This document shows positions 1 to 64,000 of a stretch of 64,000 bases of DNA, piece by piece. The stretch lies in sequence record PV796108.1. One strand, given 5' to 3'. Each line of letters starts with the position of its first letter. Positions within the stretch are counted from its first letter, which is position 1. The translations under genes and the position numbers were made by a program. The notes under the pieces are model-generated. The model was not told where the DNA came from. It ran no database searches and saw only the letters and a list, made by a program, of their open reading frames with translations.

Positions 1-9
1 TGTTATAAT
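1..9 (+). promoter_or_regulatory. extended -10 element (TG-T-TATAAT) upstream of first ORF
   Basis: tgttataat at 1-9, then RBS aaggaga and ATG at 31; -35 lies outside the window. Confidence 0.55.
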
Positions 10-30
10 AAAACAAAGGAGAGATTTTCC

Positions 31-402
31 ATGGGCTTAGTAAAAAACGAAACAAAACTTTATTTTCCAGAAGGTTTCATATGGGTACTGTATGATGCAG
101 GAGATGACCCAGATGGATATTGTATTGAAGTAGTAGGAGAAGATGGATTCGATGGTCCACTCCACACGATTGCAACTTGGACATTTGGTGATGGGGAAGA
201 TGCTCATGACATCTGGACTCGATGGGGCGATTATGTATCCGATAGATTTGAAGAAGTCGAAGGTGATACAGAAGCTTGTAAGAAGCTAATCGCTGAATTG
301 GACAAGATTGAATGTGATGCAAATGAACCAAAATTAAAACATCTATCTGATGTAATCAGTATTATGTTCATTGTTATGAATCATATGACGAGAGAGGGGT
401 GA
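31..402 (+). CDS. hypothetical acidic protein
   Basis: 123-aa ORF with RBS aaggaga. Confidence 0.75.
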   Translation: MGLVKNETKLYFPEGFIWVLYDAGDDPDGYCIEVVGEDGFDGPLHTIATWTFGDGEDAHDIWTRWGDYVSDRFEEVEGDTEACKKLIAELDKIECDANEPKLKHLSDVISIMFIVMNHMTREG

Positions 403-406
403 TGAA

Positions 407-745
407 TTGAAATTCGATTTTTATAGTGAGCCAACGTTTCATATTTATGAGACAACAGACTCTTTATTAAATGAACGAATCAATAAAATGTTAACTTCTA
501 AATTGAAAGAAGAAGTGAAAATCATTCTACAAACTACAAAAAGGAATGATGAATTAACATTTATCGCAAGTCCTGATACACTGTTATTACTTTCTGAAGA
601 GTATCATTTCCAAGATGATTGCGCTCCAAGACTTGTTGATTGCTTTATCATGGAATTATATTCGTTAGATGATACAGAGTATGATGGAGTCATGGTTTAT
701 AATGATATAAACGATGCAACGATTCACATTTACAAACGAGTTTAA
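407..745 (+). CDS. hypothetical protein
   Basis: 112-aa ORF, TTG start after gagaggggtga RBS. Confidence 0.65.
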   Translation: MKFDFYSEPTFHIYETTDSLLNERINKMLTSKLKEEVKIILQTTKRNDELTFIASPDTLLLLSEEYHFQDDCAPRLVDCFIMELYSLDDTEYDGVMVYNDINDATIHIYKRV

Positions 746-767
746 GGGACAAAGGGGAACAGAGAAG

Positions 768-1406
768 ATGCTTATTATCGCACTAGAGGGACTTGATAAG
801 TCTGGAAAATATTCGCAAGCAAAAGTCATCAAAGAATACTTAGAATCAAAAGGTAAGAAAGTTGCCACGTCTGAGTTTCATCGTTACGATACTCCAACAG
901 GTGATTTGATTTTAAAGTGGTTAACAGGTGAATATAATGTAAGCCAAAAGACAATCGAATTGATTATGGCAGCTGATAAACAAGCACAGCAAGAATGGTT
1001 TGATGAATTAGAAAAAGAAGGTTATGAGTATTTAATCCTAGACCGATATATTCATAGTCAGTATGCATACGGTCTAGCTACAGGCTCTGATAAAGAATGG
1101 TTAGATGAGATGCTTTATTTCTTACGAGAACCTGACATCGTTGTATATCTAGACATTGATGCTGAAACATCTATGTCTCGTAAAGGGAAACACAACAATG
1201 GTGAAAATGATAGATACGAAAGCGATAAGCTTTTACTTGAACACGTTCGAGAAATATATCAAAACTTTGCGAAGTTTGCAGATACACCTGAAAAATTCTT
1301 CCCTGGTTATCAATCTATTTTCACAATTGATGCAATGCAATCTCCTGAAGATGTAACAAAAGATGTTCGAGAATTACTAGAGCGACTCCTTCCCCATATA
1401 ATTTAG
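768..1406 (+). CDS. tmk: thymidylate (dTMP) kinase
   Basis: IIALEGLDKSGK P-loop, LDRYIHSQYAYG motif, PDIVVYLD; start moved to ATG 768 (RBS aaagggga). Confidence 0.9.
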   Translation: MLIIALEGLDKSGKYSQAKVIKEYLESKGKKVATSEFHRYDTPTGDLILKWLTGEYNVSQKTIELIMAADKQAQQEWFDELEKEGYEYLILDRYIHSQYAYGLATGSDKEWLDEMLYFLREPDIVVYLDIDAETSMSRKGKHNNGENDRYESDKLLLEHVREIYQNFAKFADTPEKFFPGYQSIFTIDAMQSPEDVTKDVRELLERLLPHII

Positions 1407-1442
1407 GGGTAGGGTCGTACATTTCGAATAAGGAGGTTAATC

Positions 1443-1910
1443 ATGAGTGTATTAACAATGGATGATGCAGAATGGTTAGAATGTAAAACACAATTGAAAG
1501 CAAAATTAAAAACGATTATGATTCCTTTAGATGTTACACCAGGTATTACAAAGGGATTATTAGCAAGAATTGATTCATTCTTTACCGATGTTCGTTTAGA
1601 AATTGGAGAAGTACAAGCCGTTAAAGAACGAACGGAAAGTCTTATTCGTGAGTGGGAACGTGAAAAGACTGAAGGTAAAAATGAAATGGATAGAAAAAGA
1701 AATGCGACAGTTGCACTTCAAAACTATCCAATCGGCAACAACGAAACAATCAACATGTATGACTATCATCGACAGGTGGTTGAACGATACAGTGTATTAC
1801 AGTCCATATTAGAGACTTTACAAGCCAAACAATCACGGCTAATCACAGTAACGGGAGTGTTGAAATTGGAAAAAGAGTTAACAGGAGCACAGGAAATAGG
1901 AGGAGCATAA
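1443..1910 (+). CDS. coiled-coil hypothetical protein (possibly UvsY-like recombination mediator)
   Basis: 155 aa, helical heptad pattern, RBS aaggagg; the UvsY resemblance is weak. Confidence 0.6.
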   Translation: MSVLTMDDAEWLECKTQLKAKLKTIMIPLDVTPGITKGLLARIDSFFTDVRLEIGEVQAVKERTESLIREWEREKTEGKNEMDRKRNATVALQNYPIGNNETINMYDYHRQVVERYSVLQSILETLQAKQSRLITVTGVLKLEKELTGAQEIGGA

Positions 1911-1964
1911 GAAAGCGGGGGTTCTGAACTCCTCTTTTCAAACATGAAAAGGGAGGAACGAACA

Positions 1965-2237
1965 ATGTTAATTAAAGAACATGCTGTCCGCAGATATCGT
2001 CAGCGTATCGGCAGCAAGAATACATCTAAATCAAGAGTGATACGCTCTATCCAAAAGGAGGTAAAGGATCGTGTTATCAAAAGAACACGTCCTAACTTGG
2101 AAGGTAAGTATTTTCTTCACACAAAGAATATAACTGCTGTATGCGTAAGAAACACAGTGGTTACAATCTTACCTCCAATTATCTTCAAGGAGAATAAAGA
2201 AGAGGCTTCTTCTGTAAAAGAAATACAATGTGTGTAG
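1965..2237 (+). CDS. small basic protein, DUF4258/BECR-fold-like
   Basis: HAVRRYRQRI N-terminal motif and C-terminal TVVTI strand; RBS gggagg. Confidence 0.5.
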   Translation: MLIKEHAVRRYRQRIGSKNTSKSRVIRSIQKEVKDRVIKRTRPNLEGKYFLHTKNITAVCVRNTVVTILPPIIFKENKEEASSVKEIQCV

Positions 2238-2243
2238 ATTCGG

Positions 2244-3005
2244 GTGAGTGACTTGTATAAATGTACAAAAGAGATTCATGACAAATGCCAGAACAATTCT
2301 TTATGTCATCTATGTGATGGCGAATCATTATATCGTAATGACATAGAAGCAAAAGCTGAACGGAAAGAAGCTTATCGAGAACAACAAGCGGAAGAAGATA
2401 AGTATTTCAAAGTTCATAAGAAAGAAAAGAAGGAAGGTATGGGATTTGAAAAACGAGTAGCTGGTAAGTGGAACTCTTTCATGGGTGGAAACACCAAGAA
2501 GAAGAAAGTAGCCAAGCCACGACTAGATGCATTGTTTGAGGACGAACCAGAAGAGGAAGTTAAACCAAAGGTTCCGAATCAAAGTCTTATACCTTCTAAG
2601 TTACCAACGCAGATACCAAAGAAGACAACAGTAGTTGGTCGAGGTAGTAAGAATGAAGCAAAGCGACAAGCTAACTCAGGTGCTATGTGGTATGCAAAAG
2701 GTGACATCACTTTGGAATTTGCATTAATGGAATGTAAGGAACGAGGAAGTAAGAATGCTCGTGGTGAAAAACAGATTACCATACCGAAACTTTGGCTAGA
2801 TAAACAAGAAGCTGAAGCCAATCAGGAAGGTAAGAGTTATTGGTATTTACCGTTTGGATATAAGAACTCTGACGAGATTTACCTAATAAAACCATTTGAC
2901 CACGAACTAGAATTTGTTGCAGAATTAAGAAGACTACAGGCAGAAAATGAAAGTCTTCAGCAACAATTAGAGGAAGCGCAACAAGCGAAAGAAGGGGAGA
3001 AGTAA
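2244..3005 (+). CDS. PD-(D/E)xK nuclease, Hjc-type Holliday-junction-resolvase-like, with N-terminal Cys cluster
   Basis: GMGFEKRVA...SGAMWYAKGDI...LMECKE motifs; N-terminal C-x7-C-x5-C-x2-C. Confidence 0.7.
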   Translation: MSDLYKCTKEIHDKCQNNSLCHLCDGESLYRNDIEAKAERKEAYREQQAEEDKYFKVHKKEKKEGMGFEKRVAGKWNSFMGGNTKKKKVAKPRLDALFEDEPEEEVKPKVPNQSLIPSKLPTQIPKKTTVVGRGSKNEAKRQANSGAMWYAKGDITLEFALMECKERGSKNARGEKQITIPKLWLDKQEAEANQEGKSYWYLPFGYKNSDEIYLIKPFDHELEFVAELRRLQAENESLQQQLEEAQQAKEGEK

Positions 3006-3006
3006 A

Positions 3007-3237
3007 ATGACTGAGAAAGTATATCCAGTCGAATTTAAGTTTGGCGGTACATTGCATATCCAAGCAAAAACCCCAGAGGAAGCGGAAGAAATTGCATATA
3101 ATATTCTCGACAAACAGAAACATGAAAAAGATTATATCCATACGCTTAAACCTTATGTGTATAAGGATGTCATCGAAGAAGATGCTGAAGATTTAGCAGA
3201 CTTCTTGAAGTATAGTGACAAGCCTGATAACGTTTAG
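3007..3237 (+). CDS. hypothetical protein
   Basis: 76-aa ORF with RBS gaaggggag; AKTPEEAEEIA motif common in small phage proteins. Confidence 0.7.
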   Translation: MTEKVYPVEFKFGGTLHIQAKTPEEAEEIAYNILDKQKHEKDYIHTLKPYVYKDVIEEDAEDLADFLKYSDKPDNV

Positions 3238-3248
3238 GGGGAAGTAAC

Positions 3249-3593
3249 ATGGAGCTAGATCGAGACGAGATTATTTATCTAAAGTTAATGTTGATAGCAG
3301 GGGAAAGTTACATGGCTATTCGACAAAGAATGGGAACGAACTGCACTACAATTCATAAGATTGCTACATCCCAAATGTATGACGTAGTTCATGTACCTGA
3401 ATTTGACGAAGCCATGGAAGAACGTATACAAATGGTGAACAAACATTTTCCTATGCTAAACGAGAAAGAAGTTTCGGAACTCTGCATTGGAAGATATATG
3501 GGTGATAGTATTATGCACCTATCAGAGAAATATGGTATATCTTCGCAGTATGTGCAGGATATTATTAAGAAGTACAAGGAAATTTACATCTAA
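3249..3593 (+). CDS. tandem HTH DNA-binding protein
   Basis: two HTH-like segments (GESYMAIRQRMGTNCTTIHKI; GDSIMHLSEKYGISSQYVQDI). Confidence 0.65.
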   Translation: MELDRDEIIYLKLMLIAGESYMAIRQRMGTNCTTIHKIATSQMYDVVHVPEFDEAMEERIQMVNKHFPMLNEKEVSELCIGRYMGDSIMHLSEKYGISSQYVQDIIKKYKEIYI

Positions 3594-3605
3594 GGAGTGA
3601 TACAC

Positions 3606-3827
3606 ATGCGAAGACGATTAACAAAGGATGAAGCAGTCTTGGTCAAACTGATGTTAATGGGCGGAGAAACTTACAGTGAGATTGAAAAGAAAATGAATCT
3701 TACTGGTGCAAGCATTTCCGATATCGTCCATGAGCGTTCTCATAAAGAAGTATTTGTTCCAGGTTTCGTAGAAGAAATGCGACTTCGACTACGACGACCA
3801 AACCACAGTTCTAAAATGAAAAAATAG
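3606..3827 (+). CDS. HTH DNA-binding protein, paralog of upstream gene
   Basis: LTKDEAVLVKLMLMGGETYSEI aligns with LDRDEIIYLKLMLIAGESYMAI; RBS aaggagtga. Confidence 0.65.
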   Translation: MRRRLTKDEAVLVKLMLMGGETYSEIEKKMNLTGASISDIVHERSHKEVFVPGFVEEMRLRLRRPNHSSKMKK

Positions 3828-3837
3828 AGGTGTTAAT

Positions 3838-4011
3838 ATGAGAATGCATGAAGACTTTCATAGATGCCTGAAGTGCAATCATCCCTGGTTTGTTGAAAAG
3901 ACCAGGGTTGTTTTGCATGAATCATCTACGACAAACGAAGTAGTATTTAAACAACAAGAAAAAACATATGTATGTGAGTCATGTGAGACTCCGTTCAAAC
4001 AGGAGGCATAA
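3838..4011 (+). CDS. 57-aa zinc-ribbon protein (not in ORF track)
   Basis: MRMHEDFHRCLKCNHPWF...YVCESCETPFKQEA; RBS gaggtg. Confidence 0.7.
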   Translation: MRMHEDFHRCLKCNHPWFVEKTRVVLHESSTTNEVVFKQQEKTYVCESCETPFKQEA

Positions 4012-4013
4012 CA

Positions 4014-4406
4014 ATGGATGAGTATAAAGAGTTAGTACAAAATATGTTTGGAAGAAAAGCAGAAGTTGTGGAGGAAGGACCAGCAACAGTTAAGTTCACT
4101 CCGAAGATGGTACTTCTTACTCCCGAAGAAACATCTGAAGCAACTGCAATTGGATACAAAGAATTGGAAGCGGTTCATATTGAATTAGATAAGTGTATTG
4201 AATCATTTGCAGACACTGGTATCTATCAATGCTTACAACCATACTTCCAAGATTTATTAGATGCAATGCAAGATGTAGAAGAAATCTTAGATAACAATAT
4301 TGATGAATCACAACTGACGGAAGCTGGTAAAGAAGAGAATGAAAAGCTGAAGTCAAACCGTAGTCATTTGTTACGATTCTTACTAGAAAATAATTCTAGA
4401 AAATAA
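4014..4406 (+). CDS. hypothetical protein
   Basis: 130-aa ORF with RBS aggagg. Confidence 0.75.
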   Translation: MDEYKELVQNMFGRKAEVVEEGPATVKFTPKMVLLTPEETSEATAIGYKELEAVHIELDKCIESFADTGIYQCLQPYFQDLLDAMQDVEEILDNNIDESQLTEAGKEENEKLKSNRSHLLRFLLENNSRK

Positions 4407-4415
4407 GTCTAATTG

Positions 4416-4444
4416 TTTCCTTGACTAGTAGATTATGGTATACT
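4416..4444 (+). promoter_or_regulatory. putative promoter, class 2 (TTTCCT-N17-TATACT, extended -10)
   Basis: attatgg-tatact; same motif at 10581-10609 and 21411-21439. Confidence 0.6.
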
Positions 4445-4475
4445 TGCAGTAGCTCTTAGGAGAGGAGTATTCAAC

Positions 4476-4754
4476 ATGGAAGAACAAGAACTGAAAACTT
4501 CTTTGGAAAAAGTCGCATACCTAATGGATGCATTTCCTGAAGCAAGAAATAACTACGCTTTCTTATTACTAGCATACTGGAAAGTGTTTGACGATATTGC
4601 AATTCCACACTCCTTATTTTTAGAAATAATGGATAAGGCTACTCAACCAGAAACGATTAGTCGGGCAAAGCGCAAAGCAAAAGAATTTGCTACAATGCGT
4701 GCATTTTTAGAACAACAAAAGAAGGCGGAGGCATCGGACAAGGCAATGGCTTAA
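4476..4754 (+). CDS. hypothetical protein (possible winged HTH)
   Basis: 92-aa ORF, RBS aggagaggag; PETISRAKRK motif. Confidence 0.7.
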   Translation: MEEQELKTSLEKVAYLMDAFPEARNNYAFLLLAYWKVFDDIAIPHSLFLEIMDKATQPETISRAKRKAKEFATMRAFLEQQKKAEASDKAMA

Positions 4755-4774
4755 ATCAAGGGAGGATTTATCCG

Positions 4775-5011
4775 TTGGAGTCCAGTTCATACTTAGGTCG
4801 TTCTCGTGGATATTTAACGAAGGGGGCGAAGTACAAAGAACGCTACGTAGAAAATCAGTGTCCAGAGTGCGGGAATGCACGGTCATATGAAGACAAATGG
4901 CACACTGGTACAAACTACACATGTCTAAAGCGCTCTTGTCGCCATCAATGGTTTGTATCTAAAAAGAAACAAGAAGAATTAAGAAATTTATATCCAGAAG
5001 ACATGGAGTAA
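4775..5011 (+). CDS. zinc-ribbon protein
   Basis: CPECG...CLKRSC; TTG start with RBS gggagg. Confidence 0.65.
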   Translation: MESSSYLGRSRGYLTKGAKYKERYVENQCPECGNARSYEDKWHTGTNYTCLKRSCRHQWFVSKKKQEELRNLYPEDME

Positions 5012-5055
5012 GAGGACAATCCTTTTACTCTTTTATTCTGAGGAGGAGAATCAAC

Positions 5056-5640
5056 ATGACTCAAGTTAGGGGAAAATTTACACTTATCACAGGAACAATG
5101 TTTGTTAAGAAGTCACTTTGGTTATTAGACCAAATCAAACAAGCTAAGAAAGATGGTACATATTATTTATGTATCTCAACAACAAAGCATGAAATTAAAT
5201 CAAGAGCATCAGAGTTTGTAGTACCAGCAGCTCAAATTAGTCCTGATGACCCAATGGAATTACAAGACTTACTAAAGACTTGTTACCAAGAACATGGTGA
5301 GTATCCAGAAATCGTATTCATTGATGAGGTACAATTCATTCATGCATCTGGTATTCGTGTTTTAGATTGGATGTTATCAGAAGGCATTAATATTGTAGCA
5401 GCAGGATTAACACATGATTTCCGTCATCAAGTTTTCCCTATCATCCAAGACATCTTTAAGTATCAGATTTTATCTGCACGCTTAGAGCACGCAATGAAAT
5501 GTCAAATATGTAATGAGAAAGAAGCAACCCATAATCAGCGCTTACTGTATGGACAACCGAATACAACAGGTCCACTGATTGCACTAGATGGTGATGTCTA
5601 TACGTATGAAGCACGTTGTGGAGATTGCTATCAGTCCTAA
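5056..5640 (+). CDS. tdk: thymidine kinase (TK1/bacterial type) with atypical P-loop
   Basis: LITGTMF..KS, VFIDEVQF, AAGLTHDFR..VF, zinc lasso CQIC...YEARCGDCY. Confidence 0.85.
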   Translation: MTQVRGKFTLITGTMFVKKSLWLLDQIKQAKKDGTYYLCISTTKHEIKSRASEFVVPAAQISPDDPMELQDLLKTCYQEHGEYPEIVFIDEVQFIHASGIRVLDWMLSEGINIVAAGLTHDFRHQVFPIIQDIFKYQILSARLEHAMKCQICNEKEATHNQRLLYGQPNTTGPLIALDGDVYTYEARCGDCYQS

Positions 5641-5652
5641 GGGGGATGCAAT

Positions 5653-6168
5653 ATGATTACAGCTGAAGGTATGTTTTTATTAAGCAAAGATCGAAATGGA
5701 GAATGTTACTTCATTAAACGTGATAATCGTATGTATAATATACAAGCGATGAAGCGAGTGAATAGTCCATCTAGAGATTGGTTCCATATTGGAGACACAA
5801 TTAATCTTGGTGGAGGAACTATTACTGCAAGCACTTTACGAGATGGTGTGATTCGTGCTACTGGTATTCCTGATGAAGTAGGTGTTGTACCATCACAACC
5901 TGCACGAGTAAGTACTGTAGCTGCTAATGGAGATGTGACTCTAAGAGTTGGTACAGATGATGGTGTTGTTAATCATGCGGAACCACAGTACTATCAATTT
6001 TCATTTAAAAAAGGTGACAGTATGCAAACACTTGCTGTTATGAAGCGTTTCGATGAAGAAACTGAAAGTCAATTTCTAACCAGATTTTATGAATTCTTAA
6101 ATATACTTGCACCATATAACAATGACGATGCTCTTACTTCTATGCGACATGAGGAATCTTTAAGTTAA
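5653..6168 (+). CDS. hypothetical protein
   Basis: 171-aa ORF with RBS aggggga; TAATG overlap with next gene. Confidence 0.7.
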   Translation: MITAEGMFLLSKDRNGECYFIKRDNRMYNIQAMKRVNSPSRDWFHIGDTINLGGGTITASTLRDGVIRATGIPDEVGVVPSQPARVSTVAANGDVTLRVGTDDGVVNHAEPQYYQFSFKKGDSMQTLAVMKRFDEETESQFLTRFYEFLNILAPYNNDDALTSMRHEESLS

Positions 6169-7916
6169 TGATAAGCATTCGCTTTCAAGACCCTTATATT
6201 ATTTTAAAAACGGAAGGGCATTTAGCAAGTAATTTATACAGTGATTTTATGATGTTCGTCGAGCATAGCGGCGGCATCTTTAATCCAAATAAGTATGAGT
6301 GGTATGTACCAAAAGAACATATCGACACCATGCTGAATCACTTTCATGAAAGACATCTGGTTTGGTTTACTTCTATAGAAGAAATAAAAGGACTGACGGA
6401 ACATCTTGTTCCTCAGTTCACTTTTTCGGACAAACATCTTGATACGATGAAACTATCTCCATTCCCGTTCCAAGCTATCGGTATTAGTTTCTTAGCTGAA
6501 ATGAAACGATGTATTATCGGTGACAGTATGGGATTAGGAAAAACATTGCAAGGACTTGGTGCCTTTCATAAGTTATATCAAGATGGAATTGTAACAAAAG
6601 CAATTGTAGCTTGTCCGACCTCACTCAAGTATCAGTGGGAAGAAGAGATTGAAAAGTTTACTGGTTATAAAGGATTGGTTGTAGATGGTACAACAAAGAA
6701 ACGTATGGGTATATACGAGAAGTTCCAATCATCTAATGACTATCAGTTCTTATTAATCAATTACGAGCTTGTAAGAAACGATATTGATGTATTGAAAGAT
6801 TTTCATTTTGATGTTCTAATATGTGATGAGGCACACAGGCTTAAAAACCGTGCAGCTAAACTTACTAAATCAGTGAAACAAATCAATGCCGATTATCGTT
6901 TCGCATTAACAGGAACACCATTACAGAACAGAGCAGACGAATTGTTTTCTTTATTCGAGGTAATTAATCCTGATGTACTTGGTTCATTTACTGAATTCAA
7001 AAAGAAGTATTTGGTTTATGGAACTAAGTTCAATCGTAGGGGTGTTCTTATTGGCTACAGGAAGCTTGGCGAACTAAGGAAGGCAATTGCACCTTTCCTA
7101 TTACGAAGGCTGAAGGAAGACGTATTAGATGATTTGCCACGCATCATGTATCGGAAGATCGAAGTGGATATGAATGAAACACAATTCAAGCTACAAGAGA
7201 TTTTGAAAAACAATGCGGCAGCTTTATCAAATGAGTTAGCTGAATGGTATGAAACCAATGAAACAGAACACCCAAAAGAAGGGCAGATTATGGGTTATCT
7301 AAACTTAATGATGGCTGTAGCTGACCATCCTTTATTGTTCCGATTAAGTAACTCGAACATGGTAAAGAATTATCATCAATACATTCCAGCTGATTGTCGC
7401 TCACCAAAGCTTGATGAATTAGTTGAAATGGTAGAGCAGTTGTTAGAAGACCCGAAAACGAAGATAGTTATCTTCACACAGTTTGCAAGGATGCAAGGAG
7501 TTATCTTAGATAGCCTGGCACCATTTGCAGAGTGTGTAGCTATTAACGGTTCGATGACTGCAAAGCATAGACAGCAAAGTTTATCAGACTTTAGAGAGAA
7601 GCCGTTCATCCGTGTTATGGTTTGTACTGATGCAGCTAATTACGGATTAAATATGCAGTTCGCAAATGTTCTTATTCATTATGACTCTCCTTGGAATCCT
7701 GCTACAAAGGAACAAAGGGATGGTCGTATCCATCGTATTGGTAGTACTCATGAATCCGTAACGATATATTCAATGGTTACAAAGGATAGTATTGATGAAA
7801 CGATACAGGAAGTAATGAAAGAGAAGACTGCTTTATCGAATCAGTTAGTAGAAAATAATGCAGCTGGTCGTAATGCACTAAAAGAATTAATGAAGTTAGC
7901 AACGGCAGGGGGATAA
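6168..7916 (+). CDS. SNF2-family (SF2) helicase/ATPase
   Basis: GDSMGLGKT, LICDEAH, LTGTP.QN..DEL, RRLKEDV...LP, helicase-C motifs GLNMQ and WNP...QRDGRIHRIG. Confidence 0.95.
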   Translation: MISIRFQDPYIILKTEGHLASNLYSDFMMFVEHSGGIFNPNKYEWYVPKEHIDTMLNHFHERHLVWFTSIEEIKGLTEHLVPQFTFSDKHLDTMKLSPFPFQAIGISFLAEMKRCIIGDSMGLGKTLQGLGAFHKLYQDGIVTKAIVACPTSLKYQWEEEIEKFTGYKGLVVDGTTKKRMGIYEKFQSSNDYQFLLINYELVRNDIDVLKDFHFDVLICDEAHRLKNRAAKLTKSVKQINADYRFALTGTPLQNRADELFSLFEVINPDVLGSFTEFKKKYLVYGTKFNRRGVLIGYRKLGELRKAIAPFLLRRLKEDVLDDLPRIMYRKIEVDMNETQFKLQEILKNNAAALSNELAEWYETNETEHPKEGQIMGYLNLMMAVADHPLLFRLSNSNMVKNYHQYIPADCRSPKLDELVEMVEQLLEDPKTKIVIFTQFARMQGVILDSLAPFAECVAINGSMTAKHRQQSLSDFREKPFIRVMVCTDAANYGLNMQFANVLIHYDSPWNPATKEQRDGRIHRIGSTHESVTIYSMVTKDSIDETIQEVMKEKTALSNQLVENNAAGRNALKELMKLATAGG

Positions 7917-7931
7917 ACCTCCTGCTTTTTT
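7905..7931 (+). terminator. intrinsic terminator
   Basis: GCAGG(G)GG-ataa-a-CCTCCTGC stem followed by T6. Confidence 0.7.
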
Positions 7932-7952
7932 ATGTACAAGGGAGAGAGAGTC

Positions 7953-8585
7953 ATGTCATACTTTATACAGTTCCCTGATGAGGAACTATTAACAGAGGAA
8001 GAAAAAATGATTAAAGACAATATTGGTCTTGTTAAGAAATCAATTGAACAGATATTTCCGAACATCCAATTGATTGCTGATAATCATCGCATGGACATCG
8101 AAGATTTATATCAAGTTGGTATGACTGGATTATGGTTAGCAGCAAGACGCTTTGATACGAGCAGGAATTTAAAATTCTCTACATATGCAGTAGCCACAAT
8201 TAAAGGATACGTATACAATCATATACGTGACAGTGGATATATGCTCAAGTTTCCTGCTGAAGTTCCAGCTAAAATTAGAAAACAGTACAAGGTTGTTGGT
8301 GAACTTGTAAAAGATGCGAGTGGCGAAATCATTAACTTAGAAGAGTTTATGCCATTAGTTGAACCACCAAGCAAGACTGTTGATAGAAAACTAGATGCTC
8401 TTCGTCATCGAGAAGAACTTCGACCAATGTTTTCAGACAAAGAAAATACTGTTATTGATTTAATGGTAGAAGGTGTTGAGCTGAGAGATGTACATAAACG
8501 ATTAGGTGTATCTCGTCAGTTAGTTAACCTTCGCAAACAAAGTATCGTAAAGAAAATGAAAGCAAGACAATTGTTACCACAGTAA
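7953..8585 (+). CDS. RNA polymerase sigma factor (sigma70 family, SigF/SigB-like region 2)
   Basis: NIGLV...DIEDLYQVGMTGLWLAARRFD..RNLKFSTYAV..IKG; C-terminal region-4 HTH. Confidence 0.9.
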   Translation: MSYFIQFPDEELLTEEEKMIKDNIGLVKKSIEQIFPNIQLIADNHRMDIEDLYQVGMTGLWLAARRFDTSRNLKFSTYAVATIKGYVYNHIRDSGYMLKFPAEVPAKIRKQYKVVGELVKDASGEIINLEEFMPLVEPPSKTVDRKLDALRHREELRPMFSDKENTVIDLMVEGVELRDVHKRLGVSRQLVNLRKQSIVKKMKARQLLPQ

Positions 8586-8598
8586 AGGAGAGATTGAT

Positions 8599-8979
8599 AT
8601 GTTCGATGATTATGCTTTAAAATTAGCGAAAGAACTAATCCCAGGCAAAGAAGACTGGGTATATGACAAACTTATTTGGGAAATTCCGTATTATCCTTTT
8701 GCAGACCAGCACAAAGTAAAAGAAACACTGGAAGATTTCAAAAAAGGATTCGAAAAGTTTAATGACAATTATGAGCCATGGGTTCACATTATGAAATCCC
8801 ACATACTTATCGTACGTGAAGGACAAATCGTATTGAAAACGAATGCAAACATTGGAGTTCTATTCGAAATTTTTGATACGGATGCACCACGTACAGCACA
8901 ACAATTAGAAGATACGTTAAAGGAATATGGTTACAATGCGTATTGTGATAAGGTGGAGCACGTATGGACTATCCGATAA
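8599..8979 (+). CDS. hypothetical protein
   Basis: 126-aa ORF with RBS aaaggaga. Confidence 0.75.
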   Translation: MFDDYALKLAKELIPGKEDWVYDKLIWEIPYYPFADQHKVKETLEDFKKGFEKFNDNYEPWVHIMKSHILIVREGQIVLKTNANIGVLFEIFDTDAPRTAQQLEDTLKEYGYNAYCDKVEHVWTIR

Positions 8980-9167
8980 GAGTAGGCGATAGAGTTCATA
9001 TTGAAACATTGGAAGCAAATGGTTGGGGACGAGTGACATTCATTGATACTGCTCGTCTTCTTTCTCATCATACATTTCCGATTCAATTAGAATTAGAACA
9101 ACCATATGATGATAGTGGTCAGGTTGTATATCGTGTCAGCTTAGAAAACATTAAAGAAAAGGAGTGA
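8964..9167 (+). CDS. small SH3/KOW-like beta protein
   Basis: IRVGDRVHI...GWGRVT pattern. Confidence 0.6.
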   Translation: MDYPIRVGDRVHIETLEANGWGRVTFIDTARLLSHHTFPIQLELEQPYDDSGQVVYRVSLENIKEKE

Positions 9168-9171
9168 TGAA

Positions 9172-9579
9172 ATGACAACAATTAAATACATTGTTGAAAT
9201 TGAAGTAGATCAAGATGAGATTTCTGTTAGTAGTGAATTATATACTAGAGATGCACTTGAGAGATTATTAGTTTCTCCATATGGTAAAAACTTTACCCGC
9301 ATCAATGAAAAGTACACAAGTGTTAGTGTTGACATTTATGAAGCAGAAGACCCTGAAAAACAAATCATTGAGAAGACTGTTAAAGATGAGTATCGAGACA
9401 TCTTAGCAAATGACGACGAGGATGAAGTTGCAGAGTTGGAAATAGATGATTTAGATTTCATTGTAAGACATATATGGTATGACCATGGAATAGAAGCCAA
9501 TGAACATATTGTAGATGAAATTAGAGCTTCAATTCGTGGAGCCATGGAAGATAAATTGGAAAAACAATTAGGTAACTAA
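9172..9579 (+). CDS. hypothetical acidic protein
   Basis: 135-aa ORF with RBS aaggagtga. Confidence 0.7.
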   Translation: MTTIKYIVEIEVDQDEISVSSELYTRDALERLLVSPYGKNFTRINEKYTSVSVDIYEAEDPEKQIIEKTVKDEYRDILANDDEDEVAELEIDDLDFIVRHIWYDHGIEANEHIVDEIRASIRGAMEDKLEKQLGN

Positions 9580-9593
9580 GGGGAGAAATTATA

Positions 9594-9992
9594 ATGGAGA
9601 GAAAGAAAATTAATTTAATTATGGATGTTGCTTATAGCAAAGGACAAACAGACAAAGATGTGAATACAATATCTGCAAAGATGAATGCATTATTTAAAAT
9701 GAAAGGTACGTTAAACTCATTACGTACAGCAAATGGTATGCCAGAACGCATTCACATAACAGAAATGCAAGGCATTCATCATGAGTTTTTATATCGTGAA
9801 ATTGAATCACAACATGAGCTATTAACGCATCCTGACTTTGGTGAGTACAAAGATGTTGAACCATTTAACCGTGAAGACTTCGAACGTGCGATCCAAGTTG
9901 CAATGGAAAGCGAAGACCTCTGGAATATGTTCGATGGCACACTCAACGACATCATAAAGGAACAGCTCGATAAAAAAAGAGAAAGTGAGTGA
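9594..9992 (+). CDS. hypothetical protein
   Basis: 132-aa ORF with RBS aggggag. Confidence 0.7.
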   Translation: MERKKINLIMDVAYSKGQTDKDVNTISAKMNALFKMKGTLNSLRTANGMPERIHITEMQGIHHEFLYREIESQHELLTHPDFGEYKDVEPFNREDFERAIQVAMESEDLWNMFDGTLNDIIKEQLDKKRESE

Positions 9993-10189
9993 TAACGATG
10001 AATGAACATGATGAATGTTATTGTGAAAGCTGTGACTACAACTTCTTGCTACTAATGGTTAGTAAGAAGTTGTGTCCAAGATGCAGAAGCTTCAAATGGC
10101 ATATAACAAAACCAGCACCACTGGAAGTCAATGCATCTGTATTTTTAGAAAGAAGAAATCGAAAACAAGTTTATGCAAAGGGGATATAG
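9989..10189 (+). CDS. zinc-ribbon protein
   Basis: CESC...CPRC. Confidence 0.6.
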   Translation: MITMNEHDECYCESCDYNFLLLMVSKKLCPRCRSFKWHITKPAPLEVNASVFLERRNRKQVYAKGI

Positions 10190-10192
10190 TAT

Positions 10193-10561
10193 ATGAAATG
10201 TGTAAAAGAAATATGGTATACTAGCGAAGGTGAAGATATTATTCACGTTACGCAGGATAGTTACGAAGCAATTGATACTGATACCAAGGGTTATCTAATT
10301 GTAGGTGACGAAGAAAAAGGTTTCGGACCACGAGACATTTACGAAACTTATGATGAAGCAGTTTATATGCTTGCATTAGAAGTAGGAGGCGTAGCAATCG
10401 GTCAAGACTACGTAGTTATTTGCCATGACGGAGAAGAGCTTGTCTACTGGGGTAAAGAAGAATGGGAAGCAGACCCAAGCATCTTACCTTCGATTGTGAA
10501 CGCTGTTAAACTGTATTATGAAAAAGGTCCAGAATATATCTCACTACTTTTACAAAATTAA
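10193..10561 (+). CDS. hypothetical protein
   Basis: 122-aa ORF with RBS aagggga. Confidence 0.7.
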   Translation: MKCVKEIWYTSEGEDIIHVTQDSYEAIDTDTKGYLIVGDEEKGFGPRDIYETYDEAVYMLALEVGGVAIGQDYVVICHDGEELVYWGKEEWEADPSILPSIVNAVKLYYEKGPEYISLLLQN

Positions 10562-10580
10562 ACTGGAAATAATCACTGGT

Positions 10581-10609
10581 TTATTTTAAAAAAATAATTA
10601 TGTTAAACT
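10581..10609 (+). promoter_or_regulatory. putative promoter, class 2 (TTATTT-N17-TAAACT, extended -10)
   Basis: attatgt-taaact; matches 4416-4444 and 21411-21439. Confidence 0.5.
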
Positions 10610-10637
10610 AATAGGGCGGGTTTATCCCGTCTTATTT
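10610..10637 (+). terminator. hairpin (terminator or 5'-UTR stabiliser) immediately after promoter
   Basis: AATAGGGCGGG-tttat-CCCGTCTTATT. Confidence 0.55.
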
Positions 10638-10659
10638 ATATCCAAGGAGGAGAATATCA

Positions 10660-11745
10660 ATGCAAAAGCAACTATTAGAAAATATAAAACAAGGAATGAC
10701 GAAAGAAATTGAAAGACTAGAGTTGAATAATTATGAATTAATTCATTCTAAGCTAGAAGAATATTTATCAGCTGTTCGTTCACTTCACAAATTGCCACAA
10801 GTTTTTAGTAACTTAGAAGTAAACGAAGTAAAGGAAGTAAAAGAAGTAGCACCTACTATTAAAAAGGTTGAAACTATTAAGAAAGAAGAAACAGCTCGTG
10901 CAATGTATCGTTTTGAAAAACGAATCAAAGGTGGTAACTTACCAGAGAAAGATGCATTCGTTCCTGAAAAGAAAATTCGTGAACTAGATTTACATACAGG
11001 TGATATGCTGTATGCAGAAAAGATTGAAACAGAACCAGGGTATACTGGCCCAGTTCAATATGAATACACATTAGCACAACGACGTGATAAAGATTACCCA
11101 GAGAACCGTGTACAAATTGAGAAGTGTATTGTTAAGTACGACGCATCTATTTCTCGTTTCTATGTAGATAAAGATATTAATGGTAATAATGTATCACTTC
11201 CTGATGTACCAGGTTCAATTTATTTACCAGAATCTGATACAGATGATATGAAAATGCAGGTAGACGATGTAGTTGATATAGCTTATGATAGCAATAATCC
11301 AAACTATTTACGTGTTGTATGGCGTTACAATCTTACTGATGTGTATGCAGCACCACCAACTCAATCTCAATTAATCTTAAATGCTCGTGTTACAAAAACT
11401 GAGAAATCACAAAAGGTTTACGAAGCAACATTAAATGGTAAGTTAATCTTAATGATTGGTTACGAGCCAGGTAAACCACAAATTCGTGAAGAGGTTGAGC
11501 GTCGTAAAGGTATCTTCGAATGGGCTGAAGGTCGTGAAGAAGATAAACGATTATACTCTATGATTGCAAAAGCAGATGCAGTTATATTCATGCTTGAGTT
11601 CATGAAGCATGTTGGTTCAATCAAAGGTATTGAGTACTGCAAAAACTTAGGTGTTCCATATGATACAATGCATAATTTTGGTCGTACGGAGTTTATTCGT
11701 AAGACAGAAACATTATTAAGAATAGATGAGAATGCAACAGCATAA
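10660..11745 (+). CDS. DUF2325 domain protein with two putative OB-fold repeats
   Basis: C-terminal ILMIG...KADAVIFMLEFMKH...CKNLGVPY fits DUF2325; RBS aaggagg. Confidence 0.75.
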   Translation: MQKQLLENIKQGMTKEIERLELNNYELIHSKLEEYLSAVRSLHKLPQVFSNLEVNEVKEVKEVAPTIKKVETIKKEETARAMYRFEKRIKGGNLPEKDAFVPEKKIRELDLHTGDMLYAEKIETEPGYTGPVQYEYTLAQRRDKDYPENRVQIEKCIVKYDASISRFYVDKDINGNNVSLPDVPGSIYLPESDTDDMKMQVDDVVDIAYDSNNPNYLRVVWRYNLTDVYAAPPTQSQLILNARVTKTEKSQKVYEATLNGKLILMIGYEPGKPQIREEVERRKGIFEWAEGREEDKRLYSMIAKADAVIFMLEFMKHVGSIKGIEYCKNLGVPYDTMHNFGRTEFIRKTETLLRIDENATA

Positions 11746-11747
11746 AA

Positions 11748-11774
11748 AAGAGAGAAGGATTATCCCTTCTCTTT
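11748..11774. terminator. bidirectional terminator between convergent genes
   Basis: AGAGAAGG-attatc-CCTTCTCT flanked by A/T tracts. Confidence 0.65.
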
Positions 11775-12146
11775 CTCATGTTTAGCTAGTTGTCTTTCTC
11801 TCATCTGCATCCATTTCAAGATAACATCATCAGGGATGAGTCGGTACGTATCGTCGTATTCGTCCCTGTTTAATTCTTGTGATGTAGCTTCGAATCCACA
11901 ACTACTACACTTCAACCATTGATATCCAGTTTCATCATTAAACTCATAACCAGTCATCTTACCTGCGCAGCGAGGACAGTTTCTTCCTGTAGACCAAAAA
12001 CTTGCAGCAGGTATTTTATTATGGTTGTTCGTTGGGATATCAATATCAGACCACTTTTGCTTGTCTTGCTTTTGAGCTAATAATTTACCAGCCATTTGGT
12101 CATCTGATTGTTGCTCAAACATTTTCTTCTTTGCCAATGGATTCAC
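11760..12146 (-). CDS. zinc-ribbon protein
   Basis: CPRC...CSSC; RBS aaaggac. Confidence 0.7.
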   Translation of the reverse strand: MNPLAKKKMFEQQSDDQMAGKLLAQKQDKQKWSDIDIPTNNHNKIPAASFWSTGRNCPRCAGKMTGYEFNDETGYQWLKCSSCGFEATSQELNRDEYDDTYRLIPDDVILKWMQMRERQLAKHEKEKG

Positions 12147-12175
12147 GTCCTTTACTATGAAATCGGGGGATTGTC

Positions 12176-13009
12176 ATGTACAACCAAAACATAAAAGAAA
12201 TAAAAGAAAAATTTAAAACAGAGAATCTTGTTGATATGGTTCATTTGCATTTAATAGATGAAGCGCAAAATAAACAACAGGAAAGATATGAACAAGGAAA
12301 GATAGGGAAGTTTTACCCATCTTCAGTAGGTCAATGTAAGAGAAAGTGTGTGTACCAAATGCTAGGATATCCAAGCTCTTCAATGGAAGGGAAAGGACAA
12401 CTAGTATTAGAAAATGGTACAAGCTTTCATGAGCGAATGGAAACAATATTCGGAGACATGGGAATCTTAATTGCCCCAGAGATAAAGTTAACGAATGACA
12501 GATATCGTATTAGTGGTCGTACAGATGCACTAATATGGAATTTCCTAGCCGATGAAAGTGAAGAGTTCACTGGGCCGATCATTCGTCTATATCAACCTAA
12601 TGAAGATGGGGAAGATGAATTGGTATATGAGGGACCAAACGATGCGGTACTTCTCGTAGAATTTAAAAGTATTAAGTCCAAAGGATACAATGAGTACCTT
12701 CCAAAGACAAAAGCTAAAAAAGAACATGAGATGCAATTACAATTATACTTCTTTTTAACAGGCATTTCAAAAGGGATTGTGTACTATGAGAACAAAGATA
12801 CACAAGAACAAAAGTATTATATCGTAGAACGTGATGATGCACTTATTGATAAGATATTAGCAGACATTAGTGACATTATTGAATGGAATGACAAAGGTAA
12901 ATTACCTGAGCGTGAATTTCAACCAACAAGCTTTGAATGTCGTTACTGCAACTATCGTGACCTTTGTCACCCAGTGGTCAACCAATATACAATAGAAGAC
13001 TTAATTTAA
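12176..13009 (+). CDS. solo Cas4-like PD-(D/E)xK exonuclease with predicted [4Fe-4S] cluster
   Basis: YPSSVGQC, GTSFHE, SGRTD, VEFKS, QLQLY, CRYCNYRDLC. Confidence 0.85.
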   Translation: MYNQNIKEIKEKFKTENLVDMVHLHLIDEAQNKQQERYEQGKIGKFYPSSVGQCKRKCVYQMLGYPSSSMEGKGQLVLENGTSFHERMETIFGDMGILIAPEIKLTNDRYRISGRTDALIWNFLADESEEFTGPIIRLYQPNEDGEDELVYEGPNDAVLLVEFKSIKSKGYNEYLPKTKAKKEHEMQLQLYFFLTGISKGIVYYENKDTQEQKYYIVERDDALIDKILADISDIIEWNDKGKLPEREFQPTSFECRYCNYRDLCHPVVNQYTIEDLI

Positions 13010-13037
13010 GGAGTAGCTTTTCACGGCTACTCCTTTT
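13008..13037. terminator. intrinsic terminator between convergent genes
   Basis: AAGGAGTAGC-ttttcacg-GCTACTCCTT-TT. Confidence 0.75.
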
Positions 13038-13659
13038 CCCATTCTTTATCTTCTTGTCGTAGAAATGAAAGTGCTTTAATATTACTTTCCACTTCAGCTC
13101 GTCTCATTTTAAACTTATGATTCTGGAACACTTCAATGAAGTCCATGGATAGACCACCTTCAGTTTCCCATACTCTTTCAAAAGCTGATTTAGGTTCAGT
13201 ACCTAGTATAAGAGTTTGCTTGATGTGTTGATAAATATCAATCATACCCATATTGTCAGCATCATCGAACACAACATACTTTGCTTTTCTAATCCAAGTG
13301 TCATTGTTGTCATGTTTAGTCGTGAAGTAAATATCAAATCTCTTACCGTCTTTAACGAACCCAATGCTGTTGTATAAGACATCTAAAGTATAACCGTATT
13401 CTTTTTCAATTTCTTCTTCTAATTCAATAACAACATGTCTTGTATAGGCTAATTGACTAGGCATATTTACAATGAATGCACTGTCTTCACCCTTCTTCAA
13501 TAACCATTCAATGCCACAAGTAGTCTTGCCTTTGGCACGAGCTATTTTCGCAGCAATGATTTTGGATTTAAAGTTGTCGATAGTTGTTACCCATTTCATT
13601 TTTCTTACGGATTCATCAATCGTCATATTCTTCTTACAGTTTGCATGGTTGACTAACAT
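13027..13659 (-). CDS. P-loop ATPase-like protein (terminase/SF2 N-domain-like)
   Basis: IARAKGKTT (Walker A-like), YVVFDDAD (Walker B-like), LILGT. Confidence 0.5.
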   Translation of the reverse strand: MLVNHANCKKNMTIDESVRKMKWVTTIDNFKSKIIAAKIARAKGKTTCGIEWLLKKGEDSAFIVNMPSQLAYTRHVVIELEEEIEKEYGYTLDVLYNSIGFVKDGKRFDIYFTTKHDNNDTWIRKAKYVVFDDADNMGMIDIYQHIKQTLILGTEPKSAFERVWETEGGLSMDFIEVFQNHKFKMRRAEVESNIKALSFLRQEDKEWEKE

Positions 13660-13663
13660 TTAA

Positions 13664-14158
13664 TTACCCCCATATTTTCTTATACAAGTCTGGATTAACA
13701 GCTTGTATTTCTAATGGAATTGATTCTACAGTTGTCTTCCTAAAGTAAGGAATCTGGATAACTGTAATCCCCTTGCTTTTACATATCTCTACTTTTAACT
13801 TATCACATTCTTGTTGGTACTGGAAGTTCTCTTCTGTCTTGTGAAAGTGTTTTGAGTACTTGTAGTGTTGCTTACCGTTAATTTCAAATGCTAAATTATA
13901 TCGTGGATAGTAACGGTCTAGCTGCATGAGGTAGCCACGAGGACTGATTAAGAAAGAGTAGAAGCCTTGGTCAATATAACCTGCATCAGGAAATACCTTA
14001 TCTAAGATAGCGAAGATTTTCTCTTCTTCCTTGCTGGCATATGATTTCTTTTGCTTCTTTACTTTACTAGAGGATTTGCAATCATTGCAGAGGATTGGTT
14101 TATGTGTTTTGTAGGAGAGCTTCTTGTTGCACTCTTTACAAGTCGTGAATCTCATCAT
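13664..14158 (-). CDS. zinc finger plus Vsr/DUF559-like endonuclease
   Basis: CKEC...CNDC; LDRYYPRYNLAFEINGKQHY...D..K...C...GI.VIQIPY. Confidence 0.8.
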   Translation of the reverse strand: MMRFTTCKECNKKLSYKTHKPILCNDCKSSSKVKKQKKSYASKEEEKIFAILDKVFPDAGYIDQGFYSFLISPRGYLMQLDRYYPRYNLAFEINGKQHYKYSKHFHKTEENFQYQQECDKLKVEICKSKGITVIQIPYFRKTTVESIPLEIQAVNPDLYKKIWG

Positions 14159-14948
14159 GGCTGTCAGTCCCTTTAAGTTTTTCTACAGCACGTTTGCGCT
14201 TATGAAAAACAGTTGTTTCATTCATACCAATCATTTCAGCGATTTTTTTATCCGATTTCTTTTCCATATACCATTGAGAAAGGATAATGCGTTCAATAGG
14301 AGATAGCGCTAGGAAGATCGGATGACAAGTAAGTCCTCGTACCCAACTGTTCCCGAATTCACCATCTTCTTCAAAAGAGATGCGAGGTGTATCAATTAGG
14401 TCTCTGTCGTCAATCTCAATTAAGCTTTCTGTATCAGCATGTTCTTCCTCTTCAAATGGAATAAAATCTTTTTCTACATATATATATCCGTATGTTTTTT
14501 CTAGATACACTCGTAAAGCGTATCGGTAACTGTTGTATAAATAACCTGTAAAGTATACATCTTCTTTTTGTTTTTCATATCGAGTTGCTTGTTGTAAGAA
14601 CAACATAATCAAATCCTGTTGCAGGTCTTCATCAGGAATGGAACTATACTGTTCTTGCAAAGTATCCATAATATAAGAGCCAATCTCTCGTGTTCGAGAG
14701 CTACTTGTATATGATAGAAAATACTTACGAGCGTTCTCATCTTTGATGTAGAGAGCAAGGAAACCACGGATGTCCTTATCCTCCATAAAGATTTTGCCGC
14801 CACGTAGCACACGGTAGAACTTTCCTAAGTAGGAGTTCTCTTTAATCTCATAAGAACTCCCAGCGAAAAGCTCCAGTAATTGTTCTGCATATGTGTCTTG
14901 TCCTTGTTGGTAACCGTATACGATTTTATCTATCTCTTTTCCGTTCAT
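14136..14948 (-). CDS. divergent sigma70-family sigma factor
   Basis: DEDLQQDL...ATRYEK...FTGYL (region 2-like); LSPIERIIL...SDKKIAEMIGMNETTVFHKRKRAVEKLK (region 4). Confidence 0.75.
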   Translation of the reverse strand: MNGKEIDKIVYGYQQGQDTYAEQLLELFAGSSYEIKENSYLGKFYRVLRGGKIFMEDKDIRGFLALYIKDENARKYFLSYTSSSRTREIGSYIMDTLQEQYSSIPDEDLQQDLIMLFLQQATRYEKQKEDVYFTGYLYNSYRYALRVYLEKTYGYIYVEKDFIPFEEEEHADTESLIEIDDRDLIDTPRISFEEDGEFGNSWVRGLTCHPIFLALSPIERIILSQWYMEKKSDKKIAEMIGMNETTVFHKRKRAVEKLKGTDSHDEIHDL

Positions 14949-14950
14949 AG

Positions 14951-15211
14951 CTAAATACCCAATCTGTATCGTTCGAGCACAATGTTGTGCCGTACAACCC
15001 TTTCATCTTCTTCAGTGAAATGCTCAGATGCTGCTAAAAGGAAATTAGAGAAATCTTCCTCAGTGAATGGAATCGGTACGATATCATCTTGTTGGATTAG
15101 CTCTGCCTCTACAAGCACATATACTAAATCATCCAAAGTGTCATCTTCTAGATGTTCGTAAAACTCATCCATTGATAAAACGAAACGTGTATCACCTTTA
15201 AATAATTCCAT
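14951..15211 (-). CDS. hypothetical acidic protein
   Basis: 86-aa ORF in operon. Confidence 0.7.
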   Translation of the reverse strand: MELFKGDTRFVLSMDEFYEHLEDDTLDDLVYVLVEAELIQQDDIVPIPFTEEDFSNFLLAASEHFTEEDERVVRHNIVLERYRLGI

Positions 15212-15213
15212 TA

Positions 15214-15675
15214 CTACACCCCTTTTCCAGCAAACTCACTTAGTCCAACGCCGATAGCATCGGAGATATCAGTCTGCCCTTTTCGCAATTTTAAATCAAA
15301 CTTTTGTGTCACATACTTCCATGTCACTTCTTTAGATACAGAGCCATTACCATGGACTTTCTTACGCCAAGATGATGGCATAATATACTCAAATGGAATA
15401 CCTTGCTCCATACTAAGAACCTCAATCATGGTAGAAACTCGAATCAGTTTCTTTGCAGTCGCTGCATTACGACCTTGGAATTGGTCTTCACATATCACTT
15501 TATCAATTTTATATTCATGGAATAATAATTTTAATGCTTTGTATTGCTCTTTAAATCGTTCATCTACATCTTTTGATTTCGGTTTAATTTCACCATACGC
15601 CAGAAGAGTATTCTCATCTTCTAGCAACCCCCAACCTGTATCAACTGTAGATGGGTCAAATGCCATAGTAGCCAT
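15214..15675 (-). CDS. ruvC: RuvC-like Holliday junction resolvase
   Basis: MAFDPSTVDTGWG, VICEDQF, PSSWRK, DISDAIGVG acidic tetrad. Confidence 0.85.
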   Translation of the reverse strand: MATMAFDPSTVDTGWGLLEDENTLLAYGEIKPKSKDVDERFKEQYKALKLLFHEYKIDKVICEDQFQGRNAATAKKLIRVSTMIEVLSMEQGIPFEYIMPSSWRKKVHGNGSVSKEVTWKYVTQKFDLKLRKGQTDISDAIGVGLSEFAGKGV

Positions 15676-15744
15676 AATTACTCATACCCCTTTAAACTAT
15701 CTATCTACTATAACAATACCATATTTTTCTTCTACTTATATATA

Positions 15745-15773
15745 AATCTAACCATTGCTGAGAAATTTTTCAA
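15745..15773 (-). promoter_or_regulatory. putative promoter, class 1 (TTGAAA-N17-TAGATT, spacer ends ATGGT)
   Basis: read on the minus strand; matches five other copies. Confidence 0.55.
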
Positions 15774-15783
15774 TAGAGAGGAC

Positions 15784-15816
15784 AAATAAAAAACAGAGCG
15801 CTTAATTACGCTCTGT
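15784..15816 (-). terminator. intrinsic terminator
   Basis: minus strand ACAGAGCG-taattaag-CGCTCTGT-TTTTTATTT overlapping upstream stop codon. Confidence 0.8.
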
Positions 15817-16443
15817 CAGTAATGCAAATTCAGTTACAGCATTTGTGATATATCTTTTAATATAAGATGTTGCCCACTCAGGAATGTCTTCATAAGCAAC
15901 TTTTCCATTACGCATAGCTTTACGAAGTTCTAAGATTTTCTTATCAACTTCATCTGATGCGTCACATGTTAATATGGATACAACTCCTGTAATTGAATCA
16001 CTCATAGACTCATTTAGTTTATCTTGTTCTACTCGAATCTGAGTAACTAAATTATTCAGTGCTTTCATTGTTAATGTATCAACGAATAACTTATGGAAGT
16101 CTTGGAATAAGTCTGGCCCCATCTTATCGTTAATCATAGCCTCTACTGTAGTAGCATATGGAATATACTCAGGCTCTGATGGTGGAGTTAAACGACCATG
16201 GATGGCACCACCGATACTGATTGTTTCAGTAGGTTGAGCAATAAACGTTGATGATTCAACTGTATATGCTTTGTTATCTGTTGTATCTAATTTAAATATC
16301 TCTACTTCATTTTCATCATCAGCCATGTCAGCTGGTGGGTTTGCAATTGCGAACTTGGAGATGTAGCCGTTAAGCTCATCCTCCTCCTTACGCATATGTG
16401 CTTCAATTTCTTCTTCAGTCATAGTATCACGAATGTCTTCCAT
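15802..16443 (-). CDS. hypothetical acidic protein
   Basis: 213-aa ORF, TAATG coupling with ClpP-like gene. Confidence 0.75.
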   Translation of the reverse strand: MEDIRDTMTEEEIEAHMRKEEDELNGYISKFAIANPPADMADDENEVEIFKLDTTDNKAYTVESSTFIAQPTETISIGGAIHGRLTPPSEPEYIPYATTVEAMINDKMGPDLFQDFHKLFVDTLTMKALNNLVTQIRVEQDKLNESMSDSITGVVSILTCDASDEVDKKILELRKAMRNGKVAYEDIPEWATSYIKRYITNAVTEFALLTERN

Positions 16444-17027
16444 TACTCTTTTTCCTCCTCAACAGGGAATGCAGAAATGATCTCATCTACGACTCCGTGT
16501 TTCTTTGCTTCCTCTCCACGCATAAACCAGTTTTGTTTTTTAAGTTTCACATCATCTAGCTTATCTTTTAATAGATTCGTACGCTCCAGTACAACCCCAT
16601 CGTACATTTCCATTAAGATTTCCATTTCTGCTAGTGACTCTTTAATTTCTTCACGTTTGCCCCATGTACAACTTGCAACATCATGATACATAATATGTGC
16701 ATCCTTAGAAGCAAATCGTTTATGTCCACATAGGAGAAGTAAGAACCCCATACTCATTGCTTTGCTAATACAAATTGTATGAATTGGTGTCTTGCTCATT
16801 CGGATTGCAGTATATAATCCCCAACCAGAATATGCATCTCCACCAAATGAATCAACATAAAGTTCAATTGGCTTACGTTCATATTTTACTTTCTCTTGTT
16901 CCATTTTGTCATCATGTTTATTGATATTGATGATTTCTTTAGTAAGAGAATGGCAGTTGCCCTCTTCAACATACCCTGTTAAAAATAATAAACGATTCAT
17001 TGTGTCCTTTGTTTGTTCCATGTTCAA
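16443..17027 (-). CDS. clpP: ClpP-like protease subunit
   Basis: PIELYVDSFGG, AMSMG (Ser), IMYH (His), WFMRGEEAKKHGVVD; catalytic Asp position is Asn. Confidence 0.85.
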   Translation of the reverse strand: MNMEQTKDTMNRLLFLTGYVEEGNCHSLTKEIININKHDDKMEQEKVKYERKPIELYVDSFGGDAYSGWGLYTAIRMSKTPIHTICISKAMSMGFLLLLCGHKRFASKDAHIMYHDVASCTWGKREEIKESLAEMEILMEMYDGVVLERTNLLKDKLDDVKLKKQNWFMRGEEAKKHGVVDEIISAFPVEEEKE

Positions 17028-17050
17028 CTTCTCCCTCTGCTTATATATTT

Positions 17051-17575
17051 TTATTTGTCGTTTTTAGCTTTCATGCGTTCCATTTTACGTTGAGCTAAGT
17101 CGATAATGTTCTCCCCACCTAAAGCATTTACAACTGACTTCAGTTCTTCTTGCTCTTTCTTAGAAGTGTTGTGAACCATATTACGACGTTGTTCACGATT
17201 CATTTGTACATAACAAGCTTCTACAACAACTGAACCTTCTGGGTCAATACCAACTTCAATTGTATCTACATTCTGTTTAATTACTTTTTCTTTTTGTAGA
17301 TAAGCAATTACACTCTCTTGTGTAAGAACAGTCTTAATCTTTTCGATTTGGACTTCTGCTTCAAGTTGTAACCATTCAGGTGTACGAGCAACTAAATCGT
17401 TTACAGCTTGTTCCTGAGCCTTCTCAGTTAATCTACCAATCTCAAGGATTCGAAGAATAGCTGGATTACTAACAACGATACGTTGCATAATCATATTGCT
17501 CATTGTATGAGAAGAAAGATAGATGCCAGGTACTTCTGTTACAGCAACTTCTTTACTCTGGTTTTGTTTCGTCAT
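17051..17575 (-). CDS. hypothetical protein
   Basis: long ORF in operon; likely start MTKQNQ. Confidence 0.7.
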   Translation of the reverse strand: MTKQNQSKEVAVTEVPGIYLSSHTMSNMIMQRIVVSNPAILRILEIGRLTEKAQEQAVNDLVARTPEWLQLEAEVQIEKIKTVLTQESVIAYLQKEKVIKQNVDTIEVGIDPEGSVVVEACYVQMNREQRRNMVHNTSKKEQEELKSVVNALGGENIIDLAQRKMERMKAKNDK

Positions 17576-17696
17576 CTTGTTCTTCAACCTCTTTCTCTTT
17601 GAACGATTTCTCGATTACTTTTTCTTGGAATGTAAGTTCATCGTTGTCTTTCAGTTCCATAATCTGCGTTCCATCTTTACGAACGAATTTCAACAT
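17553..17696 (-). CDS. 47-aa hypothetical protein (not in ORF track)
   Basis: MLKFVRKDGTQIMELKDNDELTFQEKVIEKSFKEKEVEEQDDETKPE fills the gap between neighbours. Confidence 0.55.
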   Translation of the reverse strand: MLKFVRKDGTQIMELKDNDELTFQEKVIEKSFKEKEVEEQDDETKPE

Positions 17697-18039
17697 CAGC
17701 TCTCGCCTCTCTTTCTGCTTGCACTTCTTTTAATAATTCCAAAGTGCGATTGTCTTCTTGAGAGTCTGCTAAAGCATCTAGAGCATCTAGTGTTTCATGC
17801 ATCATATTTTTCATTGTGTATTCTAATACTTTGCGACCACAAGAACGATACTCTTGTCCTTCCTCTGTTTCATAAGTGAACCCTTCAATTTCTTCTTCAC
17901 TCATAAACTTGAAAGCTACACGATCTCTAGCAATATCTGTTTCTACATGAATCAATTTTGACCCTTCTGGAATACCAAAAATAGTTTCCAACATCTCCAA
18001 CGACATGACACTAAGAGAACCATACTTAGTATTGCTCAT
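17677..18039 (-). CDS. hypothetical protein
   Basis: 120-aa ORF with RBS ggagga. Confidence 0.75.
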   Translation of the reverse strand: MSNTKYGSLSVMSLEMLETIFGIPEGSKLIHVETDIARDRVAFKFMSEEEIEGFTYETEEGQEYRSCGRKVLEYTMKNMMHETLDALDALADSQEDNRTLELLKEVQAEREARADVEIRS

Positions 18040-18057
18040 TGTTCATCCTCCAATGGA

Positions 18058-18081
18058 AAACAAAAAGACCTAAAGGTCTAA
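18058..18081 (-). terminator. weak intrinsic terminator
   Basis: minus strand AGACC-ttta-GGTCT-TTTTGTTTT. Confidence 0.4.
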
Positions 18082-18348
18082 TTGTTCTTTCCACTTTTTA
18101 TCAATTGTCTTACGTGCATAAGTTACCATGCTATCTAATAGTAAAAGACTTTGTTCTTTACCTTCTACTTCAATAGAAAGGTTACCTTTCTCTGTTAATA
18201 CGACACGGTAAGCACAACGGATAGAATCAGCTACTTCTTCTGATGCAACTGCTCCTAATGTTTCTACAGACTCTACAGCTTCAGATGGAGCCTCAACTAC
18301 TTCAGTAGCCTCTACTTCAATTATTTCGGATTTTGTTTCGTTTGTCAT
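18070..18348 (-). CDS. hypothetical protein
   Basis: start moved to MTNETKSE (RBS gaggaag). Confidence 0.7.
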   Translation of the reverse strand: MTNETKSEIIEVEATEVVEAPSEAVESVETLGAVASEEVADSIRCAYRVVLTEKGNLSIEVEGKEQSLLLLDSMVTYARKTIDKKWKEQLDL

Positions 18349-18361
18349 TGTTTCTTCCTCC

Positions 18362-19153
18362 TTAGAATTTGCTTGCTTGACAGATTTCTTTGACAGGGCA
18401 GCTTTTGCATAAGAAAGTATGCCTTGGGTAAAATTCTTTTCTTTCAATGCCATTTGCAACTCCTTTTATAATAGACTTCATACGATTGTAATCTTCTTCG
18501 GTTTTATGAACTTCGTATTCAGTTCCTTTTTTTAAGAATGATAGAACCATTCTATCTTCTTTCTTTTGGAATAAGTTTCGGAAAGCATAGGATGCTAACG
18601 TTGAGGATAAGTCTTGTTGTAGTAACATAGGGTCAGACATCTCATTCCCCATTCGGAAGTCAACGATGTCAATGTAGCGATTCTGTTTGTCCTTATCGTT
18701 CAGCTCACGTACTAGTTCAAATGTTCCTGAGACATTGATACCATCTATACTAACACGATAATCATGGTTGATGGCAATAGGTACACCAGGATTTTTATTA
18801 TTCTTTCGATGAAAATCCATAAGCGATTTAAAGCCTTCCATGTTATAATCACGTTTGTCTATCTCATAGGAACGATACTTGAGTACTTGCCTTTCTTCAA
18901 ATAAAGATTGAACAAGGTCTTCGCCACTGTAACGATATTCGGCCCAGATGCTAGCCCATTTGTCTTTCATTTGTTTCGGGGTAAGGATACGACCATCTAA
19001 TAAAGCATAGTAGAAAGAATAGATTGCTTTGTGCATTGCTTCCTTATAAGCACGAGAACCTTCTTTCTCTTGGTCTAAACCATCTACATATCGTAGCTTG
19101 TATTGATACGGACAATATAGATAAGTTTGGATTTCAGGAATTGTTAGATTCAT
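18362..19153 (-). CDS. AddB/Cas4-like PD-(D/E)xK-superfamily protein with degenerate active site
   Basis: EIQTYLYCPYQY, G..MHKAI, CKSCPVKEIC; catalytic region reads GTFE...DIVDFRMG. Confidence 0.75.
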   Translation of the reverse strand: MNLTIPEIQTYLYCPYQYKLRYVDGLDQEKEGSRAYKEAMHKAIYSFYYALLDGRILTPKQMKDKWASIWAEYRYSGEDLVQSLFEERQVLKYRSYEIDKRDYNMEGFKSLMDFHRKNNKNPGVPIAINHDYRVSIDGINVSGTFELVRELNDKDKQNRYIDIVDFRMGNEMSDPMLLQQDLSSTLASYAFRNLFQKKEDRMVLSFLKKGTEYEVHKTEEDYNRMKSIIKGVANGIERKEFYPRHTFLCKSCPVKEICQASKF

Positions 19154-19313
19154 CTTCATCACCATAAAAATAATTGTAGTCAATTTCGTTGTCTTGTAAA
19201 TAGGATAAGTCGATTTGATATCGTTCCATCATCCAATCTACAATTGCTTTTCTCTTTGACGGATCGAATGCATCCCACTCTTCACATGAGATTTGAATAC
19301 CTAGTGCTTGCAT
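19134..19313 (-). CDS. 59-aa acidic hypothetical protein (not in ORF track)
   Basis: MQALGIQISCEEWDAFDPSKRKAIVDWMMERY...; TAATG coupling, RBS ggagga. Confidence 0.7.
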   Translation of the reverse strand: MQALGIQISCEEWDAFDPSKRKAIVDWMMERYQIDLSYLQDNEIDYNYFYGDEDESNNS

Positions 19314-19492
19314 TAATATTCCTCCGTGTATTCGTCGCTAATTTCGAAAGCATGGCTTTCACAAATCGGGCAACAAGGGGAGAGTTCCCAACTCTCCACA
19401 TAATATTGGAATGTACACTCCAAGCATGTAACCCACTCATTCTCAGGGGTCCCTTTTACCCATTGTATCTTTTGTTTACGTTTCGAGGTCAC
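19313..19492 (-). CDS. 59-aa zinc-ribbon protein (not in ORF track)
   Basis: GTG start overlapping phoH stop, RBS aggag; CLEC...CPIC. Confidence 0.7.
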   Translation of the reverse strand: MTSKRKQKIQWVKGTPENEWVTCLECTFQYYVESWELSPCCPICESHAFEISDEYTEEY

Positions 19493-20784
19493 AATAGTTC
19501 TACTCCTAACTGTGCTAGTCTAGAGCGTACAACACTTTCCATTGTGATATGTCCTACAATATCTTGACCTTGTAATCTATCAATTACATATGATAGTCCG
19601 TTAGAACCAGGAGTCAGTCGGTGATTGTCAATCTGCTTTGGACTTAAATCACCTAAGAAGATAACTTTCGACCCTTCACCAGCACGAGTGATTATTGTAG
19701 CAGCTTCATGAGCTGTCATGTTCTGGCAATCATCTACGATAATGATTTGGTCAGGTAAGCTTCGACCACGGATGTAAGTCATCGCTTCGAGTTCTAGAGT
19801 GCCACTTTCAACCATATGATAAATCTTTTCCTTTGTTGGAAGGTTTGGATTTAAGTCCTTTGGTGTGTAATCAGTTAAGAGGTAGTCTAGAGCATCGAAT
19901 GTGCTCGCCATCCAATCTTCTAGCTTTTCTAGTTTGTTACCAGGTAGGTAACCAATGTCATTACCTACAGCAACTAGTGGACGCATAATCGTTATCTTTT
20001 TGTAGGTTTCTCTGCGGAAGGTTTGTTCTAAAGCGCAAGCCAGTGCCAGGAGTGTTTTACCACATCCACTTGGTCCAATCGCAGTTACGAAATCTATATC
20101 TTTGTTCATGCAAAGCTCCATAAGGAAAGCTTGCTCGTCATTGTTTGATTTAGGTTTTACTTTCCATGCTTCATAGCTACGTTGAAGTGGAACGATTAAG
20201 TTTTTACTTGGGTCTTGAATGCCTTTACCGATTACATTTTCATATTCGTCCAGTAAATATACCAGCTGGTTTGATGAAATGTCATCTGTTGGTCGTAATT
20301 GACCTGCTCTGTTCCACATATCAATTTGCTCAGGTGTTAATACAAGTGATGTTTTGCCAGTATACAATTTGTTTGCATCGACATCGTTAGGAGCGAAGCT
20401 TGTGCTATCAACTTCTAATGCGTCTGCAATTACTCTTGCATGAATATCTTGTGAGACTAATGTAGCATCAAATTGTTTTGCTGTTAAGATGATGTCGTAG
20501 TCAGGTTTTGATGGGTCAATCTCTTCATCTTTTAAGTAGATTTTGATAATGTGCTCACCAACAGCTACGCCTTCACGTAAGTTTCCTTGGCTTCTTAATT
20601 TATCAAGGAATCTGATAGCAGCACGAGAGTATTCATGTTTAGACTCATTGCCTTTTTTGAAAGTGTCCACTTCTTTTAGTACCACATGTGGTAAGACTAA
20701 AGTTGTTGGTTCTGTAAAGCTTTCAAGGACTGCTTCAAATGTTTGTTCTAATAATACATTTGTGTCTAAAACAACGTTCTTCAT
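19489..20784 (-). CDS. phoH: PIN-PhoH fusion (PhoH2/YlaK-like)
   Basis: PIN: VVLDTNVLL, VLKEVD, PDYDI, SQD; PhoH: GPSGCGKT, EALTYIRGRSL-like, IIVDDCQN, LGD..QID. Confidence 0.92.
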   Translation of the reverse strand: MKNVVLDTNVLLEQTFEAVLESFTEPTTLVLPHVVLKEVDTFKKGNESKHEYSRAAIRFLDKLRSQGNLREGVAVGEHIIKIYLKDEEIDPSKPDYDIILTAKQFDATLVSQDIHARVIADALEVDSTSFAPNDVDANKLYTGKTSLVLTPEQIDMWNRAGQLRPTDDISSNQLVYLLDEYENVIGKGIQDPSKNLIVPLQRSYEAWKVKPKSNNDEQAFLMELCMNKDIDFVTAIGPSGCGKTLLALACALEQTFRRETYKKITIMRPLVAVGNDIGYLPGNKLEKLEDWMASTFDALDYLLTDYTPKDLNPNLPTKEKIYHMVESGTLELEAMTYIRGRSLPDQIIIVDDCQNMTAHEAATIITRAGEGSKVIFLGDLSPKQIDNHRLTPGSNGLSYVIDRLQGQDIVGHITMESVVRSRLAQLGVELL

Positions 20785-20829
20785 TTGTATTTTCCTCCCC
20801 AGAGCAACTTTGTTGTACCTCTTGAATTA

Positions 20830-20859
20830 ACCGTAAGCAATTGAAATGGAAAAAGTCAA
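20830..20859 (-). promoter_or_regulatory. putative promoter, class 1 (TTGACT-N18-TACGGT, spacer ends TGCT)
   Basis: in the divergent intergenic region, oriented toward phoH. Confidence 0.5.
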
Positions 20860-20895
20860 TGAAAAAAGAAAAAATTCTGAAAGGAGATTTTTAAA

Positions 20896-21384
20896 ATGTT
20901 TACTGATGATGAACTGTTTAAATGTCCATACCTTAACTTTATCTTACCTGGAGGAGAAGTTATTGCATTAAAAGATTCCATGTATGATGGATTGAAAGGA
21001 GTGATTGAGGAAGTTAGATATGGAGAGGAAAGAGAAACAGAGAATGATTGCATTCTTGATGTTGTTGTAACTTATCATACTACTGATGAGGAAGTTGCAA
21101 TCTCTCATCCACAATTAAATGGTACAAGTATATGTGAAGTTATTATGGGAGAAGATGAGCTAGGTTTTATTATGGAAGCTAGAAGTCGTCATATCTATTA
21201 TTCGGCTGCTGGTGTTCCAATCTGTCCTACTTGTTTAGAAGAAGTAACTGAAGTAATGGTGCAAACTATTGAAACAAAAAAGTTTAAATCTTACAAGGGG
21301 CACTTATTAAAACAACCTGGTGGACACACAGAAGAAATTTCAACATGTTTAAAGTGCAATACTCGTCTTCCATTAGGGCTTTAA
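20896..21384 (+). CDS. hypothetical protein with C-terminal zinc ribbon
   Basis: CPTC...CLKC; RBS aaaggaga. Confidence 0.7.
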   Translation: MFTDDELFKCPYLNFILPGGEVIALKDSMYDGLKGVIEEVRYGEERETENDCILDVVVTYHTTDEEVAISHPQLNGTSICEVIMGEDELGFIMEARSRHIYYSAAGVPICPTCLEEVTEVMVQTIETKKFKSYKGHLLKQPGGHTEEISTCLKCNTRLPLGL

Positions 21385-21410
21385 AGCAACAAATTAGTAT
21401 TTGCATAACA

Positions 21411-21439
21411 TTTCATTTGTATGTAAATTATGGTACAAT
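21411..21439 (+). promoter_or_regulatory. putative promoter, class 2 (TTTCAT-N17-TACAAT, extended -10)
   Basis: attatgg-tacaat upstream of annealase gene. Confidence 0.65.
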
Positions 21440-21475
21440 CTCAATAGAAAATAGACAAGAAAGAAGGAANTTATT

Positions 21476-22348
21476 ATGACAAACAAAGACGTATTTGAAA
21501 TGAAACCAAATTTTGATGTGAACGCTGCTCATGCAGTATTAACAACACCACTTGACCCATCTTGGATTAAGCAACGTGAGGTACAAAAAACAAAGTTAAG
21601 TTACATTGAAGGTTCAACAGTTATTGATTTATTAAACACAGCTTTTAATTATCAATGGAGTTTCGAAATTATTGATAAAGAAGTTGTTGCATCTTTACCG
21701 AAAGCGATGACTGAATGGGATAAGAAAACGAAACGCAAAGTACCTGTAACAGATAACGATGGTAATCAAATGTATCAACCACAACCACCAGTTATTAATG
21801 TAACAGGGCGATTAACAGTTCCTGGTCTTGGATTTCGTGAACAATATGGTTCTAAGATTATCATCGGTGGTGCAACTGAACAAGAACATGCTTTAAAATC
21901 AGCAGCTACAGATGCTTTAAAGAAATGTGCTTCATTATTTGGAGTAGCAGCAGAGTTGTATCGTGATGAGTACACTGTAACTGTACAAGAAGCAATGCAG
22001 TACTTAGAACAAAACAATCAAGGGTATGCTCCAGAACAAGGACAACAACAAGAAGAGTATACGACTCCGCAAGCTGTACAAAACCCAGAACCTGTTCAAC
22101 AACCACAGCAAGATCAAGGTGGCTCAACAACAGGTACAGGTGCAAAACCAGCTTCTGATTGGGATGCACGAGACATCACGAAAATGAAAGAGTTAAAAGC
22201 AACATTAGGTCTTGAAACAAATGCTGACTTAACTCCATATGTACAACGTTTCTTCGAGAACGATGAGATGACAGTACATCACATTACACCACAGAATATT
22301 AAAGCATTTAACATTTTCTTAGCTCGTCAAATTGAGCAAGGTGCTTAA
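21476..22348 (+). CDS. Rad52/Rad22-family single-strand annealing protein (Sak-like)
   Basis: LSYIEG..VIDLLNTAF.YQWSFEI; KSAATDALKKCASLFGVAAELY; Q/P-rich linker. Confidence 0.88.
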   Translation: MTNKDVFEMKPNFDVNAAHAVLTTPLDPSWIKQREVQKTKLSYIEGSTVIDLLNTAFNYQWSFEIIDKEVVASLPKAMTEWDKKTKRKVPVTDNDGNQMYQPQPPVINVTGRLTVPGLGFREQYGSKIIIGGATEQEHALKSAATDALKKCASLFGVAAELYRDEYTVTVQEAMQYLEQNNQGYAPEQGQQQEEYTTPQAVQNPEPVQQPQQDQGGSTTGTGAKPASDWDARDITKMKELKATLGLETNADLTPYVQRFFENDEMTVHHITPQNIKAFNIFLARQIEQGA

Positions 22349-22384
22349 TAAGAGGGGGGCTTATTAGCTCCCCTTATTTTTTAT
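22349..22384 (+). terminator. intrinsic terminator
   Basis: AGAGGGGGGC-ttatta-GCTCCCCTT followed by ATTTTTT. Confidence 0.75.
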
Positions 22385-22400
22385 ATAAGGAGGGATTTTT

Positions 22401-22688
22401 ATGAGTGAGGTAGTGAAAGTATATACACCAATCTTACCTATTGGTTCTGGACCAATGTGTGAGAATATAGAAGATGCTATGTTTGATATCATTGAACATA
22501 TTGCAGAAACTACTGATAGGAGTTTATCAGATGAAGCTGTTGAAAGATTAGCAAAGAAAGTAATCGAGCAACATGACCTTCAGAAAATAAATTTAGGTAT
22601 GATTCCAATCGCTTACGAATGCCATCTTATGGTAAACTTAATGCCACGAGATGAATTTGAAGCATTGCCTGAATTTATGGGTTACTAA
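22401..22688 (+). CDS. hypothetical protein
   Basis: 95-aa ORF with RBS aaggaggg. Confidence 0.75.
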   Translation: MSEVVKVYTPILPIGSGPMCENIEDAMFDIIEHIAETTDRSLSDEAVERLAKKVIEQHDLQKINLGMIPIAYECHLMVNLMPRDEFEALPEFMGY

Positions 22689-22732
22689 CAAAGAAAGCAA
22701 CTGGCTTAGGCAATGGCAAAGGAGGAAGTTTT

Positions 22733-23452
22733 ATGAGTCAAGAAATGATTAATTTAAGTTTGTTCTTCTTCGAACATGTAAAAGGTATTGGTAGAGATGC
22801 AGGTGGTCAGATTGATGCACCTCCAACTTATAAGAAAATGATTATGGAGGATTGCTTTAACTTACTTCAAAATAAGTACTCAGCTAAAATCATCTTAGCT
22901 TCTATGAAAGACTATAAAGAGAATGTAGAAGATGCTAGCTTAGTATACAAGGTGAGTGACATTATTAAACATTTTAAAGTTGCTCCTGACAGAACAGAGG
23001 AAGTAAAGCAAGTGCAGGAGAATTTAATGGAAGCTGGACGTTTCTATTATCATCCTGCACTACAAGTTACTCCGCCACCACCAACTCTGAAAGTAAATGA
23101 TGATGGAACATTTGAAGCTTCTTATAATAACGACAAGTACTTCTTGGAAATGAAAAATCATTTTACAATGAATGAGTTGTTGCATTATTTTTATAGTCGA
23201 ACAAATGCAAAAGATACGTGTCACCCAGAACGAGATAAAGGTGCATTCCGTTTCTTATTAAAGCATTGCTCGATTGACCATATCTTATATACAATTGATG
23301 AGGCAATGGCATTAGTAGAGGATGGAGAAGCTCGTTATCCAACGAGTCCATTAGACCTACAACAATATCTTCCACAAGGGAAAGGATTAATGGAAGATAG
23401 AATGAATGCATGTTTCGAGGAGGGTGTTAATTATGTCAAACCAAGATATTAG
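22733..23452 (+). CDS. hypothetical protein, possible replication initiator/helicase loader
   Basis: 239 aa directly upstream of primase and helicase; function inferred from position only. Confidence 0.55.
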   Translation: MSQEMINLSLFFFEHVKGIGRDAGGQIDAPPTYKKMIMEDCFNLLQNKYSAKIILASMKDYKENVEDASLVYKVSDIIKHFKVAPDRTEEVKQVQENLMEAGRFYYHPALQVTPPPPTLKVNDDGTFEASYNNDKYFLEMKNHFTMNELLHYFYSRTNAKDTCHPERDKGAFRFLLKHCSIDHILYTIDEAMALVEDGEARYPTSPLDLQQYLPQGKGLMEDRMNACFEEGVNYVKPRY

Positions 23453-24443
23453 TAAATTTATTCACATCGAAGGCGGGCGTAATCTTCCAACAGGAGGATT
23501 CGTTCGTAACGAGATGATGAACATCAGCGACATTAAAGAGTGGAGACAGAAGAACAATAATGAAGGTTTGTATTTGTCAGCTTATTTATATGACAATGTA
23601 GATGTAGCTGAAGCAAACTTATATGGAAGTTTCTATTTAGACTTCGATGCAGAAGAAGACTTCGATAAGGCACGACAAGATGCAATATCTGTTATCTGGT
23701 ATTTGAAACAACGTTTTACTTACAACATTCCAGAATCATTTATTCGTATCTTCTTTAGTGGAAAGAAAGGGATTCATATTGTTATCCCAGCGAATGTATT
23801 CGGTATCGAACCACATAAGCATTTGAATGAGTTCTACAAGTTAATGGCTCTGAAGATGAGTGAGCAAACAAAGAATGGAACACTTGATACTCGTATCTAT
23901 GACCGTCGTCGTTTGTTCCGTATATATAACAGTCTTCATCCTGATACAAAACTATATAAAATACCACTAACATATTTTGAGTTAACAAGTTTATCAGTAG
24001 AAGAGATTAAAGAGAAAGCAAAAGAACCTCAACCAATGCGTTATGAGCAAACGTATGAGGTGAATCGTGCGAAAGCTGAATATGAAAAATATATGGAAGA
24101 ATGGAAGCTACGTTTCGAAAAGAAATTTAGCAAGAAGAAGCAATATGAAACTAAGCCATTAGATTTCGTACCACATTGTATTCAAGAGTTGTGGGCTTCT
24201 GGGCCAGTAAAAGGACAACGCAATGACAGTGCAGCTGCATTAACATCGTTCTTAAAGAAACAGGGGTTATCAGAAGAAGAAGCATGGAAGAACTTAGTGA
24301 AGTGGAATAAAGATTCGTTATCCACTCGTGAACTAGAGATGGTAATGAAGAGTATCTACCACAAAAATTATGAGTACGGTTGTGCCCGTTTAGAAACATT
24401 AGCAACGTGCGTAAAAGAAAAATGCAAACTATATAGAAAATAA
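23433..24443 (+). CDS. archaeo-eukaryotic primase (AEP) with C-terminal PriCT/PriL-like domain
   Basis: FYLDFD (motif I), FSGKKGIH (motif II), FRIYNSLH; C-terminal PHC...GQRND...YGC...C...C. Confidence 0.85.
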   Translation: MSNQDISKFIHIEGGRNLPTGGFVRNEMMNISDIKEWRQKNNNEGLYLSAYLYDNVDVAEANLYGSFYLDFDAEEDFDKARQDAISVIWYLKQRFTYNIPESFIRIFFSGKKGIHIVIPANVFGIEPHKHLNEFYKLMALKMSEQTKNGTLDTRIYDRRRLFRIYNSLHPDTKLYKIPLTYFELTSLSVEEIKEKAKEPQPMRYEQTYEVNRAKAEYEKYMEEWKLRFEKKFSKKKQYETKPLDFVPHCIQELWASGPVKGQRNDSAAALTSFLKKQGLSEEEAWKNLVKWNKDSLSTRELEMVMKSIYHKNYEYGCARLETLATCVKEKCKLYRK

Positions 24444-24466
24444 TTGCATATTGGGGGAAGAGAGCC

Positions 24467-24625
24467 ATGGGAAAAATGTTATCACAAGAAGAGATCAATC
24501 TCGCAAAAGGGAAAATTATAAGTGAGTTCGAAAAGGTATGTCCAACACCTCGTTCATTCGAGCAAATGAAAAGAGAGACTCATCGTGTATTCGATGAGTT
24601 ATTTAAACAGGCAAAGGGTAATTAA
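24467..24625 (+). CDS. 52-aa hypothetical protein (not in ORF track)
   Basis: MGKMLSQEEINLAKGK...; RBS ggggga; fills primase-helicase gap. Confidence 0.65.
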   Translation: MGKMLSQEEINLAKGKIISEFEKVCPTPRSFEQMKRETHRVFDELFKQAKGN

Positions 24626-24640
24626 CGAGGGGGAATTGTA

Positions 24641-25738
24641 GTGGCAGAACACATTTCATTAGAAGACTTATTAGCATCAGACGGAGTACCGAACCTAGCG
24701 CCACCAGAACCTGCTAAAGAGGAAGTTCCAACAGCAGATGATAACTTCTTGAACAGACCATTCTATGTAAACAAGATGATGAAGACTATTGAAGAAGTAA
24801 AAGAATACTCTTGGAATCGTGGGGAAATCGGTGGTCTTGACTGGGGATTCGAATCATTTAATAAAGCATTTGAAGGATTGAACACAGGCGTTCACTTGAT
24901 AGCAGGTCAGTCCAACATTGGTAAATCTGGTATGTGTATGCAATTAGCATGGCAGATAGCACAAGCAAATAAAGTGATTGACGAGAAACATCCGAAGAAA
25001 GCGTTTGTATTATACTTCTCATTAGATGATAATAACAATGAGTTACTTCCACGTCTAATCGCAATCGACCAAAGAATTCCAATCAACGCTGTACGTTTCC
25101 CTAAAAAGTATGAGGACAACGAACATTACATGGAACGTATGGAAATTGGTTACGAAAGATTAATAGAATCATCCGACCTGATTCATATGTTAGATGTTAA
25201 CGAAGGTTCTAGTATTGAGTACATTGAAGCAACAGCTGAGAAGTATGCACTAGAACTAGCGAAACAAAATGAAGATTATCAAATTGTATTATTTATTGAT
25301 AACTTCCATGATATTACAGTAGATGATAAATCAATTGGTAATGATGAAAGTTCGAAATATAATCACATTGCTGATTTATTAACTCGTATGGCAACTAAGT
25401 TTGATTGTCCAATTGTATGTACAGCAGAGTTCCGTAAATTGAATGGTAACCGTCGTCCAAAATTAGATGACATTCGTGAGTCTACTAAGATTGGTTATGA
25501 GGCAAAAGCGATTCTATTATGTTACAACGAGGTTGGTCTTCGTGGTCAGCAGTCTAATATCTATTGGATGCGTGATGAGAAGCCTGATAAACAACCAGTC
25601 TATGAAGCTCATGTTGGTAAAAACAAGTTTGGTTCATATAAAGGAAGACTTTATTTTGAGTTCATTCCTGAGATGTCTTACTTTAGAGAGGTAGGGGATG
25701 AAGGTGCTCAACGTTATAGTCAGATGGTATCGGGCTAA
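24641..25738 (+). CDS. dnaB: DnaB-like replicative helicase
   Basis: AGQSNIGKS, YFSLDD, LFIDNFH, AEFRK...RPKLDDIRES..I.YEA..I, KNKFG. Confidence 0.9.
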   Translation: MAEHISLEDLLASDGVPNLAPPEPAKEEVPTADDNFLNRPFYVNKMMKTIEEVKEYSWNRGEIGGLDWGFESFNKAFEGLNTGVHLIAGQSNIGKSGMCMQLAWQIAQANKVIDEKHPKKAFVLYFSLDDNNNELLPRLIAIDQRIPINAVRFPKKYEDNEHYMERMEIGYERLIESSDLIHMLDVNEGSSIEYIEATAEKYALELAKQNEDYQIVLFIDNFHDITVDDKSIGNDESSKYNHIADLLTRMATKFDCPIVCTAEFRKLNGNRRPKLDDIRESTKIGYEAKAILLCYNEVGLRGQQSNIYWMRDEKPDKQPVYEAHVGKNKFGSYKGRLYFEFIPEMSYFREVGDEGAQRYSQMVSG

Positions 25739-25753
25739 TAGGAGGGGAATATT

Positions 25754-25984
25754 ATGTACAGTGAAAAAGATATTATTAATCTGTGCGAAGCAGCTTATCA
25801 AGCGGGTTATATTGAAGGAGGACGCTACGGCATCCTCCCCGTTGTATCAAAAGAAGACAAGTACCACAAAGTTTACTTCCCAATGTATTTGGAATGGGCA
25901 CACGCAAAGTCTGAGTCGTTATTAGATGATGCAGTAAAGAATGACTTTGGTAAGTACGCTGAACGTAGATTTTTAAATTACTAG
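25754..25984 (+). CDS. hypothetical protein
   Basis: 76-aa ORF with RBS aggagggg. Confidence 0.7.
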   Translation: MYSEKDIINLCEAAYQAGYIEGGRYGILPVVSKEDKYHKVYFPMYLEWAHAKSESLLDDAVKNDFGKYAERRFLNY

Positions 25985-26030
25985 GAGGTGTTAACATGAT
26001 GGATGGAGACACTATCGGTGGTGAAGAGTA

Positions 26031-26156
26031 ATGACCGTAGCAAAGACTTATCTATGTAAGAATGAATGCAAACCTGAAATCATAATTCATGATGTAACAT
26101 ATACACCTACATGTCATTGTTGCGGAGAATATATGGTGGAAGGTTCGGATAGCTAG
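26031..26156 (+). CDS. 41-aa zinc-binding microprotein (not in ORF track)
   Basis: MTVAKTYLCKNECKPE...TCHCCGEYMVEGSDS; preceded by an 11-codon ORF. Confidence 0.55.
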   Translation: MTVAKTYLCKNECKPEIIIHDVTYTPTCHCCGEYMVEGSDS

Positions 26157-26170
26157 ATAGGGGGATTGTA

Positions 26171-26584
26171 ATGGAAATTAAAAAGTTTTGGAATAGTATT
26201 GATGATACGTGGAGTGGACCTAAGCGAAGTTTGCTGGTCCCTCCATCTAAATTCCCAGCCATGGAAGGACATGAAGCCTATTGTCGTCATTGCGGAGAAG
26301 ATATTCTTTATAAAGTATCTCCATATACATCATGGGTAATGTATGATGAAGGTGTTCGGTCTCTTGCTTCAGGTGTCATCAGATATAAAATATTATGTGA
26401 GCATTGCGGAAAGCTAAATGACCCAGACGATAGAATATACTTCGATGCATTAGACATAAAAGATGGAAGTCCGATTGATGATTTTTATCTTTCTGCAATA
26501 CAAGTATTTAGAAAAGTAGATTACCATGAGTATCTTGCAGAATATGAGAAAGAAGGACATGTAACATTTATCCTTCGTAGATAA
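26171..26584 (+). CDS. zinc-ribbon protein
   Basis: CRHCG...CEHCG; RBS ggggga. Confidence 0.7.
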   Translation: MEIKKFWNSIDDTWSGPKRSLLVPPSKFPAMEGHEAYCRHCGEDILYKVSPYTSWVMYDEGVRSLASGVIRYKILCEHCGKLNDPDDRIYFDALDIKDGSPIDDFYLSAIQVFRKVDYHEYLAEYEKEGHVTFILRR

Positions 26585-26600
26585 GTAGGAGGGGAAAAGG

Positions 26601-27266
26601 GTGAGTAAAGTTAGTAGAAAGCGTGGAGCAATACCAAAAGCAAAAGATTTAACAGGTCAACGATTTGGGAAGTTACTTGTACTGGAAAGTGTAGACCGTA
26701 CAATTACTGGACATGTTACTTGGAAATGCAAGTGTGATTGTGGAGAAGTAAAAACGATAGTAGGTAAATACCTACGAGGTGGAGACACGAAAAGTTGTGG
26801 TTGCTTACAAAAGGAAATGTCAGCAGTTCGTTTAGCTGATTTATCAAAAGAGCGTTTTGTAAAACGTGCTGGTAAAAAGCCTGAAGACTTTATCGGTGAA
26901 ACATTTAACTACTTTACAATAAAAGATGTAAGCACAAAGGATGGGAGAACAAGCTGGATTGCTAAGTGTGGATGTGGTAATGAGCGCAATCTCATTTGTC
27001 ATGCACTTACAAGCGGTAGAAGATTAAGTTGTGGTTGTGTACACAGCGTACATAAATTAACTGACAATCAAATTTCACAACTCACAATGAATTATCTTTC
27101 TTACAAATGGCACATCATTACAACAACTAAACAAGGAAAGCCGTGGGAGGATTCGTTCGATCTATTTGCGGACTGGGCTTTAGAATCTGGATTTGAATTA
27201 GGTAAACACTTAATGCTTCATAATGTATATCTATCTCATTCACCAGACAATTGTTATTGGGAGTAG
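26601..27266 (+). CDS. homing-endonuclease-type protein: two DLTG.RFG.L/CxCDCG repeats plus degenerate HNH-like C-terminus
   Basis: DLTGQRFGKL...WKCKCDCG...TKSCGC twice; W..SF..F..WAL..G...PDNCYW tail lacking the usual DRID motif. Confidence 0.7.
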   Translation: MSKVSRKRGAIPKAKDLTGQRFGKLLVLESVDRTITGHVTWKCKCDCGEVKTIVGKYLRGGDTKSCGCLQKEMSAVRLADLSKERFVKRAGKKPEDFIGETFNYFTIKDVSTKDGRTSWIAKCGCGNERNLICHALTSGRRLSCGCVHSVHKLTDNQISQLTMNYLSYKWHIITTTKQGKPWEDSFDLFADWALESGFELGKHLMLHNVYLSHSPDNCYWE

Positions 27267-27278
27267 GAGGCAAAGGCT

Positions 27279-28160
27279 ATGGCAGTAAAAGAACAAGTGA
27301 AGTTTAGACCAGACTTAGAAATCGTATCGGGGTGGCATTACGGAAGTGGTGTTCGCCCACCTATTCATGTTGGTTTCGGTATGAAGGAAACACTTGAAAG
27401 AGACTATCGTATTCGTGGTTATTTTGTTAAAGGTGGCGTATATATTTTATACGGGGGAAATGATGAAATCTTATATGTAGGAAAGGCCACGAACTTCGTA
27501 GCTAGATTACGAGAGCATGTGAAGCAGAATCCATATAAGATACAAGAAGAGATTGTTCGTGTTGAGATGATGAACGATGAGAATATGATTGAACTTGAGC
27601 CATATCAATATGCAGTAAAGAAGGGTATTAGCCCACTTACATTAATGCAAAGTTATTGGATTTACAAATTGAAACCGAAGTACAACCTCAAGTACAACAA
27701 GACTCACCTCAATGAATATTTAAGTGAAGGAAGTAAAAAAGTGAAAAAATATAACAGAAAATTAAACAACGATAAGTATGATGCAATGATTGGTAAGAAG
27801 TATTCACGATTAACAGTGAAGAGTTATTACAGAAAAGATTACTATGTTTATGTAAGATGTGAATGCGATTGTGGTAATTTGAAAGAAATCCAAGCAAGTA
27901 ATGTTTGGAAAGGACTTACAAAGAGCTGTGGTTGTATTTTAAGAAAGGACTTAACAGATAAACAAATTACGAATCTTGTTATCGCTGAACTACAAGCAGA
28001 ATGGAGTCATTATACTAAGCATGGTGATATCTCATTATGGGACAACAACTTTAATGAATTTGCAAATTGGGCATTAGAAACAGGTTTCGAATTAGGAAAC
28101 CGACTTGTTCCTAAAGACAGCAACGAATCACTTAGCTTAGATAATTACAATTGGGTTTAA
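27279..28160 (+). CDS. GIY-YIG nuclease fused to the same Cys repeat and degenerate C-terminal domain
   Basis: GVYILY...ILYVGKATN...RLREH; CECDCG...TKSCGC; WDNNFNEFANWALETG. Confidence 0.75.
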   Translation: MAVKEQVKFRPDLEIVSGWHYGSGVRPPIHVGFGMKETLERDYRIRGYFVKGGVYILYGGNDEILYVGKATNFVARLREHVKQNPYKIQEEIVRVEMMNDENMIELEPYQYAVKKGISPLTLMQSYWIYKLKPKYNLKYNKTHLNEYLSEGSKKVKKYNRKLNNDKYDAMIGKKYSRLTVKSYYRKDYYVYVRCECDCGNLKEIQASNVWKGLTKSCGCILRKDLTDKQITNLVIAELQAEWSHYTKHGDISLWDNNFNEFANWALETGFELGNRLVPKDSNESLSLDNYNWV

Positions 28161-28178
28161 TTGAAAGGGGGTGACGAT

Positions 28179-28529
28179 GTGATATCACACGGAAGTCTTC
28201 ATGCTATCAAACCAAAAGATTCAACAAAAGAAATTGTGAAACGTATTCCACTTGAAAAAGCAGAAGGATACGGCCAATATCTTTTAGAGGGAAAAGAAAA
28301 ATATTCTATTACTACTGTAGAAGGAACAACTAGAAGAGTAATAGAAGTGTTGCAACAATGTGCAGATGAATATGGTATTTATATTTCATGTAATTATAAT
28401 GAACCAGGCGGCTCTGAATGGGGAGAGAGTCGTGAAATATCTATTACATTTGGTAAGGTTGGTTTACATGATGGGATTAATTTGGGGACGAAGCTAGGGG
28501 GATTTGAAGAGGATGAAGAAAACGCATAA
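28179..28529 (+). CDS. hypothetical protein
   Basis: GTG start after aaagggggtga RBS. Confidence 0.65.
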   Translation: MISHGSLHAIKPKDSTKEIVKRIPLEKAEGYGQYLLEGKEKYSITTVEGTTRRVIEVLQQCADEYGIYISCNYNEPGGSEWGESREISITFGKVGLHDGINLGTKLGGFEEDEENA

Positions 28530-28872
28530 GCAAATGTTACATCTGATTGCAGCAGCTGGACTAAGCGTATCTGTATTATCTGGTTGCTCTGGTTATGATG
28601 CAGAGCAAGAACAAAAGAAAGATGATATCTCACAATGTGATCCAAAGAAAGATAAGTGTGAGAAACGTGAGCGTTCTGGTGGTGGGTTCTTCTGGGTACC
28701 GATTACTGGAAGTACAACAAGTGGTGGAACATCTGGGGCAACCTCAGGTTCTACTTCTGGTGTAGTAAGTGGAGGAGGAAGTAAAGCTTCTACATCATCA
28801 GGAGCTACTTCAGGAAGTACATCTGCACCATCAAGCGGTATTGGCACGGCAAAGGCTCCAGCAGGTTCTTAA
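28513..28872 (+). CDS. lipoprotein with Ser/Gly/Thr-rich tail (YgiB/DUF1190-like context)
   Basis: signal peptide with lipobox LSGC; C-x6-C; GGFFWVP; repeated SGATSGSTS. Confidence 0.8.
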   Translation: MKKTHKQMLHLIAAAGLSVSVLSGCSGYDAEQEQKKDDISQCDPKKDKCEKRERSGGGFFWVPITGSTTSGGTSGATSGSTSGVVSGGGSKASTSSGATSGSTSAPSSGIGTAKAPAGS

Positions 28873-28900
28873 TCTGTTGGAGTATACAAGGGGGAGAAAC

Positions 28901-30121
28901 ATGTTCAATCAAGAAAAGTACATTAAAGAGTTCTACGAAAAGAATGATGCATTAGTTGAAAAAGGTTTTTCATGGGGAACGCTTTACGAGAATGATGAAT
29001 GGAATCAGTACATGAGCTTAACTCCTATTCCTCTTTCAGAAGTTGCATATGAAAATATCTTGAAAGCAACTGCACAAGTTGCACGAGTGATTCAAAAGTT
29101 CTATTGGCATGTCTGGGATACTCCAGAAACCATGAACCGATTAAAGTTAAACCCACATGTGCTTGATGCAATTAAAGGTGGCAAAGATAATCTATTTAGT
29201 TATCTATGTAGATTTGATTTTATTATTAACGGTGATGAAATTAAGCTAATTGAGATTAATGCTGATACACCAACTGGTTTAGTTGAACCAAGTATTGCAA
29301 ACCGTTATTTAATAGAAGGAACTGATTACAAACATTTAAATAAGCATGAAGCATGTTTAAAAGATATGTGGTTCCAGTTCATGAAAAAGTACAAGATAGC
29401 TGACAGTGATTATATCTACTTCACAAGCTATGATTGGCATGATGAAGACAAGGAAACAACTGAAATGATTATGGAGCAATGTATTCATCCAAATAAAGAG
29501 TACATTGGGGTACAAGACATCTTAGTAAATGAGCAAGGTATATATGATGCTTACGGCAATCCTATTAAATATTTATACCGATTATATCCTCTTGAGTATT
29601 TACTAGATGACAAGGATGATGATGGTCGCCCAATTGGTCGATGGTTCTTAAAGCATATAGCAGATAAGAAAGTCATCATGTTGAATCCTCCATCTTCATT
29701 GATTCCACAACATAAAGGATTCTTATCTTTATTATGGAATGAATATGAAAAAGGAAACTTGTTCTCGGAAGAAGATAAGGAAGTTATTAGCAAGTACTTC
29801 TTACCTACTTACACGACACCAGGTTTATTAAAAGACTATGTAGAGAAACCAATCTTTGGTCGTGAAGGTGGGGGTATTCGTATTGTCACAAAAGATATGA
29901 AAGAAGAAGACAATACAGAATACTATCGCAATCAAGATATGATTTATCAGCAGTATGTGGAAATGCCGAAACAGGTTGTTGATACATGGGATGGACCATA
30001 TGAAGGACGACTACTTGTTGGGTCTCACTTCATTGGTGGTAAGCCAGCTGGTTTATTCTATCGTATTGGAGAACCAATCACAGGCAACTTATCAATGTTC
30101 GCACCAATCGGAATTAAATAG
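28901..30121 (+). CDS. glutathionylspermidine-synthase-family ATP-grasp ligase (YgiC/YjfC-like, no amidase domain)
   Basis: RFDF, LIEINADTPTG, YRLYPLE, KPIFGREG, YQQY; start MFNQEK (RBS ggggag). Confidence 0.9.
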   Translation: MFNQEKYIKEFYEKNDALVEKGFSWGTLYENDEWNQYMSLTPIPLSEVAYENILKATAQVARVIQKFYWHVWDTPETMNRLKLNPHVLDAIKGGKDNLFSYLCRFDFIINGDEIKLIEINADTPTGLVEPSIANRYLIEGTDYKHLNKHEACLKDMWFQFMKKYKIADSDYIYFTSYDWHDEDKETTEMIMEQCIHPNKEYIGVQDILVNEQGIYDAYGNPIKYLYRLYPLEYLLDDKDDDGRPIGRWFLKHIADKKVIMLNPPSSLIPQHKGFLSLLWNEYEKGNLFSEEDKEVISKYFLPTYTTPGLLKDYVEKPIFGREGGGIRIVTKDMKEEDNTEYYRNQDMIYQQYVEMPKQVVDTWDGPYEGRLLVGSHFIGGKPAGLFYRIGEPITGNLSMFAPIGIK

Positions 30122-30132
30122 GGGGAAACGAA

Positions 30133-30858
30133 ATGGTTATCAATTTAGAAAAAGCAACGAAGGACGCAAAAATCGTACTAGAGAAAAAGGAAATCTTTGG
30201 AGAGAAAGCGAATATTAAATTAGTGGTAGACCATTCAGGTTCTACAGGTTCTTTCTTCCGACATGGAGTTGTTCAAGCAACCATTGAACGTATTCTTGCT
30301 GTTGGTATGAACATGGATTCTAACAAGTCAATTGAAGTATATGCTTTCAACGGAAACGTTACATACATCGGAGAAGCAAATGAAAGCAATATCGAGGACT
30401 TTGTTAATAAAGTCTTCTTGAAGAAGGTTCGTGTTGAAGGTGGTACTTGTTATTCACCTGCAATGCAAGCTGTCGTACAAGATGTAGAGAAAGAACCTAA
30501 AGCACCTGGTCTTCTATCTAAGCTATTTGGAAAGAAAGAAGAGCCGACAATCGACAAGGACTTACCAACACTTGTATTCTTTGTTACTGATGGTGAGAAC
30601 TCTGACCAAAATGTTACAACATCTTACATGCAAGAAGTTTCATCGAAGCCAATCTTCTGGCAGTTCATCGGGATTGGTTATGACAAGATGCCATTCCTAG
30701 ATAAGCTGGATACGATGCAAGGTCGTGTTGTTGACAATGCAAACTTCATCCGTGCAAAAGATATTCAGAATATGACCAACAAAGAACTATACGAAGAAAT
30801 CTTAAATGAATATCCGTTATGGTTGAAGGAAGCACGCAAGCTGAAAATCACAAAATAA
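30133..30858 (+). CDS. vWA domain protein (vWA-TerF-like)
   Basis: MIDAS DHSGS...GGT...VTDG; FWQFIGIG; RVVDNANF. Confidence 0.85.
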   Translation: MVINLEKATKDAKIVLEKKEIFGEKANIKLVVDHSGSTGSFFRHGVVQATIERILAVGMNMDSNKSIEVYAFNGNVTYIGEANESNIEDFVNKVFLKKVRVEGGTCYSPAMQAVVQDVEKEPKAPGLLSKLFGKKEEPTIDKDLPTLVFFVTDGENSDQNVTTSYMQEVSSKPIFWQFIGIGYDKMPFLDKLDTMQGRVVDNANFIRAKDIQNMTNKELYEEILNEYPLWLKEARKLKITK

Positions 30859-30874
30859 TTGGGGAGGAACATTC

Positions 30875-31225
30875 ATGTTTAAAAGTTTAGAATGCGTATT
30901 AGTACCAGTTACAGATGTAGAGAAAGCTGTTGAGTTTTATCTATCAATGGGATTAAAAGAATCTTGGCGTATTGAACGAGAAGGTGGCTCAGTTCTGGTT
31001 GGATTAAAATTCCCAGACAAGAGAAGTTCTGAACTCGTTCTATCGTACAAAGGTGCTGTTCCAGAAATGGAAGTAGAAATTGCTGTTGGTAGTGTTCTTC
31101 ACACAGTGAAAAAATTGAAGAAGAATCCTGATGTAAAAATCATCGTAGAGCCTTTTGAAACAGAGTCAGGTAATGTAGCCGTATTCGAAGCACCAGATGG
31201 AAATGTATATGTAATTGTGGATTAA
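30875..31225 (+). CDS. VOC/glyoxalase-family protein
   Basis: VLVPVTDVEKAVEFYLSMG...FEAPDGN. Confidence 0.85.
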   Translation: MFKSLECVLVPVTDVEKAVEFYLSMGLKESWRIEREGGSVLVGLKFPDKRSSELVLSYKGAVPEMEVEIAVGSVLHTVKKLKKNPDVKIIVEPFETESGNVAVFEAPDGNVYVIVD

Positions 31226-31245
31226 GAAATAGGGGGAAACAACCA

Positions 31246-31941
31246 ATGCAAACAAAGAAGTTTTTATTTAATCGTAATCCTTTAAATATTTTACATGAAC
31301 GTAAGATTGAGCAGCCAAGTGTAGAGGTGTTGAAAAACACCCCTGCTCTTTGGAATGCTTCATTGGATGATGCAATTAAGTATGGCGGAGAGTTAACTCG
31401 TGCTGCACTAAGAGCAATGAACTTACAGTTTGATCGTAAGTATGTGGTAGTAGATACAAAGGTACATATGTTGATGCCTAATATGTGTCCAGCTATTCCG
31501 AACTGGCATAGTGACGGTGTACCAAGAGGAGCACAACTTCTTCCTGAAGCAAAAGAGCCACCAAATATATTTGCTCAAGAAGAAATGACAGATAGTAGAT
31601 TTCACCTACTTGTCACAGGTGAGCATTGCTTAACTGAGTTTCTTGATGGCCCGACATTGTTGGATGTTCCAGCTGAACCAGACACAGGTCTTTACTCTAT
31701 GGTGAATGAACAAGTTCGTCAGTTAATTAAAGATGGAAAGAGAAAGGTTATTACAGCTCCTAGTTGTACGCCAATTGAGTTTGATTGGTATGACATTCAT
31801 CGTGGTGTTGAATCTACAGGACATGAGTGGCGTTTCCTGATTCGTGTAACAGAAACAGACCATATGCCACCACAAACGGATTTACGTAAAATTATTCGTA
31901 CACAACAGCAAGTGTATGTGAAAAAAGATTTCGGTTGGTAA
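31246..31941 (+). CDS. 2OG-Fe(II) oxygenase-like protein
   Basis: PNWHSDGVPR (HxD), distal IHRG (His), R.LIRV. Confidence 0.7.
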   Translation: MQTKKFLFNRNPLNILHERKIEQPSVEVLKNTPALWNASLDDAIKYGGELTRAALRAMNLQFDRKYVVVDTKVHMLMPNMCPAIPNWHSDGVPRGAQLLPEAKEPPNIFAQEEMTDSRFHLLVTGEHCLTEFLDGPTLLDVPAEPDTGLYSMVNEQVRQLIKDGKRKVITAPSCTPIEFDWYDIHRGVESTGHEWRFLIRVTETDHMPPQTDLRKIIRTQQQVYVKKDFGW

Positions 31942-31953
31942 GGGGGAGTCATT

Positions 31954-32298
31954 ATGTCATCACGAGTATATGAAATGAAGCCTGGGGAAAAAATCCCTGA
32001 AAAGAGATATGTAGATGTACCAGAGAATGATATTTACAGAAAGCATAATATTGTAGATGGCGAAGCTTACATTGGTGTATATGATATTTTCGAACAACGA
32101 TTAGCCAAGCTAATTCATGATTTTGAACAAGAACATGGATTAGAAGTAGTCGCAAGTTTACAGCATTCTTATTATTCTAATGTTCATGACCAAAAGATTG
32201 TTTTACGTTGCAAGGAATTGGTACCAGAAGGTTCATTCGTTATAAGGAAAGAAACCGTTAAAGAGTGGGGGACTATGGAACATGGAGAGAACGGTTGA
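31954..32298 (+). CDS. hypothetical protein
   Basis: 114-aa ORF with RBS aggggga. Confidence 0.7.
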   Translation: MSSRVYEMKPGEKIPEKRYVDVPENDIYRKHNIVDGEAYIGVYDIFEQRLAKLIHDFEQEHGLEVVASLQHSYYSNVHDQKIVLRCKELVPEGSFVIRKETVKEWGTMEHGENG

Positions 32299-32875
32299 TA
32301 AAGAAATAAGACCATTTCTCAAAGAGCATCTTCATACATTGTATGGGGATGTTCCTATTTATGAGGAGTTAGCCATTGCATACCATAGTACGGTTGTAGA
32401 TATGGTTGTATTAGCACAAGGGGAATTAATTGGATTGGAAATTAAAAGCGGTAAAGACAATCTACGCCGACTTCCAACTCAAATCAAAAATTATGACAAG
32501 GTATTCTCACGTAATTATATTGTCGTAGATGACAACCACCTAGAGAAAGTAGAAAGAATGATTCCACATTACTGGGGAATTATACTTGCTTATCATGATG
32601 GCACAGGAGATGTATTCATTGAACTCTATCGTGATGCAGAAGAGAATCCGAACCAAGATGCTTATTGGGTTCTTGAGTTATTATGGAGAGATGAATTAAC
32701 GTATCTAATGAAGAAACATGAAATGTACCGTGGTATGTCAAAAGCTAGAATGGTAGAGAGGCGCCGTAAGTTATTGCTTCATCTATCATTATATGATACT
32801 GTACAAGAAGTCATTCATTTATTACCGCAACGAGATGGATGGAAAAGCAACAAAGAGGAGGAAGTAGAAGTATGA
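32282..32875 (+). CDS. sce7726-family PD-(D/E)xK nuclease-like protein
   Basis: EEL...VDM...GLEIKSGKDNLRRLPTQ..NY.KVF...WGI...LELLWRDEL. Confidence 0.75.
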   Translation: MERTVDKEIRPFLKEHLHTLYGDVPIYEELAIAYHSTVVDMVVLAQGELIGLEIKSGKDNLRRLPTQIKNYDKVFSRNYIVVDDNHLEKVERMIPHYWGIILAYHDGTGDVFIELYRDAEENPNQDAYWVLELLWRDELTYLMKKHEMYRGMSKARMVERRRKLLLHLSLYDTVQEVIHLLPQRDGWKSNKEEEVEV

Positions 32876-33456
32876 ACGCAGAAACTAAGAAGTTAGCACG
32901 CAAGATATTAGAAGCAAATGGCGTACATGGTTTAGAAGCATTAGCAAAAGAATCATCAATGGTTGAATTGATTGAAGGCTCTTTAAAACGTATTGCTGAA
33001 ACATATCAGAACCGTACCTATCTTGAAAAGGTTCAAATGACTGCTGAAACATTTGCAAAGATTGTTGAAACATTCCATTCTGAATACATGGAGCAAGATC
33101 AGTACACAGAAGAATTTGGTAAAGAGTTCTTCTATCTGATTGGTCACTTATTAAATGAAGAAATTCCTACTCGTTTAGAATATGTAGACATCAATGAGTT
33201 AACACCAGCTATTAATGAGATTTTAGCAGAGCAGACTCTTGTTAAACAAGAAGTAAAACGTGTTCCGATTAAATTAACAGAGGAGCAAAAACTTCAGCTA
33301 GAAGAGTTAAGTTCATTATCAAAAGAAGCACTAGCTCAAGAAATATTGATTCTTCAAAACAAATTAGAGGTTGCTACTGCATGGTGGACACATCATGCTG
33401 ATGAAGAAATGAGACTTCGTGAAAAAATTCATAATATGAAGTCATCAAATAAGTAA
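32872..33456 (+). CDS. hypothetical helical protein
   Basis: ATGA overlap with upstream gene, RBS gaggagg. Confidence 0.7.
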   Translation: MNAETKKLARKILEANGVHGLEALAKESSMVELIEGSLKRIAETYQNRTYLEKVQMTAETFAKIVETFHSEYMEQDQYTEEFGKEFFYLIGHLLNEEIPTRLEYVDINELTPAINEILAEQTLVKQEVKRVPIKLTEEQKLQLEELSSLSKEALAQEILILQNKLEVATAWWTHHADEEMRLREKIHNMKSSNK

Positions 33457-33460
33457 AGAC

Positions 33461-33490
33461 AAGAGGGGGCTTCGGCTCTCTTTTTTATTT
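33461..33490 (+). terminator. intrinsic terminator ending the + strand block
   Basis: AGAGGGGGC-TTCG-GCTCTCT plus T tract. Confidence 0.85.
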
Positions 33491-33525
33491 GTGTTTCATT
33501 ATGTATGGTGGAAGTGTGCCGCTAT

Positions 33526-33562
33526 AAAAAGAAAAGACGACCTTAAAGGTCGCCTTTCTTTT
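33526..33562 (-). terminator. intrinsic terminator ending the lysis operon
   Basis: minus strand GCGACCT-tta-AGGTCGT followed by CTTTTCTTTTT. Confidence 0.7.
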
Positions 33563-33779
33563 CTTCTTGTGCTGCTTCTTCAGCAGGGTCTTTGATGCCA
33601 GTACCGATAGATGGGTTGTTGATAACACCAGCTAATACAAGAACATAAAGAACTTTTTCTACATAGTCATTGTAATGACCTAAGTCAGTTAAATAACCTG
33701 CATCCATAAGTCCCATTCCAATTAAACCAGCTACAGCTACCCATAGTACATAGTTTTGAAAACGGCTTTGAGTCTTCAT
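33543..33779 (-). CDS. holin (small, two transmembrane helices)
   Basis: SRFQNYVLWVAV...VLVLAGVINNP directly after endolysin. Confidence 0.85.
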   Translation of the reverse strand: MKTQSRFQNYVLWVAVAGLIGMGLMDAGYLTDLGHYNDYVEKVLYVLVLAGVINNPSIGTGIKDPAEEAAQEEKKGDL

Positions 33780-33797
33780 GCATACACTCCTTTTAAA

Positions 33798-34787
33798 TTA
33801 CTTTACTTTTACGTACTCTGGAGCAGCAGTGATGTAAATACCAGATTTGGTTTTATACATCTTAGAGCCATTCACAGTTAGTACTTCAGTGATTGTTAAG
33901 GCTTCTCCAGCGTTTAGCTGTTTTACTTTGTCGTTCCAGTTCGCTGAACCATATACCCAAAGTCCATCAACTAAAACCACCACAAGTTTTCCTACTTCAC
34001 TAGCTTGTAGCGCTGGGGTAAAATCCACGAAGTCCTTGATAATCCAAGCGTCACCGCCGACATTGTACCATCCGTTTTGTTCGCCCCATACTACATAAGT
34101 CTCGCCTTGACGAGCTTTACCGTCACCTTGGTAACCAGTACCAGGAGCGATATCATAGTTTGTGCCTGGACCTTTACGGATGTTTACTACATCACCTGTT
34201 ACAGTTAATGTTCCGTAACGACCATCAGATGGAGGAGCTACAGTACTGCCACCGCCAGTAGAACCGCCGCCGCCAACAGTTTGACCTGTTAATGCTTTAA
34301 CAATAGAAGTAGCAATCTTGTCTGTATTCCATTTACCCATGTCTCCAGCATTGTCGATGAAGCCCATCTCAATTAGGATTGCAGGTGCAGCCGTGTTGTT
34401 TAACACATAAAGGTCAGTACGAGGTTTAGCTCCACGGTTAGACCAACCAATGTCATCAGACAATTGTTTAGAAACCTTAGCAGCTAAAGCTTGTTGATCG
34501 TAGTAACAAACCTCAACACCATTTGCAGTCCCATTGAAAGCATTTAAGTGAAGCGAGATGTCTAAGTCTACCTTATGAGCGTTACACTTTTTCACGATGT
34601 TTACTAGGTTAGCAGATTGAGTAGAACCCACTTCATCAGTACAGTCATAAACTGTATGACCAAGGCTACGAAGTTTCGCAATTAAAGCATCCTTTACCTG
34701 ACGGTCAAGTAAATGCTCTTTCCCATATTGAGAGTTCGCCCCTTGTACGATTCCGTTGTGACCACCGTGTACGTTATAAGTTGCCAT
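33798..34787 (-). CDS. endolysin: N-acetylmuramoyl-L-alanine amidase (Amidase_3) + SH3b + C-terminal binding domain
   Basis: HGGH...E...SLHLNA...LIEMGF; Gly-rich linker; VNIRKGPGTNY...WGEQNGWYNVG. Confidence 0.93.
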   Translation of the reverse strand: MATYNVHGGHNGIVQGANSQYGKEHLLDRQVKDALIAKLRSLGHTVYDCTDEVGSTQSANLVNIVKKCNAHKVDLDISLHLNAFNGTANGVEVCYYDQQALAAKVSKQLSDDIGWSNRGAKPRTDLYVLNNTAAPAILIEMGFIDNAGDMGKWNTDKIATSIVKALTGQTVGGGGSTGGGSTVAPPSDGRYGTLTVTGDVVNIRKGPGTNYDIAPGTGYQGDGKARQGETYVVWGEQNGWYNVGGDAWIIKDFVDFTPALQASEVGKLVVVLVDGLWVYGSANWNDKVKQLNAGEALTITEVLTVNGSKMYKTKSGIYITAAPEYVKVK

Positions 34788-34821
34788 TGAATCATCTCCT
34801 ATTAAATTATTCGACAATCAC

Positions 34822-35424
34822 TTACAAATTACGTGGCAAGGATTGTCGTGCGTGATGTGGTAATCCCTTTTCTAAATTGTCTAAATGAACATCGTGTAGA
34901 TGGCGTAAAGCCAACTGGATTACCACGATAGACAATATGATTTGTAAAATGAATCCGATAATAGTGTAGTAATCAAATGGAGTTGTATGTTGGTGTATCC
35001 CAAGCCAACTAAAGACTGGCAATGTCATTGCTAACGTTCTAATAGAAAAAGAGAATACGATTACACAATAGAGGATGTGCATAGAAGATTGTAAGTGCTT
35101 CTCTAAATAACGGTAACACCAGACTGCACTAAAGAGATACAAACTATTTATAACCATTAGACTCAGAAATGTATAGTCCTGAACCACATTTTTTTCAAAA
35201 AAGAAAGTAACGATTGTCCAAAGTAAAGCTAGAGGAAAGCTGATTGCATATCCTCCAACTAAAACTGCGAATAAAGCGGGGATTGCGGCAATGTCTATCA
35301 TTCTGGAATCTGATAGTGGGATGTACCCTAATTTTGTACCTGCTAATGCTAGCACAGGTAATGAAAAGAAAATGCCTACTAATAATCTACTTTTTAACAT
35401 ACACATTCTGCTATGGTGTTTCAT
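34822..35424 (-). CDS. multi-pass membrane protein resembling an ECF transporter S component
   Basis: five to six hydrophobic helices; LGYIPL...IAAIPALFAVLVGG resembles PanT-type S components. Confidence 0.5.
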   Translation of the reverse strand: MKHHSRMCMLKSRLLVGIFFSLPVLALAGTKLGYIPLSDSRMIDIAAIPALFAVLVGGYAISFPLALLWTIVTFFFEKNVVQDYTFLSLMVINSLYLFSAVWCYRYLEKHLQSSMHILYCVIVFSFSIRTLAMTLPVFSWLGIHQHTTPFDYYTIIGFILQIILSIVVIQLALRHLHDVHLDNLEKGLPHHARQSLPRNL

Positions 35425-35947
35425 GTTTATTCACATCCTTTTCTGTAACTTCCCCTTCGTTTGTTGGAGTAGCTACTGTTGGTTGCGGCTGACCCTCCTG
35501 GTCTGCTTGTTTTTGTTCTTCCAATAAACCTTCAGGCATTTTAGGACGAACCATAGCCATGTATAATGTCTCTAAGTGCATTGCTAATTTCACATGACCT
35601 AGTTTAGCAGTATTCTTGATAGAGGAAAGAATCTCTAAACCTACCAACATAGTGATAAGCGCCCATCTAGAAGTGTCTGGAAGACCAGCTACCATGTCGA
35701 ATGCATGAAACATTATAATCCATAAAGAGTACCCGAAGATTTTGTTTGCTAACTTAGAACCAAGTAAACCCCAAGTGAAGGTTTTCTCCTTTCTTGCTAC
35801 TTGAACACCGAACCATAAGTCAACTAAGATTACTGCAACAAGGTAAGACATTTGGATATCAACAGGACCCAATAGAAAAACTATCAATCCTTTGATGTAC
35901 AACATCGGTTCTTGTAAATGTGTTAATAAAGAAGTATGCCAGTTCAT
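35411..35947 (-). CDS. holin (Phage_holin_4_1/TcdE-like)
   Basis: VILVDLWFGV...KLANKI...EILSSIKNTAKLG. Confidence 0.8.
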   Translation of the reverse strand: MNWHTSLLTHLQEPMLYIKGLIVFLLGPVDIQMSYLVAVILVDLWFGVQVARKEKTFTWGLLGSKLANKIFGYSLWIIMFHAFDMVAGLPDTSRWALITMLVGLEILSSIKNTAKLGHVKLAMHLETLYMAMVRPKMPEGLLEEQKQADQEGQPQPTVATPTNEGEVTEKDVNKHETP

Positions 35948-35992
35948 AACATCAACCCGCTTTCGTAGGAATATTCCTCCCCAATGGAACTC

Positions 35993-37246
35993 CTACCACT
36001 CTCCAACTTCTTTTACATAGTATGGTAGTTTGAGAGAAGAGATAATCGGCATTATATCGCCTTGTTTTTTCAGTATCGTTTTCACGTATACCTTTTGCAT
36101 ATCTGCCATTACCTCGTGACCGAATGGAAACTCGTGCGTTAATTCTTTATTGTAATACAGTTTGTGTTCAATCAATCCTTCCACATTGGTCAAGTTCCCT
36201 ACGGCTGTTTCAATAGAAGGTTTGTCTATACGATGGAATCGTTTCGTTGTTCCCTCTAAGCTGAACGTCGATACGAACTCAACTTCTTGTTTATCGAATT
36301 GTTGGTAGCATAGGTTGATGTCTTGGAATCCATAAACGAAGTCTCGGTTGTCTTCATGTTGAAACCAATAGCGTTGTGTAAAGTGGATTTTAATCTCCGC
36401 CATTTCTGTACGTGGGAAAGATAAGTACAGTTTTCCAGCAGATTCAATTGGAGAAGGTAGTTCTTGCCCTTTCCCGTCACGATAAACTGGGTAATTCGGA
36501 AGTCGGTGCCATGACTCTCCCATTCCCTTGTATTGAATATCAGTGATAGTCATACTGTATTCAGGGTACGGATGAAGTAGTAATGTATTTGTAAACGTAT
36601 TGTTTACTACATCCAACGGAACTTTAATATGCAGAATCCCATATACTTCACGAATTGCAGATTTGTTGGGGAAAGAAGATGTGTGAACCCAGAATGTATT
36701 TTTGTTAAGGTCAATTGCCTTATTCATCTCTTTATCTTCAACCATGTAGAACTTTCGATCTTTTGTTTCCTCATCTATTTCCTGTCTATCATGGCTTTCA
36801 TATAGAGTCATGCTTAAACTAGATGGAATGCCCACTTCCTTATTATCGAAAATATGAACGAGCTTAGGTACAACTACACTTTCAGGAATACGGATGTGAC
36901 CATATATTGGGTCAATAAGAGCTTGACGTTCTATATTACCATCAGACAGATTATCTAGTGTGTAGAAGTTCTGTGTGAATTCTCGTCGCCCCTTATCTTT
37001 ATTCTCTGCTTTGTTTTGGTACTGGATGTCAGCGAGCTTACCTTCTAGTTCATGCAATTTTCGATGCAGGAAAAAGTTCTCTCGTAATAATACGTCCATG
37101 TTGTCCCCTATAAGTTTATCTTGAACATTTACGGTATCAAACAAACGAACAAGGTCGGTATGGATGTCATTGCGAATCTTATTAAATTCAGTAGAGCTTG
37201 ATGGTGCTCTATGAATGTTTGGATTTTGTTGGCTAATAGGCTGCAT
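35993..37246 (-). CDS. putative virion (baseplate/tail) protein, paralog family member
   Basis: N-terminal RAPSSSTEFN...DLVRLF motif plus coiled coil; start moved to ATG 37246 (RBS aaaggagtga). Confidence 0.6.
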   Translation of the reverse strand: MQPISQQNPNIHRAPSSSTEFNKIRNDIHTDLVRLFDTVNVQDKLIGDNMDVLLRENFFLHRKLHELEGKLADIQYQNKAENKDKGRREFTQNFYTLDNLSDGNIERQALIDPIYGHIRIPESVVVPKLVHIFDNKEVGIPSSLSMTLYESHDRQEIDEETKDRKFYMVEDKEMNKAIDLNKNTFWVHTSSFPNKSAIREVYGILHIKVPLDVVNNTFTNTLLLHPYPEYSMTITDIQYKGMGESWHRLPNYPVYRDGKGQELPSPIESAGKLYLSFPRTEMAEIKIHFTQRYWFQHEDNRDFVYGFQDINLCYQQFDKQEVEFVSTFSLEGTTKRFHRIDKPSIETAVGNLTNVEGLIEHKLYYNKELTHEFPFGHEVMADMQKVYVKTILKKQGDIMPIISSLKLPYYVKEVGEW

Positions 37247-37261
37247 ATAACTCACTCCTTT

Positions 37262-38023
37262 CTATAGCATTTGTTTAAGTTGATGCGATGCATAATCTAA
37301 CCTTGGCTTTAAATCTACTTCTAGGGGACTCACATTACAAGATACTTCTTCCATTCTCCATACTTCATAAGAGAGAATGTCAATGACCCCTGCTTCTAAT
37401 ACATTTGGTGTTCTGGAAACATCTATGTTAAATGTAACCATTCCACGTTCATCTGTCGAGAACCTTGTGTCAAAACATTCATCTTTTTCTGTTGATAAAA
37501 TTTCAGAATAGAAATGTCCTTTTCTTGCATTTACACTTTCACTACCAAAAGCAAACTGAGATGTATTGCCGCTGACACCTCTTGCAAGAATACGCACATA
37601 GAATCTATCTCCTTCATCAGCCATAAGAGAGAATCGAATCCCACATGGTGAATCCAAAGCTGGATTCTCTAAACGAATACGGTCAATCTGCTTTGTCATT
37701 TTACACTGACCATATACTTCCCAAGTTAGTTCCTTCCACTTATCAGTAACAACTGCATCCGTTGTCTTACAGATAGAAGTAGATGTAGGAACATTACAGG
37801 AAGGATTCTTTTGACCATGTGTATAGTAGTTGAAGTTATTATCAATCTTATGACTAATACCTTCTTCTCCTGTTCCTTCGTTCTCATATATCTTTGTATA
37901 TAAGAAGCGTAAGTCATGAACAGACTCTTGAACGAAGTTGTGATATCCTTCTATGGTAGTCGGACCACGGAAAGGAGCATTTGCCCGAACGACTGTCGGG
38001 CGATAATCAACATGCTTTACCAT
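37262..38023 (-). CDS. putative virion protein, paralog family member
   Basis: FRGPTTIEGYHN...DLRFLY; jelly-roll-like C-terminal half. Confidence 0.6.
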   Translation of the reverse strand: MVKHVDYRPTVVRANAPFRGPTTIEGYHNFVQESVHDLRFLYTKIYENEGTGEEGISHKIDNNFNYYTHGQKNPSCNVPTSTSICKTTDAVVTDKWKELTWEVYGQCKMTKQIDRIRLENPALDSPCGIRFSLMADEGDRFYVRILARGVSGNTSQFAFGSESVNARKGHFYSEILSTEKDECFDTRFSTDERGMVTFNIDVSRTPNVLEAGVIDILSYEVWRMEEVSCNVSPLEVDLKPRLDYASHQLKQML

Positions 38024-38035
38024 AATGAACCTCCT

Positions 38036-40120
38036 CTAGCTAAACAAGATACGATAGCGTTTTAGTTTTGGAGAAATATCCGTCTTCAAACGATCTCGAC
38101 TAAACTCTGCTTTAAACAAAATTTTATCTTTAATTTCTCCTTCTATTTGATTAAAGAAGAATTCGTATTCTAAACCTGGAATAGCATGGTTTGTGATTAC
38201 ATAAATCTCATCTTCTTTTTCAAGTAAAGCATACTTCGTAATGTCCGTATTCTTTACGTTGTATCGTAAATCAAATAGCGAAACCTTCTTCATTGTTTCT
38301 GCTCTACTGTATACATAAGAACCAACCTCTCGTGGGTCGAATCCTACATTGATTGTAGAACCATTACTGTTTTGGATGTTTCTTGTATAAGCAAGGACAA
38401 CCATTTCATTCCAACCATTTTCAAATACATATGTTAAAACTGTATTCTCATTTGGAACACCTTTAAATAATTCTTTACCATTCACATAGATAGCAATTGG
38501 TTCTGTACTAGCAGGGATACTACGTACTTCTTTTGTCTGCTCTTCACAGAATAGACCAAGTGTATACATATAACTTCTAGATTCTTTTTGAATGGTTTTA
38601 TCCATTAACAAGCTAGGCTTACCATCTTGCATGGGTACATAATCATATCCAACTGTATCTAATGTTTTATTCCAGTCTTCAATAGAAGGAACATGGTCTT
38701 TGTGGTCTGGGTATTGACCAGCGAAGTATTTTACGCCCCATGCATTTTTACCCATATATAATCTTTCTGTATTCTCAATGATTCCTTTATGCTTAATACT
38801 TCCTACCTTGTAGAAGGAAATACCATTAGCTCTTAGCTCTGGAAGTTCATGTTCTGAGATAGAGATATCTTTACGAACAGATAAAAGTGTAGGCGGAGCG
38901 TTCATGATGTTTTTAAAATCAATAATTTGCTCATACTTAGGAGTCTTATCATTACGAGGTGATATGCGCTTCCACTCTACTTCTCCTTCTGCTGGAGGAA
39001 GAGCAATGAAGTAATCCAAGTTAGAACCATGAGGAACGAAGTCATCTACTTCTAATGAGACTTGGTTAATTGTGAAGTTCTGATTTGGCAATGCTTTTAC
39101 TTCAAGGGGTTTAGTCTGCATAGTGGCAGCTTCAGCAAATGATAATTGATAGAAACGAATTTGTTTTAATCCAAATACGTAGTGTTGTAACATCTCATCT
39201 TTTGTTTTCCCTGGTACATCTTCTAAATCAGGAATCTTCTTGGAAAGAACAAGGCGTACAGCCTCAGCTTCTACCGTAGGAAAATCAAATGAAGTAGCAT
39301 CCATAATTAACTCACCATTCTCATGATAAGGAAGCTTAAACCAATTCAATCCATCTGGAGTAAACTCTACCCTCATATATGTTTCTTTTGGACTAAGCAT
39401 CTCGCACTCTACTCTATTGATTCGTTGCTTAGAACCGAATGTAATAAGTAAGTAAGATACGACTTCCTCTTTAATAGAAGAAACTACTCGTTCTTGCCAG
39501 AATTCATTACGTCCATCTTCTAGGATGTAGGATGGATATCCGCTTAATCGTTCCTGCCTTACATGTTCTTTAATTTCATCTGCAATAGAGAAACGAACAT
39601 TGCTAGGAGGATTAATACGAGTAGATGTATTCCATGCATTAGAGATACTAACTTCATGTTGTTTGATATCAATGAATGCATCAGATTTAGATTGGTCAAT
39701 CTTATTCGCATCATCAAACACATCGTACACACTATTCAAGATACCAGCTTGGCTATAGATTAATGCAAGCTCTTTTAATCTTTGTTCTAGTGTTCGTACT
39801 TCATATAGTAATTTGTTTTTACCAACTTCAAACTTATTTAGCTTTTGGTTTAGTAAGTCATGAAGCTCTTTTGTGTTCTCATATAGTAAGTACAAGTCTT
39901 TATAGATATTATCTAAGTCTGAGTTGTACATAGTAGATGAGGCTTGTTGCTGCGGACGGACAGAATGGAAATCATAAAGAGGTTGTGATAAAGGATGTTG
40001 ATCTAGCTCGTAATTAAGTCTTCCTAAGAACTCGTGACTAGATGGTAAGTTTCCTTTTTGCAATTCACTTTTTAAGATACGTTCAACGGTTTCATCAAAA
40101 CGTTTTTCTTTAATACCCAT
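38036..40120 (-). CDS. putative baseplate/tail protein, paralog family member
   Basis: ASSTMYNSDL...DLYLLY; start MGIKEK (RBS gaggaggtg). Confidence 0.6.
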   Translation of the reverse strand: MGIKEKRFDETVERILKSELQKGNLPSSHEFLGRLNYELDQHPLSQPLYDFHSVRPQQQASSTMYNSDLDNIYKDLYLLYENTKELHDLLNQKLNKFEVGKNKLLYEVRTLEQRLKELALIYSQAGILNSVYDVFDDANKIDQSKSDAFIDIKQHEVSISNAWNTSTRINPPSNVRFSIADEIKEHVRQERLSGYPSYILEDGRNEFWQERVVSSIKEEVVSYLLITFGSKQRINRVECEMLSPKETYMRVEFTPDGLNWFKLPYHENGELIMDATSFDFPTVEAEAVRLVLSKKIPDLEDVPGKTKDEMLQHYVFGLKQIRFYQLSFAEAATMQTKPLEVKALPNQNFTINQVSLEVDDFVPHGSNLDYFIALPPAEGEVEWKRISPRNDKTPKYEQIIDFKNIMNAPPTLLSVRKDISISEHELPELRANGISFYKVGSIKHKGIIENTERLYMGKNAWGVKYFAGQYPDHKDHVPSIEDWNKTLDTVGYDYVPMQDGKPSLLMDKTIQKESRSYMYTLGLFCEEQTKEVRSIPASTEPIAIYVNGKELFKGVPNENTVLTYVFENGWNEMVVLAYTRNIQNSNGSTINVGFDPREVGSYVYSRAETMKKVSLFDLRYNVKNTDITKYALLEKEDEIYVITNHAIPGLEYEFFFNQIEGEIKDKILFKAEFSRDRLKTDISPKLKRYRILFS

Positions 40121-40121
40121 A

Positions 40122-41936
40122 CTACACCTCCTCTTGCAATGTAACACGTAATGCATAATCTTCTAATACTGGAGTATAGAATTTATAGATGTCTTCGTCG
40201 CCATCACGTTTCTTTTCGATAACAGGACGAGAAAGAACAACCTTTAACCTTACGCTCGTTACTTCTTTTTTCGATTCAATAATACCTTTATATAAACCAT
40301 ACTGATTATCTAATACACTTTGTTTTCCATTGATTTCATAAATCTTTGGAGGGAACTTATCATTAACAGGTTGGTGGTGCATCGGAGATATTGGCGCCCA
40401 GTTCACATCATCTACAGAAATGAAATATTGAATCCAATCTTGTGATGTACTTACTAAGTCTGTAAACAATGGAGGTATCTTCTCGTTTGCATACAACATA
40501 ATCTTTTCAATCGGTTGTGTTGTTTCAAACTTAGTGGAGAAGATTTCACTTTTCTCTACGAACTCATAACTCATGATATTAATATCACGAATACCAATAG
40601 CGTATCTCCAGCCTGGGAATGCCTCTACAGCCTTCTTAATTTTTACATTGTCCTGTAGGCTATGTTCACCAACTTCAGCTGTTATTAAGCGTGCAGGAAC
40701 CTGAGAAGAAGGCACTCTCGTTCTCTTCTCTGTCTCTTGACCAACAGCATTACGACTCTTACGAATCTCTTCATAGTAAGTGTGACCAATTAACTCTTCG
40801 TATGATTCACTTTGGTCGAATACAACCTCAATGTATTTTGCTTTACGTGAAGGGAACACCCATACACCTTGCCCAGCAAACTTAGAAGATTCAAAGTTGT
40901 TATCACCAGTGAATAATTCATCTTCTCGATAACTTTGAGATGTCGTATTCAAGGATGTATTTAGTACGTACTCCCCTTCTTCATAGATACCTTTGTAATC
41001 AAAACCATCTTCTGAAGTACGAAGAGAATACACAACAACTTTACCAGTTGAAAAAACAGGATGATATGGAGCGATACTAATCCAGTTAATATCCTCAGGT
41101 TGTTCTAGTTCAATAACAAGTTTCATACGAAGTGTATCTCCTTGCTGTTCACCATTCAACCATTCAAAGTCATATCCTTTTGGTTCTCCCATAACTAATG
41201 ATTTGTCAATATTCACCATCTCGTATTCGAAAATACTGTCAGGTCTATTATCAATCAATGCATCAGGATTGTTATTGGGAATCTGCTCTTCTAAGTATGA
41301 GTAAATTGTTTCACCTTTTTTATTAATCATACGTCTAGCTAAATGCTTTGTACCGTATTCACCATTACCATCTATAGAACGAACCTTAGCCTTTTGACTT
41401 CTATTTAAACTAGAAGAACGTGCTAAGGTAACAATACCTTCATTCGTAGATACATGAGCTGCGGTTCCCATATTCATATCTTCTTCAATTAGCTTCTTAT
41501 CATTAAAGCTGTCCTTGAAGTAGACACTATTTTCCGTTTGTTCTTTTGCAAGTAACTGAAGGTCATTCGCCACATTCGCTAAACTCTTAATACGGTCATG
41601 AACCTTTTGCTTTTCTGTTTGTGCATAGTTGAAGTAGTCAGAAGCGAACGTACCCATCTCTTCAATATCACCGTACAGAATCTTTACATCTTCTACCATT
41701 TCTTTTGTATTTTCATTATATTCTTCAAAGAAAGGGAAATGTCCTTCTTCTGCATACCGTTTCTGAAGTAAAGGATTTCCAAGGTTTTTATAGAAGTATT
41801 CAATCGTTTGACCAACGTAAGCAGATACCTGTTCTTTCGTAGCATCCTTACCTAGCTTTGCAACAGCTTGTGTTGTTAAATACTCCATCTGTCTTTCAAG
41901 AATCTTTGATTTAATATTTAAAGAAGACAATGCCAT
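40122..41936 (-). CDS. putative baseplate/tail protein, paralog family member
   Basis: PFFEEYNEN...DVKILY; YAIGIRDI...K...S..F pattern shared with neighbours. Confidence 0.6.
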   Translation of the reverse strand: MALSSLNIKSKILERQMEYLTTQAVAKLGKDATKEQVSAYVGQTIEYFYKNLGNPLLQKRYAEEGHFPFFEEYNENTKEMVEDVKILYGDIEEMGTFASDYFNYAQTEKQKVHDRIKSLANVANDLQLLAKEQTENSVYFKDSFNDKKLIEEDMNMGTAAHVSTNEGIVTLARSSSLNRSQKAKVRSIDGNGEYGTKHLARRMINKKGETIYSYLEEQIPNNNPDALIDNRPDSIFEYEMVNIDKSLVMGEPKGYDFEWLNGEQQGDTLRMKLVIELEQPEDINWISIAPYHPVFSTGKVVVYSLRTSEDGFDYKGIYEEGEYVLNTSLNTTSQSYREDELFTGDNNFESSKFAGQGVWVFPSRKAKYIEVVFDQSESYEELIGHTYYEEIRKSRNAVGQETEKRTRVPSSQVPARLITAEVGEHSLQDNVKIKKAVEAFPGWRYAIGIRDINIMSYEFVEKSEIFSTKFETTQPIEKIMLYANEKIPPLFTDLVSTSQDWIQYFISVDDVNWAPISPMHHQPVNDKFPPKIYEINGKQSVLDNQYGLYKGIIESKKEVTSVRLKVVLSRPVIEKKRDGDEDIYKFYTPVLEDYALRVTLQEEV

Positions 41937-41948
41937 GTTATCACCTCT

Positions 41949-43397
41949 TTACTTCATAGTTTTTGTTTTTAGTGTGTAGTGCTGAACCTGTGGAGATACT
42001 GTTGTATCATCTAATGTATTTCTACGTAAGATAATCTTCACACGGAATGTAGAAACTAAATAATCATAAGAAGCTACAATTGTGCCGCTACCATGATTCT
42101 TCATAAGCTCATCATAGATAGTAGATGGTTTAAATGTTTCAGTGAAGATAAGTTTACTACCTTCTTGGTAATATTCTAATCCTTTGTAACGTTCTTCTTT
42201 CACAAGAGAGTATGGTTTTAATAACGGCCATTCACCTGTTTTATAATTCGTTCTATTGTACATATACACTTCTTGTTTCTCATCACCTGTAAATGGTGTA
42301 ACATCTTTAACTGTCTTACCATCTGGGATTGCAATCTGTGCATTCTTAATAGAAATCTCAATCGGTTTGTACGAAGACGTATTCGGATTATATTCCGTTT
42401 CTCCTTGGATTGTTTCATAGTTTACGTAAGGGTACTTAGAAAGTTGAACCGTCTTGTTATGATTCGTCCCAGTCGGGAATTCATCTACTTGTTTACGAAT
42501 AGATAATTCCTGTTGAGCAATATCTATCGTCCATGGATTTCCATCTGGTGTGTAATCAATCGTATAAATACCAAACTGGTCTACACTTTCCTGTAATTGA
42601 ATTGTTCTATTGCCAACTAAAGTCCAGAATCTGTTTTCTAAAACCAATCCATTCTTATAGATAACTGGTTTAAATGAAGCAGATAGACTAGCAGGGAATC
42701 GAAGTTCTGTTGTTCTCTTACCATCAAATAGTAATCGTTCACTCTTAATAAGTTTCTGTTCTTCTGGTAAGATAGCGTGCCAATCTTTTAATGTAGGTCT
42801 AGGTACATAAGAGACATAGTATTCAACAGATGTTTGTTGGCTTGTACTAATCCCACCAACTTCATCGAAGATCGGATGATATTCTGCTGCTGCTAATGAT
42901 ACTTCCATAACGTTTCCTTCTACTTCAAAAGGTGTACTAACTGAAATAGAGTTCTCTTCATACTGTTTATGCATGAAAGAAATATTACGAAGACCATAGA
43001 TGTATTCAAACTTCTCTTTTCCACTTTCCCCTTCTTCAGCTTCAGCTGACATAGGAGAGATTGGAGGCGGCCCAGGTATCTGATTGTTTTCTGGTTTAAT
43101 TGGAGATGCATACACTGGAGAAGAAGATGCTGGAGATGTAGGATTATCTATGCTTTTAATAGAAGACTTAGGTTCCTCAATCCATCTTTCAGAAAGAGGG
43201 TTTCGTACCACTGGAAGTTCTTCATCTCTTGGTGGAATCGCAATTGATTCTTTGTCACCTGTATCTACAGTAGACTTAATTTGCTCTGCATAAATCGTTT
43301 CTGTATCAACAGACTCAACTAGTTTTTGTGAAGTCGCAGTCCATTTTGAATTTTCATTCTCAGGGAATGTATCAAATACATTTCTAATCTTTGGCAT
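41949..43397 (-). CDS. putative baseplate/tail protein with Pro/Ser-rich insert
   Basis: YIYGLRNI and C-terminal SP.V..Y.L pattern shared with neighbours. Confidence 0.55.
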   Translation of the reverse strand: MPKIRNVFDTFPENENSKWTATSQKLVESVDTETIYAEQIKSTVDTGDKESIAIPPRDEELPVVRNPLSERWIEEPKSSIKSIDNPTSPASSSPVYASPIKPENNQIPGPPPISPMSAEAEEGESGKEKFEYIYGLRNISFMHKQYEENSISVSTPFEVEGNVMEVSLAAAEYHPIFDEVGGISTSQQTSVEYYVSYVPRPTLKDWHAILPEEQKLIKSERLLFDGKRTTELRFPASLSASFKPVIYKNGLVLENRFWTLVGNRTIQLQESVDQFGIYTIDYTPDGNPWTIDIAQQELSIRKQVDEFPTGTNHNKTVQLSKYPYVNYETIQGETEYNPNTSSYKPIEISIKNAQIAIPDGKTVKDVTPFTGDEKQEVYMYNRTNYKTGEWPLLKPYSLVKEERYKGLEYYQEGSKLIFTETFKPSTIYDELMKNHGSGTIVASYDYLVSTFRVKIILRRNTLDDTTVSPQVQHYTLKTKTMK

Positions 43398-43411
43398 GTT
43401 CGCCCTCCTTC

Positions 43412-44329
43412 CTATTCATTCATTTCTTCTTTGTGTTTTTGTAATGCAAGGTTCTTATCGTATTGCCAATCAGGGACAGCTTTTTGTTCTTTACGTTGTT
43501 TCGCTAACTCATACATATAGTACAAGACTTCATCAGACCATCTTGCTCTACCTTGTTGTACAGAAGGCAACCAACCATTATCCATTCTCCATAAAGCTTG
43601 TTTGGTTAGTGCAGCTACCTTGTCATTATATGGCTGACGTTTATAATTCTCTTGTCTAAATACAATTGTAAATCGCCTAGCTAATACAGCAGGGAACTGG
43701 AATGTCATTGTCTTCACACTAGCATCTACTTTATTGCGGAAAACTAATTCTTTCCGAGGATGAAATGTTTCAATGTCTTCTTCATAAGAAATAGATACAG
43801 CTTCCATAGGCAATTCACAGAATGGTTCGATGTTGATTTCACTAACAGGTTTAGGTCTATCAAATGTTACATGGATTTTTACATACGCTCCACCTTCAGG
43901 TAGTAGTTCTTTCGCAATACCTTCTAGTGTCTCTTCCTCTACATCAGATGGTTTCTTTCCAATCTGTTCTTTTAAAGTTAGGAAAGCAAGCTCACTAATT
44001 TCAATTTGAGATACAGAGTTTTCTGCTCGTAAATCCATTTGTACTTCAAAGTCATGAGCATATGGATTTAATGAATCTCCTGACCACGGCCATTCATATG
44101 GGTACTTAGAAATCAGTCTCCATAGTAAGTCTAATGACTCAAGTAGTCTAGCTCCTGGATTTGCTACACGAATCTTATCAATGGTTTCTCCAATCCGTTT
44201 ATCTTTACTAGATGTAGGAACAAGTGCAGATACTTGTTTCGCATTATCAAGAGGATGTGGGAATGTTATTTTCCATAATCCTTCTCTTTGTTGTATAGAA
44301 ACAGATATGGCATATTCTACTTTATACAT
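43412..44329 (-). CDS. putative virion protein
   Basis: 305 aa, RBS aaggagg, in the structural operon. Confidence 0.55.
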   Translation of the reverse strand: MYKVEYAISVSIQQREGLWKITFPHPLDNAKQVSALVPTSSKDKRIGETIDKIRVANPGARLLESLDLLWRLISKYPYEWPWSGDSLNPYAHDFEVQMDLRAENSVSQIEISELAFLTLKEQIGKKPSDVEEETLEGIAKELLPEGGAYVKIHVTFDRPKPVSEINIEPFCELPMEAVSISYEEDIETFHPRKELVFRNKVDASVKTMTFQFPAVLARRFTIVFRQENYKRQPYNDKVAALTKQALWRMDNGWLPSVQQGRARWSDEVLYYMYELAKQRKEQKAVPDWQYDKNLALQKHKEEMNE

Positions 44330-44352
44330 ATTTAACCTCCTTTTTAATCAAT

Positions 44353-44386
44353 AAAAAAGGGCAGGCAGCCGTACGCCGCCCACCCC
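44353..44386 (-). terminator. strong intrinsic terminator
   Basis: GGGTGGGCGGC-gtacg-GCTGCCTGCCC-TTTTTT. Confidence 0.8.
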
Positions 44387-44428
44387 AGGAGAGAATTCAA
44401 ATGGCTAAAAAGGGTTTCCCCTTGCTTA

Positions 44429-44457
44429 AAAGTAACCATTACCTATACTTCAGTCAA
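44429..44457 (-). promoter_or_regulatory. putative promoter, class 1 (TTGACT-N17-TACTTT, spacer ends ATGGT)
   Basis: directly after fibre A stop codon. Confidence 0.65.
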
Positions 44458-44461
44458 GATA

Positions 44462-47400
44462 TTATTTATATTTCACCCATAGTTTCGCTTCAGGTAGGAA
44501 CGCCATGTAGTTAGCTGATGAACCATCGTACTTTAGACCGAAACCTCTGTCTACGCCATTAGCGATTTTGTTCTGTACGAACCCAGTAACATTGACCCAT
44601 TTACCTTCGCCCCATGAGAACCAATCTGTTACATATTCACCAGATACAAGTGGGTTGTTAGGTGGTCTTCCGTCAGCATATTGATGGGCAACAATTCGTG
44701 CTTCACGAGCACCTGAGTTACCACCCTTGCCATAACGAGTGATATACAACTGAGCGTCAATAATAGTCTTGCCTCGTAACGTGTTAGCCAAGTCAGAAGA
44801 GAACCACCATACGCCTGTACGGTTTCCGTATCCCCACGTTCCTTGTTTAACATAGATTTCATCATCCCAATAACCATTAGCTGACCAGTTCTGTCCACCT
44901 TGAGAACTCCACTCTCTTACATATTCTGATGGAGGTGGCGGTGGCGGTGGAGTAGCTTCGCCATAATCAACTGTCCAGATATCATTTCTCCATGATAATC
45001 CATCTCCCATGTAGCCACCGACGTAAGCATTTGCCCATCGAGTAACGCTACCATCTGGTCTTGTTCCTTCACCTTGTACGATAGAGAAATCAGATACAAG
45101 AATTGAATATGGGTTTCGACCACCTTTGCAGTCTTTGATATAAGCATTTGCATTGTAGATAATAGAAAATGCTCTGGCTTTTGCATCATATATCTCAATA
45201 GCAACTGCACGTACATATGAGAAACGTACACCAGTAACACCCATTTCCACTTTCTTATTACAATACAGTTTGCAATACCAAATATCTACGTTGGGAGACC
45301 CAGTGATATTAATAAGTGAATCTGTTCCAGTCTCAGCCATTGTTCTATCAGTTGCTTGCATAATAAAGTGCTGAATATAAAGCTGACATAGAACACCATT
45401 AACAACAATACCAGAATTGATTGTCTTACGGCTTCCACTGTTATCACTTCGAACGGTTATAGAACCAGGACCCATGAATCCAGATAAGAAGATAGGGCTA
45501 TCAATATTTCCATTCAATTGGATAATCTCTATCTTGTTTGGAACGTACTTACCCATCTGGTCGATATAGGCTTGCATGTTTCTTTTCGGTGCTCCCCTAG
45601 TACCAGCGTTATTATCATTACCGTTGATAGAATCAAAGAATACTTGACCTACTGTTTTATCAATGCCAACGACACCACCGACAATTACGTCAGCTTGTAT
45701 ACGAGGGAAGTAAGCACCAGTCTCATCAATCTGACCTACTGTTTCAGTCTGTCCGTTTCCACCTTTCTTCACAACCTGTAAGAATCCATTACCTGTAGAT
45801 GTACCTAATCTTAAAGTACCACCTTGTGCTTGGTCGAAAGTGAATATGCCACTATCTATGTCAGTAACAGAAGGATGCGCCCAATAAGAATCAAGACTAG
45901 CTGTTTGAGAGTAATGATGGAAGAATCGAATAGCGACATATCTCGTATCAGGATGCATTGCATAAGCTGTGTCTGTGTTCAATCCTCTACCTATTAAGTC
46001 AGGGTCTGTTGATGTAGCAGGAAGAAGTAGTGATTCCATATCACGCCAGTTGTCGTATTTAGCACCAGCGGTTCCAACTAAGAAGTATGGATTTGTTGAG
46101 TTGAATCCACCCTCAAAGTTTCTATTGGAATAGTTAAACCATTTCATACCGATTGCTTGTTTATTTGCATTGTATGCCATAACACCAAAATAAATTCTAG
46201 CAGTTGGAGTTGTATTTGGCATATAAGCTGAAACCTTCACACGATACGTTTTACTCGTATTAACTTCAAACAAGCTAGAGTAGATTTGCAAATCATTAGC
46301 TGTTGTCATTTTTAATACTTTTCCATACTGACCTTTCGGGTCATTCACAACAGAGATCGTTCCTCCAGCTCCAATACTATATCCTTCTAAAGTTCCTGTG
46401 TTAGAGAAGTTATTAACAAGGTCTTTTGCCAATACAGACAATTCGTTTGTTGTAATAGTGCCAGACTGGATATGACTTGCGTTAATTGCATTAGATTGGA
46501 TGTGAGTAGAGTTGATTGCATTCACAACAATATGATTTGTTTTAATGCTGCCATCAACAATAAGCTCTCCACTGTTTTTACGTCGTATCTCTACATTTGT
46601 AAAATACCAGTTACCGAAATTTGCAGTACCATTAATTTGGACAAATGGACGTGCTCTTCTCACGATATCATTTGGTACTGCAATCTCACCAGACACTCGT
46701 ACCCACTTACCAGCAGTAGGTGCTTGGTATATAGAACGCCATTGTGGATTTTGATAATCTGTGTCAGTAAAATGCATCCCTATTCCTATAGGAAGTGTAC
46801 TATCTGTTGTATAAACATCCATAGAAACAAAGAACTTATCTGTGCTTTGAACAGAAAAATATTGGTCTCCATAACTATCACGTTGTTGAGTTCGACCAAC
46901 ATACTTGGTTGGAGCACCAATTGTGTTTTGAACAACAGTTACATTTGCACTCCATCCTATGTTTGTTCCTTCAGAGAATTGAGGATTAGTTACGTAGTTT
47001 GTAAAATCTGAAATAGCAATCTTATCAGCAGTAATTGTATTCGTCTGTATAAGTCCGCCTTTAATGTAAGTAGTTCCGCTAATAGCATCACCTTTCCATA
47101 CATTCACTAAGTCACGAGCAGTATCCCATGCAGAACCTCTGTTGTTAAGAGATGTAGAAACATCAAAGATTGCATCAGTTGCATCTTCAGGAGCAGGACT
47201 CCAATCTGTTGCACGGTTACCAGCTTCTAGTTTTACTTGTCTAAAACTAATAGCTGAAGCACCAGCAAAACCATTATTATCAAAACGAACATAACCCTCT
47301 CGTTCATTAGCATTAGTTCTAAATGTATAAATAATACGAGTCCATGTTTTAGCTGGGATATTTCGAGGAGCATATTCATGAGCAAAGTCATATTCTTTTG

Positions 47401-50400
47401 GCGAATCGAAGTTTCGTCCTAAGAAATACATATCCGTTGTTGTATTACCATCAGTCCATACCATTGCACTTAATGTGTATTCCGTATCAGGATTAACTCT
47501 TACTCTAGTAGATGAAGCCGTCTTCTCTGCCGTTACAGTATTTCGAATCGTAAAGATATTCTCTCTCCAGTAGTCTGAGTTGTCCACTGATAACGTTCCA
47601 GCGCTAGACCAATCTTTTAGATTGATAGGATTAGAAGAGTTACGAATTAAGTTACGTCCACCCACATTGATATTATCAATTGTGTACAGCGTATCTGCTG
47701 GACTAGGAGACCATTCAGTAGCAACATTACCACGTTCTACTTTTATCTTAGCAATAGAAATACTGCCATTCTTTGTAATCCAAAGATAGAAGTAAGGATT
47801 CTTTAATGTAACATCTCCACAAGCTGCTGTCCCAACATACTTAATCCACTTACCCGTTGGAGTATCTTTTGTAATAGACTTGAATGGGAATGAATTCACA
47901 TTCGACCCATTAGGGTTTATTCCTTTAATTTCAATACCCATACCCTCATCTAAAGTTGTATTGATTTTATACCAGAATGAAACAGTAATATAATCGCCTT
48001 TATAAAACTCCTGAATACCTGCTTGTGCTTTTAAGTCCTGAGACATACCTTTCCAGACTGAACTTGTAGCACCAGAAGAATGTAGAGTTGCAAACCTTCC
48101 ATATTGCGGGTCAGTTCCCATCACAGCATCAGCAATGCCAGCGTTAGCCCAAAGTTCTTTACCTCTGAAGTAATCACTATTGTTAATAAGGTTTGTTCCA
48201 CCGAATTGTGTATTAGCAATCTCAGCTCTAGCCTTATCAGAGATGTAGCTATTAAAGGAAACATCACCTTGGAAGTTAATATTTTTCGCTTCAATCTTAA
48301 TTGCTTCAGGAGTTAAGTTGATTGCAGATACTAATGTTGTACCATCTACTACATCTTTTCCACCAGATTGCTTAACTATTAATCCAATTCGATTAGATGT
48401 CTGCTCAATAGATGTTTGCATTTCTGTAGCCATAGTAGATAGAGGAGAATTGATTCCTTGAGGAACACCATTTTGAATCAATGAACTTACTTCAGCATAT
48501 GGTGCATCAATTGCATTTGGCATAATAGATTCAAGACCATTACCACGACCAATACCTGGAATACCAATAAGAGCTTGTGGTATACGTTGGTCATTAACAA
48601 CCTTACCAGAACCACCACATCGAGCTATTGCATCAGCGAGCTTTTGGTTTGTATAGGCAGAATCTTGTGTAGTGATTAAAACAATTACGTCATCTTTCAA
48701 TGAGTTTAATTTATCAGCCATTGCATCTCTATCTGGTACACTACCATGAGTATCATATGTCTGAGTAAACGTAACAGACAAATCAGAACGTCGTAATATC
48801 ATCAGGCAATGCCCACGTCCATTATTAGGTGTAACATCTTTATTGTTTAACACAACCATTCTACCAGCAGGTCTGTTTTGTCCAGTACCTTTTAAATAGA
48901 CACGTCCTGAATTTACAGCCGTTTGTGTTTCTGTGATCGTAGAATTTAATTTACCATCAAAAGCTTGAAATTGTTGAGTAACTGTAGACTTATACTTCTC
49001 TAATGCTTGAACAGTATCTTCAGGGTTTGGAGACCAACTAGATGCTTTGTTTCCTTCTTCTAATTGAATGGATACAAATGAATAAGTACCCGTTGCGGTT
49101 GCACCACTTCTACCTAAATATACTGTTTCATTTGCAGATGTAGGAGTATAAGTAAGAACAAGTTTCTCCCATTGATTGTCCTTTGTTCCAATGACAGTAT
49201 TGTATTTGCTATTATTATTAACCATTAGAACTGGACGAAGTGTTGAACCAGTTTTACACCACACCCATGCAGATAAAGTATGAGGAACACCAGGCGTTAC
49301 CTTTACAGACTGCATAACACCTTGGTTCACATTATCTACTTCCATACTAATACAAAGAGGAGAGTCTTGTATTGTCCCTTGCGTATCAACCCACAATTTA
49401 ACTGGAGTTCCCCACTGACTCCACTCAGCCATTGTTCCATCTAAAAAAGCACTATTGCGAATAATGTTTCTTCCACCAATAACCATAGAGTTAAGCTGGC
49501 TATCAGCATAGTCTTTGCTTACTTGAGTAGAGTCATTGATCGCATCTACAGTATCCTCAGGAGCTTCAGTCCAATCTGTCGCTTTACTTCCTGATTCCAA
49601 CTTAAATGAATGGAAATAGAATGTAGTAGCAGTACCATCTTTTTGATAATATATAGCATTGGAATGATACTGACCTGTAGTATTCGCTTTAAATGTGTAC
49701 GTAAACTTTTGCCATGAAGTTGTAACTCCATTAGCAGACTGACCGCCATTCTCAGAGCCTATTGTGATTGTGCAATTACGGCTAGCTTTTATATAAACAG
49801 ACCATGTATATGTTTCACCATTCTTTAGAGGCTGAACAGATGCCCTGTGTACACCACCTGAAATAGTTCCATCCATTGTTACTACCATAGCTTTTCCACT
49901 AATTGCACTAGGCTCATTTGAAATTACAACAGCCTTAGCATTGTTCCAGTTCCATCCTGAAATACCAGAAGGAAAACCTGTTTTAGCAATTAAGTTTCTC
50001 CCACCAACTTGAATGTCATCCATTCGAGAGTACATATCAGCTGGATTAGGTTGCCATGCAGTTAATGTATTACCTTCTTCTAGTTTCATGTTGCGTAAAT
50101 AAGATGTAACACCTAATGTGTTCAGTTCTTGATGATAAATAAAAGGAGTAAATTCTGTTTCACCAGTTGCTACAGTTTTGATTCGAAGAACAATCTTCTC
50201 CCATGTATTAGCAGTTGCTGTAGTTTTAGATAGCAACCACTTACCAGCACTATGAACATTCTCTCCGTTTCTAGTCCAACAATGTAATGGAGCAGATTCA
50301 TTCACAACCATATCTTTACTAAACATAACTTCCGCACTAAAGATGTATTCTGTGCTAGGTTTTAGTTTGTATAAGACGTGGCTCCATTGTTTATATGAAC

Positions 50401-51088
50401 CTACACCTTTAATAACTTTATCTCCATCTTTGTCTACTACTTCTATAGATGTACCTGAGTTTAATTCCCAGTACTTTGTATTGAGGAAGTCACCACTATT
50501 AAATAGAATGTTACGACCACCAACTTGCATATTATCTAACTTATCTTTAACCTCTTTAGGGTTATATCCGCTTTCGAACTGAGTAGTATTGTCAATACGT
50601 AAAGCATCAGCACGGATTGCTAGCTTACCATCCTTTGTGAAGAAGATACCTTTCACACGGTCATCACCAGTTAAGACACTCCATGTATTCGTTGCGTCAG
50701 CAGGTGGCTTACTTCCTGTTATCTTATTGTAGTCTGGAGCAGTTACCTTATCCCATACAATGGAACCGCCAACCATATTAATGTTACCTTTGATAACTAA
50801 ATTACCATCGACATCAGCATTCATTAGTATTTCGTTCGTATCTTTCTTTTTAAACTCAATACCTTTAGAAGCTGCCAGTGTTAAAACGTTCTTAGAACTG
50901 ACAACGGTAATGCCATTAGTAGCATCTATCTTTACACCATTGTAATCTTGACTTATTTGAACGGAGTTTCCAGCCTTATCCCACGTATCTTTATTATTTG
51001 TAATCGTATCGTTAGAGTATTTGCCAAGTTCTAGGTTAACGATTTCAGTTGATTCTTTATAGTCATTCCAAAGAGTTAACTTTGCCAC
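44462..51088 (-). CDS. large tail fibre/receptor-binding protein A (2208 aa)
   Basis: repeated GGRNLI.NS...K.E.G..AT.W.P.PED carbohydrate-binding-like modules, ILEI/PANDER-like domain, beta-helix-like region, poly-Pro hinge; GTG start with RBS aggtga. Confidence 0.85.
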   Translation of the reverse strand: MAKLTLWNDYKESTEIVNLELGKYSNDTITNNKDTWDKAGNSVQISQDYNGVKIDATNGITVVSSKNVLTLAASKGIEFKKKDTNEILMNADVDGNLVIKGNINMVGGSIVWDKVTAPDYNKITGSKPPADATNTWSVLTGDDRVKGIFFTKDGKLAIRADALRIDNTTQFESGYNPKEVKDKLDNMQVGGRNILFNSGDFLNTKYWELNSGTSIEVVDKDGDKVIKGVGSYKQWSHVLYKLKPSTEYIFSAEVMFSKDMVVNESAPLHCWTRNGENVHSAGKWLLSKTTATANTWEKIVLRIKTVATGETEFTPFIYHQELNTLGVTSYLRNMKLEEGNTLTAWQPNPADMYSRMDDIQVGGRNLIAKTGFPSGISGWNWNNAKAVVISNEPSAISGKAMVVTMDGTISGGVHRASVQPLKNGETYTWSVYIKASRNCTITIGSENGGQSANGVTTSWQKFTYTFKANTTGQYHSNAIYYQKDGTATTFYFHSFKLESGSKATDWTEAPEDTVDAINDSTQVSKDYADSQLNSMVIGGRNIIRNSAFLDGTMAEWSQWGTPVKLWVDTQGTIQDSPLCISMEVDNVNQGVMQSVKVTPGVPHTLSAWVWCKTGSTLRPVLMVNNNSKYNTVIGTKDNQWEKLVLTYTPTSANETVYLGRSGATATGTYSFVSIQLEEGNKASSWSPNPEDTVQALEKYKSTVTQQFQAFDGKLNSTITETQTAVNSGRVYLKGTGQNRPAGRMVVLNNKDVTPNNGRGHCLMILRRSDLSVTFTQTYDTHGSVPDRDAMADKLNSLKDDVIVLITTQDSAYTNQKLADAIARCGGSGKVVNDQRIPQALIGIPGIGRGNGLESIMPNAIDAPYAEVSSLIQNGVPQGINSPLSTMATEMQTSIEQTSNRIGLIVKQSGGKDVVDGTTLVSAINLTPEAIKIEAKNINFQGDVSFNSYISDKARAEIANTQFGGTNLINNSDYFRGKELWANAGIADAVMGTDPQYGRFATLHSSGATSSVWKGMSQDLKAQAGIQEFYKGDYITVSFWYKINTTLDEGMGIEIKGINPNGSNVNSFPFKSITKDTPTGKWIKYVGTAACGDVTLKNPYFYLWITKNGSISIAKIKVERGNVATEWSPSPADTLYTIDNINVGGRNLIRNSSNPINLKDWSSAGTLSVDNSDYWRENIFTIRNTVTAEKTASSTRVRVNPDTEYTLSAMVWTDGNTTTDMYFLGRNFDSPKEYDFAHEYAPRNIPAKTWTRIIYTFRTNANEREGYVRFDNNGFAGASAISFRQVKLEAGNRATDWSPAPEDATDAIFDVSTSLNNRGSAWDTARDLVNVWKGDAISGTTYIKGGLIQTNTITADKIAISDFTNYVTNPQFSEGTNIGWSANVTVVQNTIGAPTKYVGRTQQRDSYGDQYFSVQSTDKFFVSMDVYTTDSTLPIGIGMHFTDTDYQNPQWRSIYQAPTAGKWVRVSGEIAVPNDIVRRARPFVQINGTANFGNWYFTNVEIRRKNSGELIVDGSIKTNHIVVNAINSTHIQSNAINASHIQSGTITTNELSVLAKDLVNNFSNTGTLEGYSIGAGGTISVVNDPKGQYGKVLKMTTANDLQIYSSLFEVNTSKTYRVKVSAYMPNTTPTARIYFGVMAYNANKQAIGMKWFNYSNRNFEGGFNSTNPYFLVGTAGAKYDNWRDMESLLLPATSTDPDLIGRGLNTDTAYAMHPDTRYVAIRFFHHYSQTASLDSYWAHPSVTDIDSGIFTFDQAQGGTLRLGTSTGNGFLQVVKKGGNGQTETVGQIDETGAYFPRIQADVIVGGVVGIDKTVGQVFFDSINGNDNNAGTRGAPKRNMQAYIDQMGKYVPNKIEIIQLNGNIDSPIFLSGFMGPGSITVRSDNSGSRKTINSGIVVNGVLCQLYIQHFIMQATDRTMAETGTDSLINITGSPNVDIWYCKLYCNKKVEMGVTGVRFSYVRAVAIEIYDAKARAFSIIYNANAYIKDCKGGRNPYSILVSDFSIVQGEGTRPDGSVTRWANAYVGGYMGDGLSWRNDIWTVDYGEATPPPPPPPSEYVREWSSQGGQNWSANGYWDDEIYVKQGTWGYGNRTGVWWFSSDLANTLRGKTIIDAQLYITRYGKGGNSGAREARIVAHQYADGRPPNNPLVSGEYVTDWFSWGEGKWVNVTGFVQNKIANGVDRGFGLKYDGSSANYMAFLPEAKLWVKYK

Positions 51089-51119
51089 AATCTATCACCT
51101 ACTTTCATATTTTTATATA

Positions 51120-51147
51120 GAAAAAAGAGAGCATTTCTGCTCTCTTT
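51120..51147 (-). terminator. intrinsic terminator overlapping promoter start region
   Basis: AAAGAGAGCA-gaaa-TGCTCTCTTT-TTT. Confidence 0.75.
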
Positions 51148-51176
51148 AACGTAACCATACATTCCCAATACGTCAA
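51148..51176 (-). promoter_or_regulatory. putative promoter, class 1 (TTGACG-N17-TACGTT, spacer ends ATGGT)
   Basis: upstream of fibre A. Confidence 0.65.
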
Positions 51177-51198
51177 CACATAGTGTAAATTTACACCA

Positions 51199-51345
51199 CT
51201 AAGCGTAAAGATTTGGGTTTTTTGGAGTTGCAATGATGAAGTCTGCTTCAGGTTCAGTGATGAACTTAGCTTTTGCATACTGACGAACTTGTTGCTCTTC
51301 TTTAATCTTGTCTACAATCCACATGTTCAAGATAAATTGATACAT
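51199..51345 (-). CDS. XkdX-like small tail-fibre assembly protein
   Basis: MYQFILNMWI...FITEPEADFII; RBS aaggagg. Confidence 0.75.
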   Translation of the reverse strand: MYQFILNMWIVDKIKEEQQVRQYAKAKFITEPEADFIIATPKNPNLYA

Positions 51346-51454
51346 CAGAAAGCCTCCTTTTATATAGCTTCGTGTTGTCTTTGGCCCTAGACTAATGATG
51401 ATTAAAATAATTCTCTTCATGCATGACGTGAACTTACCATTTCAATCTGACACA

Positions 51455-51483
51455 AATGTAACCATTTCATATATAAGTGTCAA
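51455..51483 (-). promoter_or_regulatory. putative promoter, class 1 (TTGACA-N17-TACATT, spacer ends ATGGT)
   Basis: directly after XkdW-like stop codon. Confidence 0.65.
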
Positions 51484-51488
51484 TGGTA

Positions 51489-51875
51489 TTAATTTGGTAA
51501 ATTCATCTTCTGTAACATCGAAATCATATTCATCATTTGAATTACAGTATCCTCTGTATTATTGATACGATTTTGTAATTCATTGTTCTTTTGTTCGAAC
51601 TTATCTCTCTCTTTCTTCATTGCTTCTAACTCTTCTTCTATTGTCATTTTGTTAACAATAAAGTCTTTAGATAAGTCTGCGGCTCTGATTTCATCTGTTA
51701 TTAATGCATCAATTTCTATTTCATAATCATCAGCAAGAACAATACATCTTCCTTCTGTAAAGGACATCATTGCCTGATTTGTTCTTACTTCGTTACCTAC
51801 AATCTCTATGATGGTTACGCCTTTTTCTACATATTCAACTTTATCTTTTTCTCGTGTTAAATAGACTAATTGCAT
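51489..51875 (-). CDS. XkdW-like tail-fibre chaperone with C-terminal coiled coil
   Basis: start MQLVYL (RBS gaggtg); precedes XkdX-like gene. Confidence 0.6.
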   Translation of the reverse strand: MQLVYLTREKDKVEYVEKGVTIIEIVGNEVRTNQAMMSFTEGRCIVLADDYEIEIDALITDEIRAADLSKDFIVNKMTIEEELEAMKKERDKFEQKNNELQNRINNTEDTVIQMMNMISMLQKMNLPN

Positions 51876-51894
51876 ACTAGCACCTCTTTTATAA

Positions 51895-51915
51895 ATAGAG
51901 GGCCGAAGCCCTCTT
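51895..51915 (-). terminator. hairpin after fibre B stop codon (probable leaky terminator)
   Basis: AGAGGGC-TTCG-GCCCTCT followed by ATTT. Confidence 0.55.
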
Positions 51916-54900
51916 ATTTGTACTTCACCCATAACTTGGCTTGTGGTAAGAATGCCATATAGTTTGCAGATGAGCCATCGAATTTTAATCCGAAACCTTT
52001 ATCTACACCGTTAGCAATTTTGTTTTGTACAAAGCTTGTAACGTTAACCCATTTACCTTCACCCCAGCTAAACCAATCAGAAGTATATTCACCAGATACT
52101 ATTGGGTTATTGCCAGGTCTACCATCAGCATATTGGTGGGCTACGATACGTGCTTCACGAGCACCAGAGTTTCCGCCTTTACTATATCGAGTGATATATA
52201 GTTGGGCATCAAGAATAGTTTTACCACGTAATGTATTTGCTAAGTCGCTTGAGAACCACCAAATACCAGTACGGTTACCATAACCCCATGTACCTTGCTT
52301 AACGTAAATCTCGTCATCCCAGTATCCGTTTGCCGACCAGTTCTGTCCGCCTAAAGAAGACCATTCACGAACATACTCAGATGGTGGTGGCGGTGGTGGA
52401 GGAGTAGCTTCACCGTAGTCTATTGTCCATACATCGGAACGCCAGTTAACACCATCACGATTATAACCACCGACGTAAGTGAATCCCCAACGAGCAATAG
52501 AGCCATCCCATCTCGTAGCTGAACTTCCGTTGTCTACATTGTAATCACCTTGCACCCAAGCATAATCCGATGTAAGAATTGCAATCGGGTTTCTTCCGCC
52601 TTTGCATCCCCATCCTACCCATGCCCCAGAATTGTAGATAACAGATAGACCACGATTTTTCACATCGTAAATTTCTGTGTAAGTTACACGAGCAAATCCT
52701 CCACGTACAACACTAATACCCATATCAACTTTTTTGTTGGCATAAAGCTTACAGTTGTAAATATCAACATTTGTAGAAGCCCAAACATAAACACATGCAT
52801 CTGTTCCAGGTGCAGTAAAGTTGTCCTTACCTTGGAATATCCAGTGTTGTAAGTATAGATTACATGTAACGCCATATACAACGAAGTTACCATAAGCATT
52901 TCTTTTTACAGAATCAGCTCCACCAATAGTCATTGTGCCTGGACCAAAGAATCCTTTGATAATTAAAGGTGCATCTATTTGCCCATTCTGCAACCATATA
53001 CCTATACGCTCACTTAGATATTTACCTATACCATCCAAATAAGATTGTATGTTTCGTTTTGGACTAGCTTTTGTTCCAGGGTTATTGTCATTACCATTTA
53101 CAGAGTCAAAGTAAACGTCTCTACCTTCCATCTCCATACCAATTATATTTCCTATAAACTGGTCGGCTTGGATTTTAGGGAAATATGCACCTGTTTCATC
53201 AATCTGTCCAACAGTCTCTTGTTGACCTTGTGTTCCTTTTTTAACTACCTGTAGGAATCCGTTACCAGTATCAGTACCAAGTCGAAGTGTACCACCGACT
53301 GCTTGATCGAATGTAAACATCCCACTATCAGTAGCAACAACAGATGGATGAGCATAATACGAATCAACATTTGCTTTCGGATAGTGATGGAAGAAACGAA
53401 TTGATAGATACCTAGTATCAGGGTGCATAATCAAAGCAGTGTTTGTATTTAATGGACGACCAACCTGTTCAGCTTTACTAATTGTAGTTGGTAACACTAA
53501 TGCTTCCATGTCTACCCACTCAGTGAACTTAGTACCTGCTCCACTCAAGTAGAAGTATGGGTTTGTTGTAAAGTAATCAGAATCGAATATGCCTGATGCA
53601 TAATCAAATTGCTTCATACCGATTAGTGTTTTGTTTGCATTGTAAGCTAAAACACCAAAGTACAATCTTGTTGTTGCTGTAGGACTAGGCATGTATGCAG
53701 ATACTTTTACTCTATATGTTTTACTGGAGTTAACCTCAAACATTTGTGAATAAATCTGCAAGTCTGCTGCTGTTGTCATTTTCATTACCTTGCCATACTG
53801 TCCTTTTGGGTCATTCACAATACTGATTGTTCCGCCAGTACCAATCGTATAACCTTCTAAGCTATTCGTATTAGAGAAGTTGTTTACAAGGTCTTTAGCT
53901 AGTACAGATAATTCATTCGTAGTAATAGCTCCAGCTTGAATGTGTGTTGCATTAACCGCATTCGTTTGAATGTGCCCTGCGTTCACACTATTAACTGCTA
54001 AGTTCTCTGCTGTAATCGTACCATTAACAAGTAATGAACCTGAGTACATTTTACGAAGTTCAATCTGTCTCATGTAATAGAAACCTGTTGTACTACTATC
54101 TTTCTCTGAGAAGAACTGTACACGTTTGATAGTTTTACCATCAGTTGGTTCAGCTGTAATAGTTAATTTAGCTTCAATCAATCCATACGTTGTTGTCATT
54201 GGGAAACCAACAATACCAGCATTTGTCCATGTACCATCAGTGTAATGGTATCGAACAATAAAGTTTACGTTCATGCTAGTTTCTTTATAACCATAGCAAG
54301 CTAGATAATATTGGTCTTTTACTTTGAACTCCATTGTGTTTGCATCTGCAAACGTAGCAGTAGCATAAGCTTGTTGACCAATCTTGATGTATCTCTTTGT
54401 TCCAATAGTTACAACAGTATATGGAAGATTATCTCTATCTTCATTAATACTAGATAGGTTGGTGAAATCACCGATTGCAATCTTATCTGCTAAGATCGTA
54501 TTCGTTTGAATTAATCCACCGTTGATTGTTGTCTTACCATTTTGTGCTGCACCTTTCCAACTATCAACCAAAGTAGAAGCATTCGACCAAACTGATGATT
54601 TCTGGTCTAACAATACTTTAGAGTCGTAAGCCTTTATTTCTTCACTTGTAGCTGGTCTTGTAATAACAGAATCGAAGTACAATACGTTTGCTGCTAGAGC
54701 GCTATCAATCGTACCCCAAGATGCCATTGGATAAACACCGTACCCTCCATGGTCAGCATTTGTAGGAACTTTAAATACCTTGGAAACTGTATACCATTTA
54801 TTCAGAACTGGATTTGGAACAACATCTTTAAATTTAAAGACACTATCATAATAGATAGATGATTTGTCAGCTCTCCAGTGTCGGAATAAAATACCAGCTG

Positions 54901-57900
54901 GATTAATAGAACCACTTTCTAATTTAAATGTTGCTTCAACATAAATATATTCATAGAATGGTTTATCCCATGCATAGATATTGAAGTATCCATTAGCTCC
55001 TGCTGTTGTTGTAAATTTAACAGAGTTGCCATTTCCATTTGGAGAAGCGATTTTAGCAGGTGCTGGACCGACTAAACCTGAATACCCATTTGGCAATTGA
55101 CCTGTCCAATCTGCAAAATTATAGTTTCTATTGAAATAACTAGATTCATTAGAGGAGATGACGTTTGTATAGTCTTTTGCATTTTGTTCAGCTGTAGCAA
55201 TCTGAGCATCGACATCACCGATAGATGGTTTCCATGCAGTCATCTTATCTCCTTTTTCAAACTGCATACCAGTTAAATATAATATGCCAGCTGTTGGAGT
55301 TTTAGATGCACCGAAGTATAAACGAGCATATTGGGTTTTAAACTCTACTGTAATAGAAAGTCTATGCCATTTTTTATCGTTATAATAACTTGAATCCATC
55401 TGTCTGATGTCATAAGTTAAAGTTGAATTTCCATCTCGCATACCTAGTGATAGGTTAGATGATTCTGATTTCATATACGCAGAGATTGTATATTTACCTG
55501 GCTCAACTACTAAGTCTATATACGCCCAGCAATCTGTATCTGCTTTTGTTTCCATTCGAATGCCTTTAGAGAATCCATTTAAATCTGTTATGTTTTGGAT
55601 TGCGTTATTGGCATTCATTGATAGAAATGGAGCTAGTGAACCAGAAGCCAAGTTAGAGTTGTCTAAATAGTTAAGCGCTCCAACTTCCATATCGTCCATG
55701 TAAGAGTAATAATCTTCAGGAGCTGGTGCCCAAGCTGTTGCTTTATTACCAACTTCTACTTTTAGATTGTTTACACGAATCCATGCATATCCATTTGAAC
55801 CAGTTAAATCCCTGCCCGTTCGACCAGCTATCAATAAGCAAGCTTTCTTGTCATCACGATTTGGAATGAATGAGTAGCTAACATTGTAGTAGTTTGTAGA
55901 AGAGCCATTTGCAATTGGAGTTGCAATAGGGAAGTCTGTCGTTCTTACTGTAGGAAGACCTTGGTTGTTTCCACCATCACTGTACATTAGATACAAGTAA
56001 TCAAGAGTATTGTTTAACTCACTTGTAGCAACAACCATAGAAACGGTATATTCTATACCTTTCTTGACTTCAAATGTTCTACCGTATCCGACCATACCAA
56101 CAGCTGTGTTTGCTGGAACGACTTGTTGTTTACCGTCAATAATACTTTCCATCTTCAAGAAGTTGAAGTTATTCCATGAATCCCACACAACTGAAACTGA
56201 TGTTGGTGAAGCACTCCATTTCTGCCATCCATTAACGGTATTAAACATTGTGCCAGTAACCATATTACGAACACCGATATTTACTTTACCAATTTCATTC
56301 TTTACATAGTTACCATCTACCTTGTTATTAATTGTATTAGCAGTAGTAGTATCAAACGCTGAGAATGTCACCTTACCTTGAAGCTCAATGTTTTCAAAAC
56401 GAATCTTAGCGTCGGCTGGAGTTAAGTTGATTTGTCCAATGATCGCTCGACCATCAACAACTTTATTGCCACCTTCTTGTTTTAAGATAACATCAATACC
56501 TTTAGATGTTTGCTCAACAGAAGTCATTCTTTTCTCCATAGCTTGCTTGTCTGCTGTATAAGTAGTGCCTTCTACTTTACTAGAAATCTTACCGTCCATT
56601 ACAGAGAAGTTTGTGTTTACTGTATTTACATAGCGACCAGTATTTACAGGAATAATGAAACCTTTATCTGTCTCCTGATATGTTCCTGATTTCGCACTAT
56701 CAAATAACGGAGTCCAGTTACGACCATCTACAGACACTTCAGTCTTTGTTTCTTTATAAATACGATTATCATTATAGTAACGCCATACTTGAATGAAATC
56801 TAAGTCATCGTAGATTTTAGTTAAGTCTATTTGCACAAATCTAGGATTGGTACCAGAAGAAGCAACCTCACCATAGTTTCCAGAAGTTAAATTTTCATTT
56901 GTAATATTAGATAATGGATTTGTTGTTGAAGCGACACCGTTTGTAACAACAACCATTCTTGATGCTACGTTTGTTCCATTACGCATAGCTTTAATTTGAA
57001 CCCAGTGGTTTACATCGTTCTTGTCACTACCTCTAGACCAGTCACGAATATAACGTACTTTTACAATATCACTTCTGTTAGATGCGGCAATTGCTTCTTG
57101 CTCTTGTTCTTCTGGAGCAATAGAGAATGATGTTGCTTTATTTCCATCCTCCCATTTTACATTTCGAATCCAACCTTGAGCTTCGGGGTTTGCTGATACT
57201 TGCGCTCCATAGAAGTAAAAATTAATTGGTTTTGTTAAATCAAATTTGTCATCTACTTTGAATGTGAATGAAGCTTTCTCCCATGTATTTATTGCAGATG
57301 GACCTACATGCCAAATATAATCACGGAATTGTCCTGTTGTTGATCCAACTGGAGTATGATGGAAACCTGCGCTTAGTTTATAGTTAACATCGTCTGTCAT
57401 CATTTCAAAACTAATTGTGTATTCCTTACCACCTTCAAACTTCATTTGTGCAAGTCTCTCAGGAGAAATCCATTGTGAGAATCCTAACCATCTATTCTTC
57501 ATGTCAAACTGATTGTTCTTATTAATAAATTCGAGAACAGGATATCCGAATTTAGAAGTATTTAAGTGGGCGTGATAACCAACAGTAGGATTTGTTGTGC
57601 CACTATTGTAACCATTAGACCACGGCTGATTTGGAGTTAATAATCCATTCAGACTTTCATCCCAACCTATCGTTCCAGGTAGTACTTCATTGTAATAACG
57701 GAAGTCTCCGTTGAACAAATAGTTTCGAGCTGCACCAATATTGATACCATCTACTGAGTCTTTAATAGATTCAGCTATATCTTCTTTTGATACTCTATGT
57801 TCCGATGGTTTAGAACCTTGTTCAAACATAGGCAATGCGATATAAGCCGTACCGTTTTTCCATACTCGACAACAAACACGAACCTTCGTAGTACCCTCTG

Positions 57901-58813
57901 GGATAACGCCACTAGCACTAAATCTTTGCCATTCATTATTTATAGATGGTTTTGCTCCTGCACTGAATGTGCCTGTTCTCGTATTATCATCTTTTTCGCA
58001 GATGATTTCGATATTAATACCGCCGTCTACTGCTGCTACATCTGGAGTCATTACATAGAAAGAAGCTGTATGAACTTTCCCTATCATGAAAGGCATATTT
58101 ATTTGTTCAAGACCTCGATATACGTTCCCAGTGTTTCCAGTTTGAACAGATTTCAATGTAGGGTATCCACGGAAAGCAACCGCAGTATCAATAGATACGT
58201 TTGCAACTTTTGTGTAATAAGTCATACCTTTCCTAAATGTAGAATCACGGAAGATATTTTCCCCACCAATTTCAATTTTGCTAGGGTCATATCCAGCTTC
58301 ATATTGTGTGCTTGAACCAACAACAATAGCATCAGCTTTTATTAGAAGCTTATTATTCGATGTGTAGAATAAACCTTTAATTCTATCGTCTGTTGTTAAT
58401 GACGTCCAAGTGTTTGTCGCATCAACAGGTGGCTTGGTGCCAGTGATAAAATCGTAAGTAGGTTTAGAAGATAATGTGTTCCAAGCAATAGAACCGCCTG
58501 TCATATTGATATTACCTGTTACCGATAAGTTACCTTCAGCATCTACGCCAAAGATCGTACTGTTTCCAGCAATCTTCGTAAGGTTAATACCAGCCGTAGC
58601 ATTTAACATTAACTTATTCTTACTACTTACAACAGTAACACCGCTTGTGTCTATCTTAACACCATTGTAGTCAGCACCAACTTGGACAGAAGTTTTACCT
58701 TTGTCCCAGCCTGTTTTATTGGCATCAATAGTTGTACTAGATAGATTACCGTATTCCAAGTTTAACACTTCTTGGTATTCTTTAAAGTCATTCCATAGTG
58801 TTAATTTAGCCAT
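51914..58813 (-). CDS. large tail fibre/receptor-binding protein B (2299 aa), paralog of A
   Basis: same MAKLTLWND start and near-identical C-terminus as A; CBM-like repeats and an F5/8 type C-like domain. Confidence 0.85.
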   Translation of the reverse strand: MAKLTLWNDFKEYQEVLNLEYGNLSSTTIDANKTGWDKGKTSVQVGADYNGVKIDTSGVTVVSSKNKLMLNATAGINLTKIAGNSTIFGVDAEGNLSVTGNINMTGGSIAWNTLSSKPTYDFITGTKPPVDATNTWTSLTTDDRIKGLFYTSNNKLLIKADAIVVGSSTQYEAGYDPSKIEIGGENIFRDSTFRKGMTYYTKVANVSIDTAVAFRGYPTLKSVQTGNTGNVYRGLEQINMPFMIGKVHTASFYVMTPDVAAVDGGINIEIICEKDDNTRTGTFSAGAKPSINNEWQRFSASGVIPEGTTKVRVCCRVWKNGTAYIALPMFEQGSKPSEHRVSKEDIAESIKDSVDGINIGAARNYLFNGDFRYYNEVLPGTIGWDESLNGLLTPNQPWSNGYNSGTTNPTVGYHAHLNTSKFGYPVLEFINKNNQFDMKNRWLGFSQWISPERLAQMKFEGGKEYTISFEMMTDDVNYKLSAGFHHTPVGSTTGQFRDYIWHVGPSAINTWEKASFTFKVDDKFDLTKPINFYFYGAQVSANPEAQGWIRNVKWEDGNKATSFSIAPEEQEQEAIAASNRSDIVKVRYIRDWSRGSDKNDVNHWVQIKAMRNGTNVASRMVVVTNGVASTTNPLSNITNENLTSGNYGEVASSGTNPRFVQIDLTKIYDDLDFIQVWRYYNDNRIYKETKTEVSVDGRNWTPLFDSAKSGTYQETDKGFIIPVNTGRYVNTVNTNFSVMDGKISSKVEGTTYTADKQAMEKRMTSVEQTSKGIDVILKQEGGNKVVDGRAIIGQINLTPADAKIRFENIELQGKVTFSAFDTTTANTINNKVDGNYVKNEIGKVNIGVRNMVTGTMFNTVNGWQKWSASPTSVSVVWDSWNNFNFLKMESIIDGKQQVVPANTAVGMVGYGRTFEVKKGIEYTVSMVVATSELNNTLDYLYLMYSDGGNNQGLPTVRTTDFPIATPIANGSSTNYYNVSYSFIPNRDDKKACLLIAGRTGRDLTGSNGYAWIRVNNLKVEVGNKATAWAPAPEDYYSYMDDMEVGALNYLDNSNLASGSLAPFLSMNANNAIQNITDLNGFSKGIRMETKADTDCWAYIDLVVEPGKYTISAYMKSESSNLSLGMRDGNSTLTYDIRQMDSSYYNDKKWHRLSITVEFKTQYARLYFGASKTPTAGILYLTGMQFEKGDKMTAWKPSIGDVDAQIATAEQNAKDYTNVISSNESSYFNRNYNFADWTGQLPNGYSGLVGPAPAKIASPNGNGNSVKFTTTAGANGYFNIYAWDKPFYEYIYVEATFKLESGSINPAGILFRHWRADKSSIYYDSVFKFKDVVPNPVLNKWYTVSKVFKVPTNADHGGYGVYPMASWGTIDSALAANVLYFDSVITRPATSEEIKAYDSKVLLDQKSSVWSNASTLVDSWKGAAQNGKTTINGGLIQTNTILADKIAIGDFTNLSSINEDRDNLPYTVVTIGTKRYIKIGQQAYATATFADANTMEFKVKDQYYLACYGYKETSMNVNFIVRYHYTDGTWTNAGIVGFPMTTTYGLIEAKLTITAEPTDGKTIKRVQFFSEKDSSTTGFYYMRQIELRKMYSGSLLVNGTITAENLAVNSVNAGHIQTNAVNATHIQAGAITTNELSVLAKDLVNNFSNTNSLEGYTIGTGGTISIVNDPKGQYGKVMKMTTAADLQIYSQMFEVNSSKTYRVKVSAYMPSPTATTRLYFGVLAYNANKTLIGMKQFDYASGIFDSDYFTTNPYFYLSGAGTKFTEWVDMEALVLPTTISKAEQVGRPLNTNTALIMHPDTRYLSIRFFHHYPKANVDSYYAHPSVVATDSGMFTFDQAVGGTLRLGTDTGNGFLQVVKKGTQGQQETVGQIDETGAYFPKIQADQFIGNIIGMEMEGRDVYFDSVNGNDNNPGTKASPKRNIQSYLDGIGKYLSERIGIWLQNGQIDAPLIIKGFFGPGTMTIGGADSVKRNAYGNFVVYGVTCNLYLQHWIFQGKDNFTAPGTDACVYVWASTNVDIYNCKLYANKKVDMGISVVRGGFARVTYTEIYDVKNRGLSVIYNSGAWVGWGCKGGRNPIAILTSDYAWVQGDYNVDNGSSATRWDGSIARWGFTYVGGYNRDGVNWRSDVWTIDYGEATPPPPPPPSEYVREWSSLGGQNWSANGYWDDEIYVKQGTWGYGNRTGIWWFSSDLANTLRGKTILDAQLYITRYSKGGNSGAREARIVAHQYADGRPGNNPIVSGEYTSDWFSWGEGKWVNVTSFVQNKIANGVDKGFGLKFDGSSANYMAFLPQAKLWVKYK

Positions 58814-58833
58814 TTAAATTTCTCCTTTCTCAA

Positions 58834-59577
58834 TTATTTAGGCATCGTCATTTGTATTGGTTCTTCTGTAATAACGATATCAGCCCAGTACGTTTGACTA
58901 GAACCATCCATTGCATTACTCAATAGATAATCTTCTGAGATTGTTGGAAGAGGTGTGCCACGTCTATCCACAATTTCAATCTTAGCTGTAATTTCTCCAC
59001 GTTCATTCATGATTGCATTTATATCTCTTGTCTTTTGAATCTGCAAATAGTATTGGTCATGATTACGTTCAATTGGAGCAACAGGTAATTCTTTTCCGTT
59101 TCTATCGCAGAATAGATAAGCTGTTTCTTCTGTATAGATTTCTCTATTTGCTTGAGATGTGAAGTCATCTCCACGAAGAATTAATCCTATCTCACCTTGT
59201 TTAATGAAATGAATTGCATCAATCTGCTGACTAAGTGCTGTTACTTCTTTCTGCATATCAGCCAACATACCATCAAAGATATGGTCATAGCTTGCAGTAA
59301 TCTTTTCTAATAGAAGAGAGTTGTGGAATAAGTAATTTAAATCCACCTGCATATTGGCACCAATCTGATTATGGGTTTCAGAATCCAATCTATCAGTCTG
59401 TAATAATAGTTTTGATAATGGTTCATGCTTCTCTGCTACTTTCGCAAGAGCACGTTTAAATTCTTCTTCTGTATATACTGTATTAAATAAATCATCATAG
59501 TTTTGAAGAACTCGTTCTACTTCAATACGTTGACTCTTAGGTAATACTTCAAGATATCCTTTTAAATAAGAATTCAT
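58834..59577 (-). CDS. putative baseplate/tail protein, paralog family member
   Basis: LDSETHNQ...DLNYLF plus coiled coil; start MNSYLK. Confidence 0.6.
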   Translation of the reverse strand: MNSYLKGYLEVLPKSQRIEVERVLQNYDDLFNTVYTEEEFKRALAKVAEKHEPLSKLLLQTDRLDSETHNQIGANMQVDLNYLFHNSLLLEKITASYDHIFDGMLADMQKEVTALSQQIDAIHFIKQGEIGLILRGDDFTSQANREIYTEETAYLFCDRNGKELPVAPIERNHDQYYLQIQKTRDINAIMNERGEITAKIEIVDRRGTPLPTISEDYLLSNAMDGSSQTYWADIVITEEPIQMTMPK

Positions 59578-59927
59578 TTGTTTTCCTCTCTCTCTACCGT
59601 AGTTGTAATATGACGAACCCACGGCCCAGGTTCTTCACCAACTGCTCTCATTCTAATATGGGGTGCAGCAGCTGGAATAATTTCATCTTGTACATAAACC
59701 CAAGTACCATCATTGGCACGAATACGAATTTGAGGATTGAAGGATGCGTTGATTTCAACTCGTTCTCTAATCATCCTTGCAAAGTCAGAAGGTATATCTC
59801 CTTTAGCATTAGAACGGATTCGATACTTTACATGAGGCCCAACTGATTTTGGGTCTTTTGTTGTAGTGGAATCGTACTTACCATATTTGTATCTTTTTCC
59901 GTATTTGAACCTACCATATCGAGGCAT
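59574..59927 (-). CDS. small virion-associated protein with N-terminal YG repeats
   Basis: MPRYGRFKYGKRYKYGKY; RBS aaaggggat. Confidence 0.6.
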   Translation of the reverse strand: MPRYGRFKYGKRYKYGKYDSTTTKDPKSVGPHVKYRIRSNAKGDIPSDFARMIRERVEINASFNPQIRIRANDGTWVYVQDEIIPAAAPHIRMRAVGEEPGPWVRHITTTVEREENK

Positions 59928-59947
59928 ATTCGAAATCCCCTTTCATA

Positions 59948-59973
59948 TAAAAAAGAGGGCTTTCACCCTCTTT
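59948..59973 (-). terminator. intrinsic terminator overlapping promoter start region
   Basis: AAAGAGGGT-GAAA-GCCCTCTTT-TTT. Confidence 0.75.
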
Positions 59974-59974
59974 G

Positions 59975-60004
59975 AACGTAACCACTTGCAGTTAGTGTAG
60001 TCAA
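59975..60004 (-). promoter_or_regulatory. putative promoter, class 1 (TTGACT-N18-TACGTT, spacer ends GTGGT)
   Basis: directly after fibre C stop codon. Confidence 0.65.
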
Positions 60005-60012
60005 GATAATTC

Positions 60013-63000
60013 CTAGTTTAGGTAGCCTACAAAGTATAGGTTTCCGTTTGGAGTGAATGTTGTATTGTGACCAGTTTCACCCACATTAAACTTCTTCCAA
60101 ACTTTAGAAGCATCCATACTTGCAACATACCACTTACTATTTGAACCATCGTACATGATATAACCTGTCGCTCCACCAGTTGTCAGGTATCCTTTTGTGA
60201 CACCCATTCTTGCACCGTTCACAATCAGATAACCATCTTTGGTTTTGTCTGGATTACCAAGGTCATCATAACCATGGAAGAAGAACTTCTCTACACCACC
60301 TACGTTTTCTACTGTAGACATAAGTCCTTTTGTAGAAAGGCGGTTAGCAGTTTCAACAACATAGTTTTTACTGTTTACTTCTGTTGTAACATCTTCGAAT
60401 GTAAGCATATCGACTTGAGCAACACCAGCAGTATCCCCACCGTAGTTCACAATAAACATTGGACGAACATATACAGTTCCAGCTCTAAATGTTTTATGCG
60501 TGTCCCCGATACCAGTAATTAAACCAGTAAATGTTTGCCATCCATCTGTTACTTTTAGTGTCGGTCCATCAGCAGCGAAGTAACGATGAGCACCTTGCCC
60601 ACCAGTAAGGTTCTTATATTTACCATCAAGTGTAGCTACTCCAGCAAAAACCTTGTTAATGTTGTTGCCGTTAGTAACTTTCTGCTTTACACGGAAAGTC
60701 ATACGATATGTTTTATTCGTATCGACGGGGATAGCATTCTTTGAAAATACAATCTTGTTGCCATTGAGTTCTAATGCACTACCGCCGTTCGCACCTGCTC
60801 CACTAATCTGTTGGAAACCAGCTTGCCCTGCTAGTGATGGTGGACTCTCATCTTCTGAAATGGAAGAGTACAACATGATTGATCGTTCGAAGAATGGGTC
60901 TTGCAAATTCTTGAATGATGCACTAGGGTCATATCCTTCGTTGAAGATATTGTCGGGACCAATCTGGATTAAGTCCGCTTTGATTTTACCAGTAGTAATC
61001 GTAGTTCCATCAAAGACCGTTACGCCAGGTCGGAATACATCAGCTGGGATATTCTTATTAGAAGTTTCCCAAGGTGGACGCCATTGCATATTCATTCTTG
61101 CTCCGCCAGTACCTTCGATATACTCAATAGAGATTGCATTCCATGTATTTGCTTCTAACGTAACAGTAGCTGTTCTATCAGCTGTTTGATACACTGGGCT
61201 ATCTATAATTACTGTGTTATTCAAAGTGACTTTTACACCATCATCAGCTTGAGCAATGATTGTGTAGTTACCTGTTTGTTTAGCGAATAGATATCCTTGC
61301 CAACGAATAGAGAAATTATCTACAGTAGGAGCAATGATTCCTGGTCCACCTGTTCCCCAATCAAATGAGATTACAGGGTCAATCTTTTGACCAGCATAGT
61401 TTTCGAAGTTTTTACCTCTGTAGTAATGACCAGTTAAACCAACTTCACGAGCTGCTACAGTCATATGTTCAGCAGAGATACTTCCAGCCGCAATCTTATC
61501 AGCTGTAATTGCACCAACTGAAATGTCCTCATCAGTATGAAGTTGCCACTGAGTCGCTACACTACCTCGTTGAAGCATAGGACGAGAACCCCAGATTGTA
61601 CCATTACGTACAACATAGAATCTTGCTCTAGCTTTCACAGCATTAGCAGGTGCAGTACCTGTAACAGTGACGTAACTCCAAGTATTATTCGTAGGAGGTA
61701 CGAATGACTTTGTTGAAGTTCCGATACGAGTTGTTGCATTGTACCATTCAATTTCTAGGTTTGCACCTTGGTCTAGTAATGTTCTATCTTCTACGAATGA
61801 GTTAGCAGATAAAGTGAATTGCTCTCCTGGACTAACTGGAGTAAATTCAGAGAACACTCCCCACCAAATATCTGCTGCTTGCCCTGTTACGCTTACCTTG
61901 ATACTGTTTGTAGTAAAGAACTTCTTCGTTACATCAACAGTCCAAGTTCCACCAAGACCAGGTGCAGAAGCAGTCCAGTATTTAGGAGTACCGAAATCAT
62001 ACGCTGTTTCATGTAATAACTGTTGAGCAGAAACATTTAAGTTACCTGCATTAATCGTACCAGCATCTAAGTTAATGATTTTTACTTTAGCCGCATCCAT
62101 TGTTCCAGTAGTAATAGAGTCAGCTCGAATCTCAAGCTTGTTACCATTCTTAATGAACATACCTTTAATGTCGTCATTACCTGTTAATTCTTTATAGGTA
62201 TTAGTTGCATCAGTTGGAGGCTTTGTCCCAGTGATCTTAGAATAGTCAGGACCGTTACCAGTAACCTTATCCCATGAGATGCTACCACCTTGCATGTTAA
62301 TATTACCAGTGATAGTTAAGTTACCTGTTGAGCTATCTACACCAAAGACAACAGCACTATCAGATGTTCTTAGAATCTCGATACCTTTTGTAGCATTCAG
62401 TGTTGTTTTGTTTTTCGAGCTTGTGATTACAACACCATTCGCAGTATCAATCTTCACACCATTATAATCTTGTGCTGGCTTAATACTATTATCAGCATTG
62501 TCATTAATTGTTTTAGCAGTTGTAGAAAGGAGTTTATCCATACTGTCGTATAGTTCTCTCCATTTTAAATCCCAATCTGTTTTAACAATTGTGAGGTTGT
62601 TTGCATTTGCATTATCCCAAGGACGAGGAGAAAGAGTTTCAAGGTATCCTTTTAAAGCTACATACTTTGTCTCTACTGCTTTGTAGTCTGCATTGCTATC
62701 TCCTAGCTTCGCTTGCCTTGCTTGTAAACGAACGTGGTATATTTCACCGACAGTACCAGAATCAATAGCAGTGATTGCAGGAAGAGTATTTCCAGAAGGA
62801 GCTGCACCTAGAAGGAATGTTAATGAGTCTTTAATCTCTTTTCTTTCTGAAGGAGTTAGGATGTTGTCTTTAGACATATCAGCTATGTCAGTAACAGTTT
62901 TGTTCCACTTGTCTTTTACTGCTTGAGCAAGTTGAGCTTCTGTTAATCCGCCTACGATTTCTAAGAAACCATTTGTGATTTTCATACCGTCGCCACTAAT

Positions 63001-64000
63001 TACTACATTACCTTTAGCTGACTCAGCTTTGAAACCAAAGTCACCCATTGTAATAGCAGTAGGAAGTGGGCCAGCCAGATTCAAGTCATCTCGTAAACCT
63101 AAGTTAATTAAGTTAGGATTATATCCATCTTCAAAAGTTGTTGTTTTACCAACACGGATACGAGCTGCATCAATAATACCCGATGTAATCTTAGTTGCAT
63201 CTAGGTTTCCAATTTGAGCATTAGAGATAGCACCTTCTGCAATGATTGCACTACCAGCAGTAATTGTACCTACTTGGATATGGTTTGCATTAATCTCCTG
63301 TGCTTTAATCTTATCACCAGTAATTGTTTCAGCGACGATATGTTTAGCTAGTACAGATTCAGCAGCGATAATACGTCCGTCTACTTCACCATCACCAATC
63401 TTAGGATTCGTAATAGCTCCATCAGTGATACCTTCGTTGTATACACCCTTTTCATCATAGAGAACGGTTTGTCCATCTGCACCACGAACACGGAAACCGT
63501 ATTGCGTACCATCACCATTTACATCACCAATAGATACACGTTCAACAGGAACTTGGCTTCTATCGAATACTTGCAATCTATTAGACTTAATCTTTAGTAA
63601 CCCATCTGGACCTTGAACAGTAACTAAACCTGTATCAATCTGACCAGCTTTAATTTTATTTGCAGTTAAGCTAACAATCTTCGCATCCGTGATACTAGCA
63701 TCAGCAATCTGTACAGAGTCGATAGTACCTTCTTTAATAACAGCGCCATCAATTTTACCTAAGTCAGCAGAGATAACACCAGTAGCAATGTGGATAGCTT
63801 CAATAACATTAGCTTGAATATGTTTTGCATCCAATTCACCAATAACAGCTGTATTGATTTTAGCGGAATCTGCATTCATGTTTTCAGCATAGATGTTCAT
63901 TGCTTCAACAACATTTGCCTTCATACGTTCGGCATTAATATCACCAGCAGTAATTTTCGTAGCATTTAAATTTCCGATAGCCGCATCTTTGATTACAGCC
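60013..64000 (-). CDS. large tail protein C (5' end outside window) with beta-helical I.A..I repeats, PA14-like domain and CBM-like domains
   Basis: frame stays open from 63924 to the window edge; GLTGHYY...DP.I.FDWG.G.P...DNFSIRW.G (PA14). Confidence 0.8.
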   Translation of the reverse strand, partial: AVIKDAAIGNLNATKITAGDINAERMKANVVEAMNIYAENMNADSAKINTAVIGELDAKHIQANVIEAIHIATGVISADLGKIDGAVIKEGTIDSVQIADASITDAKIVSLTANKIKAGQIDTGLVTVQGPDGLLKIKSNRLQVFDRSQVPVERVSIGDVNGDGTQYGFRVRGADGQTVLYDEKGVYNEGITDGAITNPKIGDGEVDGRIIAAESVLAKHIVAETITGDKIKAQEINANHIQVGTITAGSAIIAEGAISNAQIGNLDATKITSGIIDAARIRVGKTTTFEDGYNPNLINLGLRDDLNLAGPLPTAITMGDFGFKAESAKGNVVISGDGMKITNGFLEIVGGLTEAQLAQAVKDKWNKTVTDIADMSKDNILTPSERKEIKDSLTFLLGAAPSGNTLPAITAIDSGTVGEIYHVRLQARQAKLGDSNADYKAVETKYVALKGYLETLSPRPWDNANANNLTIVKTDWDLKWRELYDSMDKLLSTTAKTINDNADNSIKPAQDYNGVKIDTANGVVITSSKNKTTLNATKGIEILRTSDSAVVFGVDSSTGNLTITGNINMQGGSISWDKVTGNGPDYSKITGTKPPTDATNTYKELTGNDDIKGMFIKNGNKLEIRADSITTGTMDAAKVKIINLDAGTINAGNLNVSAQQLLHETAYDFGTPKYWTASAPGLGGTWTVDVTKKFFTTNSIKVSVTGQAADIWWGVFSEFTPVSPGEQFTLSANSFVEDRTLLDQGANLEIEWYNATTRIGTSTKSFVPPTNNTWSYVTVTGTAPANAVKARARFYVVRNGTIWGSRPMLQRGSVATQWQLHTDEDISVGAITADKIAAGSISAEHMTVAAREVGLTGHYYRGKNFENYAGQKIDPVISFDWGTGGPGIIAPTVDNFSIRWQGYLFAKQTGNYTIIAQADDGVKVTLNNTVIIDSPVYQTADRTATVTLEANTWNAISIEYIEGTGGARMNMQWRPPWETSNKNIPADVFRPGVTVFDGTTITTGKIKADLIQIGPDNIFNEGYDPSASFKNLQDPFFERSIMLYSSISEDESPPSLAGQAGFQQISGAGANGGSALELNGNKIVFSKNAIPVDTNKTYRMTFRVKQKVTNGNNINKVFAGVATLDGKYKNLTGGQGAHRYFAADGPTLKVTDGWQTFTGLITGIGDTHKTFRAGTVYVRPMFIVNYGGDTAGVAQVDMLTFEDVTTEVNSKNYVVETANRLSTKGLMSTVENVGGVEKFFFHGYDDLGNPDKTKDGYLIVNGARMGVTKGYLTTGGATGYIMYDGSNSKWYVASMDASKVWKKFNVGETGHNTTFTPNGNLYFVGYLN

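Follow-up and report, generated by a model that had tools for sequence, protein, structure and literature searches.

Organization of the Locus

The window analyzed here is the stretch formed by bases 1–64,000 of the 233.8-kb genome of Bacillus phage Edson (PV796108.1), whose host is B. cereus. Five co-directional genes on the plus strand encode, in order, a small lipoprotein, an ATP-grasp ligase, a vWA-TerF-like protein, a VOC protein and a 2OG-Fe(II)-oxygenase-like protein. The open reading frames agree with the GenBank CDS of Edson, a Shine–Dalgarno sequence of the GGGGG or GGAGG type lies 5' of every start, and the intergenic gaps are 11–28 nt. The coordinates, common direction and individual ribosome binding sites given in a preliminary description of this DNA are thereby borne out, and the identities that it assigned to all five products were upheld by profile, alignment and structure-model evidence.

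The tight packing, co-direction and ribosome binding site pattern extend to both flanks of the five genes. The upstream gene, gp0510, overlaps the start of the lipoprotein gene by 17 nt, and gp0570 begins 12 nt past the oxygenase gene. Strong plus-strand terminator-like sites were found only at 22352 and 33461, with none internal to the five genes. The upstream hairpin (22352–22375, plus strand) starts an 11-kb co-directional gene string that contains the five genes, and the downstream hairpin (33461–33484, plus strand), which faces a minus-strand holin/amidase block, ends it. The string also carries Rad52-like, primase and DnaB-like genes and two homing-endonuclease-like ORFs. Because the packing, direction and ribosome binding sites continue on both sides, and because the terminator-like sites lie only at 22352 and 33461, the five genes are an arbitrary slice of this string. 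The PADLOC models gave no match for any of the five.

The Ligase gp0530

The second gene (28901–30121, plus strand) encodes a 406-residue ATP-grasp acid-amine ligase of the YgiC/YjfC type. Residues 16–403 matched the GSP_synth family PF03738 with 196.7 bits (cutoff 29.3, E = 9e-58), and the protein belongs to phrog_6215, which is labelled as an auxiliary metabolic gene. The best matches among solved structures were YgiC (7uk8, E = 5e-15) and YjfC (7uk6, E = 2e-14), in keeping with the previously noted resemblance of the lipoprotein and ligase genes to ygiB-ygiC and yjfM-yjfC. The R-x-D, E-x-N-A-D-T-P and K-P-x-x-G/S-R-E-G blocks of gp0530 line up with both YgiC and YjfC. Across 25 homologues, residues D106, E118, N120, D122, T123, P124, K316 and G320-R321-E322-G323 do not vary, and conservation of R104 is 90% or higher.

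The ligase had been described as free of an amidase domain and as unlikely to be a true glutathionylspermidine synthetase. Both statements hold: a Pfam scan found no CHAP/amidase domain, and gp0530 scored 36.6 bits on the NCBIfam bifunctional equivalog NF007801, against a cutoff of 882. On these two grounds, a true bifunctional glutathionylspermidine synthetase/amidase was rejected. A further statement, that the substrates of YgiC and YjfC are unknown, is partly outdated, since peptide-spermidine ligase activity was reported for them in 2023, as cited in PMC11762307. The same activity is also given in PMC12568646.

The Lipoprotein gp0520 and Its Pairing with the Ligase

The first gene (28513–28872, plus strand) encodes gp0520, a small lipoprotein of 119 residues. 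Its n-region is basic, and a hydrophobic core leads to an L-S-G-C lipobox, after which comes a Ser/Gly/Thr-rich tail. Other landmarks are a Cys pair within an acidic stretch, a GGG-aromatic patch and, at the C terminus, about a dozen conserved residues. No Pfam family, including DUF1190 (PF06693), matched gp0520, even at E-values up to 10, whereas PF06693 is matched by Salmonella YgiB with E = 4e-55 and by ORF085 of Aeromonas phage 25 with E = 7e-22. A pooled lipoprotein profile aligned with YgiB in hhalign with a probability of 19%, over the signal peptide only. With subsets of the sequences, the probability was 84% for the alkaliphile lipoproteins against YgiB and 80% for the cereus and phage lipoproteins against the alkaliphile ones, and the profile link between gp0520 and DUF1190 is transitive only. 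The landmarks of the DUF1190 type are present in gp0520, namely the lipobox, the site directly upstream of a GSP_synth ligase, the Cys pair, the Gly-aromatic patch, the G-x-G motif and a small C-terminal residue. The partner of gp0520 is the ligase gp0530.

A lipobox ORF was located directly 5' of the ligase gene in all eight loci first inspected, and adjoined it at 87 of 109 ligase hits, which derive mostly from 80 genome loci in a set picked by ligase motifs and dominated by a few genera. Most of the hits that had no such neighbor were a second ligase copy located after DUF350; the others were a few single loci. The pair was also present in phages of Aeromonas, Ralstonia and B. subtilis, among them Aeromonas phage 25, in which the upstream protein is a DUF1190 protein (E = 7e-22), Ralstonia phage RSL1 and Bacillus phage FADO. 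Among the five genes, only those for the lipoprotein and the ligase form a conserved pair.

A G-hydrophobic-G motif occurs within the last 26 residues of 82 of the 87 partner lipoproteins, and each of these 82 has Gly or Ser as its final residue; in the B. cereus-type tail, this residue is Ser, not Gly. The chromosome of the B. cereus-group host has a lipoprotein–ligase pair of its own. The last 13 residues of gp0520 are identical to the B. cereus-group chromosomal homologue at 12 positions, compared to a median of ≈32% elsewhere in the protein. Because the C-terminal dozen residues are common only to Edson-clade phages and B. cereus-group chromosomes, the Edson pair appears to have been copied from the B. 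cereus-group host lineage.

The vWA-TerF-like, VOC and Oxygenase-like Proteins

The third gene (30133–30858, plus strand) encodes gp0540, a stand-alone vWA-TerF-like MIDAS protein of 241 residues. It matched PF10138 with 189 bits (cutoff 29.4, E = 1.2e-55) and is a member of the phage-wide family phrog_5359. The MIDAS (D-x-S-x-S ... D) is complete, with D33, S35, S37 and D153 invariant among 31 homologues. Neither a TerD fusion nor TerB, TerC, TerD or TelA domains were found in the ORFs scanned from 20.9 to 33.5 kb, and the record annotation for bases 1–45,000 names no Ter partner. Membership of a Ter (tellurite-resistance) system was rejected on the lack of a TerD fusion and of TerB/TerC/TerD/TelA neighbors. 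In other phage-like contigs, the vWA homologues are solitary; in one 426-kb contig, the vWA gene lies ≈165 kb from a lipoprotein–ligase pair. Homologues in other phages are found near anti-defense genes (Tad2-like and Apyc1-like). Thus, gp0540 is independent phage cargo, and the Edson clade is the only one in which it is linked to the ligase. There, the vWA gene is near the ligase in all three phages, and a clade-specific functional link between the two may therefore exist.

The fourth gene (30875–31225, plus strand) encodes gp0550, a small VOC protein (glyoxalase/bleomycin-resistance fold) of 116 residues that matched PF00903 with 29.4 bits (cutoff 20.6, E = 1e-6). The model (pLDDT 93) confirmed the VOC fold with its paired β-α-β-β-β units, and Foldseek returned generic VOC matches only, at a probability of 1.0. 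Its homologues make up a Bacillus/Paenibacillus subfamily in which C7, E53, E68 and E97 are invariant. None of the NCBIfam glyoxalase models was matched by gp0550, and the best PDB profile match was to trypanothione-dependent glyoxalase I, at a weak E = 0.004. In the only significant profile alignment, the invariant C7 stands where 2c21 has its first His ligand. Among the related phages, only Edson and WH1 carry the VOC gene.

The fifth gene (31246–31941, plus strand) encodes gp0560, a 2OG-Fe(II)-oxygenase-like protein of 231 residues that matched phrog_1843 with E = 1.7e-73. Pfam has no family for gp0560, nor consistently for its 92 relatives. Residues H88, D90, H185, R196 and R200 are invariant in the 93-sequence alignment; the first three form an H-x-D ... 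H facial triad, and R196, ≈10 residues past the distal His, is at the place expected of the 2OG-binding Arg. The top eight PDB matches found by Foldseek with the model (pLDDT 96) are all 2OG oxygenases, with probabilities of 0.96–0.99 but TM-scores of only 0.34–0.43; the matches include GriE, EctD, proline hydroxylase and HalD (probability 0.99, TM ≈0.35).

Distribution of the Five Genes

According to the preliminary description, the five genes may form one operon for a pathway that ligates and oxidizes a peptide or amine, an idea against which it would count that the genes were not conserved together in related phages. This is what the gene-neighborhood comparison found. In WH1, the oxygenase gene is missing as a clean one-gene indel with a precise junction, and the other four genes are syntenic. 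The 229-kb metagenomic relative L011 is without both the VOC and oxygenase genes and has an extra gene between the ligase and the vWA gene, leaving three of the five genes common to all three related phages. The oxygenase gene is a single-gene cassette, present in Edson and absent from WH1 and L011. The three Edson-clade genomes are close relatives, so that the gene order common to them carries no independent weight either way. In the 80 cellular loci, tblastn detected no vWA, VOC or oxygenase gene within 5 kb of the ligase, and the families are distributed independently among phages (469 records for the oxygenase, 280 for the vWA protein and 50 for the ligase). Although all five genes are real, they do not make up a single conserved system, and the vWA, VOC and oxygenase genes are independent phage cargo.

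Interpretation

The best explanation, to which we assign a probability of about 0.6, is that the locus is a row of independently acquired accessory genes in which the sole real functional unit is the lipoprotein–ligase pair from the B. cereus-group lineage. It builds on what was observed, namely which proteins the genes encode, that their motifs are intact, that the first two genes are conserved as a pair, that the remaining three are not conserved and are distributed independently, and that the oxygenase cassette is an indel. The five genes would lie in a long string of replication-phase genes in a jumbo phage of B. cereus rather than form a five-step pathway, and the first two would be a compact copy of a bacterial pair consisting of a surface lipoprotein and a YgiC/YjfC-type ligase. 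With ATP, the cytoplasmic ligase would convert a peptide-type carboxylate into an activated acyl-phosphate and then amidate it with a polyamine, most likely spermidine, which is made by Bacillus. The lipoprotein would be exported and lipid-anchored at the outer face of the membrane, where it may act together with the ligase in a function related to envelope or polyamine stress, and the phage would presumably supply the infected cell with its own version of this function. The vWA-TerF-like protein would be a separate, widespread phage protein, probably a metal-dependent (MIDAS) protein-binding module at the membrane, while the VOC and 2OG-oxygenase-like proteins would be separate cassettes. One point against this explanation is the cytoplasmic location of the ligase versus the export of the lipoprotein, which leaves their cooperation unexplained.

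First among the alternatives, though itself unlikely, is a modification of the lipoprotein by its partner, in which the ligase would amidate the conserved C-terminal carboxylate with a polyamine prior to export and so give the surface lipoprotein a cationic tail. GspS, the archetype of the family, acts on the C-terminal glycine carboxylate of glutathione. YgiC and YjfC are reported to accept peptides. The G-hydrophobic-G motif near the end of 82 of the 87 partner lipoproteins, all 82 ending in Gly or Ser, is consistent with such a reaction, as are the conservation of the tail far above that of the rest of the protein (12 of 13 residues versus 32%) and the adjacency of the two genes in almost every locus. 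The tail is also predicted from its composition to be disordered and would therefore be accessible. However, the modification would have to take place before the protein is exported by Sec, the last residue of the B. cereus-type tail is Ser rather than Gly, a role as a binding or sorting epitope would account for the conserved tail equally well, and adjacency alone identifies no substrate. If it were true, a previously undescribed C-terminal modification of lipoproteins would be common to YgiB-YgiC-type pairs from E. coli to Bacillus, and phages of several host phyla would repeatedly have captured a two-gene cassette to remodel the envelope of the infected cell.

Somewhat less probable is that the ligase is an auxiliary metabolic enzyme that, in the infected cell, buffers or sequesters free spermidine as small peptide conjugates, with the lipoprotein merely a co-inherited neighbor. 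Enzymes of polyamine metabolism are encoded by many phages, in which homologues of gss are clustered with homospermidine synthase (PMC9992855); the PHROG label of the ligase family points the same way. The lipoprotein, however, accompanies the ligase in phages of very different hosts, which argues that the pair was selected, and not the enzyme alone.

We consider it more doubtful still that other phages are kept from entering by an envelope that the lipoprotein, perhaps together with the vWA-TerF-like protein, has altered. Phage lipoproteins are a classic exclusion device, and the vWA homologues of other phages lie among anti-defense genes. TerF-type vWA proteins have been proposed to form entry-blocking sub-membrane structures, and jumbo phages to use Ter parts against superinfection (PMC7824862). 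Against this role, Ter partners are absent nearby, PADLOC matches none of the five genes, and the host chromosome bears its own lipoprotein–ligase pair, so that the pair is not phage-specific.

The single operon-level system of the preliminary description, which would ligate and then oxidize a peptide or amine, or modify a surface protein, and for which the vWA protein could then be taken as scaffold and the VOC and oxygenase proteins as tailoring enzymes, is very improbable and largely refuted by distribution: the co-directional, tightly packed genes with a ribosome binding site each, the synteny of four of them in WH1 and the suggestive but weak glyoxalase I match (E = 0.004) beside a GspS-family ligase are outweighed by the three of five genes common to the related phages, the precise single-gene indel of the oxygenase, the occurrence of the three extra genes in 0 of 80 cellular ligase loci, the independent phage distributions (469, 280 and 50 records) and the like packing of the flanking genes.

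Comparison with Known Systems

The TerF and vWA-TerF-like proteins of Ter systems have PF10138 with an intact MIDAS in common with gp0540. Unlike them, gp0540 is stand-alone, has no TerD fusion and no TerB, TerC, TerD or TelA nearby, and belongs to the phage-wide phrog_5359. Bifunctional GspSA and trypanothione synthetase share the ATP-grasp synthetase domain and its motifs with gp0530, but GspSA has an N-terminal CHAP amidase that gp0530 is without, and gp0530 does not reach the cutoff of the NCBIfam equivalog (36.6 versus 882). The thiol of the Edson host is bacillithiol, not glutathione.

The gss/GspS-like genes of Aeromonas phage 25, Ralstonia phage RSL1, Achromobacter phage Motura and Bacillus phage FADO belong to phrog_6215, as does gp0530, and the ligase identity of the phage gss genes to Edson is 25–44%. 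An upstream lipoprotein is found in phage 25, RSL1 and FADO, as in Edson. Unlike in Edson, gss is linked to homospermidine synthase in Motura (PMC9992855) and to a PghP-like gamma-PGA hydrolase in the FADO group, while a vWA gene adjoins a phage gss-type ligase only in the Edson clade.

Ravi et al. (2024, PMC11237479) describe operons of a GspS-like ligase, DUF350, a DUF1190 lipoprotein and a K+ channel in association with PspA envelope-stress systems. We found the combination of GspS-like ligase, lipoprotein, DUF350 and K+ channel in loci of the alkaliphiles Halalkalibacter and Alkalihalobacillus, whose ligases are 40–43% identical to gp0530. In contrast to these operons, Edson has the lipoprotein and one ligase only, with no PspA, DUF350, DUF2491 or channel gene in the neighborhood.

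The closest known systems are YgiB-YgiC and YjfM-YjfC of E. coli and Salmonella, in which a DUF1190 lipoprotein and an ATP-grasp acid-amine ligase are encoded in the same order, the lipoprotein immediately 5' of the ligase. They differ from the Edson pair in their setting, since the latter resides in a lytic jumbo phage of a Gram-positive host, where neither an outer membrane nor TolC forms part of the context. The phage lipoprotein is half as long as YgiB and YjfM and falls below the DUF1190 threshold, but has in common with them the lipobox, the Cys pair, a Gly-rich aromatic/hydrophobic patch, G-F/I/M-G near the end and a small C-terminal residue. YgiC and YjfC, the best solved-structure matches of gp0530, are only ≈25% identical to it but belong to one Pfam family with it, and the Edson pair is of the same kind.

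Gene organization

The genome of Bacillus phage Edson (PV796108.1), which has a B. cereus host, is 233,813 bp long, and the window is identical to its bases 1–64000. The five genes at 28513–31941 on the plus strand correspond to the record CDSs gp0520 (lipoprotein), gp0530 (ATP-grasp ligase), gp0540 (vWA protein), gp0550 (VOC protein) and gp0560 (2OG-oxygenase-like protein), and both the coordinates and the gene calls of the preliminary description were correct. Each gene is preceded by a G-rich Shine–Dalgarno sequence, and the gaps between them are 11–28 nt. The same tight packing extends in both directions: gp0510 overlaps the start of gp0520 by 17 nt, and gp0570 starts 12 nt past gp0560. 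Strong terminator-like hairpins on the plus strand were found only at 22352 and 33461. Since the flanks are equally packed and strong terminators occur only at these two sites, the five genes are a slice of an 11-kb co-directional string, in which a Rad52-like protein, a primase, a DnaB-like helicase and two homing-endonuclease-like ORFs are encoded as well. The region showed no broken genes.

The sce7726-family gene downstream (32282–32875; NF033832, E = 2.6e-39; phrog_984) is the only gene in the region with a match in a defense database (PADLOC PDLC02989 “cll”, E = 4e-17). It is kept in this position in all three phages of the Edson clade, and its homologue in the 229-kb metagenomic relative is labeled PF26915 Phage_P4_cII. 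A defense or anti-defense assignment was considered for the five genes themselves and rejected, as none of them matches a PADLOC model. Between the plus-strand string and a lysis block on the minus strand, terminator-like hairpins stand face to face (33461–33558, 33543–33779 and 33798–34787 for hairpins and block). The block contains a holin and an N-acetylmuramoyl-L-alanine amidase according to the annotation of phage vB_BceM_WH1 (WH1) and Pfam matches in the metagenomic relative. The record also annotates a SigG-like sporulation sigma factor at 7953–8585 and a PhoH-family protein at 19489–20784, both typical of the host-takeover cargo that large Bacillus phages carry.

Distribution of the five genes

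The preliminary description raised the possibility that the five genes form one operon that ligates and oxidizes a peptide or amine, or modifies a surface protein, and proposed a neighborhood search for co-occurrence of the five families. In related phages the families are not kept together. In WH1, the ligase of which is 86% identical to that of Edson, the lipoprotein, ligase, vWA and VOC genes are present and the oxygenase gene is absent. The stop codon of the WH1 VOC gene runs directly into the ribosome binding site and start of the gp0570 homologue, a sequence that in Edson follows only after gp0560; the difference between the two phages is a precise one-gene indel. In the 229-kb metagenomic relative (ligase 71% identical), the lipoprotein and ligase genes are followed by an unrelated 119-aa gene, the vWA gene and then directly the sce7726-family gene, and both VOC and oxygenase are absent.

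Outside the clade, no homologues of the vWA, VOC or oxygenase proteins were found by tblastn within ±5 kb in 80 genome loci carrying ligase homologues; when the Edson proteins were searched against these 80 cellular loci and seven others, the three appeared only in the two sister phages. In a set of 50,697 phage records, the families are also distributed differently. Members of the oxygenase family were found in 469 records, chiefly from T4-like coliphages and from phages of Aeromonas, Mycobacterium and Gordonia. For the vWA family the count is 280, with rV5-like coliphages and phages of Streptomyces, Pseudomonas and Caulobacter among them. The ligase is present in 50, and a vWA gene adjoins it only in Edson and WH1. 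One 426-kb contig encodes both, with the vWA gene ≈165 kb from the lipoprotein–ligase pair, and elsewhere in Bacillus phage-like contigs vWA homologues are solitary, among small ORFs. The genes missing from the two sister phages, the tblastn survey, the distributions among phage records and the solitary or distant vWA genes together lead us to abandon the reading of the five genes as one pathway, and show the vWA, VOC and oxygenase genes to be independent of the ligase pair. A false lead is thereby removed: there is no new five-enzyme pathway here. What the comparison does document is that jumbo phages as closely related as these exchange their accessory genes one cassette at a time.

The two homing-endonuclease-like ORFs directly upstream of the five genes (26601–27266 and 27279–28160; phrog_374, HNH-type, the second also with a GIY-YIG domain) are replaced by a single 285-aa gene in WH1 and by other genes in the metagenomic relative, so this spot turns over as well. 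In the latter (L011, 131–2105), a LAGLIDADG-type ORF is followed by a shortened DnaB_C gene, which points to a further mobile insertion, this one within the replication module.

The vWA, VOC and oxygenase proteins

The 241-aa gp0540 is a vWA-TerF-like protein (PF10138, E = 1.2e-55; phrog_5359), in which the MIDAS residues D33, S35, S37 and D153 are invariant among 31 homologues. The simplest view is that it is a protein-binding MIDAS module separate from the other genes. A proposal in PMC7824862 is that vWA proteins of the TerF type form sub-membrane barriers, which might serve jumbo phages against superinfection. Two contigs place vWA homologues near counter-defense genes, in one case with a Tad2-like gene close by (L016, 3094–3366) and in the other directly after an Apyc1-like (anti-Pycsar) metallo-beta-lactamase gene (L017, 4249–4965), which hints that the family inhabits counter-defense neighborhoods.

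The 116-aa gp0550 (30875–31225) has a VOC fold (PF00903; model pLDDT 93) and homologues of ≈121 aa in Bacillus manliponensis, Paenibacillus and others. No specific function could be assigned, as both the PDB profile search and Foldseek returned only generic VOC neighbors: uncharacterized proteins, antibiotic binders, glyoxalase I and methylmalonyl-CoA epimerase. The top PDB profile match of the family, at a weak E of 0.004, was the trypanothione-dependent glyoxalase I 2c21, in which the first histidine metal ligand is replaced by an invariant cysteine in the VOC family. The occurrence of this match beside a GspS-family ligase is judged a coincidence, because the VOC gene is absent from all other ligase loci.

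The 231-aa gp0560 has no Pfam family and belongs to phrog_1843 (E = 1.7e-73). In an alignment of 93 sequences, H88, D90, H185, R196 and R200 are invariant, corresponding to the triad of 2OG oxygenases and the 2OG-binding arginine. The model (pLDDT 96) matches GriE, EctD, proline hydroxylase H11 and HalD with a probability of 0.96–0.99, at a TM-score of only ≈0.35; there was no sequence match in the PDB, and the matches in the viral library were all uncharacterized. No specific function was assigned; the fold matches are amino-acid hydroxylases, at low TM.

The lipoprotein–ligase pair

Eight loci were inspected first: Edson, WH1, the metagenomic relative, a B. mycoides chromosome, a phage-like replicon of B. 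subtilis, two contigs of giant phages and Halalkalibacter. In every one of them, the ligase is immediately preceded by a small lipobox-bearing ORF. A scripted survey, covering mostly the 80 genome loci, found such an ORF for 87 of 109 ligase hits; nearly all of the 87 end between −61 and +88 nt from the ligase start, a few being distant or spurious. The hits that lack one are mostly second ligase paralogues, which come after DUF350 in the loci of alkaliphiles; the rest are a few single loci. The pair also occurs in Aeromonas phage 25, where ORF085 belongs to DUF1190 proper (E = 7e-22), in Ralstonia phage RSL1, where ORF051 matches DUF1190 weakly, carries a G-F-G motif and ends in Gly-Gly, and in Bacillus phage FADO (lipoprotein gp31). 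Scans of IMG/VR with the ligase added just one further phage lineage. The core of the region is best described as a new, compact, phage-borne pair of the YgiB–YgiC kind.

The neighbors of the pair vary. In the FADO/PJN02 group of B. subtilis phages, it is followed by a PghP-like poly-gamma-glutamate hydrolase (L006, 7276–7896; L104, 3046–3666; PF05908, E = 7e-59) and preceded by a run of Macro, NADAR and Gad2-like genes. In bacteriophage DSS3_VP1 (L103, 751–2910), a K+ channel-like gene (Ion_trans_2) replaces the lipoprotein directly upstream of the GspS-like ligase, and a nicotinamide phosphoribosyltransferase gene is found nearby.

The 406-aa gp0530 matches GSP_synth over its full length (PF03738, E = 9e-58; phrog_6215) and has no amidase domain, as was noted previously. 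Its nearest solved structures are E. coli YgiC (7uk8, E = 5e-15) and YjfC (7uk6), and it aligns with them in the R-x-D, E-x-N-A-D-T-P and K-P-x-x-G/S-R-E-G blocks; across 25 homologues these blocks are invariant, R104 being conserved in at least 90%. A neighbor-joining tree places the Edson-clade ligases on a branch of their own, beside B. cereus-group and large-contig sequences. The earlier suggestion that the ligase is unlikely to make glutathionylspermidine agrees with its score of 36.6 bits against the NCBIfam bifunctional Gsp equivalog, which has a cutoff of 882. According to PMC11762307, PMC12568646 and PMC12506659, YgiC has no Gsp synthetase activity, and YgiC and YjfC are reported as peptide–spermidine ligases. 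In phages, gss homologues cluster with homospermidine synthase (PMC9992855). The putative reaction of gp0530 is an ATP-dependent activation of a peptide-type carboxylate and its amidation by a polyamine, with spermidine as the probable amine. The lipoprotein would be exported and lipid-anchored, and together with the ligase it may serve in the response to envelope or polyamine stress, a function which the phage would supply during infection.

The lipoprotein and its C-terminal tail

The 119-aa gp0520 begins with a basic n-region and a hydrophobic core that lead up to an L-S-G-C lipobox. Beyond the lipobox come an acidic stretch containing two cysteines, a GGG-aromatic patch and a tail rich in Ser, Gly and Thr, and the last dozen residues are distinctive. 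It matched no family in Pfam, NCBIfam or PHROG, and DUF1190 was not matched in Pfam even at E up to 10. When compared by hhalign, a pooled profile of the Bacillota lipoproteins matched YgiB with 19% probability, aligning only the signal peptide. With subset profiles, the alkaliphile proteins matched YgiB at 84%, and the cereus plus phage proteins matched the alkaliphile ones at 80%, so that the link to DUF1190 is transitive only. Direct membership is statistically not demonstrable from these matches, and gp0520 is filed as DUF1190-like by architecture and position.

Only a short C-terminal tail, with Gly or Ser as its last residue, is strongly conserved in the lipoprotein. The last 13 residues of the Edson protein are identical at 11–12 positions to those of 27 B. 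cereus-group homologues, while the remainder is ≈32% identical, a figure inflated by low complexity. A G-(I/M/F/L/V)-G motif is present within the last 26 residues of 82 of the 87 lipoproteins; of these 82, 49 terminate in Gly and 33 in Ser. The tails fall into three types that follow the host group: cereus (ending A-G-S), alkaliphile (F-G-G) and Paenibacillus (S-G-G). The cereus type is common only to B. cereus-group chromosomes and the three Edson-clade phages; the Edson copy retains the host-specific tail. It would be an attractive refinement if this Gly- or Ser-ending tail were itself the acyl substrate of the partner ligase. However, the enzyme is cytoplasmic and the lipoprotein exported, and this topology problem is among the reasons why we consider such a role unlikely. 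Conservation of the pair into Aeromonas, Ralstonia and Bacillus phages, the conserved tail and its host type in Edson provide a checkable candidate substrate or partner epitope for the YgiB–YgiC family.

Comparison with known systems

YgiB–YgiC and YjfM–YjfC pairs are widespread and linked to envelope stress. Likening the phage pair to ygiB–ygiC, as the preliminary description did, is borne out: YgiC and YjfC are the nearest structures to the ligase, and Salmonella YgiB, a DUF1190 protein at E = 4e-55, shares with gp0520 the lipobox, the Cys pairs and a Gly-rich aromatic/hydrophobic patch. We also count among the common landmarks the G-F-G motif near the end of the YgiB tail and its terminal Gly-Gly. 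Operons of a GspS-like ligase, DUF350, a DUF1190 lipoprotein and a K+ channel have been associated with PspA envelope-stress systems (PMC11237479), and this arrangement is seen here in Halalkalibacter. In Halalkalibacter and Alkalihalobacillus (L009, 3884–8365; ≈20 alkaliphile loci, L043–L071), the lipoprotein is followed in order by ligase 1, DUF350 and ligase 2; the two Halalkalibacter loci inspected go on with a K+ channel. These loci thus carry two ligase paralogues each, only the first of which is preceded by a lipoprotein.

Follow-up and report, generated by a model that had tools for sequence, protein, structure and literature searches.

A module shared by three giant fibre-type proteins of the jumbo Bacillus cereus phage Edson is probably a joint within a plausible multi-fibre adsorption apparatus

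The long tail fibre of T4 (gp34-gp35-gp36-gp37) is encoded by adjacent genes for its proximal and distal parts, which are joined end to end. In the Ackermannviridae, the conserved N-terminal parts of the tailspikes (TSP1-4 of phage CBA120) are proposed to assemble receptor-binding proteins (RBPs), encoded side by side, on one baseplate-attached scaffold (PMC8825819, PMC11414711). In the Bacillus thuringiensis phage 0305phi8-36, the paralogue domain families a-c were proposed to be a virion anchorage system (PMC2147016). Hardly any of the adsorption machinery of jumbo Bacillus phages has been annotated: the record of the jumbo Bacillus cereus phage Edson (PV796108.1) labels every gene ‘hypothetical protein’, and literature searches on Edson and on the phages WH1 and KLEB27-3 found no relevant paper.

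We analysed the first 64 kb of the Edson record (64,000 nucleotides, hereafter the window), in which three giant ORFs, here called fibres A, B and C, lie in one cluster, all on the minus strand, together with four further genes:

44462..51088, minus strand: fibre A gene, 2208 aa (ORF list and record annotation); head, module, CBM-like jelly-roll array, A/B-type C-terminal region
51199..51345, minus strand: small gene g0710, 48 aa, paired with g0720 (annotation)
51489..51875, minus strand: small gene g0720, 128 aa, with a coiled-coil-like C-terminus
51914..58813, minus strand: fibre B gene, 2299 aa; head, module, jelly-roll, discoidin-like domain, A/B-type C-terminal region
58834..59577, minus strand: g0740, 247 aa, adjoining the C-type fibre and kept in all relatives
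59574..59927, minus strand: g0750, 117 aa, likewise adjoining the C-type fibre and kept in all relatives
60013..64000 in the window, minus strand: fibre C gene, which runs past the end of the window to 65697 of the record and encodes 1894 aa; stem (residues 1-1061), module, jelly-roll, PA14 domain, C-terminal domain

C is not 1303 aa long; that length arises because the window cuts the gene. Gene order runs from baseplate-like genes (g0820-g0780) through C, B and A to conserved structural genes (g0690-g0640), followed by a holin and an amidase; thus receptor-binding-type genes are clustered beside baseplate genes, as in complexes of the CBA120/G7C type, and, as with CBA120 TSP1-4 and related multi-RBP phages, the RBP-type genes are adjacent and their distal parts differ. 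All three proteins match PHROG tail-protein families, and their assignment as tail-fibre-type proteins is supported. A promoter scan of the DNA was uninformative (57 hits versus 69 expected).

By homology Edson is a jumbo myophage related to 0305phi8-36: g0660 matches ORF173 of that phage (E 1e-12, 20% identity), as well as a structural protein of KLEB27-3 (44%), and Edson matches the PHROG ‘virion structural protein’ families 19670, 19683, 20243 and 21108; homologous virion structural genes also keep a conserved order. The two phages thus belong to the same broad lineage (g0660/ORF173, shared PHROG families), and the idea put forward for 0305phi8-36, in which a paralogous domain recurs in several large virion proteins and links variable domains to the virion, resembles what we propose below. 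Its families a-c are different, however, being internally repetitive units of about 50 residues in other genes, and tblastn found neither the Edson module (E<=1e-3) nor the Edson head (E<=10) in 0305phi8-36.

The segment common to all three fibres, supported in each case by BLASTP, HMM and alignment, occupies:

50594..50980, minus strand: module copy in A, residues 37-165
58328..58717, minus strand: module copy in B, residues 33-162
62116..62514, minus strand: module copy in C, residues 1062-1194, internal

These copies share 45-55% identity (BLAST E 1e-37 to 1e-56). In longer BLASTP alignments, A 37-207 matches C 1066-1241 (47% identity, E 6.5e-37), B 33-347 matches C 1062-1393 (35%, E 1.2e-45), and A 1-198 matches B 1-191 (52%, E 8e-56). 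A module HMM run against positions 1-80 kb of Edson finds exactly these three copies, and by tblastn the whole Edson record has three matching places, as does phage vB_BceM_WH1 (WH1). The pairwise alignment of the three proteins called for in a preliminary description of this DNA therefore confirmed their homology: one module is shared by the three giant fibres, near the N-terminus in A and B and internally in C, at coordinates that agree with those first proposed to within a few tens of bases. Its length was underestimated, being about 130 aa instead of about 110 aa. At the DNA level the three copies are 57-63% identical, with 12 nt as the longest identical run, which rules out recent gene conversion among them.

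The module is strongly conserved: in 7-8 copies taken from Edson and two relatives, 28-31 columns are invariant, and the module has invariant Gly/Asn/Pro motifs and a dN/dS of 0.04-0.11. This conservation, the position near the N-terminus of A and B, and the existence in the Ackermannviridae of branched complexes built on shared N-terminal domains (PMC8825819, PMC11414711) would all be expected if the module itself docked A and B onto C, or onto a common baseplate site, to give a branched fibre. We consider this unlikely, given where the module occurs elsewhere. A search of representative proteins drawn from 1.84 billion gave 169 representative hits (one of these proteins, P0015, with 22 ‘stretches’, proved to be a false positive caused by a tandem repeat), and among 149 representative proteins 99 have the module at an internal position, 38 at the N-terminus and 12 close to the C-terminus, so that 111 of the 149 carry it internally or C-terminally. 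Its first half is present in serial copies in several proteins (P0005, P0006, P0014 and P0105); the single fibre of KLEB27-3 contains the module without any partner fibre; and in C the module is covalently continuous with the stem and so needs no docking there. Nor is there any Pfam, NCBIfam or PDB sequence match of head or module to known anchor domains (gp10-like, XD). The N-terminal confinement seen in CBA120/G7C is lacking for the module; by contrast the 36-aa head does show it, barring an internal copy of its helix in the protein P0005.

A subset of 70 homologues was aligned to pick correctly aligning rows. Among 70 module bearers scanned, Prophage_tail was found in 20, YOMG_N in 15 and PHROG 6211 (‘minor tail protein’) in 25, and the module often lies downstream of a Tal or YomG anchor in siphophage tip proteins. 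In P0028, P0036 and P0019, for example, YOMG_N and Prophage_tail end by residue ~500 and the module follows at ~680-900; P0028 is homologous to the Tsamsa and Kirov Tal proteins only as far as 661-681. The Edson fibres are thus like the Tal/YomG tip extensions of Firmicutes siphophages (YOMG_N plus Prophage_tail; PHROG 6211), in which the module or its halves come directly after the anchor, and the plan is the same in both: anchor, module, distal part. They differ in the nature of the anchor, which is the siphovirus Tal body in proteins of ~950 aa, but a 1061-aa stem or a 36-aa head in this jumbo myovirus. One of the three module copies also matches Pfam Gp58 (PF07902) at E 5.8e-5, with C (19.4 bits) and A (18.5 bits) both missing the gathering cut-off of 34.5 bits.

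We assign to the module, instead of docking, the role of a conserved structural joint, or first shaft segment, that would tie the preceding anchor to a variable distal part. A, B and C could then be described by one plan, in which an anchor is followed by the module, a variable lectin-like array and a C-terminal region; the module would not itself be a docking surface. The anchor of C would be its covalent 1061-residue stem, a conserved proximal fibre encoded beside the baseplate genes, and that of A and B the 36-residue head, which we infer plugs these fibres non-covalently into the virion. The socket for the head may lie on or beside the stem assembly, with roughly equal odds for the stem and for a baseplate protein, and the outcome would be a virion showing three different sets of carbohydrate-binding domains. 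For this explanation as a whole, with the module as joint or shaft, head or stem as anchor, and display of three fibres, we estimate a probability of roughly 0.6.

An AlphaFold2 (AF2) model of head plus module, built on a 62-sequence alignment from which the 738-aa protein of the relative L004 was left out, reached a pLDDT of 77.6 (46 with a 7-sequence alignment). In it a hairpin and a helix precede a beta meander, and the module of A has six strands at residues 49-99 (pLDDT 88-98). Significant fold matches of the model are confined to BFVD entries for tail or structural proteins; in the PDB, Foldseek found nothing at E<=0.001 (best E 0.39), and its weak top matches there, which are trimeric beta fibres, are not significant and are not taken as evidence. 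When PDB sequences were searched, neither the module profile nor full-length A or B found a match. The module is beta-rich and probably trimeric, although the model is a monomer. The label of joint or shaft rests on position and distribution and not on a known fold.

The head, recognisable by the MAKLTLWND motif that the preliminary description had reported as common to A and B, occupies:

50981..51088, minus strand: head of A, residues 1-36 (alignment, HMM, tblastn, AF2)
58718..58813, minus strand: head of B, residues 1-32 (alignment, HMM, tblastn)

Its 36 residues are predicted to form a beta-hairpin and a helix (AF2: strands 4-6 and 9-11, helix 13-39). tblastn places it at two sites in Edson, and alignment, HMM and tblastn agree that it is common to A and B and missing from C. 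The head HMM matches only extreme N-termini, except for the internal helix copy in P0005; because of that copy, the strictly N-terminal part comprises only the first ~12-17 residues. Carriers of the head are A, B, P0001, P0002, P0004, P0008, the 738-aa protein of L004 and a 1951-aa protein of L009, and one further protein, P0128, has the head without the module. Comparisons by HMM, tblastn and hhalign found no head in C, in P0003 or in gp050 of KLEB27-3; a degenerate head hidden in C was ruled out, as hhalign comparison of the head with what precedes the module in C and P0003 showed no similarity before A37. The head is therefore a better candidate for the docking piece than the module. Compared with CBA120, neither Edson head nor module has sequence or fold similarity to the anchor domains of TSP2 and TSP4; the module also occurs away from N-termini; Edson infects a Gram-positive host; and, unlike the enzymatic spikes of CBA120, the Edson proteins are fibres of 1900-2300 aa with lectin-like domains.

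The remaining domains of the three proteins are as follows:

48560..50029, minus strand: lectin-like array of A, three CBM_4_9 domains plus ILEI, residues ~354-843 (Pfam, PHROG)
44465..47197, minus strand: C-terminal region of A common to B, residues 1298-2208, 58% identity
57773..58273, minus strand: jelly-roll of B after the module, residues 181-347, homologous to C 1226-1393 (BLASTP)
61519..62022, minus strand: jelly-roll of C after the module, residues 1226-1393
61054..61440, minus strand: PA14 domain of C, residues 1420-1548 (Pfam E 4.9e-20)
62515..64000, minus strand: in-window part of the C stem (full stem, residues 1-1061)

The sets of lectin-like domains differ among A, B and C. The jelly-roll of B matches NCBIfam GTA_spike_fiber (E 1.3e-11), and in a PDB sequence search C was matched through its PA14 domain only (6qe7/6qdi). 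Over about 930 aa at their C-termini A and B are 58% identical, and the final ~500 aa of A resemble tail fibre proteins of CP-51, JL and Shanette.

A and B are thus clear paralogues (52% over the N-terminal 198 aa, 58% over the C-terminal region), and a relative, L003/L006, has a single head-bearing giant. It might be argued from this that only one of A and B works in the virion, the two being redundant or decaying duplicates, and that no multi-fibre apparatus exists. This is very improbable, as both ORFs are intact and have good ribosome-binding sites (A starts with GTG behind the Shine-Dalgarno sequence AGGTGA, B with ATG behind AAGGAG); WH1 keeps both at 88% protein identity; other relatives keep two or three head fibres; and the central domains differ, being CBM_4_9/ILEI in A but discoidin and GTA-spike-fibre in B. 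The dN/dS values against WH1 (A 0.09, B 0.10, C 0.12) indicate that all three fibre genes are under purifying selection and have retained their function. Because A, B and C match tail-fibre families, differ in their lectin-like domains and are under purifying selection, a modular multi-fibre, probably multi-receptor, adsorption apparatus is plausible from sequence; this part of the original proposal is supported, and its view of the module as an N-terminal docking domain is not.

Comparison with relatives shows how the fibre parts are combined. The C stem, 94-100% identical between Edson and WH1, is conserved in all relatives, either as a protein of its own or as part of a fusion. The same distal cassettes occur fused to a conserved C-type stem or as separate proteins, which then carry either a head or a copy of the stem end. 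L004 encodes a 1076-aa stem (approximately C 7-814) and then a head-bearing 859-aa PA14 fibre (approximately C 1066-1893, 54% identity), and has three head fibres in all; L006 encodes a 1156-aa stem (approximately C 1-959, 65%) and a 1031-aa PA14 fibre (approximately C 871-1893). In L007 the stem is fused to the distal part; in L008 it is split from the distal fibre, with an overlap at the stem end. KLEB27-3 has no A/B-like fibre, and its only fibre, the 2078-aa gp050, has a C-like stem followed by the module and then by a distal part like that of B. Head-bearing fibres number from zero to three per relative, the counts for L007, L008 and L009 being minima from the ~12-26 kb examined. As in T4, the stem and distal fibre of L004, L006 and L008 are encoded by adjacent, separate genes; unlike in T4, the joint in Edson C is covalent and there is no equivalent of a knee protein, and Pfam and PDB searches of A, B and C gave no homology to gp34-gp37.

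Such mosaics could also mean that the module has been kept mainly as an evolutionary linker for swapping distal cassettes, with no special mechanical role: gp050 is C-like before the module and B-like after it, residues 1231-1370 of C are replaced between Edson and WH1 starting just past the module, and it is at the module that distal cassettes shift between fused and free forms. As the main explanation this too seems improbable, however, for the low DNA identity and short identical runs among the Edson copies leave no current substrate for homologous recombination within Edson, and the purifying selection and invariant motifs point to structural constraint. The linker role and the structural role of the module are compatible with each other.

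The fused and split variants suggest, at the level of gene content, that the head-bearing fibres are linked to the stem, by proximity and with no defined contact, and they lend indirect support to a possible docking of A and B on the stem of C. A more specific arrangement can be put forward tentatively, as one we find possible but rather doubtful: the head may be a plug for a socket at the distal end of the C-type stem, giving a three-pronged branched fibre with a covalent PA14 arm and with A and B docked non-covalently, the arms being gained, lost or fused as cassettes, with 0 to 3 plug fibres per genome. If this were true, the adsorption organelle of this jumbo phage of a Gram-positive host would be branched, multi-lectin and of a plug-in type, and its component domains would have no known structural relatives.

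The fibre locus now has a domain grammar of anchor, module, lectin array and C-terminal region, in which a candidate docking peptide, the head, is separated from the common joint module; the fused and split variants in seven related genomes indicate which pieces are probably together in the virion. The module boundaries can be used to annotate about 170 tail-protein clusters that bear the same uncharacterised module. Within the Edson cluster, g0720 is a possible fibre accessory or chaperone, and the g0710/g0720 pair occurs only in genomes with A/B-type fibre C-termini.

Over 44462-64000 the sequence is 100% identical to that of Edson (PV796108.1), a Bacillus phage of 233.8 kb that infects B. 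cereus, and positions in the window are also those of the record. Every Edson gene is annotated as 'hypothetical protein'. In the phage collection only vB_BceM_WH1 is closely related to it, at 85% nucleotide identity; the orthologues gp073 and gp076 of WH1 are labelled 'tail fiber domain-containing protein', and gp079 'virion structural protein'. Edson is distant kin of the curly-fibred jumbo phage 0305phi8-36 and nearer kin of vB_BauM_KLEB27-3; the g0660 product shares 20% identity with 0305phi8-36 ORF173 (E 1e-12) and 44% with a KLEB27-3 structural protein. A literature search on Edson, WH1 and KLEB27-3 found no paper. The three giant fibre genes, A, B and C, and the module that they share are as follows.

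Fibre genes and module copies of Edson
44462-51088, minus strand: fibre A, 2208 aa, GTG start
50594-50980: module in A, residues 37-165
51914-58813, minus strand: fibre B, 2299 aa
58328-58717: module in B, residues 33-162
60013 to past the window end (65697 in the record), minus strand: fibre C, 1894 aa, of which only the last 1303 residues lie inside the window
62116-62514: module in C, residues 1062-1194

On the transcribed strand, the block g0820-g0780 comes first, encoding large proteins of the baseplate region (one with a lysozyme or transglycosylase match), and is followed by g0770 and C, then by g0750, g0740 and B, then by g0720, g0710 and A, and finally by six conserved 'virion structural protein' genes (g0690-g0640), a holin and an amidase. 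No broken genes were seen. A, B and C all match PHROG tail-protein and host-range families.

The preliminary description had reported a segment common to A, B and C, and this was recovered at essentially the same positions by BLASTP, HMM and tblastn searches. In pairwise BLASTP alignments, A 37-207 pairs with C 1066-1241 (47% identity, E 6.5e-37), B 33-347 with C 1062-1393 (35%, E 1.2e-45) and A 1-198 with B 1-191 (52%, E 8e-56); 60 columns of the three-way module alignment are invariant. The HMM detects no copies other than these three in Edson 1-80 kb, and tblastn places the module three times in the whole Edson record, three times in WH1 and once, partially, in KLEB27-3. A and B are also alike in their C-terminal regions (~930 aa, 58% identity), and B and C share a jelly-roll domain after the module. 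Given this agreement and these further likenesses, the homology is real and far beyond chance. The MAKLTLWND head proposed for A and B was likewise confirmed by BLASTP, over 32-36 residues.

That the module itself is the docking domain, as the preliminary description supposed, is unlikely. A profile of head plus module, run against 1.84 billion representative proteins, matched 169 at E<=1e-3 (one of these, P0015, was rejected as a tandem-repeat artefact), and among the 149 listed true matches the module is internal in 99, N-terminal in 38 and no more than 100 residues from the C-terminus in 12, with a median of 630 residues ahead of it. It consists of two halves (profile 30-117 and about 90-175), either of which is also found alone, and the first half occurs in series, two or three times, in P0005, P0006, P0014 and P0105. 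Moreover, the module sits in the single fibre of KLEB27-3. These internal and repeated occurrences, and that single fibre, argue against module docking; its behaviour is that of a joint or shaft unit of the fibre rather than that of an N-terminal adaptor.

Among 70 module bearers scanned, 25 match PHROG 6211 'minor tail protein', 20 carry Prophage_tail, 15 YOMG_N and five an endosialidase-chaperone domain. In P0028, P0036 and P0019, the module, at ~680-900, comes after YOMG_N and Prophage_tail, neither of which extends beyond residue ~500; the stretch of P0028 that is homologous to Tal of Tsamsa and Kirov stops at 661-681. The general plan is thus an anchor, then the module, then variable distal domains, and by homology the module is one of the fibre extensions, so far uncharacterised, that Tal/YomG-type tail proteins of Firmicutes carry. 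No curated family covers the module, the sole match being a sub-threshold one to Gp58-like, and it has no sequence match in the PDB. AlphaFold2, run for head plus module on a 62-sequence alignment (pLDDT 77.6), predicts a hairpin (4-11), a helix (13-39), six strands between 49 and 99 (pLDDT 88-98) and, past a loop, a second helix (132-141) and a second hairpin (147-159). With this model, Foldseek found no match in the PDB (best E 0.39); in BFVD its matches were confined to proteins of the WH1 type and an ILEI-domain protein of a Lactobacillus phage, followed by various tail and minor structural proteins.

The head differs in its placing. An HMM of the N-terminal 44 residues matches only extreme N-termini, those of A, B, P0001, P0002, P0004, P0008, P0128, a 738-aa fibre of contig L004 and a 1951-aa protein of L009, the sole exception being its helix part (profile 18-44), which also occurs inside P0005. 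By tblastn, Edson and WH1 each have it at two places, and none of the other phage records has it. P0128 (262 aa) carries the head with no module behind it, and P0005 (L008:10001-14566) carries the head helix and module first half internally, two or three times; head and module are therefore separable building blocks. The head was not found in C, P0003 or KLEB27-3 gp050, and hhalign of the head against the pre-module region of C detected no similarity before A37. Its restriction to extreme N-termini, with no copy in C, therefore makes it the better candidate, and a plausible one, for a docking element.

The main new evidence on the fibre apparatus comes from the comparative anatomy of relatives. 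KLEB27-3 has one fibre only, gp050 (identical to P0020, 2078 aa), and no head-bearing fibre; gp050 3-1012 matches C 2-939 (38%), 1000-1085 matches the module, and 1006-1771 matches B 42-862 (25%). In L004 (Logan contig SRR12632055_2516), the stem has 1076 aa (~C 7-814) and stands ahead of three head-bearing fibres, namely a PA14 fibre of 859 aa (~C 1066-1893, 54%) and two others of 2164 and 738 aa; L009 (SRR19546401_35313) is arranged similarly. In ERR14864770_2445 (L003/L006), the stem has 1156 aa (~C 1-959, 65%); after it come two unrelated genes, next a 1031-aa PA14 fibre opening with a copy of C 871-1060, and one head-bearing, B-like fibre of 1749 aa. L008 (SRR9184947_1296) has a 1191-aa stem, then a 1521-aa fibre that opens with a piece resembling C 936-1113 and holds the unit more than once; L007 (ERR11465982_61) has a fused C-like fibre (2186 aa) and a head-less giant of 3972 aa. 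Thus the same distal cassettes occur in three states, joined to the stem in one protein, as separate fibres with a head, or as separate fibres with a duplicated stem end, and there are 0 to 3 head fibres per genome among the relatives compared. By Rosetta-stone reasoning, this places the stem and the head-bearing fibres in one assembly, and so lends indirect support to a branched or clustered apparatus, leaving the contact site undefined. Mosaic boundaries do fall at the module, as they would if it were mainly a recombination linker, but the three Edson copies are only 57-63% identical in DNA, with a longest identical run of 12 nt.

ERR14864770_2445 also has a separate 244-aa gene (L006:14545-15279 = L003:7154-7888) that is 50% identical to A 1421-1572; thus part of an A-type fibre has a small gene of its own. 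The C stem, at its N-terminus (C 4-122, record ~65330-65688), resembles the N-terminus of g0820 over 136 aa (25% identity, E 4e-6; L002:45566-46579 = Edson record 78565-79578, beyond the window), and KLEB27-3 gp050 gives the same match. This is a second shared N-terminal motif, and it may be the end that attaches to the baseplate.

The wider proposal of a multi-fibre, multi-lectin apparatus remains likely, from the different lectin-like domains of the fibres and the selection acting on them. In A these are three CBM_4_9 domains plus one ILEI domain, in B a jelly-roll of GTA-spike-fibre type with a weak discoidin domain, and in C a PA14 domain, itself a match to PDB 6qe7 and 6qdi. The A, B and C proteins are 88-89% identical between Edson and WH1, with dN/dS of 0.09, 0.10 and 0.12, and all three genes are therefore kept by selection. 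That A or B might be a decaying duplicate is contradicted by these ratios, by their intact starts, both with good Shine-Dalgarno sequences, and by their distinct central domains.

The T4 long tail fibre is segmented. Together with it, the branched tailspike complexes of Ackermannviridae (PMC8825819, PMC11414711) and the 'paralogue domain anchorage system' put forward for 0305phi8-36 (PMC2147016) are the nearest functional analogues, and by analogy the Edson apparatus may work like these. None of their defining domains is detectable in the Edson fibres, which therefore lie outside those families.

The last ~500 aa of A (~1700-2208; window 44465-45980) share about 30% identity with the tail fibre proteins that CP-51, JL and Shanette, unrelated myophages of the B. 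cereus group, carry, and so do the distal ~500 aa of B, which suggests that phage families infecting one host group have a receptor-binding tip in common. Within C, the jelly-roll right after the module (C 1231-1370; window 61588-62007) is only 10-50% identical between Edson and WH1, with flanks at 90-100%; this is the replacement of a domain cassette, and the domain is likely to determine specificity. The equivalent domain of B has a milder dip.

The small genes g0710 (48 aa; 51199-51345) and g0720 (128 aa, coiled-coil-like end; 51489-51875) occur as a pair only in genomes whose fibres bear the A/B-type C-terminal ~460 aa (Edson, WH1, and L004 and L009 with two pairs each), always directly upstream of such a fibre gene; their products may be fibre accessories or chaperones. 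Terminator-like GC hairpins with T runs lie on the minus strand directly after C (59952-59973), just before A (51124-51147) and directly after A (44358-44386), which suggests cassette-like transcription units, with a hairpin total that does not exceed chance (13 found, 10 +/- 3.6 expected). Downstream of the fibre and structural block, a lysis cassette (33543-34787) combines a small gene resembling a holin with one for an Amidase_3 endolysin, whose wall-binding domains are SH3_3/DUF5776.
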